Assembly: GCA_002189035.1 (NCBI GenBank)
Contig: NEEC01000013.1
Span: 1,240,001-1,304,000 of the forward strand
Direction of reading: 5' to 3'
Source of the DNA: Utricularia gibba
Taxonomy: Eukaryota > Plantae > Magnoliophyta
Length of the DNA: 64,000 nucleotides
The notes below the pieces were generated by a model. That model was not told the DNA's origin, ran no database searches, and saw only the letters and a list, made by a program, of their open reading frames with translations. Positions 1 through 64,000 of the stretch are shown here, in pieces. The position numbers were made by a program, and so were the translations under genes. The stretch's first letter is position 1. Each line of letters starts with the position of its first letter.

Positions 1-993
1 TCATGCTTGAAGATGATGTTGCTTCCAATGTAGCAATCGGAAATCATGGAGCCGAGTTCCTTCAGAAGCAACACCGTGATCACCGGGCAATGTCTCTTCT
101 AACTCACTGCAACACTGGCAGGTATTCACTTCTCCTTCTCCAAAAGAAGATTTTGGGGTTTTACCTGAACATTTCTTATAGCTTAGCAACTGCTGGATAC
201 GGAACTGCACTCGGCGTGATTCGCTCACTTCATGAGATGGGTGCTTTGGAAAGAGCTTACTGCACGGAAACACGGCCTTACAACCAAGTGAGTGCACCAG
301 ATGATGGGTTGTCATTGTAGCTGAAGATGGTCCATCAAACTGATAATGGTGGTTCTCAGGGTTCAAGATTGACAGCTTTTGAGTTAGTGCATGACAAGAT
401 ACCAGCTACCCTGATTGCCGATTCTGCTGCAGCAGCGTTGATGCAGGCCGGGCGGGTTAATGCGGTGGTCGTGGGAGCAGACCGCGTAGCAGCCAATGGT
501 ACCACCTATTTGAACCTGTTGTGAAACCTCTCAACAAGCTTGCATACCATGTCTCCATCGCTTTGCAGGCGACACCGCCAACAAGATTGGGACTTACAGT
601 CTGGCAATTGTAGCTGCTCACCATGGTATCCCGTTTTACGTAGCGGCTCCTTTCACCTCCATAGATCTTTCCCTTCCTTCTGGTCAAGAAATCGTCATAG
701 AAGAAAGATCTGCAAAGGAGCTTCTAAATTCCCGTGGAGGACTTGGAGAGCAAGTCGCAGCTTCGGGGATTTCTGTTTGGAACCCCGCCTTCGATGTCAC
801 CCCAGCCTCTTTGATCACCGGTATCATCACTGAAAGGGTACGAGCTTTAACCTCATGTCGTTATGCATCCACCAATGGTGATTCCATTACCTAGCACCCA
901 GTTAACATTTCTTGGTTCCAGGGTGTTGTGACGAAGGATGGTTCAGAATCGCTAGACATCAAAAGCTTCGTTGCCAAGTCGAAGTCCAGTTGA
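1..993 (+). CDS. MTI1: Methylthioribose-1-phosphate isomerase (eIF-2B alpha/beta/delta-like family), 3' part; 5' end is outside the window
   Basis: Spliced exons give [76 protein letters not shown] and [22 protein letters not shown] introns lie between them; stop TGA at 991-993. Confidence 0.95.
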
Positions 994-1355
994 CACTGAA
1001 TTGTCAAGGCCGTTTGAGAGGCTGCTTCGGGTTTTGACTGTGTTCTGTAATAAGCTATCTGTAACTTTGCATTCAATCAATAAAGCTGTGGAGCACATGT
1101 CCGCAGGTGCTGCTGCTACATGCAACTTATCATCTTGTTCTCCAGTTTAAACCATGGCAGTTGGATAATTCTTTTGAAACCAGTAATAGTGAACAATTGG
1201 CTACTCAAAGTGCATGTTTCATGAAACGAAAACAACAAATACGCAGTTTCAGAAAGAAAACATGGAGACTTTTGTCAAATGATAACTAAAAGAACCCAGA
1301 TTCAGAAGCATGACACATCCCTCTCACGAAATTTGGGAAGCAGCTTGCTCTTGGA

Positions 1356-1791
<436 letters not shown>

Positions 1792-1806
1792 TCGCGGAGG
1801 CAGCCG

Positions 1807-1906
1807 AAACCCTAGAGAAAATGCAGCAAGAGTAAAGAAGCACTAGCAATTCACAAATCAGGTGCAAAACGGCTCAAGTTACAAATCTCTAATTGGGCCG
1901 GGCCCA
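1807..1906. promoter_or_regulatory. Telo-box plus two site II elements at the 5' end of RPS29
   Basis: AAACCCTA at 1807-1814, TGGGCC at 1894-1899, GGCCCA at 1901-1906. This motif pair is typical of plant ribosomal protein promoters. Confidence 0.7.
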
Positions 1907-2713
1907 TTAAAATATCTTCCCGGCGCCCATTTTGGACTGTAATGGCTTATAAAGCTAAAAATTTAATTATAAAAAAGAATATGTGATTAAATAAAAAAAT
2001 ATTTTAATTTTATATTAGATTTTTTTCTAGAATAAAATAATATAAAACTATGAGAATTAAATTTACGAAATGAAGAATAACATACAAAAAATATATATAT
2101 CTAATAATAGTTTAGGTCAATCTGTTTTAAAATCATGTATTTAATTTAAAATTTTCCATTGAAAAAATGTATTTAATTCAAAAAAATAAATTAAAATAAA
2201 TAATCATTTTTTATTTTATAAAATTTTAAAATATATTTAAAAACTATTAAAATTCGAATAAATTATTCGCCTTGTGCTCTGAAGAAAAGTATTCTTTGCG
2301 GCAACATTTTTCTCGGAAGGTTAGCAGGAAATTTCCAGCTCTGGTTGCTCCCGCCTTGTCTTCCCAACGGAGACTTCTTCCAATTGCTGGCCACCTTCTT
2401 TTCCCTTCCGTCGCTTTTAATATTCATAGTAAGTTGTATGATAACCGTGCCAATTGCCAGTAAAGATTTTCGTTTCGGACAGAAACACGAGGGCATTTCT
2501 CTACCTTGCGGGAATTTAATAGATTCTGAAGAATTAAGAAGGGGGAATTCTGAAAAAAGGCTTATTTTTTTGGTCGGTTCTTGCTTATTAAGCCAGTTAT
2601 CCGATCACTCTTATCTGGGTTCGCTTTTGTTTGGGAATTTGGCGTTATGGTTTTGTTTCTTCACATGAGATTGTGAAATTATAGGAGCTTTAGGTCCCCT
2701 AATACCAATTTCG

Positions 2714-4564
2714 ATGATGGGGCATTATGCATGTTCCCGTAAGCGTCTCAGATTGATTGGGGGTTTCAACGGATGCTGTGTGTTGGTTTTTGTTCTCTTT
2801 TTAGCTTGCAAAGAGTACAATCGGTCTCAGAAAACAGTATATAGATATGATCATTCCGTTTACGGTGGAAGAATATTGCAGAGTACAATCGAGTCTATTG
2901 ATGAAAAAGCAATATTTGATAGCAAAGGGCCGATCAGGGATCCTATAAATTGCCCAGGGATTTATCGCCACGAGGGGTTCGACTCCAAGTGTGATTACTT
3001 GAGGGCTAATCCAGATTGCAATTCTGGGGGTTTCTTTAATTACCTCGCCTTCTTTTACTGCTACTGTTCAAAATTTCAGACCCTGGGATACGTTGTTCTG
3101 GGGATTTTATTGGTATGTGCATTTTATTTACTGGGTAGCACAGCGTCTGATTACTTCTGTTGCTGCCTGGAAAAGCTTTCATTTTTGTTGAAACTTCCGC
3201 CGACGGTTTCTGGGGTAACTCTGCTTCCTTTAGGTAACGGTGCTCCTGATGTGTTTTCTGGAATTGCTGCTTTTGTTGGTCAGAATTCTGGTGATGTGGG
3301 GTTTAACAGCGTTCTCGGTGGAGCCCTTTTTGTGACCTGCATAGTAGTTGGAGCTGTTTCCTTTTGTGTGGCGGACAAGAATTTGCAGATTGATAAGAAG
3401 TGTTTTATCAGAGATGTTGGCTTTTTCCTGGTTGCAATTTTTTCCTTGTGCATCATTCTGGCAGTTGGGGAAGTGAGCGTTCTAGGTGCTATTGCATTTG
3501 TTTCCATTTACGTATTGTACGTTTTGAGTGTTGCTGCAAAGGAGTTGCTGGGGAAACGAAGGGGATGGAATTTGTTGTCTCTCTTGCGAGCATTACCTGT
3601 CAGCAGACATGTAGAAGGAATCATCGATGATGATGCAAAATACATTCCCTTGATTGAGCTAGAATCTGAGGATGATGTCACACATTTGGTAGAGGAGCTG
3701 CCTCACTGGGCCTGGTCTACAAATGTTGCTATTTATTCTCTAGAAACTGTAAGACAACCAGATGGCGACAGGCATATCTGGTCTTCTAACTGCTGCCCGT
3801 CTCTCGACTGTTCTAAACTCAGATCAATACTTGAGCTCCCAATGGTGATTCCTCGCAGGCTCACTATCCCCATCGTGGATGAAGATAGATGGTCAAAAGG
3901 ATACGCCATGTCCAGTGCCTCTTTAGCTCCCATTCTCCTTGCCTTCCTATGGAGTTCTCAAGATAATGTCACCCCTGCTGCTAAACAAGCCGCATACGTT
4001 CTCGCCTGCTCTCTGGGCCTCATACTCAGTCTCCTTACATACAAGTTCACCCGAAGTGACCGCCCTCCGGAGCGGTTCATCCTGGCTTGGGTCTCAGGCG
4101 GCTTCCTGATGAGCATCGTATGGTTCTACATCATCGCAAATGAGCTCGTCGCATTGCTGGTGACCTTAGGCGTCATCTTCGAGCTCAAGCCATCTCTCCT
4201 GGCGTTCACAATCCTTGCCTGGGGCAACTCTTTGGGTGATCTGGTGTCGAATACCACCATCGCCAAGACCAACGAGCAGGGCGTACAGATCGCCATGTCC
4301 GGCTGCTATGCAGGGCCGATGTTCAACACTCTGATCGGTTTGGGGATCTCCCTGCTCCTCAAATCATGGCACGAAAGACCAGCACCTTACAAATTCGCAG
4401 GTGATGGAAGCTTGTACTTGAGCCTTGGGTTCCTGATGCTGTCCCTGCTCTGGTCCCTCGTCGTCTTGCCGCGAAACGACATGCTCCCCAGCCGATTCCT
4501 CGGCTCCGGCCTGGTGATCATCTACCTCATCTTCCTGGCTCTTGGTGCAACGGTTGCTGCCTGA
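2714..4564 (+). CDS. Cation/calcium exchanger (CCX, CaCA superfamily), copy 1; intronless CDS, 616 aa
   Basis: Alpha-1 repeat GVTLLPLGNGAPDVF and alpha-2 repeat TILAWGNSLGDLVSN...GCYAGPMFN. Cys-containing luminal N-terminal region and multiple hydrophobic segments. Confidence 0.93.
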   Translation: MMGHYACSRKRLRLIGGFNGCCVLVFVLFLACKEYNRSQKTVYRYDHSVYGGRILQSTIESIDEKAIFDSKGPIRDPINCPGIYRHEGFDSKCDYLRANPDCNSGGFFNYLAFFYCYCSKFQTLGYVVLGILLVCAFYLLGSTASDYFCCCLEKLSFLLKLPPTVSGVTLLPLGNGAPDVFSGIAAFVGQNSGDVGFNSVLGGALFVTCIVVGAVSFCVADKNLQIDKKCFIRDVGFFLVAIFSLCIILAVGEVSVLGAIAFVSIYVLYVLSVAAKELLGKRRGWNLLSLLRALPVSRHVEGIIDDDAKYIPLIELESEDDVTHLVEELPHWAWSTNVAIYSLETVRQPDGDRHIWSSNCCPSLDCSKLRSILELPMVIPRRLTIPIVDEDRWSKGYAMSSASLAPILLAFLWSSQDNVTPAAKQAAYVLACSLGLILSLLTYKFTRSDRPPERFILAWVSGGFLMSIVWFYIIANELVALLVTLGVIFELKPSLLAFTILAWGNSLGDLVSNTTIAKTNEQGVQIAMSGCYAGPMFNTLIGLGISLLLKSWHERPAPYKFAGDGSLYLSLGFLMLSLLWSLVVLPRNDMLPSRFLGSGLVIIYLIFLALGATVAA

Positions 4565-6405
4565 GGTTGTATTCTTATAGATCGAGTGTAGGTATCCATA
4601 CTGAACACAGATAACCATGCGAGTTTTTAGTTGGGCCTGAAGCCCATTATAGTATCAATTCAAACATATCGAATACTTATTACAAATTTATTAAAATATA
4701 TGCAATTTATAAATAGCCAATGACTATAAATAAAATTCAACTAAATTCTATGCTTAAAATTAAATATTTCTAAATTTTTATTATTAAAAAATAAAAATAA
4801 TTACTTATTCTTGGTTCCTTGTTTTTTTTAATTATAATAAAGAGAGCTATAAAGAAAATTAACATTTATTTCCGTTATTATAATGATTGTTGGGAGTTGT
4901 GACAACTCTGTAAGATTCTAGTTTGGTGAGACCGTGCGCGTCTTGTCTGGTTACCGGATTGAGGCACCTGCTGGTGCGATCCGGTCCGGTTGAGTCGGCC
5001 CAGTCCACGCCTTCACCAGTTGCTCCTCCCACTGCCGTGTACCTGTTTTTGTGCAACTTCATATGCCCCGGATTATTTTATTGCTACGCTAACTAACTAT
5101 TTTAGTTGGTAACTTTCTGGTGATGCACGACTTTCAAAGAATCATTTAGAAAAATGATCATTCATATACTTTATTTCACATACTAAATTAAAAAATTTAT
5201 ATTATAGATGATCATTTTTTTCACATAATATCTGACACCTGATTTGATTTCTAATTCATTCGATTATCGATAGCCAAATGATCAATTATAGTGTCTAGGG
5301 ATTCGGGTTTTTGATTTTGGAGCATAACCAAAGGAAAAAAAATATATTTCAAGGGGAAGGTTTTTTTAATCATGAATATATTGAAAAATAAGTTCAATAA
5401 AAACTATTAAAATTATTATAAGAGAATTGAAATTAAATTCTTGATTAAATCAAAAAAGAATTTAAACTATTTTTAAAACAAGGATATGCATTGTGGTGTG
5501 ACATTGGAGGAAAGTGGTTGGCACATGGAACACATGTAATTAGGGATATATGCATTTAAATAATAATATATTTGATAACTTGGTTTTACTTTTTTAATAT
5601 CCATGTGTTAATAATAATATATATTTGATATATTAATTTAATAATATATAATTTTTTTATAAAACTACTGCAAAACACTCCAAGTTAAATATTTCAAAAC
5701 TCAAATTCTAGATATTTTTTTTTAAAAAATCTAATTTATTAGATATTTGTTTTAAATACATCTATCAAATATAATATTATTTTAAATATATATGTTTCAA
5801 AATTATGTACGAAAGAAAGTTTAATTTGTAGCATATATTTTTAAATATAAATATATTATTAATTATACTATTGGTAGTTGAATAAGCAAATAATAATAAG
5901 TTTAAAGATTTTTGGTGTAAATTTTGGAGTGGTTTTTCTGAAAGGTGTGGATAGAAAAAAAGGCTAGTGGTTTTCATTTGTGGGGATGAGGCCGTCAGCA
6001 TCACACGGACAAAGCCAAATGCGACACAAAGAGCGACACTGCAGCATAAATCAACGCGGTGAAAAGCTACGGTGTCCCACGCGCCGGTATGCGTGTCGGA
6101 ATCATCCGTGTTCTAGAGAAGGAGAAGGGTGATGGTGTTGTTTCCCGAATTTTTGTTTCCTGTTGTCATTCATAAATGCGATATGTGGGCGGATCGTCTA
6201 CTGTATGCCTCCATCTTTTTTGAATGTGTGAACTGACGGGCACTAAAGGCCAACGCTGTATCCCTGTTCTTGCTTAATGAGGTGGGTTTCTGATCACTGT
6301 CACCTGGGTTCGTTTTTCGTCTGAGAATTTGGTGTTATGTTGTTGTTTTCCAAATGGGTTTGTGAATTGTAGGAGCTTTCAGGTCTCCTGATTCCAATTT
6401 CGAGG

Positions 6406-8257
6406 ATGGGGGTTTTAAGCGGCACAGGTTGCAGTAGGCGTGGTAGGTTGGTGGGGAGTTTCAATGGAGTTTGTGTTTTGGTTTTTGTTCTCTTTTTGAG
6501 TTGCAGAGAGTATGATCGGTCCCAGAAAACGGGATCTAGATATCATCATTCTTTCTACGGTAGAAGAGTATTGCAGAGCACAATTGAGTCCTCTGTCGAC
6601 AGAGTAACGCTTGATAGCAAAAGGCCGACCAAGGACCCTATAAATTGCCCGGGGATTTATCAACACGAGGGGTTCAACTCGAAATGTGACTACTTGAGGG
6701 CCAATCCCGATTGCAATTCCGGCGGTCTCTTCAATTACCTTGCCTTCTTTTACTGTTACTGCTATAAATTTCCAATCCTGGGATATGTTGTTCTGGGAAT
6801 TTTACTGGTGTGTGCATTTTATCTGCTGGGTAGCACTGCTTCCGACTACTTCTGTTGTTGTCTGGAAAAGCTCTCAACTTTGTTGAAATTTCCGCCAACG
6901 GTTTCTGGTGTAACTCTGCTTCCTTTAGGTAACGGTGCCCCTGACGTGTTTTCTGGAATTGCTGCTTTTGTTGGTCAGAATTCTGGTGATGTGGGGTTTA
7001 ACAGTGTTCTAGGCGGAGCTCTTTTTGTGACCTGCATCGTAGTTGCCGCTGTTTCCTTTTCTGTGGCAGATAACAACAACCCGCAGATTGATAAGAAATG
7101 TTTCGTTAGAGACGTTGGCTTTTTCCTGGTTGCCCTCTTCTCCTTGTGCATCATTGTTGCTGTTGGAAAAGTAACTTTTGCAGGCGCTGCTGCGTTTGTA
7201 TCCATTTATGTGATTTATGTCCTTTCTATTGCTGCAAAAGAGTTGCTCAGGAAACAGAGGGGATGGAAACTGTGGTCCTTCTTGCCTGTATCACCTGTCA
7301 CAAGACATTCCGAAGGAATCATCATCCAGGAGGAACCCGAGTACACTCCCTTGCTACAGCCAGAATCCGATGATGAAGTCCCGCCGTCGATAGAGAAGCT
7401 CCCGCACTGGATTTGGTCTTCAAATGTTGCTGTTTACTCACTGGAAGGTGCGGGAGTCACAGAGGAGGAGGAAAGGGCTACTTGCTGCTCATCATTCTCC
7501 TGCGCCAATCTCACATCAATACTCGAGATGCCACTGGTGATCCCTCGCCGGCTCACAATTCCGATCATCGACGAAGCACGGTGGTCGAAGGGATACGCGG
7601 TTGCTAGCGCCTGTTTATCTCCGATCCTACTCACCTTCCTCTGGAGCTCTCAGCACAGTTTCACTCCAGCTGCTACACAAACTGCATACACCGTTGCCTC
7701 CTCCCTCGGTGCCATCCTCGGCCTCCTCGCACTCATCTTCACCCGGCGCGACAAGCCCCCGGAACGGTTCGCACTGGCTGGGTCTCCGCCGGGTTCGTAA
7801 TGAGCATCGTCTGGTTCTACATCATCGCAAACGAGCTAGTCGCGCTGCTAGTGACCACCGGCGTGATCCTCCAACTCGCTCCATCCCTCCTCGCCTTCAC
7901 CATCCTCGCCTGGGGAAACTCCTTGGGCGATCTTTTCTCCAACACCACCATCGCCAAGGCCAACCCCCACGGCGTGCAGATAGCCATCTCCGGCTGCTTC
8001 GCGGGCCGATGTTCAACACCCTGATCGGCTTGGGGGTGTCGCTGCTCCTCAGATCATGGGCCGGACACCCGACACCCTACCGGGTCGAACCCGATGGCAT
8101 CCTCCTCCTGAGCCTGGGGTTCTTGATGCTGTCCCTGGTCTGGTCACTGGCAGTCCTCACCCGAACCGGGATGCGCCCCGGTCGACTCCTCGGGTTCAGC
8201 CTAGTGGCCATCTACCTGACCTTCCTGGGCCTCGGTGCGGCAATCGATAGGCCATGA
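6406..8257 (+). CDS. CCX copy 2 (tandem paralog) with two 1-bp frameshifts; pseudogene or assembly error
   Basis: Co-linear with copy 1 over its full length. A T is missing at about 7779 (ctggct[t]gggtc) and a G in the run at 8003-8005 (gcg gg[g] ccg atg). ORFs 6406-7800, 7800-8024 and 7601-8257 carry the successive frames. Confidence 0.85.
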
Positions 8258-10638
8258 ACCGGGTCAACCTAATTCCATTACAAACCCATACTAGCTATTG
8301 TATTATAAATAACAGTGGCTTCATTTTTATAATGAGAAAATTATAAGAACTAACACCTGAGTTTAACCTTAAAGTTTTAAATTTTTTTTTTAAAAAACAT
8401 TTCAATTTATCATAATTGTACAATGAATATCTAAATAGTTTTTAAAATTTTTAAAAAATTATTCGATTCACACCATTGTGAATCGTGTCTACTTTCAAAC
8501 CCTAATAAAATTTTATGCTAAGCTTTTTTGATTTAACATCTGAATTACGATAAATCAAATTATAATTCTGTTAGGATTATATCATGTTTGTATTTCTTAT
8601 GATTTTAAATAACGATGATTATATCGTATTCATGTATTATATGATTTACAATGAAGATAGTTATATTGTATCCCATATGAATTTATGATATAATGTTATA
8701 ACATGAAGTTTAAATATCAGTTAGTTTTGATAATATGAAAAGTTAAATATATAATTTTATAAGTTTATGACAAAATATTTACAAAAAAATAAATCGAAGA
8801 GTTTATTATTTAATTTTGAAACTTGATAATTAAATTTTTTATATTGAATGTAGACAAACTAAACTCTTTTTATAATGTATTGAATCTGATTAAATATATT
8901 ACAAAAAATAAAATAATTATATAAATTTTAATTTTTTTCATAAAAATTATTGAATTTGAATCCAGGAAGTACACGTGGTCCGTGGTGGGCCATAGGACAC
9001 TTATTTCATTGCGGGGCCCGCACCATGAGGAATGGGCTACTCCTCTTTGTACTTTTTTCTTTTTTCTTTTCATTTAAAATGTTGCAGTTTCAATTTTTTT
9101 TTTTTACTGATAAAGAAAAAAAGATAGATGTGTGTGGGTACGAGGGGGAGGATTGGCATCTTTGACATTGAAAACGGAATAAAGATTAAATATATTTAAA
9201 TAATCATTTATATTATATTACATGATTGATGACGAGGTTGGTCAAATCATTAAATAAAACGTTGAAAAAATTAAAATAAAAGATGGGCCCGACAGAGCCT
9301 GATCTCGCACTTGAATTAGTGGTCCAATGCTAGAGGGGCACTCAGTTAATGCATCTATCTTCACCCATGCCCTTTTTTTAATTTAATTTACTGCAGATAA
9401 AATGAATTTATATTTTTTGTGATAAAAAATAAATAGTAGCAATTTTGGGGTAATTGTTTATTATTATTATTATTATTATTATTTTACTTGATTTACTGCA
9501 GGGTGAAATAGTAATTCTGGGGGGGAGGGGTGAGGAACGGAACACGCGAGGGCAGGGAGCCACGTGCGGGGTCAGTGGAACGACGTCGTTTTCTGGGTGA
9601 GGGGGGTTGAAAAGGTCGGACCGATGTTGGGGTTGGTACGGTACCCGGGGGAGGGCGGTCCGGTCCGGAGCAGCAGAAGAGAGCTCAAAGGGAAAGCGAC
9701 AAGACGGGTCGCGGCTTGGTTACCTTAACAGTTCTCGACTTTGCACCAGCGGGTTGGTTCCCACCACCATGTCCTGCTCTGCAGCCCTGCCCTTTTAACT
9801 TGTAATTTGTTTGGTTTTTCTCGAAACTACCGCGCTTTTGATCTCCACCGTGAAAGAGGATCCCGGGTGGTTCCGGTGGGGTGGAGTGTTTTTTACTTTT
9901 TCTTCTTCGTCTTCTTTCAAATCAGCCTGACACAACTGCGTGCACTGCAGACCAAGTGTTGGATGACATAAATGAATCATTCATTCTGGGTATGGCAGAG
10001 GCTGGAATTTACGCTCATATTTACTCCCGTAACTGGCGTAGTGTAGCTTACAATTTGGGTATGTAATGGGTCTCTATGGTTACTTCCCATGCAGTAGTTG
10101 CAGGTAATATGTGAGTTACGCCACCGCCGCTGCCTCCGGTGGCAGACAGGAACCTCCTTTGTGGGTCTGCCCGCTGCTGCTCCTGCTGCAGCATCGCCCA
10201 TCTCTCCTCCTTCGCCCCCTCGACTACTACTAGTTCTATTGTTACCTTTAATTAAATGAAGCATTTTTAATGAGGAATTGCAAGATTGTGGTTGTAAAAA
10301 AGCTATTTTTTAGCAGAAATTCATGAAATGATAGTTTGTAATGACGATGTGTTTTTATTAAGAAAAAGAAGAAGAAGGAATCGTTATTGGCAAAACTTCG
10401 AGAAGGATTAAGGAACGGAACGGTTGCCGTAAATGAACCTTACTGACAGGATACATTCGCATACCTAACAACAGTGCTCTTTTCAACCATCTGTTTCCCT
10501 CTCTCACTGCAATCTCTGCGTTTTGTGTTTTTGTCAAAACGAAAAAAGATTACTTTTTTTAACTTCATACTCGCGTTTGTGGGCTTTTACAACCATTTCC
10601 AGTTTGAGGGTGAAAACTGCGTTATCTGGTCTGGAGAG

Positions 10639-12075
10639 ATGGCTGCTTTGAGGAGTAACGGCTCTGTGCCGTCGCTGCCGCCGCCACGCCCCAGATCACC
10701 GCCGGAGTATCCGGATTTGTATGGGAAACGGAAGGAGTTGGCCAAGGTCCAGATGCTGGAGAGGGAAATTGGTTTTCTAAGGGTATGCTTTTCTTTAAAA
10801 AGCACGCACTCCAGTTAAGCCACAGTTCTTCGGACATGGGAGCTTAGTGCGTGCGTCTTTTAACTATTCCCTTTCGACATAGTAAACGACATAAAAACCA
10901 TACCTTTAGAGTTTTACCCTGAAATGGACAGCACCCCTTTAATTTATTTCGCCACTTCTCTGTTCTTGGTGAGTAATTTTTCATCTCCAGTCTCAAGTAT
11001 GTGAATTTTTTTATTAAGCAGGAGGAATTGAAGTCCGTTGAGGCGCTTGAGCCAGCCTCAGTGTCATGTAAAGAGTAAGCCTTTTCTGTCTGAGTGCTTC
11101 AGTATTGCTGTTTCTAGGGACTTCTGTTGTTGCTATTCTGTTAAAATTCCGAAGAAACAATCGAATGTTTTTTTCTTTTTACTCCACAGGATTGCCGAGT
11201 TTGTGACTGGAAATGTGGATCCTTTCTTACCCACGTGAGACCAGAAATTGATTACAATTTTCAGTATTGAATTTGTGTTTGTGTCCTGGATTTGAGATAT
11301 TTATCTTGCATATTCTCTGCCTCTTTCCGGTATACAGAACCAAGGCGACTCAAAGATCATGTTGCTTCTGGAAATGGATGTGGTATTTGCCTCCCAATCA
11401 TGTTTACTCATTCTCCACTATATGTTTTTCAGCATTGCTGTTACTTCGATGTGGAAGTTTCCTTTGTTTCATGCCTAACCATCGTCTGTCTGTCTGTTTC
11501 CATGAAGCCGGTTGCCACGGCTAGTCATTTCCTGTGTATGCTGCGGTGGCTGCTCCTCCCACACGGAGATTCAATGCTGCTGCAACTGTGACAACATCAG
11601 ATGTGATTCTTGCTGCAGCAAGTGCAACAACATTGGATGTGACTCTTGCTGCTGCAAATGCAACCACATTAAATGTGACAATTGCTGCTGCTGCAGCAAG
11701 ACATGTTTCAGCTGCCGATTACCCAAACCCAAATGCCCTTCCATCTCCTGTGGTAAGAGCAGTTGCTGCAGGAAACCCGATTGTGGCGGGTGCTGCTGCC
11801 CCTGCTCCAGGTGCTGTTCCTTACCATCCTGCTCTTGCTTCCCTAAATGCCCCAAGTGCAGCTGCGTTCCTAAATGTCCACAGTGCAGCTGTGTCCCTAA
11901 ATGCCCAAAGTGCAGCTGCGTTCCCAAATGCCCAAAGTGTAGCTGCGTCCCCAAATGCCCAAAGTGTAGCTGCGTCCCCAAATGCCCAAAGTGTAGCTGC
12001 GTCCCCAAATGCCCCAAGTTCAAGTGCTCTTGTAATTGTTTTAAAAGCTGTTGGTACCCTTGCTGCTTCTGTTAG
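10639..12075 (+). CDS. AGG3: Heterotrimeric G-protein gamma subunit, type C (AGG3/DEP1/GS3-like) with a Cys-rich C-terminal tail; 5 exons
   Basis: ATG at 10639. Exons read PSLPPPRPRSPPEYPDLYGKRKELAKVQMLEREIGFLR / EELKSVEALEPASVSCKE / IAEFVTGNVDPFLPT / TKATQRSCCFWKWM / C-RLPRLVISCVCC...CWYPCCFC. The last acceptor is inferred at AG 11506-11507 and is in frame with ORF 11512-12075. Confidence 0.9.
11842..12018 (+). repeat. Coding 27-bp tandem repeat, six full units plus a partial, encoding PKCPKCSCV
   Basis: Unit approximately CC(T/C)AAATGCCC(C/A)AAGTG(C/T)AGCTGCGT(T/C), repeated in frame in the G-gamma tail. Confidence 0.95.
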
Positions 12076-12359
12076 TAAAACCAGCCCTTGAATCCTTGTA
12101 ATTGTGCATCAGTTTCACCATTTTGTTATTGATGCTTCTGTTCTTAAGGTTTTGGTCTGTGGAGAACTCATCAAGAACAGCACAATAATTCATTTGTTCA
12201 AACAAATGGGGATCCTGCTAAACAAGAACAAGTATATCACTCCTGTTTAGCACAAATCATCGACTCTATAGATGGAGAGCTCAACGTTAGTCATGGTTCT
12301 GGTGCAGGGAACTTCTTGAGAACTGCTGAATGCAACAGAGAAGGAAGGCTAGTTGAACA

Positions 12360-13366
12360 GTCCTAGATCATGGAGCTTCCTGCCATGGTTTCGTCGTCGG
12401 AGTAGCCTAACGAGCATACGAACGAGCATACGAAGACAATGTAGTCATCGTTTTCAGCATCATACACGAACCCTGGATTGTCTGCCCTGCTCCAATGGCA
12501 CGAGGCAATGCACTGGAGTAGGTAGCCGCATCCTGAATCACGGAGTTGGTGTTATCGACAGTGAATGCCGTTGTCATCAGCTCTGATCCTACGGCGCTCG
12601 GGCACCATCCTGGATGAAGAGCCTTGAGCAGCGCAGAGACACCGCGTACATGCGGAGAGGACATGGATGGATGTTCCTGGTGAACTAACTGATAAGGCGT
12701 TAAAACTGAGATCAACATGAAGTAAAATGAACTATCACGGCGACCGGACGGCCTGTCGGATGGACCAACGGCCCCGTCCGCGCGGCCAAGATATTGAAAC
12801 CCAGCAACGGCAATCGGATGGTCGTGACAGAGCACTGGGTTATCATCAAGAGAAACGAAAAAAAAAACATTTTGGCCAAGATCGCAGCATCCATGGCAGT
12901 GACTACCCCCCGGTAACACGTGCACAGACAGCCGTGCTTGATGTATGCCTTCCATGGCCTTCGTAGTCTCGAGGGCTACGAGGTTTTGGATGGAGTCAGC
13001 ACCATCTTCCAGCTACAGTACTACAGTTACATCATCACTTCAGTTTATCAGCAAACCAGAGCACGATAACATGATCCATTTTTGGATACTCGAGCGCCGA
13101 TCAGCTTGTTGCTGCAGTTCGTGTTGCTGACAGGTTGGAGGTGGAGCAGCATGGCCACCATTGGGCTGAAGCACCGATAATCACATTCTGTTAATTAAGG
13201 CGGATCTCCATCCTGCTTTCCCCACCCCAAAAACCAAGTGAGCGTTTCATGTGCACCAATCGGAGGCTGCGCCGTAGCTTCCCGGCTTCGTGTGTACCAA
13301 GTGAGTGTTCTTGCAAGAACAAGTGACAGAAGCGTTGACAATGAAGCTGTAAAACCTCGCTGCCAT
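12360..13366 (-). pseudogene. Collapsed subtilase relic, unit 1
   Basis: Ordered remnants on the minus strand: MAARFYSFIVNA...LVHTKP (ATG 13366), [53 protein letters not shown]...TTAFTVDNTNSVIQDAAT. Large deletions lie between them. Confidence 0.85.
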
Positions 13367-14753
13367 TCCTAGAGAAAGGACAAAATACAGACTGTTTTCT
13401 TTTCAGATGGAAAGGCGGAAGGGCGTTCAGACGAGCTATTGAACCAGCATCTATTCATGCAGTTCATACAAATAAGTCTTATGTTTCACACTATTTACAA
13501 CAATACCACTGTACGGGCATACCTTCTGTAAATCTCCATATTTAATAATCAATAATAATAATAATAACCACAACACAGCCTAGTTTTTGAATTCTTTAAA
13601 TAAAAAAGTCAATAGATAATTTTACAATTTACACATGACTTGTACGGAAAAAGAAACGATGGACAACCCCAAGCTCAATTAGGTCATCCTATCGTATGTG
13701 TCAACTTAACATTATGTGCCTGATTTTTTAATTTTTGCTTTAAATTATGTAGAATAGAATTAATTTTAAAATTTTCTAAATAAATTTAATTTTAAAATTA
13801 TAAATCGTTTTATGAAATAATAAAACTTATGTTATATACTTATAATATAAGAAATTATTTTCTAATTTAATACAATAATATAAGTAAATTTTTAAAGTAT
13901 ATATAGAAAGTGGATTATATAATTCTATTATTAATATTTTCTTTAATTACTGAAATAATAGTTCAAAAACTTTAGTAATTAATAAAGTTAATTATATAAT
14001 CTGATTTTATTATAAGCAAAAAATAATAAAAAAATATACAACAAAAAATATTGTCATAGCCGGGACCGTAGGCTTGGACTCGGGGGCCACCTCCGTGACG
14101 TTATTCTATGACCAGCACCTCTAATATGCCATACAATATTTTAAAAACACGTTGAACATATGATTAAATTATTATTATAATAAATTTAATCTTATTGAAT
14201 AATTTCTTATTTTATATAAAAGATTTATAAAAATAAATATTTTTTTTAAATGAATTGAATTATTCTTCAATTTACTTACAATCGGGATATAATCCTAAGT
14301 TGATATAATGATTTTATAAGACTTATCTTCACTCTTGGATTATGTAGTCAATTGCTATGTTTATAATACTGAAGTATATGTTTTTTTTGTATAGGGTATT
14401 AAGACTTTTTTTAAATTAAGAAGTATAGGTTTAGGGTCTCTTGGATTATGGGTATTATAAAAATTCAAAAAACTTATTATTTATAAATTAAAGTTAACTC
14501 TCTATGTTTTAAGAAATAAAAATAATTTCTTGATTTTATTTTTTAAAATTAAAATCGTTTGTATTTAACAAAACTTTCGATTCGCATTCTTTGATTTAGA
14601 TGGATTTAAATGTTTTTATGTTTGATTTTTCTTTTTATTGAACATGAGTATGGTATAATATAATGTCATTTATTAGGTATACGTCCAAGTTTGGAATGCA
14701 TACAGACAAACATTCAAGGAATCTAAATCCATCTTGTCCGTGTTGTACGGAGA

Positions 14754-17072
14754 CTAGGCAATGGTGAAGGCGATAGGGCTGCGGACGGTCCGTTTGAGGC
14801 ACTTCCAGGTGATGGAACCGAAAGCAGAACTGGGAAGATTCGTGCCGCTCACCTTGAAGGTAACTGTGTACTGATGCTTCTCGCCCTTGGAGAAGAACTT
14901 CAGTGTATCCGGGATCACCTTAACAGTGACGAAGGAGGGCACCGCCACTTCGACCCGGTAGATGAACACTCCGATTTCGACATTGGTCAAGGTTCTTGTG
15001 TAGGAAACTTCCCGGGATGGGTTGAATACGACGGAGAAGGAAGGGTAGTTGAACTGTCCCGGATCTCGGAGCTTCTGGATGTTAGCGCAAGCATTGCTCT
15101 TTTGTGCAATGGCGGCGACCTGGTTGTCGGAGTACCCCAAAGAGCATATGAAGGCTAGGTAGTCGCGGGGGTGGCATCGTACACCAGACCCGGATGGGCT
15201 GCTTTCTCCGGCTGGATATGCCCTGCTCCGATGGCGTAAGGCGTTGCTAGGCCTGAATTAGTAGCTGCGTCTTGAATGGGCGAGTTGGTGTTGTCGAGGG
15301 TGTACGCCGTTGTTATCAGCGCTGATCGTATGGCGCTCGGGCTCCAGTCTGGATGAATGGCGGTGAGCAGGGCGGAGACGCCGCTTACATGGGGACAAGA
15401 CATGGATGTTCCTGATGATGAATCGCATCGTCAAAAACGTACATAAAAAGTAAGTGACATTGAGTTTTCACTGCTTACCGGAGATAATGTTGTACGCCGT
15501 GATACGGGCATCCGATGGCAAATCCGATGGACCGGCGGCCTCTGTCCATGCTGCCAAGATATTAACCCCTGGCGCGGTGATGTCAGGTTTTAAGATCTGT
15601 GGTGTCACGGTATTCGGCCCTCTTGAGCTGAACCCTGCCACCACCGGCGCCGGCTTCACATTCAGAGCAGTTCCGCCGAAGCTCAACACCGCCGTCGGAT
15701 TCGATGTTCCCGCATATATCTTTATGGCACTGCCTTCCAGCTCTCCAACGCTCACTCCTGGCTCCAAGTAAGGATAGGCTTGCACAACCCGCCCTGTACC
15801 CAAATTGTTTGCTACAATAACACCAACACCGCCGGCTCGTTTCACTTCATTCGCCTTTTGACCAGGTGAACTGTTGCCAGCATTACAGACCACCAGCTTT
15901 CCTTTGACGGTGGTAGGGTTCAATGATCCACTCAAGCAAAATGGAGAAGCTGTAGGATAGACTAATCCGACAAGCTGATTCCCCATACCCTGTCCAGTGT
16001 ACAGAGAAATTCCGGTATAAACTGCCCCATTTCCGAGCTTCACGGTCGCCGGAAAAGTTCTATCAATGGTGCTAGCACCAACGGTTGTGATCCATGGCGC
16101 ACTGTTTGTAACTGATCCAGCGGAAGGACCCGAGTTTCCGGCCGAACAAACCACCGTAATCCCCAATTGATTTGCTTGGAAAGAGGCGATCGCGATCGCG
16201 TCACTGTAATAGGGTACGGGTCTGCCGCCAAGAGACAAGGAGAAAACGTTCACGCCGTCGCTTATAGCGACGTTCATGGCGGCGATTATGTCAGCTGAGC
16301 TGCATCCTTGCTCGAAGCAAACCTTGTAAATTGAAATCCTTGCACGGGTAGCCATCCCACGAGCGGTTCCATTGGCTAGTCCAAAGAAACTAGCTTTGGG
16401 CACATATGCCCCCGCCGCCGTGCTCGATGTATGCGTCCCGTGTCCTTCATAGTCTCGAGGGCTATGACGCACTGTCGTCCGATGGTCCGCCTCGTACCCT
16501 TTATAGAAAACTCGAGCTCCAATCAGTTTCTTGTTGCAGTTCTTTTTCGGATCGAAATCATTCGCCTTTTCGCACAGGCCCCGCCACCGTAAAGGGACTG
16601 GTAGCATCCCGGCATCGCTGAAGGATTTGGATTCCGGCCAGACGCCGGAGTCGACGACCCCAATTATCACATTCTGTGACTTAAGGTGGATCTCTATGCC
16701 ACTTTCCCCACCCCAAAAACCAAGCTCCCCTTCAAGCCCAAGAAACAGAGGAGTTCTCGTAGTTTGCAGCTGGTACATGGTGTTCTCGTACACCCCTAGA
16801 ACCGCATCAGAGCGACGCAGCGCATCCAATTCCTCGGGCGTCACCACGGCAGCGTAGCCATGAAACACAGTGTCGTAGGTGTAGAGAATGGCGCCCCTCT
16901 CGGAGGAAGTCACGGAGGTGAAATGATGGGCGTACCAATCGGCATGGGAGGCGTAGCTTGCAGGCTTCATGTGGTCTTTCATGTGTACCAAGTAGGTTTT
17001 CTTGGCAGAGCAAGCGACCAGAGCATTGAGCACAATGCCTATGGCGACGAAGACGTAAACCCTAGACGCCAT
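14754..17072 (-). CDS. Subtilisin-like serine protease (S8A, SBT1-subfamily-like), copy 1; 2 exons, one frameshift in exon 2
   Basis: Signal peptide, I9 propeptide, catalytic D ([10 protein letters not shown]), H ([11 protein letters not shown]) and S (GTSMSCPHV), PA domain and Fn3-like C-terminus. 67-bp intron at 15478-15412. The G-run at 15167-15171 has 5 G where the intact copy 3 has 6. Confidence 0.92.
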
Positions 17073-17861
17073 GGATGAAGAAAGGAGATAGATGTCGTGC
17101 TTCCCCGAACTTCGACGCACAGGCCCTTTTATGCATGCAACTGACACAAATAAGGCTCGTATTTCAAGCTATTCACAAGAATGCCATCCAACATTACATG
17201 TATTTCTTAATATTTTTTCAATGATATTCATATTCAATTATCGAAGCTTGAGCCAAGCTATACTACAGTGGTCATATACTAAGCATCAAGGGAAATGTTC
17301 ATCTTTCCGGTCAGATGCATGGGATCGTTTCCGAGGCGCCACCCAATTTTATGATTATTTGATCCACTAGTTCTATTAAAATATTATTTACTCGTAGTTT
17401 TTGGATTATGAATCGAATTAAACCCATTGTAAGTATAGTATGAAAAATAAACAATTTATTTAATTATAATCATTTTAAATTTCAAATATTTTATAAAATA
17501 TATTGAATTAAACCCCAAAAATTATATATTTGAATTGAATCGGGTTAGTATTAACTATTAAAACGCCGTTATTAGGATTCAAATTTTTCATCGTCTTACA
17601 TTGCGAAGAAGATAATGTTGAGATGGGGCAAATGTGACTTACAAAATGGGGAATAATAAAAAAGAAATAGGTTTGGGGTGTTATAGATTTGAATAATGTC
17701 TGAATTATACAAACAATGAAATTTTAGAATGTAACATCGACCTACACGAGAGGGACTACAATTTTAAAGTGATATGGGGTTCACAATATTGCTTTTTTTT
17801 TATTTTGAAATGTCACATTAAATGGTCTATTTTGTAAGCAAAATATCCCTTGTGCATAGCA

Positions 17862-17933
17862 GCGTTTGTAGTCCAACGGTTAGGATAATTGCCTTCCAAG
17901 CAATAGACCCGGGTTCGACTCCCGGCAAACGCA
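17862..17933 (+). tRNA. tRNA-Gly (anticodon TCC), intact
   Basis: GCGTTTG acceptor stem pairs with CAAACGC. D-arm GTCC/GGAT, anticodon stem ATTGC-CTTCCAA-GCAAT, T-arm CCGGG-TTCGACT-CCCGG. An oligo-T terminator follows. Confidence 0.96.
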
Positions 17934-18008
17934 GATGATATTTTTTTTATGCTAATAAAAAAACAAATCCAATTTTTTGAAATTTCAAAGAAGATTATAA
18001 GTGTATTT

Positions 18009-18339
18009 AAACACGATAGAGATCAGAGTTCCAATCAGGGAATGGGCTGCTCACCCCAGTGCTTTGGAAATCTCATTTGATGGTGTTTTTGAAAAGTATA
18101 TGTAGAATATAGATCATGGAGCTTCCTGTCATGGTTTCGACGTCGGAGTAGCCTACCGAGCATATGAAGGCAATGTAGTTATCATTTGCAACATCATTCA
18201 CGGGCCCTGGACTGTCTGCTTTGCTTGAATGGCACAAGGCATTACATTGGAATAGGTAGCCGCATCCTCAATCACAGAGATGATGTTATCAACATTGAAT
18301 GCCGTCATTATCAGCTCTGATTCGATGGCGGTTGGGCTA
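18009..18339 (-). pseudogene. Eroded unit1/unit2 junction: VIP3 3'-UTR/stop remnant fused to the 3' part of the subtilase relic
   Basis: 18009-18108 matches the VIP3 3' region (aaacacg.tagagat.agagttcca...gctgctcaccccagtgct; agtatatgtagaat). 18109-18339 matches relic 12364-12600. Confidence 0.75.
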
Positions 18340-20660
18340 TGAAGATGGTCAAGTTTATTATCATCGAGTTCGTACTGGTTTAATTGAAAATATGAAAATA
18401 AAGAAACACTTCAAATTTGATTAAATGTCCAGCCTATATGCAAAATGGTTGATATGATGCCCCAAATATGTGTTAACAAATTAAAATGAAAAACAAGATT
18501 AATATTTACCAGTTAAAATCCAGAAATTGGGAAATGTTCTAGAAACAATAAAATTCATTATGAATTTTCAACATAAGTACAACATTTTAAATATTAAACA
18601 GATTAATGATTTATAATACAAAGCTATCGGTAAAGCTTCTTTGTAACATCATATCATCTTCTTTATGCTTTCAGATAGAATTTCATCAACTCTTCTCTAC
18701 ATTCACACCACACCTAGTGAAGGGTAATGGAGATGTACTTTTATAACCACACGTCCCTTACATCTTATCAATCATACTCATTAATGTAAAACTGTCTTGC
18801 TCACCCACAACTTTCAACACTTCACACAAGCATTTCCATCAGAATAATACAACCTTTGTTGACTAGCATCAGCTGTTCACATGCATAATTTCCAGCTTGC
18901 TAGATACATAAGCGATGTCTTCAACATCAGCTACTTCGAGTCAATCACTACTATTGGCCAAGACTAAGTTTAGTTAATTTTCTTTTTTTGTTATATCCAA
19001 TCGTGCACGCATTTTTGTTCAATTTCATTAGAGTCCTGAAGTATATCTATGGGTGCTTTCTTCTGTTAATGAAATACGTACCATTTTCATCAATTGTTCT
19101 GTGAATTTGACAATGGGTATCAGAGCATCATGACCTCATAGAACAATGGATCGTCGTCATCGTTTGTGCAACCACAAATTCTCAAATTCGATGGTCATTA
19201 TGATCACTAGGCCTTATTGATGGAAAAATTCTTATGCTCAAAGGGATTTTGAGAATTGATTGAGAGTGGATTGCCCATGCATGTTGAAGGTGCGATGTTA
19301 GCACTCAAATCTATTGATATGCTTTTCCCCATCATAGTAAAGGTGATCGAAATTGAATGTCACATTATGCAAGAGGATAAGGCAACTTTGGTACTATGGC
19401 ATCACTGGTATCTCCATATTGGATATGAGCGCCTAAATCTATTGATACAAAGCAGATGGTTAATGGCATGCCAAAAGTTGCATTGAGAGCATCTACATGC
19501 ATTCATTGCTTGAATTGAAAAACAACATAGGGAGGCACAAAGCAAAATTAGTACTTGGAGAGATCAAAATCTACTAAAACTTGTCCATACGGATATATGT
19601 TGATCTATTAGCCCTCCAACTACCAGTGAAAAGAGGTATTTCCTGACTTTCATTGATGATTTTAGTAGAAACACTTGGATTTATTTTTTATCAGAGAAAT
19701 CACAAGCTTTCGAATGCTTGAGCTCTCTAAAGTGAAAGTGGAGATAGAATCAGGCATGTTGATCAAAGCCATGAGAGGCGATAGAGGAGGAGAATATCCC
19801 TCAACTGATTTCATAAATTTTTGTGTGGAAAATGGGATAAAGAGATTTCTTACCAATCTTAGAGCACCTCATCTAAACGGAGTAACGCTGCTTGAAATAG
19901 TCAGAGCTATGTTTTCTCATGCGGGGATGCCTAAATTGTTTTGGGTGGAAGCAGTGCAGTGGAGCGACTATCTGTTAAATAGATCAACAGCCACATCTAT
20001 CAGAGATAAAACACTTGAGCTGAAATAGAGCAACTCAAAACCAAGTGTCGAATTATTTTAAAATTTTTGGATGTCTTGCTCATGTACATCTTTCAGAAGC
20101 TGTACAAGAGGATAAGTTTGAAAAGAGGAGCTTTCCATGTGTTTTCATTGGACTCAGTGAGGAATCAAAAGGCTAGAGGCTCTACAATCCTATTTCTGAA
20201 CGCATAGTTATTAGTTTCGAGGAGGACAGCGTTTGGGATTGGAACCATATATCGCATTACCAGCTCCCATACTTGTAGTAGAGGATCCATTCCTCAACCT
20301 GCAGAACCAGAAGGTTCACAACTTGAGGAACCAGCAGTCCTCACTGATGCAAGTACTGAAAAATGAGGGAGTATCCAGCACTAACACATCACTGAGAAGA
20401 TCCCAAAGGCACAGACAACCAGCATCATGGTTGCAAGACTTCATCACATATATTACACATGAAGAAGAATTTGCAAACTTGGTTGCTTTGTTTACAAAAA
20501 TAAACCAGGATCCAGTGACCTTTGAACCTTGCAATTGAGAGTATCCCTTGGCCACAATTTGAGCTTTATGTTTGTTTAGAGAGCCATCTTCCTTGTGCTT
20601 TGTCTTAAAAATCCACTTGGGGCCTATTATTTTTGCTCCAGCAGGTGGTTCTACTTTCAC
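18340..20660 (+). mobile_element. Old, deleted Ty1/copia element (unit 2 copy) inserted in the subtilase relic
   Basis: LTR-like start TGAAGATGG at 18340, tRNA-iMet-type PBS GGTATCAGAGC at 19116-19126. Gag start, then pre-integrase and integrase remnants (FIDDFSR..W, DRGGEY, FWVEAV). An inverted RT fragment KWIFKTK...AKGYSQ lies at about 20525-20660. Confidence 0.8.
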
Positions 20661-20901
20661 CCATGTGTTGTTTTTTTTTTAATAGACTACATTTCTTTAT
20701 CTATTGCTTATCTCCAATGCGGAATTGTGCCATGAGTATTTTCTAAATCATTTAAATAAAAAGTCAATATGATAATATAAATATATTTTTAATATATATT
20801 AAGTAATATAATTTTTAAATTAATCTGCTCTTTAATCACTAATACATTAATTCAAAAAATTTAATAATTTATCAAGTTAGTTACATAATCTGAATGTATT
20901 T

Positions 20902-20902
<1 letters not shown>

Positions 20903-20938
<36 letters not shown>
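20903..20938. repeat. (ATA)12 microsatellite, expanded only in unit 2
   Basis: Direct reading. The paralogous sites in units 1 and 3 lack the long run. Confidence 0.9.
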
Positions 20939-21698
20939 GTAGTAAAATATGTAATAAAAAATATTGTTGGGACCGTACACTAGGACTTGGAGGCCACCTC
21001 GGTGATGTTAGTCTAACACTACTAGCTGTAATGTGCCATAAAATATTTTAAAAACACAATCAACACATTTATCCATTTAGTTAAAACATTTATAAAAAGA
21101 AATATTATTATTTAAATACATTGAATTTATTCTTCAATTTCAATATAAATTTAAATTAATCCGGATATACTCCTAAATTGATCTCATGATTTTAAAACAC
21201 TAATAGACTCTTTTAGAAAATTGGTCGTCTCTCCCCTCTCCCCATAGTAGTAATAATTTTTATCACATGGGTGGCTATGAGTAATCTTTTCCATAGGGAA
21301 TATATACAAAATACCTGCTATGTTTATAATACTGAAATATAGGTATTTTGTATAGGGAATTAAGAAGTAGAGGTTTAGGGTCTCTTTGATTATATTTATT
21401 AATTTTTTTTAAAAAATAAAAGTTAGTCCTTTATATTTTATAAAAATAAAAAGCATTTTTCAAATTTCTATTATTTTTAAAATAAATTTCGTTCGTATTT
21501 AATAAAACTTTGAATTCACAGTCTTCGATTTATTTGGATTTAAATGTAAAGTTTCATTTTTTACTGAACATGAGTGTGATGTCATATCACTTATTGGATA
21601 TGAGCCCAAGTTGGAATGCATACACACAGAGATTCAAGGAATCTCCAGGTAGCATTCGCTAAACCCTAAGGCTTCATTGTGTTCGTGTTGTGCGGAGA

Positions 21699-24016
21699 TT
21701 AGGCGATGGTGAAGGCGACGGGGCTGCGGACGGTCTGTGTGACGGACTTCCAGGTGATGGAACCGAAAGCGGAACTGGGAAGATTCGTGCCGCTCACCTT
21801 GAAGGTAACTGTGTACTGGCGCTTCTCACCCTTGGAGAAGAATTTCAGTGTATCCGGGATCACCTTAACAGTGACGAAGGAGGGCGCCGCCACTTCGACC
21901 CGGTAGGTGAACTCTCCGATTTCGACATTGGTCAAGGTTCTTGTGTAGGAAACTTCCCTGGATGGGTTGAATATGACGGAGAAGGAAGGGTAGTTGAACT
22001 GTCCCGGATCTCGGAGCTTCTGGATGTTAGCGCAAGCATTGCTCTTCTGTGCAATGGCGGCGACCTGGTTGTCGGAGTACCCCAAAGAGCATATGAGGGC
22101 TAGGTAGTCGCGGGGGTGGCATCGTACACGAGACCCGGATGGGCTGCTTTCTCCGGCTGGATATGCCCTGCTCCGATGGCATAAGGCGTTGCTACGCCTG
22201 AATTGGTAGCTGCGTCTTGAATGGCCGAGTTAGTGTTGTCGACGGTGTACGCCGTTGTCACCAACGCCGATCGTATGGCGCTCGGCTCCATTCTGGATGA
22301 ATGGCGGTGAGCAGGGCAGAGACGCCGCTCACGTGGGGACAAGACATGGATGTTCCTGATGATGAATCGCATCGTCAAAAACATACATAAAAAGTAAGTG
22401 ACATTGAGTTTTCACTGCTTACCGGAGATAATGTTGTACGCCGTGATACGGCGATCCGATGCCAAATCCGATGGACCGACGGTCTCTGTCCATGCTGCCA
22501 AGATATTAACCCCTGGTGCGGTGATGTCAGGCTTTAAGATCTGTGGTGTCACGCGATTCGGCCCTCTTGAGCTGAACCCTGCCACCGCAGGCGCCGGCTT
22601 CACATTCGTAGCAGTTCCGCCGAAGCCCAACACCGCCGTTGGATTCGATGTTCCCGCATATTGCCTTATTGCACTACCTTCCAGCTCTCCAACGCTCAGT
22701 CCCGGCTCCATGTAAGGATAGGCTTGAACAACCCGCCCTGTACCCGGATTGTTTGCTACAATAACACCAACACCGCCGGCTCGTTTCACTTCATTCGCCT
22801 TTTGACCAGGTGAACTGTTGCCAGCATTACAGACCACCAGCTTTCCCTTGACGGTGGTAGGGTTCAATGATCCACTCAAGCAAAATGGAGAAGCTGTAGG
22901 GTAGACTAATCCGACAAGCTGATTCCCCATCTTCTGTCCAGTGTACAGAGAAATTCCGGTATAAACTGCCCCATTTCCGAGCTTCACGGTCGCTGGAAAC
23001 GTTCTATCAATGGTGCTAGCAGCCACGGTTGTGATCCATGGCGCGCTATTTGAAACTGATCCGGCGGAAGGACCCGAGTTTCCGGCCGAACAAACCACCG
23101 TCATCCCCAGTTGATTTGCTTGGAAAGCAGCGATCGCGATCGGGTCACTGTAATAGGGTTGGGGGCTGCCGCCAAGAGACAAGGAGAAAACGTTGACGCC
23201 GTCGCTTATAGCGACGTTCATGGCGGCGATTATGTCAGCTGAGTTGCATCCTTGCTCGAAGCAAACCTTGTACATTGCAATCCTTGCACGGGTTGCCATC
23301 CCACGTGCGGTTCCATTGGCTAGTCCAAAGAAACTAGCTTTGGGCACATATGCTCCCGCCGCCGTGCTCGATGTATGCGTCCCGTGTCCTTCGTAGTCTC
23401 GAGGGCTATGTCGCACTGTAGTCCCGGTATCCGCCTCGTACCCTTGATAGAAAACTCGAGCTCCAATCAGCTTCTTGTTGCAGTTCGTATTCGGATCGAA
23501 ATCATTCGCCCTTTCGCACTGGCCCCGCCACCGTAGTGGGACTGGTAGCATCCCGGCATCGCTAAAGGATTTGGATTCCGGCCAGACGCCGGTGTCGACG
23601 ATCCCGATTATCACATTCTGTGACTTACGTTGGATCTCGTTCTCACTTTCTGCACCCCAAAAACCAAGCTCCCCTTCATGCTCATCAAACTGAAGAGTTC
23701 TCCTGGTGTGCAGCTGGTACATGGTGTTCTCGTACACCCCTAGAACCGCATCTGAGCGACGCAGTGCATCCAATTCCTCGGGCGTCACCACGGCAGCGTA
23801 GCCATGAAACACAGTGTCGTAAGTGTAGAGAATGGCGCCCCTCTCGGAGGAAGTCACGGTGGTGAAATGATGGACGTACCAATCAGCAGCAGAGGCGTAG
23901 CTTGCAGGCTTCATATAGTCTTTCATGTGTACCAAGTAGGTTTTCCTGGCAGAGCAAGCGACCAGAGCATTGAGCACAATGCTCATGGCGATGAAGACAT
24001 AAACCCTAGACGCCAT
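21699..24016 (-). CDS. Subtilisin-like serine protease, copy 2; 2 exons, two frameshifts in exon 2
   Basis: Catalytic D, H and S motifs are intact ([19 protein letters not shown]). Intron at 22422-22356. One-base losses at GG 22284-22285 (GGG in the paralogs) and at G5 22112-22116. Confidence 0.9.
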
Positions 24017-24989
24017 GGATGAAGAAAGAAGATAGATTTCGTGCTTCCCAGAGCTTCGACGCACAGGCCCTTTTATGCATTCAACTGACACAAATAAGGC
24101 TCGTATTTCAAGCTATTCACAAGAATGCCATCCAATATTATATGTATTTCTTAATATTTTTTTAAATGATATTCATATTTAATTACTGGAGCTTGAGCCA
24201 AGTTATACTAGAGTGGTCATAGACTAAGCATCAAGGGTTATGTTCATCAATCTGTCCATCTTTCCGTCACATGCATGGGATTTTATGATTATTTGATCAG
24301 CTTTTTTTACTCGTAGTTTTTGGATTATGAATCAAATTAAATCCATTGTAAGTATAGTATGCAAAATAAAATATAATTATTTAATTTTAATCATTTTAAA
24401 TTTCAAATATTTTATAAAATCTATTGAATTAAACTCTAAACATCATATATTTGAATTGAAATTGAGTTAGTTTTAAAACACCGTTATTAGGATTCAAAAT
24501 TTTCATCTTCTTAGAATCGCGTAGAAGATAATGTTGAGATGCGCAACTGTGACTTACAAGATGGGCAATAATAATTAAAAAAAAGAAATAGGTGTGGGAT
24601 GTATTTGATTAACATTTGAATTATACGAGCAATATAATTTTCGAATTTAACATCAACCTACACGAGAGGGTCCCCAATTTTAAAGTGATACAGGTTTCAC
24701 AATTATACTTTTTTCATTTTAAAAATGGTGTAAAATAAATTTTTTTATCCATAGGAGCAGATATCTATATAATTAATAGCTCTTGTACTAAATTTTAAAG
24801 AAGATTTTAAGTGTAAATGAGTCATAATATTTATCTTTTTTTAAAAAATATTTTAAATACATTATAATTAATTAATAGTTGCATTCTGTTTATGCAACTA
24901 ATATTTTATTAATAAAGTTTTCATAATTTCTCAGCCAATATTCTCCTTTTTGAGGCAGAACAATATCCACGATCAATAATCTCAACCAC

Positions 24990-25300
24990 AACCTGGAAGT
25001 TGCATGCTTTAACAAGCTCAAAGGCATGTTCAGACACCTTAGTGGCTTCTATACCCTTCTTGCCCCTGGAAGTGCAGAACATATTGCTACAATCCCACTT
25101 CCAATTCCAACATCCAGGACACTCTGTACCGTGAATGAACCAATCTGCCCAGAAAGTAGGAGAACAATGCATTCTGATCACCAGCAAACTGTGCTTCAAT
25201 AGCACATTCCATTCTTTGCTTACACAGACGTCGCTCGTTTCCATTCATTATCACCAATCGATTTACCATAACAACAATGAGTACGCAAAAATACACACAG
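24990..25300 (-). mobile_element. Highly degenerate copia gag-like remnant (a paralogous copy lies at about 43715-44160)
   Basis: The unit 3 copy translates to VQAKNVLLKHNLYKAV and IEAIKLSEHTSEL. These resemble, from recall, Tork-type gag motifs (VQVKDVLIQSGLHKAL; EGTKISDHLS). No LTRs were identified. Confidence 0.35.
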
Positions 25301-26269
25301 ATGACAGGACCAAAGTTTGCAATAGCAAGACAGAGATACACACAGCTGTGAAGACGAAGACGAAGACGAATAAAAAAAATAGAAACTTCAAAGCCCAAGC
25401 ACATTCCTAGAGTTTACTTGGTAGCCAATGCATGGACCCGCTGGCGGAGGCACTGCCAATTAGAGTTGCAACCCATTCGTTTTGAAACCAAACGGTTTTT
25501 TCGAACCTTTGGTTCATAAACTATGTTTCATATTGAATATGGTTCCAATTCCAAAGACTAATTTTAAGGCATTCACATGAGACGTTTCATATGTTAGTGA
25601 AACATGTTTTTTAGAATATTTTTTAAACTCCCGTTGTTAAGAATATTTAGAAATGATTTTGAAGATATAGCATGTTTTTTTGAGGCAAATACATAAACTG
25701 TTGAGGTTGTATTAAAACACATTGTTCTTATAAATATTTTTTCAAATTTCCATAACCGTTATTAATGATGTCTGAAACCATTTAAAAACAAAACCAATAA
25801 TTCATCCGTTTTGAACTGTCAATTCTGCATACAGACATTCACATTATCAAACTATTTCTAATTCGAACTGATTATAACTCTATTGCCAATGCCCATTGCT
25901 TTAGCCTTTGAGTTCAAGTGCAACGACGGTAGCAAACATGGGAAAATAAGCAGAACCCAATCACGAGATGTGGTCGTTTCATTTTGTTGGACACTGAACA
26001 TCAGTTGGTATGTCAAATTTTAAGGACAGGCAGAGCATCTTGTTGCTGATTTGGAAACTTTACTTTACAGTTCACGCCACCCGTGCAATTCGATGCGGTC
26101 AACCAGAAACAATAATCAGTTCTAGGGGCAATTTGAAACACAGAATGCAAAAATTCAAACACGATAGAGATTAGAGATGCAGTCAGGGAAGGGGCTGCTC
26201 ACCCCAGTGCTCTGAATTTAACAAGGTCACAAAGCAACAGCATTGGAAAACTCATTTCCTAAATGTTTT

Positions 26270-26391
26270 TCAAGAGTATATATAGAATGACAAAATCTTG
26301 TCATCAAAAACACTGGCAAGCAAGCATGATCTCACATCAGTCTTCAACGGGGGTCCAAAGGCGGCCGTCCAGGCTTGGGTGCTGTGGTTGT
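26270..26391 (-). pseudogene. Orphan duplicate of the VIP3 C-terminus, split by the LTR element (continues at 31940-31963)
   Basis: Reads ...AWTAAFGPPLKTDVRSCLLASVFDDKILSFYIYS* against the intact ...AQVWAVAFGPPLKTDVRSCLLASVSDDKSLSFYIYS*. Downstream 3' flank is shared (about 25400-26270 vs 44260-45166). Confidence 0.9.
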
Positions 26392-29300
26392 TGTTGGTGA
26401 ATGATGGAGAAAAGAAGAACCGGTCGAGAATCACAGGAAGCCAAACCAGCAATCTGCGAGAATGAACTAGAATCTGAGATATCGCGCGAGAATGAACTAG
26501 AATCGAAGGAACTGGTGATTGTAGGTGACACGGCTGCTGATATAACAGGCCCTTTGGGCTCAATGCATTGAAACCCACCAGTACTAAAGCCCGATTCAAG
26601 GCCCATCTGTGGTACTGATCGGCCCAACAGCCCATGTGAAGTAAGACGGACTCGACAAGCAAGAATGCAGAAGAAAACTGACAGCAACTAAACGACACAA
26701 CAAGGGCTAGTTTATTTGCTATAAATACCTGCTCATGTATCAAAACATTATGATTTTTGCCTCAAAAAACAACCGAACAACAACGTTTTCCATATCTCTT
26801 TCACCAAATATTCTTCAAAGATCCCTGTTCTTCAAGCTATCTGCTTCAACCAAAATGCTAATATGGTGAACCCGACATGAACCTTGTTTCTTCACCTTTC
26901 CTTCTACACTCTAACTTTGACACGAGTGTTCCTCTTAGAAGATCTTATGGCCTCCAATTTCAATCAACCGGCACCAACATTCTTTGGAAATGAGTATGAA
27001 CAGTGGGCCAACAAGATGAGGTACTACCTGCATGCCTGCAAACTGTGGGATGTGGTCTCAACAAACTATGCAAGCCCAATAGAAGAAGAACGAGCTACTT
27101 GGGATGAGAAAGCTGATTAGGCGCAGGTAGTGCTGGGTGGAGCTATAACTGGAGACATGTATGATCTCATCATGAATTGCACCACCCCTAAGCAAACATG
27201 GGACACGCTGGCGTCGATATATGGAAGTGACATACAAACAACAGCCATAGAGAAATCGCAACTATGGAAACAATATGAGACTCTGAAAATCCTACCAGGT
27301 TAGTCAATCTCCAATTTCTCTAAAGAACTAACCAAAGTCGTTTCAGGACGTGAATGTCTGGGAGAAAAAATTGAAGATTGCAGACTATGTGCTAAAATTA
27401 TCAGTGTCATACCCCCACAATATGAATATGCCCTAGCTCCATTCAAATTCAACGGACGCATTCATTCAATGAGTTCTAAACAACTTCTCCAAGGGCTAAA
27501 AGGAGCGGAGTTCAAACCCTATGTACTAGACCCGACACAAGTCTCCCATGTGGCCTTCAAAGCTCACGAGACTAGATTTCCCTGGAAGGAGCACACTGTT
27601 GATGCCTCTCATTCTCCTACCTTTGCTCCTGTCAAAGCAGAAAAAGATGGAGATGGAAACCCCTGCACTTATTGTAAGCAAAAAGGGCACTCATCGGGGC
27701 AATGCATCTGGAACTCGGAGGCCAATTGCCACTACTATCTGCTCAAGGGTCACGTGGACCATGTCTACCCTTTGGAAAAATATCACTAGTTGGGTGGGAA
27801 GACCATCGATCCTATGGACAAGCTAACCAACTCGATCAATGATGTATCTGTTGCACCTGAGGGAATAAGAAGAAAGTAGACTTTTATCCTCTATGTCAAA
27901 ATACCCTAATCACTTCATTCACAAACATGCGAAAACATGCAATATGGCTTGTCAATAATGGCTGCAACCACCATCTAACGGACGATGAAAGCATATTCTC
28001 AAGCATATTGGGACTTCCAGATAAATACATTGAGATTGCAGATGGGAAGATGTTACGTGTCATTGGAATAGGAACTGTGTGTATAGAGACTGAGCAAAGA
28101 CTGGTGAAAATTTCTGATGTGTATTTAGTACTACAAATATCCCATAACTTGCTGAGCTCTGGACAATTGGTAGAGAAGGGATTCAAAGTGCATCATGAAA
28201 ACCGCAAGTGTATTATAAGAGATGCTGAAGACAACATCATACTCATTGCCAATATGATCTATCGAGTCTTTCCTCTTGTGCTTACAAAGCCTTTCTACAC
28301 CAGGGATGTCTATCTTAAGGCAACAGAAAACTTGAAACTGTGGCATCAGAGACTTGATCACCACCACTACGCCTCACTATTGACACTGAAAAGGAAACAA
28401 CTTGCTGAGGGAATCCCATAATTGAGTGACAAAGAGGAAAACTATCAGATTTGCCTCGAATGTAAAATGAGCTGGAATACCTTACCCAAAGTCAAGACTC
28501 ACTCTGAACGCAAGTTGGAGGTTGTAACCAGCGATATTCGTGACCCCATGTCTATACCTACCAGTGCGGGAAATAATTATGTGACATTCATTGACGAACA
28601 TACTAAGTATACCTGAATATATCTGCTGAAACGCAAGGTGGAGGTGCAGTACTACTTCAGGATCTTCAAATCCCCGACTGAAGCACAAAGTGGATGTAAA
28701 ATATTAACTCTCCGATCAGACAATGGCGGTGAATACAAGTCAATTGAGTTAAAAAACTTGTGTGAGGACGATGGCATCGTCTACTAGTTTATCGCACTAT
28801 ACACCTCGGAACAAAATGGAATCTGTGAGCAGAAGAATCAAGCCATTGTCAACATGGCGAGATGTCTCTTGTATCAAAAGAATTTACCTCGAGAGTTCTG
28901 TGGCGAGGCAGTGAACACAGTGGTGTACTTGCTGAACCGATTGCCTACAAAGGGTACTAAGGACTATAAATCTCCGTATGAACTCTGGTTTAATAGAGTC
29001 CCTAACCTAGAGCACATGAAAATATTTGGCTCATTTATATCCCTAAAGAAAAACAGATGAAGTTGGACAAACGATCGAAACCTGGAATATTTTTGGGTTA
29101 TGCGGATGTTAGCAAGGCATTCAGAGTATTGAACCTGCGAACTCAAGAAGTTGAAATTAGTCTTGATATTACGGTGGATGAGGAAAATACTCATCAATGG
29201 GGAAACACTTCAGTGGATCGAGACACTTACACTAGAACAGTGCATCACCTGTTTCCCTCAGTTAGACATCTGAACAACCTGGAAGATGATACCTCCATTA

Positions 29301-31939
29301 TTCTCGAACAGATTACCCAAAGTGGTGAAAATGTTCATCAACTAGATTCCTCAGAAGGAACCACAACTATGAATGAGTCAAGCGAACAGCAAACACATGT
29401 ACTACCAACTTCAAGAGGAATACACACTCAAGAAAATGTAAGTCTACATCCTCAATGTACACAACAACTGACAACCAACAATGAACTAACTCAGACACCT
29501 CAAGAATCCACTCATGCAATTAATATGGAAGGCATCAACCAACTAGAAGTAAATCTCAATGAGGACAGACCAGTGTTAAATGATGAAGAAGGTGACCTAG
29601 AACTCTCACCTATCCGAGTGCCAGATGGCACGGACCCTGATTCAGATGCTTCAGAAGAAGCCTCAAATCGATCTCATGAAGACTCCTCACTGGCGCCGCA
29701 CTCATCCTATGCCATCTGGAGACCAATACTTCTCCCTACTAGCAACAGAGCTAATTATCTCGAAGACTATGGAGTAAGCCGGGAAGAATTACTTTATTCT
29801 CCCCATCATCTTAGCATCTGCTTCTCTGACTACGAAGATGAAATCCCGAAAAAGGGGTATAGATCTCTCCAAGATATCTATGATCGGTGCCTCCTGGTTC
29901 ACGAACCCATTGGAGTCTATGAAGCACTCAAGTTCCCAGAATGGTGAAATGCCATGGATATTGAATTGGCGTCAATCTGGAAACATGATGTATGGATGGC
30001 TGTGCCGAGACCTCCAAATATTAAACCCCTAGAACTGAAATGGATATTTAAAGCCAAGTTGAATCCAGATGAGACTCTAAATAAACTCAAAGCTCGCTTA
30101 GTCATGAAAGGATAATTGCAAAATGCTGGAATTGATTACCTTGAGACCTTTGCGCCAGTTGCTAGACTTGATACCATGAAGCTTATTATAGCTCTATCAG
30201 CCTATCACAGATGAACACTACATCATTTAGACATCAAGAGTGCATTCTTGAATGGGGAATTGAATGAAGAAATATATGTAAAACCTCCACCGAGATTTAT
30301 CATTGAAGATCAGCCTGATTACGTTCTGAAACTGAATAAAACACTATATGGGCTTAAACAGGTGCCGAAGGAGTGGTATTCCACAATTGACAAGTTTTTC
30401 CTGGAACAAGGATACATCTGGAGCAAAAATGACACTACCTTATACATTCTAGACAACTCTAAGGGCAAAGTTATTGTCACACTCTATGTCGACGATATTT
30501 TGATCACAGGGAATAATGACGAGCTCATTATCGAAGAGAAGGAACTGTTGCAACTTCAATTTGACTTAACTGATCTCGGCCTTGCCCGATATTTCCTTGG
30601 GATAGAGATCCTACAGAATGAAAACTTTATATTCAAAAACCAGAAGAAGTACACGGATGACCTATTGAAAAGAATGAATATGCAAAACACAAGACCTGCA
30701 TCCATGCCCTTCTCACGAGATGAGAAACAGAGAGCAAACTATCTAAAGGCAAATACCAGGCAAAACCTGTAAATATGCTCGAGTTCCAAAAACTTATCGG
30801 CTCTCTACTCTATCTCACCATCACTAGACCAAACATCACTTATGCCATATCCTTCCTCTCAAGATATATGCACATGCCACACACAATTCACATGCAAATA
30901 GCCAAAAAGATACTCAAGTACCTGAATTCCACAATTCATCTAGGATTATACTTCAAGAAAGGCACTAACCTCATTTTACAGGGCTTCGTCGATTCTGATT
31001 TTTCAGGAAACGAAGTTGTAAATCCATTACTGGGTACCTCTTCAACCTGGGATCAGCAGCGTTCTCTTGGAATAGCAAGAGAGAAGATGTTGTAGCGCAG
31101 TCATCGGCTGAGGCGGAATATATAGCCGGATCAATAGCAGTGAACCACGCCCAATGGCTAATCAAACTTTGTGAAGACCTGAAAATCCAAATCAACCGTC
31201 CAATTAGTCTAAAAATTCATAACAAGTCAGCAATCAGTATCGCTCAAAACCCGATAATGAAGAACGAAGCACATCAAGATTAAGTATCATGTGCTTAGAG
31301 ATTAAGTACATGGAGGATCTATAAAGCTGGAATATATACCTTAGGAGGATCAGGCCGCAGATATACTCACCAAGAGTCTTTTCCCCAAAAATTTTAATAG
31401 GATTTGCCAACTGCTAGGGCTTCGAATAAATCTTGAAATTGATTCAACCAGATCTTCTCTACCCCATCAAGGAGGAATGTTGGTGAATGATGGAGAAAAG
31501 AAGAATCAATCGAGAATCACAGGAAGCCAAACCAGCAATTTGCAAGAAGAATCTAAGATATCGCACGAGAATGAACCAGAATCGAAGGAATTGGTGATTG
31601 CAGGGGCCAAGGCTGCTGATATAACATGCTCTTTGGGCTCAATGCACTGGAACCCGCCAGTACTAAAGTCCGATTCAAGGCCCATCTGTGGTACTGATTG
31701 GCCCAACAGCCCATGTGAAGTAAGACGGACTCGACAAGCAAGAATGCAGAAGAAAATTGACAGCTGCTAAAAGACGCAACAACAGCTATTTTATTTGCTA
31801 TAAGTACCTGCTCATGTATCAAAACATTATGCTTTTTGCCTCAAAAAACAACCAAACAACATCTTCCATATCTCTTTCACCAAATATTCTTCAAAGATTC
31901 CTGCTCTTCAGGCTATCTACTTCAACCAAAATGCTAATA
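26392..31939 (+). mobile_element. Full-structure but decayed Ty1/copia LTR retrotransposon (element 1)
   Basis: 5' LTR 26392-26863 and 3' LTR 31478-31939, both TGTTGG...CTAATA. TSD GTTGT at 26387-26391 and 31940-31944; PBS at 26864-26881; PPT AAGGAGGAA. Domain order gag, protease (LVNNGCNHHLT), integrase, RT, RNase H, with many stops and frameshifts. Confidence 0.95.
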
Positions 31940-31957
31940 GTTGTTCATGATCTGAGA

Positions 31958-32272
31958 AGCTACCGATTACCCAAACCCAAGTGCCCTTCCGTCTCCTGTG
32001 GCAAGAGCAGTTTCTACGAGAAGCGACTATGGTTGAAGCTGTTGCCCTTGCTCCAGGTGCTGTTCTTGTTCCTTACCATCTACACTTCCTTCCCTAAATG
32101 CCCCAAGTGTAGCTGCATCCCTAAATGCCTCAAGTGTAGCTGCATCTCTAAATGCCCCAAGTGTAGCTGCATCTCTAAATGCCCAAAATGTATCTGCATC
32201 TCCAAATGCCCCAAGTCCAAGTGCTCTTGTAATTTTTTTAAAAGTTGTATCTACCCTTGCTGCTTCTGTTAG
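31958..32272 (+). pseudogene. Orphan duplicate of the G-gamma Cys-rich tail exon (four full 9-aa repeats plus a partial)
   Basis: RLPKPKCPSVSCGKSS...PKCPKCSCIPKCLKCSCISKCPKCSCISKCPKCICISKCPKSKCSCNFFKSCIYPCCFC*. The 3' flank to about 32600 matches 12076-12400. Confidence 0.92.
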
Positions 32273-32539
32273 TAAAACCAGCCCTTGAATCCTTGTAATT
32301 GTGCATCAATTTCACTATTTTGTTATTGATGCTTCTGTTCTTAAGGTTTTGGTGTTTGGAGAACTCACCAAGGACAGCACAATAATTCAATTATTCAAAC
32401 AAATTAGGATCCTGCTAAACAAGAATAGGCTCCAGTTCTAGTAGAGAGCATTGACTCGATAGATGGATACCTCAAGTTCAATGTTAGTCATCGTCCATGT
32501 GTAGGTAACTTCTTGAGAATCGCTAAATGTAATAGAGAA

Positions 32540-33098
32540 GGTTGGCTAGTTGACATGTCCTAGATCATGGAGGTTCTTGCCATGGTTTCGACGTCAGAGG
32601 CACATTGAATCTCTTTAGTTAGGGACCGGCCGGAGGCACGAAGTACTCGATTGAAAGTACGAGGATCAATTGAAGGCCATAGGCCGGAATGCAATAGGGT
32701 ATGTTGGAGCTCGATCGTTAGGGACCAGTCGGAATGCGGTAGGAAAGAATGCGGGAGTGCGTTTGCGGTAGTTTAGGAAGTACTTGACTTAAAAGGAATA
32801 GGTTGGATTTCATAAACCAACATATTCTTTTTTCTACTCTACGATCATTTCAGCTCTCCGTCGCAACGAGCAGCATAATCACTGTTGGCGAAAAAAAAAA
32901 GAAAAGAATCAAATGCATTGCACGGTATCTGAGCCTAGAAGGCAATGTAGTCATCATTTTTAGCATCATTCACGAGCCCAGGATTGTCTACTTTGCTCCA
33001 ATGGCATAAGGCATTACATTGTAATATGTAGCCACATCCTCAATCAAGGATATGGTGTTATCTGATGTCATAATTTGCTCCGATTCTATGATAGTTGG
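32540..33098 (-). pseudogene. 3' part of the subtilase relic, unit 3, interrupted by insertions
   Basis: Matches 12350-12600 (gtcctagatcatggag..., gcaatgtagtcatc...tagcatcat..acga.ccc.ggattgtct). Confidence 0.75.
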
Positions 33099-36000
33099 TA
33101 AAGAAACCATGGCTACAATGCCTTGAAAGAATAAAAATAGTGAAATAATTTCTACTCGAGATGATTGAAAGCAAATACACGTGAAGCCTTTTTATAGGCA
33201 ATGCTAGGTTAGTTTTAAAAATATGAAAGAACGCATCGCATCACCACTTTCTCTCAACCGCTATGGATAAGTCTTGACCAGGTAACATGTCACATTGATT
33301 ATCCTAAATGCGGGTTCAGGTGGCATCGACTATATCGTGACTCTGAACGTTCCGTATAGACAAGTAAGTCTCCTTATCTCCCCTATCCTTATAACTCCAT
33401 TCTACCTTATTACTTCATTGACCATCTCTTTCAACACCCTTGCTCAAACTTAGCTGGGGTTTGAGGCTAAGTTTGGTTCGGAAGTATAGCAGTCTCTCTA
33501 TTGGCATTCGCTTAGTGAAGAGATCAGCGAATTGATGTTGAGTCGAAACGTGTCGAGTCACTAGATAGCCTAGTGCCACCTCTCCCGAACAAAGTGATTA
33601 TCAATCTCGACATGCTTGTTGTGTGAGTGAAGAACCGGATTGATGGTGAGATGTAAGGCACTTAGGCTGTCACAGTACAATATTGGTGGTGAGGGAAGCT
33701 TGATCCTTAAATCTCTCAATAGAAACTATAACCAGGTTACTTCAGCAGCTGCATATGTCATAGCATGATACTTTGCCTCTGTATTGGATCTTGAGATAGT
33801 GTGTTGCTTCTTCGAGCTCCAAGATATAGGATTGTGCCCTAGCAGAACACAATAGCCTGTGACAGATCGTCAGGTAAACAAGCAACCGCCCCAATCTACA
33901 TCTGAATAGGCTTCTAAATGAAGTGAGGTATGGCACTGATATGCAAGCCCAAGATGTAGTGTCCCTTTGATGTACTTCAAAATTCGAGTAGCTAACGAAT
34001 TTCCCAACCACTAATAAGAGCAATAGAAAGAATAAGACGAATGGTGCCTGGGCGAATCATAGGGGAGAATGTCTCAATGTAATCAAGATCATCAACTTGA
34101 TTATACCCTTTGGCTACAAGGCGAGCTTTGAGGCGATCAAGGGAACCATCAGGTTTAAGTTTCGCTTTGAACACCCACTTGCACCCAATGACGTGTTGTG
34201 TTTCCTCCCGTGGGACAAGAGTCCATGTATTATTTTGGTGAAGAGCGTGGAGTTCTTCGGACATAGCATGTTTCCAACCGACGTGAGAAAGCGCCTCTTT
34301 GACACTCCTAGGTTTAGAAGGCACGGAGGTATAGTGGTACAAGGCATACTTGGGGTTTGGTTTGAAAATTCTATGATGGGACCGGGTGGCCATAGAATGA
34401 GAGCGCGATATAGGATATGGATCAGTAGGCGTAGGAGCGGAGTCACGGACAGCCGAAGGGTCGCAGGGAGAAGATGGGGTTTGGGGTAGGCTAAGGGTAG
34501 AAGCATCGAGGCGGGTGAGGGAGGGTGGTGAAGGGGGATGGATGTCCAGGGAGGTTGGGGGGTTATCATCATGAGAAAACGAGTTGAGTGGGGGCGAGTC
34601 GGGTGGAGGACCCCTGGAGAGGAGAGGGAGACAGCACAGGGGCGAGGGTGATGGGTGTGAGGTCGACTTGAGTACTAGGAGAGTCAACATGGCTAGGGGA
34701 AGGAGGGCAATAAGGGAAAGGGGATGGGGGTATGGTGACGATGGGGTCGGCTAAAGTACAAGGGGGTCAGTAGGGGTAAGAGAAGAAGAGAGAGTTGGTA
34801 AGAGAGCAGGGAAGGGAGAGTTGACCACAGGAGCAGTGAGGGTGAGTTGGTGGGGCTCATCATCGTCCAACCTATCATGAAGCCATGTTTCACATAGGTG
34901 AGCAACTAAAGCAGGGGGTGGAGGGGAGGGATTAATAGATTTAAATGGAAATGTGTTTTCATCAAAAATAACATGACGAGAGATGTACAATTTTTTTTTT
35001 TTTTGGCTGGATCATAACATGAATAGCCATTATGACTCACATTATATCCTAGGAAGACAGATAAAGTGGTTTTTGGAGAAAATTTATGGTGCTTACAATC
35101 CCACAAATAAGGGAAGCACTTTGAACCAAAAATGCGTAAAATAGAGTAATCTCGATATGAACCAAACAAAGTGAAGTAGGGTGACTCCTTGTATAAAGCC
35201 AGTGAGGGCAATCGATTTTGGAGGTATATTGCAATAGCAAAGGCTTCAACCTAGAAGGTGAGGGGGAGGCCACTGTGGAACAACATGATCATACCATATT
35301 CACGAATGGTGCTATGATGACGTTCTGCCATCCCCATCTGTTCAGGAGTGTGCGGCCATGTGAAGTGGTGAATCATACCTATCTTAAGAAAGTGAGTTTT
35401 TAGAGAGAAATTGACAAATTCGCTCCCATTGTCAATGAGAAGTACTTTAATGGTTGCATGAAATTGTCTGAAAATATATGCCTCAAATTGAAAAAAGGTA
35501 GAGATAAAATCACTTTTTTGATGAAGGGGAAAGAACCACATAAAGCGAGTGTAGGCATCAACAAAGTAAGGATAATATTTAAAACCATTACGAGAGAGAA
35601 CTGGTGGCGGGCCCCATAAATCACAATAGAGTTTTTCAAAAGGGCTTTTTGATTCAACTGTAGAATTGGAAAACGGCAATTTAAAAAGTTTGCCATACTG
35701 ACAACTATCACAAAAAGTGGACTGACGTGGGTTGATCACCGAGATGAAACCTTTATTTTTGAGAAACGACACCATTGAGTCTTGAGGGTGTCCAAGACGT
35801 TGATGCTATTTTTCAAGGGAACATGACTTAAAACGAAAAGAAAAGAACGCTTCAAACGGTTGTTTGATCACATAAAGGCCTTCCCTACGCTGCCCGGTTG
35901 CTCGATTCTCCCCTGTTGTTGAATCCTTAACAAACATATTAGTGTCAGTATATTCACAGTTGACATTATGTTGAGTAGTAAGGTGTGAAACAGAGAGAAG

Positions 36001-37639
36001 GTTTTTGGTGAGTTGTGGCACATATAAGACATCATGTAAAAGAATGGAGGAATGATTGTGGGTAAGAGAAGAATTTCCCACACCAACGATGGGTAGTGCT
36101 GAGCCGTCTCCTATTTTCATAGCATCAGTACCTGCATATGGGAGTATGTTATTAAAGACATGTTTCGAACCTGTCATGTGATTGGTGGCACCGGTGTCTA
36201 CGGTCCACTCTGTATCACAAAGAGTGTTGTCCAGTGTTAAGGAGGCCAAAGCTTGAGGGAGTGGTTCACTTGTAGGTTCAGGTTGTGGACCTGGAAGTCG
36301 CCAGCAAATTTTTGCAATATGCCCTTGTACATCACAAATTTGGCAGATCTGATGTTTATATTGTTCACACTCTACAAGTGTCATCCTGCACTTGCCTGGG
36401 GGAGGTGGTGGTGCATGACCCCGCCTATCAAAGGTGCGTGTTGGTGCCTGCTGAGAAGAGTCCTTTGGACTAGTTGTAGATTGTTTTATATGACTTTGAC
36501 GACCTTGAGCTTGGAAGCCTCATCCTTATGAGACAAATTTTGAGTGATTATCATATTGGGTTAGAAAGCCCATCGGTGAGTTTTGAGAGTGAAATTGCTT
36601 CTCTAGGTCTTCATTGATTTTTCGTCAAATCTCAAAGCTGTGTAACTGTGGAATTAAATCTTTGTATGATGGCCGTGGTTCCTTCAGCATGGTGGTGGAG
36701 AATGCATCGTACCCAGGGCAAAGACTAGTTAAGAGAAAATAAACTTTTTCCCCATCAAGAATAATGTCTCCGATGGTAGCCAAGTTGTCACAAACTGTCC
36801 TGAACTGCATCAAATATTCATCAAGCTTTTGATCAGGACTCTTGTGACTTTGTATAAGTTGGTATCGTAGAGCATACCTGCGCTCTTCTGATTTTTGGGC
36901 ATAGGCATCTCGAAGTGTGGACCAGACAGAAGCTACTGTTTCACACCCAATGATCAAAGGCCATGTTTCATTAGAAACTGTGCCAACCATCCAGCTGCGA
37001 AGAAGCCGATCCGAGGTATGCCATTTGGTAAATTCTGCAGATTGTTTTGGGGAGGAAGGGGGATCTTGATCGTCGTAGGCTTGTTCAAATTGTGGTGGTG
37101 GTGGTGGCTACCGTCGAGACCTTGATTTTCTGCAAGACCAAAGACCATCTCCTTCCATAGATTATAGTTTTTGCTGGTGAGTTTCACGGTGATGAAATTT
37201 GCAACAGTGACGGCATTTACGGTAGCCATTGAAGAGAAGACGTGAGGAAGGCGGAAGCTTAGAGGAAATAAATGCTGACCAATGCAAGTGATCAACACTG
37301 CTTTGATACCATAAATAAACCGTGGCTACAATGCCTTGAAAGAATAAAAATGGTGTAATAATTACTACTCAAGATGATTGAAAGCAATTACACGTGAAGA
37401 CTTTTTATAGGCAATGCTAGGTTAGTTCTAAAAATATGGAAGCACGCATGGCATCACCACTTTCTCTCAACCGCCATGGATAAGTCTTGACCATCTCTGA
37501 ACGTTTCCCAAGTGCGGGTTCAGGTGGCATCAACTATATCGTGACTCTGAACGTTTCGTATAGATAAGTCAGTCTCCTTATCTCCCTATCCTTATAACTC
37601 TGTTCTACCTTAATACTCCACTGACCATCTCTTTCAGCA
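33099..37639 (-). mobile_element. Ty1/copia LTR retrotransposon (element 2, Ale/Retrofit-like), non-autonomous
   Basis: LTRs at 33099-33436 and 37312-37639; TSD GTTGG at 33094-33098 and 37640-37644; PBS TGGTATCAAAGC at 37311-37300. Domains gag (TVKLTSKNYNLWKE), protease (WTVDTGATNHMT), integrase (CDLWGPPP) and RT start (KWVFKAKLKPDGSLDRLKARLVAKGY). The RT core is deleted near 33990. Confidence 0.93.
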
Positions 37640-37648
37640 GTTGGGTTG

Positions 37649-38690
37649 TGAAGATAGTCCAATCTATTATTATCGAGTTCGAACTGGTTCAACTACTTCG
37701 AGTCAATCACTAGTCTTGGCCAAGACTAAGTTCACTCAGCTATCTTTTATCTGTTGTGTCCAATCTTGCACGCCATTTTCGCTCAATTCCGTTAGAATCT
37801 TGTAGCGAATTTATGAGCACTTTCTTTTGTTAATGAAATATGTACCATTTTCATCAATTGTATTCTGTGCATTTGACAATTATTATCAGAGCATCATGAC
37901 CTCATAGAACAATAGATCATCTTCATTGTTTGTGCATCCACAAATTCCCTAATTTGATGGTCACTATGATCGGTGGGTCTTACTGATGGAAAATTTCTTG
38001 CACTCAAAGGAATTTTGCGAATTGATTGAGAGAGGGTTGCCCACACATGCTGAAGGTGTGCTATTAACACTCAAATCGCAGAAGGAGTTTAATGAGAAGA
38101 AGATTAGAGATCTAAAGGTAAAGAACTATTTGTTTCAGTCTATAGATCGATGTTACTTGGAAACTATTCTTTGTAAGAATGCTTTTAAGAAAATTTGGGA
38201 AGCTATGACTACAAGATTCTTGGGTAATACATGAGTTAAAAGATCTCATTTGTAGTTATTTAGAAGAGAATTTGTAATCCTTAAAATGAGCAGTGATGAA
38301 AATATCACAGATTATGTTGGAAGTGTGTTTAGAGTTGCAAAAAAAAATGTGCAGCAATGGTGAGCATATGGTTGATAAAAAGGTAGTGGAAAAGATCTTG
38401 CGTTCCCTGATTAATGAGTATGATTAGTTATGTATTCTATTGAGTAATCTAGTAATATGGATGAGCTAACTATTGATGAGCTTCAAGGCTCCTTAGTTGT
38501 GCATGAGCAGAAAATCAAAAGAAACTAGACAAATGGCTCTATAGAACAAGTGCTGATCAATCAAACTAGTGAGATTATCCATAGCATGGGAAGAGGGAGT
38601 CACTTTCATGGTAGAGGCAATGCTAAAAAAAAAAAATAATGGAATGTTATCAATGTCACCAACTTTGTTATGCAGTTGAGAACTTAAACA
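37649..38690 (+). mobile_element. Unit 3 copy of the old copia element found at 18340 (LTR, PBS and gag remnant)
   Basis: LTR and PBS are co-linear with 18340-19200. Gag MENFLHSKEF...DLKVKNYLFQSIDR. The 3' end is approximate. Confidence 0.8.
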
Positions 38691-38799
38691 TGGTTTCATT
38701 ATATCCTATTTTCGTGAGAGTTCTGTTACCTTTTGTGTCTATAAAAGCATTTGTCCATAACTTGTATTGTCATCATCCTATTTTTGTCTATCATACAAA

Positions 38800-39010
38800 T
38801 ACAAGACTGACGTAGCTTCCTAGCTTCATGTGTACCGAGTGTCCTCGCAAGGGCAAGTCACATAAGCATTGATAATGAAGGTGTAAAACCTTGACGACAT
38901 TGCTCGAGAGAGGACAAAATACTGATTGTTTTCTTTTCTGGTGGGAAGGCAGAAGCGCGTTCAGACGAGTCATCGAATCAACATTCTATGCATGCATTTG
39001 ATACAAATAA
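38800..39010 (-). pseudogene. 5' end and promoter remnant of the subtilase relic, unit 3
   Basis: Matches 13270-13480 (gtagcttcc..gcttc.tgtgtacc; gcattga.aatgaag.tgtaaaacc; gaaggc.gaag.gcgttcagacgag). Confidence 0.7.
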
Positions 39011-39033
39011 GACCAATATTTCATACTGTTTAC

Positions 39034-39208
39034 TGTTGAAATTCAGGATCCGATGAATTGGACGAACGCACACATGAAATCCAAGTACACAATAAATATG
39101 AATCATAATAGAAAAAATTAGGTACAACTGATTACTAGTAATCCATAATTTACTATATACTTGATTATTCCATTTTCATTTTTCAATGTGAAATTATGTA
39201 TTCTAATA
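39034..39208. mobile_element. 175-bp insertion with LTR-type ends and a 5-bp TSD; probable solo LTR
   Basis: TGTTGAAA...TTCTAATA flanked by TTTAC at 39029-39033 and 39209-39213. The paralogous empty site in unit 1 has a single TTTAC (ctatttacaacaatacc, about 13491-13507). Confidence 0.75.
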
Positions 39209-40274
39209 TTTACAACAATACCACTGCACCTTATTAATCCTCTTATTTAATAATCAATAATAACCACAATACAACCCATGAGTATTTTCTGAATCATTTA
39301 AATAAAAAGTCAATATGATAATATAAATATATTTTTAATGTATATATATACATTAAATAATATAATTTTTAATTAATCTTTTCTTTATAAGGTTAATCAC
39401 TAATAATTTATAAATTTAATTATATAATCTGAATGTATTTTATTATAATAAAAAATAATAAAATATGTAATAAAAATATTGTTGGGACCGTAAGCTAGGA
39501 CTCGGAAGCCACCTCGGTGACGTTACCCTAACACCATTAGCTGTAATGTGCCATGAAATATTTTAAAAACACGTCGAACATTTAGTAATGAATTTGAATT
39601 AAAATATTTTTATAATAAATTGAATCGTATTTAATAATTTTAATTATATTTTAAAAACATTTATAAAAAGAAATATTATTATTTAAATAAGCTGAATTTG
39701 TTCTTCAATTTAGATATAAATTTAAATTAATCCGGATATACTCCTAGATTGATCTCATAATTTTAAAACACTGATAGACTCTTTTATAGTTTTTATCACA
39801 TGGGTGCCAAAAATCTCAAGGAGTAAAAATGTAGTAGTAAAAAATCTAATACACCTAAAACTGATCTTCACTCTTTGATCATCTAGTCAATATCTGTGTT
39901 TATAATACTGAAATATAGGTATTTTGTATAGGGGATTATGAAGTATAGGTTTAGGTTCTCTTTTACTATGTTTATTAAAAAAATTTTGAAAAACTGAAAG
40001 TTAGTTCTTTATATTTTATAAAAATAAAAATATTTTTCAGATTTCTATTATTTTTAAAATAAAATTTGTTCGTATTTAATAAAACTTTGTATTCACATTC
40101 TTCAATTTATTTGGATTTAAATGTAAAGTTTCATTCTTTATTGAACATGAGTGTGATATCATATCACTTATTGGGTATAAGCCCAAGTTTGGAATGCATA
40201 CACACAGATTCAAGGAATCTCTGGGTAGCATTCGCGAAACCCTAAGGCTTCATTGTGTTTGTGTTGTGCGGAGA

Positions 40275-42597
40275 TTAGGCGATGGTGAAGGCGACGGGGC
40301 TGCGGACGGTCTGTGTGAGGCACTTCCAGGTGATGGAACCGAAAGCGGAACTGGGAAGATTCGTGCCGCTGACCTTGAAGGTAGCTGTATACTGACGCTT
40401 CTCGCCCTTGAAGAAGAACTTCAATGTATCTGGGATCACAGTAACGGTGATGAAGGAGGGCACCTCCACTTCGACCCGGTAGGTGAACACTCCGATTTCG
40501 ACATTGGTCAAGGTTCTTGTGTAGGAAACTTCCCGGGATGGGTTGAATATGACTGAGAAGGAAGGGTAGTTGAACTGTCCTGGATCGACGAGTCTAGGGA
40601 TGTTAGCGCAAGGATTGCTCTTCTGTGCGATGGCGGCGACCTGGTTGTCGGAGTAGCCCAACGAGCATATGAAGGCTAGGTAGTCGCGGGGGGTGGCATC
40701 GTACACGAGACCTGGACGGGCTGCTTTCTCCGGTTGGATATGCCCTGCTCCGATGGCGTAAGGCGTTGCTAGGCCTGAATTAGTAGCTGCGTCTTGAATG
40801 GGCGAGTTGGTGTTGTCGAGGGTGTACGCCGTTGTTATCAACGCTGATCGTATGGCGCTCGGGCTCCAGTCTGGATGAATGGCGGTGAGCAGGGCGGAGA
40901 CGCCGCTTACATGGGGACAAGACATGGATGTTCCTGATGATGAATCCCATCGTTAGAAACAGAGATAGAAAGTGAGTAACATTGAGTTTTCACTGCTTAC
41001 CGGAGATAATGTTGTACGCCGTGATACGGCTATCCGATGGCAAATCCGATGGACCGACGGCCTCTGTCCATGCTGCCAAGATATTAACCCCTGGCGCGGT
41101 GATGTCAGGCTTTAAGATCTGTGGTGTCACGGTATTCGGCCCCCTTGAGCTGAATCCTGCCACCACCGGCGCCGGCTTCACATTCAGAGCAGTTCCGCCG
41201 AAGCTCAACACCGCCGTTGGATTCGATGTTCCCGCATATTGCTTTATTGCACTACCTTCCAGCTCTCCAACGCTCACTCCTGGCAGCACGTAAGGATAGC
41301 CTTCCACAACCCGCCCTGTACCCGGATTGTTTGCTACAATAACACCAACACCGCCGGCTCGTTTCACTTCATTCGCCTTTTGACCCGGTGAAATGTTGCC
41401 AGCATTACAGACCACTAGCTTTCCTCCGACGGTGGTAGGGTTCAATGATCCACTCTCACAAAATTGAGATGTTCCTGTAGGATAGACTAATCCGACAAGC
41501 TGATTCCCCATCCCCGGTCCAGTGTACAGAGAAATTCCGGTATAAACTGCCCCATTTCCGAGCTTCACGGTCGCTGGAAACGTTCTATCAATGGTGCTAG
41601 CAGCCACGGTTGTGATCCATGGCGCGCTATTTGAAACTGACCCGGGGGAAGAACCCGAGTTTCCGGCCGAACAAACCACCGTAATCCCCAGTTGATTTGC
41701 TTGGAAAGCAGCGATTGCGGTCGGGTCACTGTAATAGGGTTGGGGGCCGCTGCCAATAGACAAGGAAAAAACGTCGACGCCGTCGGTTATAGCGGCGTTC
41801 ATGGCGGCGATTATGTCAGCTGAGCTGCATCCTTGCTCGAAGCAAACCTTGTACACTGCAATCCTTGCACGGGTAGCCATCCCACGAGCGGTTCCATTGG
41901 CTAGTCCAAAGAAACTAGCTTCGGGCACATATGCTCCCGCCGCCGTGCTCGATGTATGCGTCCCGTGTCCATCATAGTCTCGAGGGCTATGACGCACTGT
42001 CGTCCGATGGTCCGCCTCGTACCCTTTATAGAAAACTCGAGCTCCAATCAGTTTCTTGTTGCAGTTCTTTTTCGGATCGAAATCATTCGCCTTTTCGCAC
42101 AGGCCCCGCCACCGTAAAGGGACTGGTAGCATCCCGGCATCGCTGAAGGATTTGGATTCCGGCCAGACGCCGGAGTCGATGACCCCGATGATCACATTCT
42201 GTGACTTAAGGTGGATCTCGATCTCACTTTCTCCACCCCAAAAACCAAGCTCCCCTTCAAGCCCAAGAAACGCAGGAGTTCTCGTGGTTTGCAGCTGGTA
42301 CATAATGTTCTCGTACACACCTAGAACCGCATCTGAGCGACGCAGCGCATCCAATTCCTCAGGCGTCACCACGGCAGCGTAGCCATGAAACACAGTGTCG
42401 TAAGTGTAGAGAATGGCGCCCCCGTCGGAGGAAGTCACAGAGGTCAAATGATGGACGTACCAATCAGCAGCAGAGGCGTAGCTTGCAGGCTTCATGTAGT
42501 CTTTCATGTGTACCAAGTAGGTTTTCTTGGCAGAGCAAGCGACCAGAGCATTGAGCACAATGCCTATGACGACGAAGACGTAAACCCTAGACGCCAT
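40275..42597 (-). CDS. Subtilisin-like serine protease, copy 3; intact, 751 aa, 2 exons
   Basis: Exons 42597-41001 and 40933-40275 total 2256 nt, an open frame. All catalytic motifs are present; 67-bp intron. Confidence 0.95.
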
Positions 42598-43413
42598 GGA
42601 TGAAGAAAGGAGGAAGATGCCGTGCTTCCCAGGGGTTCGACGCACAGGCCCTTTTATGCATGCTGCTCACACAAATAAGCCTCATATTTCAAGCTATTCA
42701 CAGGAATGCCACCAGCCGACCATGAATTAATTATCTATTTTATTATTATTTTTAAAATGATATTCATATTTAATTATTGGAGCTTCAGCCAAGCAATACT
42801 ACAGTGCAAATATATTCAGCATCAAGGGATATGTTCATCAATCTGTCCATCTTCCCGGTCACATGAATGGGATCATTTCGATTTTACGATTATTCGATCA
42901 ATTGTTTTTACTAGTTTCGATTTGAAACTATTATTTACTCGTATTTTTTGAATTATGAATCAAATTAAACTCATTGTAAGAATGTATGAAAAATAAAATA
43001 ATTATTTGATTTTAATCATTTTAAATTTCAAATATTTTATAAAATATATTGAATTAAACCCCGAAAATCATATATTTGAATTGAATCTGGTTAGTTTTAA
43101 AATACCGTTATTAGGATTCAAAATTTTCATCTTCTTACAATCACGTAGAAGATAATGTTGAGATGGGCAACTATGACTTATAAGATGGGCAATAATAAAA
43201 AAAGAAATAAGCGTGGGATGTTATAGATTTGATTAATGTTTGAATTCTACAAACAATAAAATTTTAGAAAGTCTCAACCTACACGAGAGGGATTATAATT
43301 TTATAATGATACGGGGTTTCACAATAATATTTTCTTTTCATTTTAATAATGGTATAAAATAAATGTTTTATCCATAGGAGCCATCTAAATAATAATTATT
43401 TTATTAGTCAACG

Positions 43414-43484
43414 GCGTTTGTAGTCCGACCTTTAGGATAATTGCCTTCCAAGCAGTAGACCCTGGTTCGACTCCGGCAAACGCA
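43414..43484 (+). pseudogene. Degenerate tRNA-Gly(TCC) copy
   Basis: Paralog of 17862-17933. The D-loop AACGGT is changed to GACCTT, losing the conserved GG. The T-stem reads CCTGG/CCGG, one base short. No clean oligo-T follows directly. Confidence 0.85.
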
Positions 43485-45166
43485 GCCGTTGTTTTCTAAT
43501 AAATTAAACGCAAATCCAATTTTTTGTTTATTCTAAATTTCAAAGAAGACTATAAGTGTATTTAAATCATAATATTATCTTTTTTATTTTAAATACATTA
43601 TAATTAATTAATAATTGGTTTATGTTCATGACACTAATATTTTATTAATAAAGTTTTTACAATTTCTCTATCAATATTCTCCTTTTTAAGACAGAACAAC
43701 ATGTGCGATTGATCCTTCTATAACCTCAACCACAACGTGGAAGCTGCTTGCTTTAACAAGCTCAGAGGTATGTTCGGACAACTTAATGGCTTCTATGGGG
43801 AATACCCTTCTTGCCCCTGCAAGTGCAGAACATGGAAACTTTGTATCAAGTATAAATTATAATAAAAATAAGAAAGGTTATATGACAGTATAATTTTATT
43901 TTTTTATTATTTTATCTTATATTCAGGATAATTTATCTCATCAATCAAATATTCTATTTTTTTTATTTAATCATTTCTTTTATACTCTTTACCAAATACA
44001 ATCTAAATATATCAATCAATCCAGACAGTAGGAGAACAACGCATTATGATCACCAACGGCTTTATACAAATTGTGCTTCAGCAGCACGTTCTTTGCTTGC
44101 ACAGACATCACTCGTCTCCATTCATTATCACCAATCGATTTACCGTAACAACAATGAGTAGGCGAAAAGCCTCAGAGATGGCAGAACAAAGGTTTGCCGT
44201 AGCAAGAAAGAGATACACACAGCTGTAAAGATAAACACGAATAAGAAAAAGAGAAACTTCAAAGCCCAAACACATTCTTAGAGTCTACTTGGTAGCCAAT
44301 GCATGGACCCCCTGGCGGGCGTGCAGCCAATTAGGGTTGCAGCCGGTCCCAAATTGAACGGTTTTTTAGAATCATTGGTTCATAAACCTGTGTTTCACTA
44401 TTCACTTCGATTTCGATTTTAAAGATTAATTTCTAAACTGTTATGAATGCTTGTACAACATGTCATTTTTTAAAAGATTTTTAAGACTCTCATAATGCTT
44501 GTTAAGAATATTTAAAAACGATCTTGAAGATAGATAGTGTTTTTTAAGCAATCACATAAGTTATTGAATATGTGTAGAAACATCATTTTTGTAAATGTTT
44601 TTTTAAAATTTTCTTAACAATTATACCTGAAATCATATAAAAACAAATACAATAATTCATTGATTTCGAATCGTCAGTTCTGCACAAATCGGAATCACAG
44701 TTTTTTGATTCCAAATATCTATCAAAACCAAAACTATACAGATATTCAAATTCCAAAACGGTTCCGGTTCCAACCGATTACAAATTTATTGGCAATGCCC
44801 ATTGCTTAAGCCTTCAACTTCAGCTGCAAGCCACGGTAGCAAACATGGAAAACTACGCAGAAACCAGTCGTGAGATGGCATCGTTTCATATTGTTGGATA
44901 CTGAACATCAGTTGGTATGTCAAATTTTAAGGACAGGCAGAGCATCTTGTTGATGATTTGGAAACTTCACTTTACAGTTCACGTCACCCGTGCGATTCAA
45001 GGCAGTTGACCGGAACCAACAGTCAGTTCTAGGGGCAATTTGAAACACAGAATACAAAATTCAAACACGGTAGAGATTAGAGTTCCAGTCAGGGAAGGGG
45101 CTGCTCACCCCAGTGCTCTGAAGCAAACCAGGGTCAGAAAGCAACAGCATCATTTGGATATGTTTT

Positions 45167-46483
45167 TCAAGAGTATATGTAGAATGACAAACTCTTGTCA
45201 TCAGAAACACTGGCAAGCAAGCATGATCTCACATCTGTCTTCAACGGGGGTCCAAAGGCGACTGCCCATACCTGGGCGGTGTGGCTGGTCATGATCTGGG
45301 AAGCTGCTCTCATTTTCAGATCCCAGATTCTAACACTATTGTCGCTTGAACCGGTTGCAACCGCAGCCCCATCAGGTGAAGCATCGACACTCAGCACCCA
45401 ACTAGAGTGACCAGACAAAGATGTGATCAAGGTCTTCCTCTCAGAGTCATGGATTTGCACAGTAGTGTCGTCTGAGGCAGAGAATAGGACCCTCGAGTCA
45501 AGAGGTGAGTAGACAATGCTTCGAACTGGAGAGGTATGACCTTCCAAGTTGTGCATGAACTTGGCACGAGCCACATCAAAAACGGAGATGGTACCATCCA
45601 TCAAGCCACAAGAGATTTGTCTCCCATCAGGGCTCCACGCCACTGAAAGGGCAAACCTCTTGCTCCTAACTTTCTCAGATGGTTTTGAAGCTTCGGGAAC
45701 TTCCAAGGTATCTATTAATTTCCATTCAGCGGTATCCCACAGCTTCACAGAACCACTACCACCTCCAGCGGCAGCCAATATCGTACCCTGTGTCACAAAA
45801 TGAAGCATTACGCGCATATTTCAGTGAGGGTACTGGAAATTCAGCTAACTCCAAGAATTATAGATAGAAGGCCAAAACGGGATGACTTATTACACGATCC
45901 AGGAGTTGATCAACATTCATACCACATAAGAATAAGCAGTTTTCAGGAATCAGCATCCAACAACTCCATATATGTTAATAATAGAGTCTGTTCTTCTACC
46001 TAATGAACATAACGCACTTAACCCAGTTCGATAAAAAGCCCCATCAACACGAAACCGACCAAGAAGTCTACATTCAAAGCTTTTGCGCAGGTATCTAACA
46101 AACTATAAATAATTTTCCAGAAACTCGCCTAAACCAGTCGATACCTGCGGGTTGAAACGTAGCTGCCAAACTTCCGAAGGAGGAGCCTCAAGGGTAGCAA
46201 CTGTATTGTTGGTGGCAATATCAAAGACCCTTACGAAGCTGTCAATGGAGGCGGACGCTGCGATTCTCCCAGACGGATGCGCCGCCACGGAAACGACGCC
46301 GAGGCAGTGACCAGTGTTCGTGCGCAGGTTCTGTGGGCCTTCGGGATTCCACAACTTCACCGTCTCATCAAGCGAGCCAGTCAACAGCAGCGGAGGCGAT
46401 TCTTCCGTCGCCGGCACCCACGCTGCCGTCCATAGGGAATCTTCGTGTGCGTTCTGGACGCTGTCTAGTGGCGATAGCTTCAT
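45167..46483 (-). CDS. VIP3: WD40 protein VIP3/SKI8/WDR61 (PAF1 and SKI complexes), 2 exons, 319 aa
   Basis: MKLSPLDSVQNAHEDSLWTAAW...LLTGSLDETVKLW, GHCLGVVSVAAHPSG, GHSSWVLSVDASPDG. Exons 46483-46145 and 45787-45167. Confidence 0.93.
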
Positions 46484-47459
46484 TGTACAATGTATAAACC
46501 CTAGCTCTGCGGACTGCGGAGCGAGGGAACAAGGCAAGTGCCAGAGCGACGACTTGGGGAGATTCTGCAATTTTCAGACGTTTTGGGGTTCACTTTGGAT
46601 ATTATTTTTAGGAGAAAATTGGAATAACACTAACTTAATTTTCACTCGATATAAATATTTTAAATCCTAATTTTTAAAATTAAAAATATATATTTTAAAT
46701 TATCAAAACTGTTTAACGCTAAATAATTTTTCAAAAAATTTTAAAAAATGAACCCATCAACATCATCAACCGTCTCTAGTTTCAATAAACTTTAATTTTT
46801 GGTATTCATGTTTTAAGTCAGATAAATTGAATAATATATTTATTAAGATTATATCGTATTTGTATTTCATATGATTCTAAGTGATGATCGTTATATCATA
46901 CTCATATCTTACATAATTTAAAATGATTAAGTTTATATCACGTCTTATATGATACGCTATTTTAATGATATTGAGATTAAAATCGATTAATGTTGGTAAT
47001 ATAATAGATTTAATATATAATTTTATACATTTAAGAGTAAATTATTTATAAAAAATAAATTGATAAATTTATAATATAATTTTGAAATTTAAAGATTAAA
47101 TTTTTTATAATAATTTCAAATTAAATTCACACAAACTTCATCCTTATTTTTAGATGTCAGTATTCTGTCTTTTTTCTACTCGTCTGTGTATGGGAAAATA
47201 TCTTTTGTGAGTGAGGAGGCTCTAAAGCTTGGCCCCAGCTGCAGCTGCTATGGATAATGCCATATTTGGGCATGGATTCGCCATCTTTATGTCATCATAC
47301 TGAAATTTGGTGGGGTTCTTGTATCCCCACTGGAGAATCATTCTATCGATGATGGGCGGACTGCGGAGCATGGTGAGTCACAATCACCGCTCTGAGTGGT
47401 TTCATTATTTTTTTTGTTCTCTTTTTTATAAGCCTCGAGAACTTGAATTTGACCTAGTT

Positions 47460-48737
47460 ATGGATGATCATCAGGAGAGTGTGTTGGAGAACGGGTGCGA
47501 TCATGTGAGAGCGGAAGCGGAGTCGGTGGACATATACCCACTCGACTGCTACTATTTTGGATTCAGGGCCCAGGTGCCCTTCAGAGATGAAACTGTGGCC
47601 GATCGTATCATGCGAATGAGAGCCAAGTTCGTGTTTTTATCATCAGTTTTGCGATTTAGTTTGATTGGGTGTTCTGCGGTTTTTTTTTTTTGAATGTTTG
47701 CTTTGGTTGGCCATCTTCAGTTATGATGCGTATGGGATGAGGAAGTGCGTAGCTGCGGTGATGTTGGTTGGTTTCCTGATTGCCCTGATTCATTTTATTA
47801 CGTCTATGTGCAGTTTTGTTCCGATTGTTCTTCAGGCCATTTGTTTACTATTCATGATTGAAGCTTTTTAGTAAAAAAAAAACCAGAGTCCTTAGCTTAC
47901 TGTGTGGTTCTTTTGGTTTGGCGTTTTACTCTCTACTTGCACAAACCTTACACTGTTTCCTTTCCTAGTAAAACTCCAAACAAGAGATGTATGTTTTCAG
48001 GTGGAATTGTTCAATCATCCGCATATCCTGTTGCTGCAAATTCGCAACTCCATAATTAAACTTCCTGGTGGTCGCTTACGCCCAGGTGAATCAGGTAATA
48101 AGCAGCCACTCTATATCTTTCTTGATGATCTAGAACTGCTGTTTATTTGATGGTTTCCTCAGATGACGCCTGCTTAAAACGCAAACTCTCAAGCAAGTTA
48201 TCTAATCCTGAAGACAACTCTGAGTGGGAGGTTTGTAGATTCATATATGCTCAAAAGAATCTTTTGATTCGTTTAGTTTCCTTCACTCTGATGCTCTTAG
48301 TCTCCAGGTTGGGGAATGTCTTGGGGTCTGGTGGAAACCTGACTTTGAATCTGTATTGTATCCTCATTTGCCTCCAAATGTGAAGAGACCTGTTGTAATT
48401 TCCGCGCTCCCTCAAGCTATGAACTTCGGTTTTAGTCCTTTCAACTTATTACATGCTCTGTCGTTTCAGGAGCGGACCAAACTGTATCTTGTCAAGCTGC
48501 CACAGAGCCGGAGGTTCATCGTTCCGAAGACCCACCGTCTTCTGGCTGTTCCCCTGTGCCGACTCCATGACAATGAGGAGGTGAATAGCTAACATGATCC
48601 AGCACAATCAAACAACATGAAGCTAGATTTTGCCTAATTCCAGATTTTATCCTTTTCAGACTTATGGCTCTGTCATATCCGGCATTCCACAGCTGCTTTC
48701 CAAGTTCTCCTTCAACTTCATCCACCCGGAAGTGTAA
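47460..48737 (+). CDS. Pre-mRNA cleavage factor Im 25 kDa subunit (Nudix-like, CFIS1-type)
   Basis: Exons give VDIYPLDCYYFG, YDAYGMRKCVAAVML, HPHILLLQIRNSIIKLPGGRLRPGES, VGECLGVWWKPDFE, LLAVPLCRLHDNEE and TYGSVISGIPQLLSKFSFN. Confidence 0.9.
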
Positions 48738-49081
48738 TGGTGCTATCTATCTCACAACGTTGTCAGCATCGATATCTAGATTTGCAAGGATGCCGGATAA
48801 CGAAGAGGATAACATCTGAGTAGTGAGTAATGGACAGAGTAGAGTTTGCTTGTGGATAATCAAATAATTACGAGTGAAGTTCTCCTGGTTGGTGTCTGTT
48901 GATTATAGTTTTTATCCAGGCACAGTGATGCAAAACCCCTGCTGTGGGCTTTCAGTGCGGAATATAAAACTTTTTGTATGTAGGATGCCGAACGCTACAG
49001 AATAATATAATCTACACAACTGGAACAAGCAGCAGGTTCTCAAAAGTATGAAAACTGATCATCAAGTGTGCTTCTGGTATG

Positions 49082-52007
<2,926 letters not shown>

Positions 52008-52454
52008 CACACAAATCAATGAATAGTGCTTTTCCCGTGTCTGTTAACTGCACACTTTGATTTGCTCCGCGTGGAAAGCAAACTTTTGGATCGGAAATAC
52101 GCATTACACCCTTACCATGTTTAGAAACGCAGGGCTTCTGGGGCTGTCCACACTCCCAATGGAAAATATATATGAGATTATAATGTCAAGGATATTCGAA
52201 AATTACAACTAAGTTGATCATTGCCTGCGCCATTCAAGCTTCTTCTTTGAAGCCGCCGGCGGACAAACTCAGCGGTCAAATCCATGAATTACTGCGACTG
52301 CCATATCTAAAAGAGGGCAAATACCCCACGAATCCTTGTGGAAAGCTTTCTTTCTTCAGACAAGGAATTTGATTACAGTAACGTAAGGTGGGGAAAGAAC
52401 GAATTTTGAGAGTACACATGAAAATCTAAGAAGTATACAAAGGTACAAGGCAAT

Positions 52455-53876
52455 TCACAAGAAACTCGAAGTTCCTGCGTGATCATGGTGCAACAGCTTC
52501 TGTGCAATTTGATCTCTTGTTCTCATGGCGATCACAGATCTCACGGGGTTCTCTTCAATCATCTCATCATCAACAAAGCTGGCGTTTGTGGTTTCGTAAT
52601 CCAGTTCATCGTTTCTCATCTCGCAGATATTGTGGAGTATGCAGCATGCGCCGATTATCAGCGGCAAGTCCTGAAGTTTCATCTCTGTTCTCTTCTGTAA
52701 GCAGCGCCACCGTGCTTTCATCCGCCAAAATGACTCCTTCGCGATCGCCTGAACCCCTTCGATTTTCTTGTTGTAAGCATGTTGACTCCACGAAAGGCCA
52801 CGGTTGGTGTAGGGAACAAGGAGCCAGTCTCTTAGAGCGTGCCCTGAGTTCCCAACAACCCATGAATCTTTCAAAAGACCTCTACTTGCTCCCTGATAAA
52901 GAGATGATTTTTCGAGAACTTGATCATCGGACAAGGAACCCGGCCAACCGACACTTATGTCGGTGAAAATCCCATTTGGATCAACGACTCCTTGAACTGT
53001 AACCGTGTAAGAAGGCTTGCGGTTTCTCTCTGTGTGGCGCTTGTTGAAATAGGAATCCACATTACTCTTGGGAGCGATGATGGGAATATGGGTTGTGTGC
53101 ATTGCTCCTGAAACATTTGGGATACCTGAAATGGACTCAAACTTCCTCGTCACCTCCAACATTTTCTCTTCATCAGGCCATTTTAAGAACTTGGGCATCA
53201 GAATTGTTCTTATAGCTGTTGAAACCTCGAGAACAAGCTTATGACAGGTAGAGATTCCCAATCCAAATCGTTTCGAGACCTCCCGGAGAGCTGACCCCGT
53301 TGCTAATCTCCAAATACAGACGGCCACGCGTTGCCGGACCGGGATAGCTGATCGGAGCATGGTGTCCTTTTTCGTGACTGCAGATTCAAGTTCATTGCAA
53401 ATCATATTGAATGTTGCTTTGCTCATTCCAAATCCCTTTTTGAACTCCGAATCTGGGAAATATGGACTATCAACTTGCTCCCACCACGCTTTCGATCGGT
53501 TTTTCACCCACACACGCCGCTGCGTGGCTCCTCCGCCACCGCCGGATTCACCGGAGGTTGTTGTCGTAGCATCCTCATCGAATCGGGTCCGTTTCATCGG
53601 CCGCGAGTCGACCAATTCGGTGAAATTACCACTCCCAAACTCGCTCTGCTCTTGCATCTTCTCAATTCCACTCCCCCCATTCAAGCCCAACGAGGGCTCT
53701 TCCTGACTCATCTCCAAATTCCCATCAAACCCCAAGAACGCAGACAAAAACTCCATCACAGACGACGAGTCCTCCTCAAACCCAGAAAAATCCCGCTCTC
53801 TGGCACCAGAAAAAGCAGCGGTGTAGTCGGTCTCCGACCAGTTGAACTCATCAAAAAAGGACGACGAGACTTCCAT
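52455..53876 (-). CDS. Domesticated Harbinger-transposase-derived protein (ALP1/HARBI1-like nuclease fold), intronless, 473 aa
   Basis: RRVWVKNRSKAWWE, AIPVRQRVAVCIWRLATG, WRCLQKRTEMKLQDLP, ACCILHNICE. ATG at 53876. No TIRs were seen. Confidence 0.88.
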   Translation of the reverse strand: MEVSSSFFDEFNWSETDYTAAFSGARERDFSGFEEDSSSVMEFLSAFLGFDGNLEMSQEEPSLGLNGGSGIEKMQEQSEFGSGNFTELVDSRPMKRTRFDEDATTTTSGESGGGGGATQRRVWVKNRSKAWWEQVDSPYFPDSEFKKGFGMSKATFNMICNELESAVTKKDTMLRSAIPVRQRVAVCIWRLATGSALREVSKRFGLGISTCHKLVLEVSTAIRTILMPKFLKWPDEEKMLEVTRKFESISGIPNVSGAMHTTHIPIIAPKSNVDSYFNKRHTERNRKPSYTVTVQGVVDPNGIFTDISVGWPGSLSDDQVLEKSSLYQGASRGLLKDSWVVGNSGHALRDWLLVPYTNRGLSWSQHAYNKKIEGVQAIAKESFWRMKARWRCLQKRTEMKLQDLPLIIGACCILHNICEMRNDELDYETTNASFVDDEMIEENPVRSVIAMRTRDQIAQKLLHHDHAGTSSFL

Positions 53877-53921
53877 GGATTGAACCAACGGGAAGATAAG
53901 AAAAAGGGGCCGAGACCAAGG

Positions 53922-54074
53922 TTTATATAATCCCAGACGAAACCCATTCCAGGAAACGCGTATGACGCTTCCGAGGAAGATGCCCGGAAACTACCGCAGC
54001 CGAAGTAAGTGACGAGATAGCAACCGACGCACGAATTTAAAATTGAATACTATTTTTTTTTTTTTTCAACGCGT
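53922..54074 (-). promoter_or_regulatory. TATA box and two CGCG (CAMTA-type) boxes upstream of the ALP1-like gene
   Basis: TATATAAA on the minus strand at about 53922-53929; ACGCGT at 53956-53961 and 54069-54074. Confidence 0.55.
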
Positions 54075-55412
54075 TGGGCCCCGCCAAGGGAAGATGGCCC
54101 GAAAATGCTCTTTTGGACGTATGTTAATTATGTTAATTGAATTTAATAAAATCTATAAAAATAATTAAATTGATTTTAAGAAAATATTCATTCTCATTAT
54201 TATAAATATTAGTTTATTGTTTGATGAAAATTCCAAACTCCGTTATCTGTTTTACATCTACTAATTTTCAAATAGTTTGAAAACTATATTCTAATTTCGA
54301 GAATTAAAATCAATGGATACGAGTTCGAAAATCATTACCTACAGTCACAAAATGGTAAAGCACCAATACCTTATATAAAATTTCTAAATTTACAATTAAA
54401 ATATTTATATATCAATTTAATTGATTGATAATATCCATCACAATAATATGATTTAAAATATATCATGAAATAATAGGATTTCATTCATTTCTAAATATTA
54501 AGAAAATTATTATATTTGATCAATAATATAATGTAAATGTTTGAAAACTAAGTTACATCCTAATCCTATATGAGTTGAGTTTTCAAAATAGGGAAAACTG
54601 CATGAATAGTTCTCACTGTTTATTAAAATAATATAATTGATTTTTAAAATATTATTGCTTATTCCCATTATTTAGAAATCGAAAAAAATCTATATTTGTT
54701 ATTTTAAAATTAATCCCACCCTTTAGATAAATAGTTGATTAAAATATTTCTTATTGAATTCCACAATAATAAAATTAATCATTCATCATTAACACATTAT
54801 TGAACATTGTATGTAATGCATATCAATGAAATTAGGATAATAATTATGATTTGATTATGTGGATCAATTTAGTTTTTTTGGAAAATAGTTTGAGATATAT
54901 GATGTCAATTTATTTTGAGAACGAATTAAATATACTATTTTCTTTAAATAATAGAAATCGATTATGTTGAGTATTCAAATAAGTAGAACTTATTATTCTA
55001 TTAGAACTACTTAATATAAATTAAGTATAACTAGTTATAATTAAAGAACAAATTATAGGTGTGTAATACTATGATGCACTAATTCCCCAGTTTAATAAAA
55101 ATTTACGTACTCAATACACGAATTCACAAATATATATAAATTAAAGTTATGTTATTCATTAATGTTAATCTTAATATTAGATTTCTTTTTTCAAATATTG
55201 ATTAATATGATATTTAAATATTTACATATTGATTTATTATTTTATTATTAATAATTAAATTTAAATTTTCATATATCAAGTTAATTATTTTTATTATATA
55301 ATTTTTTTTTAAAAAAACTAAATTTTAATAAATAATTTTTACTTTAAATACGCATATATCGTATCCATGTATCCCCAAATCTGTGAACGCACACTTGCAT
55401 CATAGTGTGTAC

Positions 55413-55439
55413 AATAATAATAATAATAATAATAATAAT
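55413..55439. repeat. (AAT)9 microsatellite
   Basis: Direct reading. Confidence 0.9.
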
Positions 55440-55658
55440 ACGATTTTCTTTAAATTAGAAACTATGTAATTGCATCAATTTACAGTGAAACATTTCCAGC
55501 TGTGTTTCTTAAAGAATGAAAAAAAAAAAGACTTCCGGTGTCCGGTAAAGTCAAAGTAACGTGTTTGACTATTGACTATTGACATTTGACAATGAGGATT
55601 TTTCTAACATTCTTCGCGATAACGAAGTTGCAGACAAACGACGCAGTAAAGGTTGCTC

Positions 55659-58600
55659 TTACATGTCTTTTCTCCATTCCTGAATGGCTGAGTGGAGCAC
55701 ACGGTTCGCAATGAGAGTCTTGTGTGGCAGCTTCTGCTTGGTAACCGGTGAAACATCATACATTTGAAGCCACATTCGGATCGCCTCGTGCTCGTAGGTA
55801 AAACCGTCGGCTGCTATGTGGGGATTGTCCATGATTTCCTGCATTTCAGCGTTTCAGTAAATGATGAGCACTGCATGAAATGTAATGGGCTGTTGCTTCC
55901 AGTGATTGTGATTACCCGGAGAATTGGACAGTAGAACTGTAGAGGAGGGTGGCCTGGCTTCCCAGTAGTTGAAGCAAACGAATCGGCGAACCCGGCTAGC
56001 CTTTTGAGGACAGGGAGGACTTCTGATTCAAGGTCCGGCCGGTCTCTGCATCTGAGTTGGCAGCATCTCAAGGCGAGGCGCGCGAGTTCCTCGGCTTCAG
56101 GTAGAGGCCAACCTGCTACTGCTTTGTCAAGCACATTTGGAAAGGTGCCTCTGTTCTTTATGGCATTTTCGAACTGAGCTATAAGGCCATTGGGATGTCG
56201 AGAAGCTAGCAGCTGGAGTGTTATCACACCGAAGGAGTAAAGATCCGATTTGGGTCGAAGAGTTCCGGTTCTGGAATACTCGGGATCCATGTAGCAGAAG
56301 GTGCCTGATATCACGGAGTCCCTGAACTCTGTGATATAGTCAGGAACAACATCAGAGAGGATTTTTGCTAAGCCAACATCTCCGATCTTGGCCTTGAAAT
56401 GTTTATCGAGGAGGATGTTTCCAGGCTTCAGATCACGATGAACGATAGGCTCTTGCTTCGAATGATGCAGAAAGGCTAGCCCACAACCTACCTCAAAAGC
56501 TATCTTGAATCTGAGAGGCCAGGGCAAAGGACCCTTGTCGTTCCTGCGAAGGAGATGATCTTCAAGGCTACCGTTTTCCATAAATTCATACACTAGACCA
56601 CCAATTTCAGGGCAGGCACCCAGAAGAGACAGAATGTAAGGATGGTGCAACTGGCTCAGGACTTCTACCTGCATGGGAATTGCATTGGATAAGTTTCATG
56701 GAACACATTGGATCATGAGAATTCTAAAAATATGACTTCCATATAATCTTTGTGTAAGTTCATGTATGCTTCTCATGGCAAAGCTAGCTACTGTATGCAT
56801 AGAAAAAGCATTTGCTTGGGTTTAAAGGAAAAAGAGAGATTGCCAAGTTCGAACCTCCTTTAGAAACTCATCCTTTTTCTTGGATGCGTCAGAATGAAGC
56901 ACTTTGATAGCTACTGTGGTGCAATCAATGGATCCCTTGTACACTTTACCATACGCCCCTTCGCCAATAATGCTACGCTCAGAAAAGGAATCAGTTGCCT
57001 TCTCTATGTCCTCTCTGGTGTACTTTCTATACCTTTTATCAGAAGAAAACAGCGCTTCAACAATTTTCTTTTTTTCTAGTGATTCAATTTCTGCTTTCAG
57101 TTCAGCCAGATGCCTTTCATTTCTTTCCTTTTCCAGAATTTCTTTTGCTCTTTCGACTTCTTTCTGGGCTTCCACATACTTCTCCCTGGCTTCAGCTGCA
57201 ATTTTCCTGAACATTTCTTCTCTTCTTTGTGCAGCCTGTACTTTTTCTGCTTCTTGGATGCATTCAGAAGAAAGCAAGTCCACCTGTAGGCAGTAGTAAT
57301 GTCTAGTTTCACTCAAATAAAAAATTACTACCAATTCCAGCACCTTACCTTGCTTTGTGCGTGCACTAACTCTTCACAAGCTTGATTATAGAGTTCTTGT
57401 GTACTCGCCAACTCTTGCCGCAGTTGCTCTATTTCAGATACAGTCCCTGACTGCAAATCAGCAAGAACAAAAGCATTCAAGACTAAAAACTTGATAAAGG
57501 CAAGGCCGTCAAGAGCGTTTAACTTACTTGCTCCATGCTTGTTGAAGAGAAAGACTGGGATCCTCTATTTTTTGAGGCTGGAGACGCACTCTTCTTGCAG
57601 TCAGGACTACCTATTTTCTCAGAAGCCTCACTGGAACACATTGGGGAGCTCGGTGCTTGTGCCTGAGGATCTGTATAACCATCACCTGGGATAAACTTAT
57701 CACTGAAAGCAGAGAATGAACCGGAGCCAAGATCTTGTTGATGCCATGACCGAGTGTCATTATCACCATCTGGTAAAGTGGAAACAAATTTACAATGTCA
57801 TCACACTAAATATATCAAGAAATTTAAACATCGCCATACCATTCCTTGTCCCAGGGGAGCTGGATGAGTTCAGTATGAGCTTATTTCCAGAAATCACATA
57901 GACAGTGCAGGTATCTGGCGCATTTTTTAGAACAACTGATGGCACCTCTGAATCCCGTGGCTTCCTGAAAACAAGTTGTCGGTTTGAAATCCGGTTCTAA
58001 ACACAGAAAAACTGGAGCTCCACAAAATCTTGTAACTCTACCTTGAAAAATAGTTAGAAGAGCCAAGAACCAAACTGCTTGTTCTTGAATAAGCCACGTA
58101 CTTTAGCAACACCGATGCAATATCGCATCCTTCCAGTACAACAACTCTAATCTAGACTGGTGAGCATGACATAAGGTCCAGAAATAGGCACAATCATGAA
58201 GCTACAGTGATTCTATTAGTTTCTCCCTTTCAAAATTACATCACCAGAAGAAAGAACTAAAGAGTCCCTAACTGTAAGCGTTAAGTTTCCTACCTTTACT
58301 TTCCTGTACTTATACTTGAAAGCTAAAAGCTTTTCCTCGCACTGTTTCCTGATATCTTGAACATACATTTGGGCCACCTTCGAGTCTATCTCTTTGAATG
58401 AAATAGTACCACCGGCTGTTGATTACCATTAAACATGAATAATCAAACGCCCCAAGATATTAACTATTTGAATCTAACACAACAGATCTTCAAATCAACG
58501 ACTTTCACTCTTCATCTACGAAGTCAACGATGCAGCACCCACGAACACCATCGTTGCGGGAGATTAAGAAATTCAGAAAAAATTAATCTTTGAAAAGAAG

Positions 58601-58788
58601 AGCTCACAGGGAGTAGGAACGGAGACGATCGGAGACATAACATGAACGAGAATCAGACGAGAGGATTCTTTGATCAAATTATCGACAGCCCATCTCACCG
58701 CCCTCTGGGTCCCTCTCCCTTCCGTGCTTTTCACTGCCACCGCGACGTCCACCTTCTCTGTGACCGGAACAACGGCGCCGTCGCTCAT
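55659..58788 (-). CDS. U-box domain-containing protein kinase (USP-like N-terminus, coiled coil, kinase, U-box; PUB34/35-like)
   Basis: VAVAVKS...RAVRWAVDNL, IGEGAYGKVYKG, HRDLKPGNILLD...KIGDVGLAK, GTFCYMDPEY, and U-box YCPIL-EIMDNPHIAADGFTYE. Confidence 0.9.
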
Positions 58789-59069
58789 CTCGCCAGCAAG
58801 AAGAAGGTGGCTGATAGTTGTTTCTCGTTGCAGTGTGGATGCACCTTACTACCAAACAAGTTCCAGTCTTTTTTCTTTTGAAGGAAAATGGATATATTTC
58901 TTTTTATTGTATTTTTTTATTTTAATCCCACGGTAAGATAATTCGCAATAGAGCCGCCGCCGCCGCCATAGCCCAAGATAGCGACGCGCATGCCCTTTCT
59001 GTGGGAGGGAATCCCCACACGGATTTGAAGAGTTGATCAAAACATTCCAATTGTGGGGATTCGCGGTGG

Positions 59070-60771
59070 ATGGGGAATCCGAAGCAAAAATGGACATCCG
59101 AGGAGGAGGAGGCCCTCCGCGCCGGCGTCGCCAAGCACGGCGCTGGAAAGTGGAAGAACATCCAGAAAGACCCCGAGTTCAACCACTTTCTCTTTGCCCG
59201 CTCCAATATTGATCTCAAGGTACAATTTCTTGGCTCCTGGGGAATGAGATTCAAGCGTCAATGATGGGTTTGTAGAGGTTTTTGAACCTTCAGTTTTGTT
59301 TCGAATGTTTCTGTGAAATTCAAGAGATATCAACGTGTATGGATTGGAAACATTGAGGAAAATAATCTGATTTTAAAAAAAAGTAACGTGTATGGATTGA
59401 AGTTCCTGTCAGAAATGAACGATCCCTGGCTGGTCGTGTGCAGGATAAATGGAGGAATTTGAGTGTTGCTAGTGGCCAAGGGCAGAGAGACAAGTCAAAA
59501 GCACATAAGGCAAAGGCCAATGCTGCTGAAGCTCCTGCGATTCCAGCGCCGGCTCCACAGATCTCTACTTCGGTTGCTGCAATGCCACTCAATGCCTCAG
59601 GTGATGCTCTAGCACAAGAAGCACCAAGGTCATTTCCTGAAGGGAATAATACTGCCAAGTAGGTTACGCATTCACTTGCCTAGAGGTTTTTTTTTTCTCA
59701 TTTGTTGTGGCAAGATTCGTAAGTATGAATTAATGCTCTTTTCCTTACTATCTCTCAGATACAATGCAGTTATATACGAGGCACTGACTTCTCTGAACGA
59801 GGAAAATGGTGCTGAATGTAGTGCGATTGCTGCCTTTATTGAGGTTTGTTTTTATCTCAGCCTCCAGTGAAATCATATGTCATGACGGTTCGCATTTGAT
59901 AGTTTTCTAACCGAACATAAAAATGTTCTGGTCTTCTCATGAATAACTGGAGATGTGTTACCTGGGAACAGTCATTGTGTCCTGATAATGGTTTCTATTT
60001 GCGAAGATATTCGACTTCCTCACTTGAGTGAGTGTCATGCTGTGTGATTCTCAATAAGCTAATAAGCATAGCATTCACTTTGATGCTAATTTGCAAAACT
60101 ATTTGATCTGACAAGGCGGGAGGGTAACTCTCTTACGCTATTTGGTTTCTCGTTCAGCAAAAGCAAGAGGTGCCTCCAAATTTCAAAAGACTGTTAAGCT
60201 CTAAACTGAGGAGGCTCGTGCAGCAGAACAAACTCGAAAAGGTCAGTCTTAAGTTTTACTAGTTGAATTCGAGTTTTTTTGGTAGAGTGATTATCTGCAC
60301 TTCAATGACATGATGGACTCTCAAGCATGAGCAAATGCAATGTTGAACTTCAGGTGCAAACTAATAGCTATAGGCTGAAAAGAGATACAGGGAACTCGAG
60401 AAGCATATCTATGGCACCAAGTGAGCCTCTGCCTCAGCAAGTTCCGACTGGATACTCCCTCCAAGCCATAGGAGGCCACAACGAGGAGACAACTGAACAC
60501 GCAGCAATTTCTGCAGCCCACAGAATCGCAGAAGCTGAAAACAAATCCTTCGTGGCAGCAGAGGCCACCAAAGAGGCAGAGAGGGTTTCCCGCATGGCTG
60601 ATGACCAGAACGTGCTCTTTGCATTCTGTATAGAATGTCTAAAACAAAGTAATTTGTCTCAAAATCTCTTATGCATACCCCTTTCTCAATGTTTTCTTGG
60701 TAGATGGCGATCCATATGCAATTTCATCTGCTTTTCCAGGCACCCATGGAGATGTTCTGCTCAGGTTATAA
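59070..60771 (+). CDS. Single-Myb-histone / telomere repeat-binding factor (TRB4/5-like)
   Basis: Telobox Myb MGNPKQKWTSEEEEALRAGVAKHGAGKWKNIQKDPEF...LK-DKWRNL, H1/H5 globular domain (YNAVIYEAL...EVPPNFKRLLSSKLRRL) and a C-terminal coiled coil (AAHRIAEAENKSFVAAEA). Confidence 0.9.
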
Positions 60772-61471
60772 CTGAAAACAGTTGGCTGTGCAGCAGCAGC
60801 ATCAGCAGAAGCAGCTGGTGGGGGAAGACAGCAACGTTTGATGTTTCTGAAATGTGAATCTTCTGAGTGGTGGGTTGTAGATAGCCTCCAAGGGGTGTTG
60901 TCTTCCAATGTTCTTCTGGTGTTCGTTTAGAATATTCTATGATATTAGCGAAATCCCGAAATTATTTTCTTCTTATTATTATTAAAATCAGATTGGGGAT
61001 AGAAGCTACTTTTTAACCCTAACCCGACCCGTTTCCAACATTGCCCGCTACATTTGGTTCTTAGTGAATCAGTTGAAACGTGAGAGCTCTGTTCGGAAAA
61101 GTTACGGTTTTTGTCTTCGAAACGAACTAGAAAGTTTAGGGTTACCGGAATTTCCTACTTTTCTAGCTTCCGAGGAGTAAGGGCGGCGGATTTTTGTTTT
61201 CTAGAACTCCTATCTCAACGCTATTTTGGTTGGCGCGGGTCTTGAAGGTGTTAATCTGTTATTCTTGAACGTGATCTCCGATCTGGACCATATTGTGCTT
61301 CTTCCTTGCTGTTGGTGGCCAGGTTTATGCTTATTCTTCAGGTCGGACTTAAATGCTTCAAAAGAATACACGGCAATCGCTTCAATGCTGTGTATTAGAT
61401 AGCAATTCTTGTATTAAAGTCTCTACGTTGCTGCAAAATTTGTTTTTTTCATGCTGTGTTTAGGCTTTTTT

Positions 61472-62124
61472 ATGATGCTGCGATTTGGGGTTCGAAGGTT
61501 GAGCCGTAACGCCAGTGGAGGATGTGAAATAAGGCCATTTCTACAATACAGCGGTTTCCACTCTGCGAAGGTGCATTTTCTGTAGTCGTTACTATTTTGT
61601 TTCTTTCCTTTGGTTTTTTTTTCTTTCTATTGCTCTGGTTGTTTTCAACCTGCTACTCTGTATTGCTGCAGCTTTCTCTATCTCCAAGAAGCTTCTTTGG
61701 TGTTGAAGATTTTCTCGATGATGAAAACAGCCGCCCATACACATACCAGAAAGGGAAGAAGTCCAAGAATCCAGGGAAACATGTGTCGTTCAAGCAAAGA
61801 ACAGAAGCTTTCATGGAGCCATTTACTCTAGATGTCTTCATCTCGAAGCGTTTTGTCTCTGCTTCAATCACCCACAGAGTAACTTGCAAACAGGTTGCTG
61901 TTGCTGGAACTAACTCTAAGGACATCAAGGCTGTGCTGAAATCCAGATCAGATATACCAGCGTGTTTGGCTGTTGGTCGGTTCTTGGCTGATCGGGCTAG
62001 AGAAGCGGATGTTTATACCGCTGTTTATACTCCGAGGAAAACAGACAAGTTTGAAGGTAAAATTAGAGCGGTTGTCCAGTCCCTTATTGACAATGGTATT
62101 GATGTGAAAATTTATCTTGATTGA
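61472..62124 (+). CDS. Organelle-targeted ribosomal protein uL18-family protein, 2 exons, 183 aa
   Basis: Exon 1 (61472-61570) resembles a transit peptide (MMLRFGVRRLSRN...). Exon 2 starts at 61672 and contains FTLDVFISKRFVSASITHRVTCKQVAVAGTNSKD...FEGKIRAVVQSLIDNGI. Confidence 0.85.
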
Positions 62125-62430
62125 AGGGGGTTTCAGCTCCTTCCTGCTGTAGTTTAAACCTCAGGTAGGGTGGTTGTCATTTGCCTCTATTTTAGAGAAG
62201 ATACAGATAAATGTCTGTGATATTGCCTGGAAAAATATAAGAGAGAGCAGTCACTGAAATTATTTACCCTTTCACGTAATTTGAGTTACAAATACATGTA
62301 AAAATATGAAGAATGTATTCCAAAGAAAAGCAAGCTTATTAGGCACTGGCAGCCCCTGAGTGCTTCCGAGGTTCAGAATGTAAGAATGGAATGAATGATC
62401 TTCTACTTCAGATTTGAAGTTTGTAAGATG

Positions 62431-64000
62431 TCAAGCAGCAGTTGCTGTGTGGTTAACAGCGTCTATGGACTCGGTGGAGACGGGGGTTCTTGGGCTGGGA
62501 AGCCCCATGCCGGCAACATTAGGAGACAGTCGATGCTTGGGGCTCGGCCGGGGCGATGGAATGGGGCCGTAGTTAAAGAAATGCCCGTTGGACACTCGTG
62601 GTGAATAACGAACCTGTTCCAGTGCTCTGAGCTGCAGCTCTGTAGGATATTCACGGACGCATCCGATGCGAGGACCGGCACCGGTGCTCCACTTCCGGGA
62701 CATACGTCTGGTGAAACTAAAGATGGTAGCCTCTTCAGGTTTCAGAGATGGGATTTCCAGTTCACTAGCTGAACCCTTTTCTCCATTGTCATGGATTTCA
62801 GGAGTTGCAGCTCCCTCGACGATGCTGACATCGGCATCACTGATCTCTGGAGTGTCTTCTTGAGCGCTGTATCTCTGATAAGAAGGAAGATTGATCGGAA
62901 AATGCCCATTACTCATACGGTTCCAGTGATTGACTACAACTGGTCATACCTTTACTGAAGTAAGATCAATTGAGTGCTCCTCGAGGAAGATGAGAAACTC
63001 ATTGAAGTTCTCCTCTGTGGGGAGATAATGACCGCTGTATGGCCAAATAGCCTGTTTCAAAAGTTAACAATTTTTCGTCAGTCTTCAAGCCAGTGCAGAC
63101 CGGAAAACTGCAAAAACTCTACCTTTAAAACCCCATCATTGACCATCAGTCTTCCAGCAGCTGTGATGGCACCACCGGCGAGGAAACTGGAGTGCTGGAA
63201 CTGCCCCTTTTTCTTCTGCCCCACGTACAAGTTCCTGGTAGTGCTGAGAACGAATATCCATTTGGTTCCCTCAACGGAGTTCACCAAAGCACCACTTTGC
63301 TTGTACACAAGTTTCCCCTCTTCAATCACAACTTCATATGATTCTCTTTCTTTCTGCCAAAAAAGTGGTCTTGTGTTTAGCGTTACAGTGAATCAGGAGC
63401 TGAAAAGCATACTTGTGAAGACTCACCGGTCCTAAATACTTGATGCATTGTTGCTGCAACTTTGTCCTTGGGCACTCCTCCAGATTCACCTCCTTTCCAT
63501 CACCAATGTCCAACCTACAAATCCAATCAAAAGAGTCAGGATGAGGCACAGAGAAACTATGTATCAGTCAGCAATGGTTATTGTTGTCTAACCAATAAAA
63601 GAAAGGCTGTACGCTTTCGCTGGTAGACCATACATCATAATAGAGATGCAAGTTATGTCCATACCGGTGGCGTGGGTCAATCTGCAGCAGATTGTGTGCA
63701 TATCAGGGTAAAAGCATCCTAAGGTTTTCAGAATAAAGTCATCGCAGAGCAACTTACTGCCTCAAGCCAGTGTCTTAGAGCCAGTTTTTGGGCTTTCTCA
63801 TCCTTGGACAGGCCCTTCCCAACCTGAAAGGTGTTTCATTTTAAGAACTCGCACAGAAGAATGGACAGAAGTATGCTTATGGATCCTGTGCATCAGACCT
63901 TGGCGACCCTTTTTCGGGCTCTGGACCACCTGGAAGCAGCAGTTTCTGGTTTCTCGACATCAAAGAACAATATTGAGCTCATCTTAAGAGCTGCAAAGTC
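62431..64000 (-). CDS. IQM-family (IQ-motif, calmodulin-binding) protein, 3' part; 5' end is outside the window
   Basis: [68 protein letters not shown] and [17 protein letters not shown]. Confidence 0.9.

Follow-up and report, generated by a model that had tools for sequence, protein, structure and literature searches.

Probable microhomology-guided origin and subsequent gene conversion of a three-unit subtilase array in Utricularia gibba

Three SBT1.8-like subtilase genes stand in tandem in a 64,000-nucleotide stretch of the Utricularia gibba genome (the window), which raises the question of how such an array was built and what has happened to it since. The explanation that accounts best for the observations, and that we consider probable, is a duplication guided by microhomology, followed by unequal exchange to three units, decay, and gene conversion.

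Organization of the array and its flanking genes

The self-BLAST of the window revealed three diverged tandem units arranged head-to-tail between a G-gamma-like gene and a VIP3/SKI8-like WD40 gene. Unit 1 (U1, 11710-18109) comprises the parental G-gamma tail, a relic, SBT1, tRNA-Gly, and VIP3' remnants. Unit 2 (U2, 18110-26391) consists of a truncated relic, an insert at 18927-19311, a Copia RT fragment (about 20316-20660), SBT2, and a VIP3' copy (24788-26391). Unit 3 (U3, 31945-45307) includes a copy of the G-gamma tail, relic 3, SBT3, and a degenerate tRNA, and extends to the VIP3 breakpoint. The matches that define the units pair 11710-12402 with 31958-32599, 14317-18011 with 39856-43566, 14353-17810 with 21316-24724, 20730-24773 with 39276-43393, and 25141-26390 with 44013-45287. 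The same three-unit layout had been proposed from a sequence-only reading, together with a self dot-plot as a check, and the self-BLAST agrees with it. A false expansion of one unit to three by the assembler is very improbable, since the units are 5-20% apart in sequence and differ in their indels, in their own Copia insertions, each bounded by its own target duplication, and in what has become of the tRNA and the relic. Such an artefact would draw on the generic repeat risk of long-read assemblies and on the frameshifts in C homopolymers described below, which are typical consensus-error spots.

The left parental gene (10639..12075, plus strand) was assigned to the type-C (AGG3/GS3/DEP1-like) G-gamma genes and is represented by ORFs for an N-terminal exon and an exon with DPFL. 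Its Cys-rich last exon (about 11520-12075) contains the breakpoint AGCTGC at 11710-11715, 122 codons upstream of the stop. The tail has 34% Cys, carries a 9-aa repeat six times, and is encoded by a single large last exon, which fits the published description of type-C proteins, whose C-terminal tail has 19-38% Cys and short repeats and is encoded mostly by the fifth exon (PMC3508898). The central G-gamma domain of the family carries a DPLL-type motif; here one exon has DPFL. The Atlas match to G-gamma clusters (score 0.81-0.83) is a lead only, and the Pfam and PDB searches with single G-gamma exons gave no match. The N-terminal motif presumably resembles that of AGG3.

The right parental gene (45167..46480, minus strand), with two coding exons seen and a Pfam WD40 assignment, has the breakpoint AGCTGC (45302-45307) in its last exon, 47 codons ahead of the stop. 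Residues 53-209 align in one stretch with residues 148-297 of 305 of WDR61/SKI8 (E = 6e-43), its best co-linear solved relative, and the alignment reaches the C-terminus of that chain. The product is predicted to be co-linear with SKI8/WDR61, of the seven-blade type and about 300-320 aa long, and the name VIP3 is used here in the sense of VIP3-like.

Relic 1 (12259..13366, minus strand) is a subtilase pseudogene, degraded and internally deleted, recognized by tblastn with SBT3, a weak Pfam S8 match, and DNA matches. Shorter copies are located at 18142-18338 in U2 and at 32453-32572 plus 32931-33098 in U3, and the relic is older than the amplification. The canonical tRNA-Gly(UCC) gene is kept by U1 only (17862..17933, plus strand; ARAGORN and sequence). 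Its U3 counterpart (43414..43484, plus strand) is degenerate, having lost the GG of the D-loop and one nucleotide of the T-stem, and none was detected by ARAGORN or in the sequence of U2, where it has been deleted; the sequence-only layout likewise has a tRNA in units 1 and 3 but not 2. Two Ty1/Copia LTR retrotransposons, both with an LTR pair, a 5-bp target duplication, and gag, integrase, and RVT_2 in Copia order, interrupt the array. Element 1 (26392..31939, plus strand; LTRs 26392-26863 and 31478-31939) is flanked by GTTGT (26387-26391 and 31940-31944) and lies 13 bp away from the duplication junction. Element 2 (33099..37638, minus strand) lies within relic 3 with the target duplication GTTGG, and its empty site is visible in U2. 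The K2P distances between paired LTRs were 0.083 and 0.109, respectively.

Unit junctions and the route to three copies

The U2/U3 junction is preserved (31945..31963). The VIP3' end, TCATGATCTGAGA, is followed by AGCTAC (31958-31963), with which the G-gamma tail copy begins (31958..32599, plus strand); this copy is without a promoter or 5' exons and contains a compensated double frameshift. With Copia element 1 and one GTTGT copy removed, the 30 bases to the left of the junction align with VIP3 without gaps (25 of 30 identical), and the sequence to its right matches the G-gamma tail. Both sides thus agree with the sequence-only reading, according to which VIP3-derived sequence meets the G-gamma tail once the first LTR element is taken out; the equivalent of 45307 is joined to that of 11710. 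The hexamer AGCTGC, which had been reported for both parental breakpoints, was found at each, while the junction holds a single copy in the form AGCTAC. For breakpoint pairs drawn at random from the two breakpoint regions, microhomology of at least 6 bp occurred at a frequency of 0.0018. A word-7 BLAST that covered 300 bp to the left and right of each parental breakpoint returned just scattered 7-12-bp words, none of them in register. Given a 6-bp match with a chance of about 0.002 and no longer homology nearby, the reading of the first duplication as microhomology-mediated and cut within the last exons of both flanking genes is well supported by these alignments.

This first step was a non-homologous, microhomology-guided join at AGCTGC, duplicating head-to-tail the segment from within the G-gamma last exon to within the VIP3/SKI8 last exon, with an old subtilase relic, one SBT1.8-like gene, and one tRNA-Gly as its cargo. 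It may have proceeded by alternative end joining between sister chromatids or by replicative template switching, which are indistinguishable here. The parental genes remained intact at both ends, and at the junction two gene tails, both without a promoter, came to lie head-to-head.

The U1/U2 junction (18009..18109) is eroded. Two VIP3 3' remnants, 18009-18063 (93% identical to 45063-45117) and 18084-18108 (92% identical to 45161-45185), abut the relic, which begins at 18110, equivalent to 12364 and 32561; an eroded second VIP3-to-relic junction had been placed at this very site, about 18009-18110. The boundary reads ...GTAGAATA directly followed by TAGATCATGG, with an ambiguous overlap of at most 1-4 bases, and neither the AGCTGC site nor the G-gamma tail is present there any longer. 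Because of the two VIP3 3' remnants, it looks like a junction of the U2/U3 type trimmed by deletions, and because the hexamer and the tail have been lost, we infer rather than see that the two junctions were the same.

Unequal crossing-over to three copies is favoured, not proven. It is supported by the VIP3' remnants at the boundary, by an indel of ~10 bp relative to parental VIP3 that is common to the U1 and U2 VIP3' copies, by a relic truncation common to U2 and U3 (at about SBT residue 556; the U1 relic differs), and by a 385-bp insert common to U2 and U3 and missing in U1 (18927-19311 in U2). A hybrid middle unit would resemble the right-hand unit in its left part and the left-hand unit in its right part. 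In U2, the left part has the insert and the 3' flank in common with U3, and the promoter is nearest to U1; later gene conversion confounds and blurs any such signal and could also have carried the common insert. Point substitutions in the relic core show no U2-U3 pairing. This 230-bp core is star-like, with informative sites at about 29:17:30 after ~10 leading U2-non-homologous sites were discounted by eye (29:27:31 in the whole alignment before the discount). The far-flank K2P distances were 0.18-0.19 for the G-gamma tail copy and its parent, 0.20 for VIP3', 0.186 for the U2-U3 insert, 0.21 for U1-U3, and 0.16 for the post-tRNA sequence. Since all of these are alike (K 0.16-0.21), the misaligned homologous exchange that would have added the third unit and repeated the same junction probably took place soon after the first step. 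Of the earlier proposal of one microhomology duplication and then unequal crossing-over, the first step is thus upheld by AGCTGC, and the second remains the favoured one, its boundary junction having been lost. The two-step model, in which homologous unequal exchange acts on the product of a non-homologous first duplication, is an established one, yeast CUP1 being one case (PMC4232551).

Less likely, two independent non-homologous duplications took place, the second copying most of the left unit with breakpoints equivalent to 45185 (VIP3') and 12364 (relic), so that the U1/U2 boundary would be a primary junction rather than an eroded copy. The minimal overlap and the absence of a G-gamma tail remnant at this boundary agree with such an event, as do the promoter and C-terminal part of the U2 SBT gene, which are nearest to U1. 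However, U2 should then be a copy of U1 throughout, whereas it has the relic truncation and the 385-bp insert in common with U3, and the 3' flank of its SBT gene is nearest to U3. A separate 1.5-kb deletion in U1 is required under both two independent duplications and unequal exchange. After the favoured unequal exchange, decay set in: about 100 bp would be left of the U1/U2 junction, the rest having gone with this 1.5-kb deletion and a further loss of about 0.8 kb. The array also received two Copia elements and further fragments, and the tRNA disappeared from U2 and decayed in U3. Single-base deletions arose in SBT1 and SBT2, unless these are assembly errors.

Subtilase genes, gene conversion, and selection

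All three genes lie on the minus strand: the SBT1.8-like SBT1 at 14754..17072 (intron 15478-15412), SBT2 at 21699..24016 (intron 22422-22356), and SBT3 at 40275..42597, which encodes 751 aa and has one 67-bp GT-AG intron (41000-40934). As assembled, the frame is open only in SBT3, where it covers the I9, S8 (D/H/N/S present), PA, and Fn3-like domains. In the assembled SBT1, one base is missing from a C-run at about 15171/15172 (codon 612), which leads to a stop four codons on; the assembled SBT2 lacks one base at about 22285/22286 (codon 555) and another at about 22116/22117 (codon 612), the latter deletion being common to SBT1. These frameshifts fall ahead of the Fn3-like C-terminal domain and, as assembled, remove it. 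The catalytic D/H/N/S, a signal-peptide-like N-terminus, and the I9 and PA domains are present in all three. The C homopolymers that hold the frameshifts are a typical site of long-read consensus errors. The best protein matches were Lamiales SBT1.8 proteins with 58-60% identity, Genlisea aurea being at the top with 60% (exon 1 alone served as the query in the database searches), in line with an earlier guess of a Lamiales origin.

The CDS dS among the SBT genes (0.115-0.118) is below the flank divergence (K 0.16-0.21), which indicates gene conversion. The genes form a mosaic of 96 runs among 216 informative sites, the longest run being 18 (both permutation P < 1e-4). The longest odd-one-out run was 18 for the CDS and rose to 20 when the whole core was taken (permutation P < 1e-4), and sliding identities rose to 0.97-0.99 in alternating pairs of units. 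The three SBT1.8-like genes are therefore a significant mosaic from gene conversion, which covers the gene and about 1 kb of either flank. Exchange by conversion continued over this range and has kept the SBT genes far more similar than the rest of the units, in a patchwork.

The omega values were about 0.16, 0.44, and 0.36 in the SBT1, SBT2, and SBT3 lineages, respectively (P from 4e-8 to 1e-3), none exceeding 1; all three lineages carry a signature of purifying selection. The earlier suggestion of selection for protease dosage or diversification was not borne out by these data, since two of the three genes are frameshifted as assembled, conversion homogenizes, and the signature is a purifying one. 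It is rather doubtful that the array has been kept by selection for more or more varied secreted protease, perhaps for prey digestion in carnivorous Lamiales. Tandem subtilase arrays are common in non-carnivorous plants, omega never exceeds 1, the frameshifts of SBT1 and SBT2 lie upstream of the Fn3-like domain in the assembly, and conversion from an intact copy can imitate constraint while homogenizing rather than diversifying the copies. On the other hand, there are fewer non-synonymous changes than under neutrality in all three lineages, the catalytic residues, N-terminus, and I9/PA domains have been retained in the three copies, and in Byblis, another carnivorous Lamiales genus, the digestive-fluid proteases are S8 subtilisin-like (PMC12096042). 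There is a slim chance that all three proteases work, the C-run frameshifts being consensus errors and the three copies being held by selection for the dose of secreted protease in the traps of a carnivorous Lentibulariaceae plant. If so, conversion would keep the copies alike, and the locus would offer a datable, mechanistically resolved amplification tied to a digestive function.

Relation to known arrays and biological meaning

As in yeast CUP1 arrays (PMC4232551) and MMBIR/FoSTeS gains, the units are head-to-tail, two unrelated single-copy sites are joined with an overlap of a few bases and without filler, truncation of the flanking genes is limited to the internal copies, and the unit number then increases. 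The array differs in its age (K about 0.19), which has left one of its junctions eroded and its second step inferable only; CUP1 junctions mostly have little or no homology (PMC4232551), in contrast to the 6 bp here. The proteins share with the SBT1.8 clade of plant S8A subtilases the I9 domain, the S8 domain with an inserted PA, and the Fn3-like C-terminus, their named top relatives are SBT1.8, and the single intron sits at the break point of unspliced ORF calls for SBT1.8 relatives from other plants. The array differs from that clade in the 58-60% identity to the nearest database relatives and in the two copies frameshifted as assembled. The alternating nearest-neighbour patchwork, the genic dS well under that of the flanks, and a frameshift common within a converted patch are likewise seen in the concerted evolution of tandem paralogues, but here there are three copies only and conversion is restricted to the gene plus about 1 kb.

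The array is a clean instance of a well-known process and leaves the knowledge of duplication mechanisms unchanged. The SBT mosaic produced by gene conversion, the open frame in SBT3 only, and the canonical tRNA-Gly in U1 only are new here. As evidence of proteases serving carnivory, the array gives none yet. It provides a natural example in which the rare first array-forming step can still be read base by base at about 19% divergence, because both breakpoints lie in slowly evolving coding exons. It also illustrates the usual afterlife of an array in a deletion-prone small genome, with junction erosion, retrotransposon insertions, loss of redundant tRNAs, and conversion confined to the genes.

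Layout of the array and its flanking genes

The window consists of plant nuclear DNA, and self-BLAST followed by a refined self-comparison revealed three same-strand tandem units in it, bearing out the triplicated subtilase array claimed by the sequence-only reading. By self-BLAST, units U1, U2, and U3 span positions 11710-18109, 18110-26391, and 31945-45307, respectively. Every unit carries a minus-strand subtilase gene (SBT1, SBT2, and SBT3) with I9, S8, PA, and Fn3-like domains and, to the left of it, a degraded subtilase relic. Inspection of the coding content of U1-U3 revealed no further non-transposon coding sequence. SBT1 and SBT2 are frameshifted as assembled. A canonical tRNA-Gly(UCC) is present in U1 only (17862-17933); in the U3 copy (43414-43484) the D-loop GG and a single base of the T-stem are missing, and the corresponding position in U2 (about 24780) is affected by a deletion of ~140 bp.

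The last exon of the left flanking gene contains 34% cysteine and a 9-residue repeat, fitting what has been published on type-C plant G-gamma subunits (PMC3508898). Pfam and PDB searches with single exons of this gene gave no match, and its Atlas match to G-gamma is a lead only. The gene is therefore named a putative type-C G-gamma on the basis of its tail composition, the published description, this lead, and an N-terminal motif resembling that of AGG3. Its tail contains 27-bp tandem repeats (CSCVPKCPK x6, 11839-12019; copy 31958-32275), and the dead tail copy in U3 is open to the same stop as the parent via a compensated double frameshift. The right flanking gene, labelled VIP3 here, encodes a WD40 protein; among solved structures, its best co-linear relative is WDR61/SKI8, of whose family Arabidopsis VIP3 is a member.

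Several other features were observed in the window. Two Na_Ca_ex (cation exchanger) genes in tandem (2577-4548 and 6266-8238; 77.5% identity, K2P 0.27) predate the subtilase array. The second of them is broken up into a pair of overlapping ORFs (6406-7800 and 7601-8257) and is therefore probably frameshifted. An unbroken minus-strand ORF of 477 aa (52455-53888) contains a DDE_Tnp_4 domain (PIF/Harbinger-type transposase, E = 2.7e-36). An AT-rich direct repeat of ~450 bp with 70% identity (8390-8843 and 46680-47109), perhaps a dispersed repeat, flanks the entire stretch from G-gamma to VIP3 on both sides; a connection between it and the array was sought, and none was found.

Duplication junctions and origin of the third unit

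Ty1/Copia element 1 (26392-31939; LTRs 26392-26863 and 31478-31939; Pol_BBD, SH3_retrovirus, and RVT_2 domains) lies between U2 and U3, with GTTGT on either side (26387-26391 and 31940-31944). Once the element and a single GTTGT were taken out, the bases preceding 31958 gave a gapless alignment with VIP3 that runs to 45307 (25 of 30 bases), and the sequence rightwards from 31958 aligned to the G-gamma tail starting at 11710. AGCTGC occurs at both parental sites (11710-11715 and 45302-45307), and the junction reads AGCTAC, which confirms the microhomology noticed earlier at both breakpoints. Among random breakpoint pairs from the same two regions, an overlap of at least 6 bp had a frequency of 0.0018, and no longer similarity was found within 300 bp of either parental breakpoint. 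Together, these sequence features provide good support for a first duplication that was non-homologous and microhomology-guided. Its breakpoint in VIP3 lies 47 codons before the stop, and the one in the G-gamma gene 122 codons before the stop. The internal gene tails stand head-to-head, without promoter or 5' exons.

Copia element 1 was rejected as the maker of this junction, since a 5-bp target duplication of its own surrounds it and the truncated internal VIP3 copy (VIP3') is gapless across the empty site; moreover, the junction (K about 0.19) predates the LTRs of the element (K 0.083). The element lies just 13 bp from the junction (26387-26392, 31940-31963), a coincidence of ~0.6% calculated post hoc, for which no mechanism is suggested.

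The U1/U2 boundary appears to be an eroded junction. U1 parallels U3 as far as the equivalent of 43566, beyond which come two VIP3 3' pieces (18009-18063 vs. 45063-45117, 93%; 18084-18108 vs. 45161-45185, 92%). The relic directly adjoins the second piece, starting at 18110 (the counterpart of 12364 and 32561), in agreement with the VIP3-to-relic junction reported earlier at about 18009-18110. To reach this state, 1.5 kb must have been deleted, with AAA at both ends of the deletion, and ~0.8 kb lost across the junction. An extra ~10 bp (TTGGAAAnCTCA) is common to VIP3' of U1 and U2 and absent from the parental VIP3.

Pairwise K2P divergences far from the genes were all alike: 0.18-0.19 between the parental and copied G-gamma tails, 0.20 between VIP3 and VIP3' of U2, 0.186 for the U2/U3-specific segment (18927-19311 vs. 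37689-38077), 0.21 between U1 and U3 at 13273-13498, and 0.16 between U2 and U3 beyond the tRNA. The second step, the rise to three units, therefore came soon after the first. U2 and U3 have a common relic cut-off point (subtilase residue ~556) and common sequence after it, whereas U1 continues there as relic. This pattern is expected from unequal exchange, with the left part of the middle unit derived from the right-hand unit, and not from a second duplication that copied only the left unit. However, informative sites in the 230-bp relic core are star-like, and the structural features could have moved by later gene conversion. Indels common to copies in the 3' and 5' flanks are uninformative without an outgroup. 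We therefore regard the unequal crossing-over proposed previously as the probable source of the third unit, an independent second event being the less likely one. Such a two-step scheme is established, e.g., for yeast CUP1 arrays (PMC4232551).

Copia element 2 (33099-37638) is inserted within relic 3, with a GTTGG target duplication and an empty site in U2; a Copia RT fragment is also present in U2. LTR divergences of the two elements (0.083 and 0.109) indicate insertions roughly half as old as the array, and if a rate of 7e-9 per site per year is borrowed, rough estimates are about 6-8 My for the insertions and about 13 My for the array.

State and evolution of the subtilase genes

Database searches were performed with exon 1 only, and the joined exon model was confined to comparisons on the window. 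The closest relatives of SBT1 exon 1 (15477-17072, minus strand) were Lamiales proteins named SBT1.8 with 58-60% identity, the top one from Genlisea aurea (60%), which agrees with Utricularia gibba as the source; the protein database search returned nothing above 60% identity and no independent sequence bearing on the frameshifts. The SBT1.8-like lineage here is either fast-evolving or poorly sampled. In SBT3, a 67-bp GT-AG intron (41000-40934) directly precedes the codon for the catalytic serine, with counterparts in SBT1 (15478-15412) and SBT2 (22422-22356). In other plants, ORF calls of SBT1.8 relatives made without splicing break off at the same ..NIMSG position, and a shortened intron remnant is found in relic 1 near 12650. 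These two observations led us to reject a new local gain, the intron being ancestral to the clade.

SBT3 (42597-40275, minus strand) has an open frame of 751 codons. In SBT1, one base is deleted in a C-run at about 15171 (codon 612), with a stop four codons on; SBT2 has the same codon-612 deletion at about 22116 and a further one at about 22285 (codon 555). The truncated SBT1 and SBT2 would lose the Fn3-like domain. Because all three deletions sit in C homopolymers, consensus error is possible. Lineage-assigned changes were skewed to synonymous sites (omega ~0.16 for SBT1, 0.44 for SBT2, and 0.36 for SBT3; each P <= 1e-3). The copies were therefore either under constraint for the greater part of their history or overwritten time and again from a copy that was. 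No sign of diversifying selection was detected. The digestive fluid of Byblis, a carnivorous member of Lamiales, contains S8 subtilisin-like proteases (PMC12096042); searches of a literature library yielded no paper connecting Utricularia with subtilases. The proposed adaptive reading of the array, selection for protease dosage or diversification, is hypothetical.

Identity among the units rises to 0.90-0.99 in the subtilase genes and ~1 kb around them, and the closest pair among the three copies switches along the sequence. Odd-one-out sites occur in long runs: the coding part has 216 informative sites, with a longest run of 18, and the number of runs there is far below the permutation expectation (P < 1e-4). 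Values of dS among the SBT copies (0.115-0.118) are lower than the divergence of the flanks, at about 60% of it. The copies have thus exchanged sequence through gene conversion, a feature absent from the sequence-only reading, which restricts what gene trees of the three SBT copies can tell. The array represents a well-preserved case within a known class of events.
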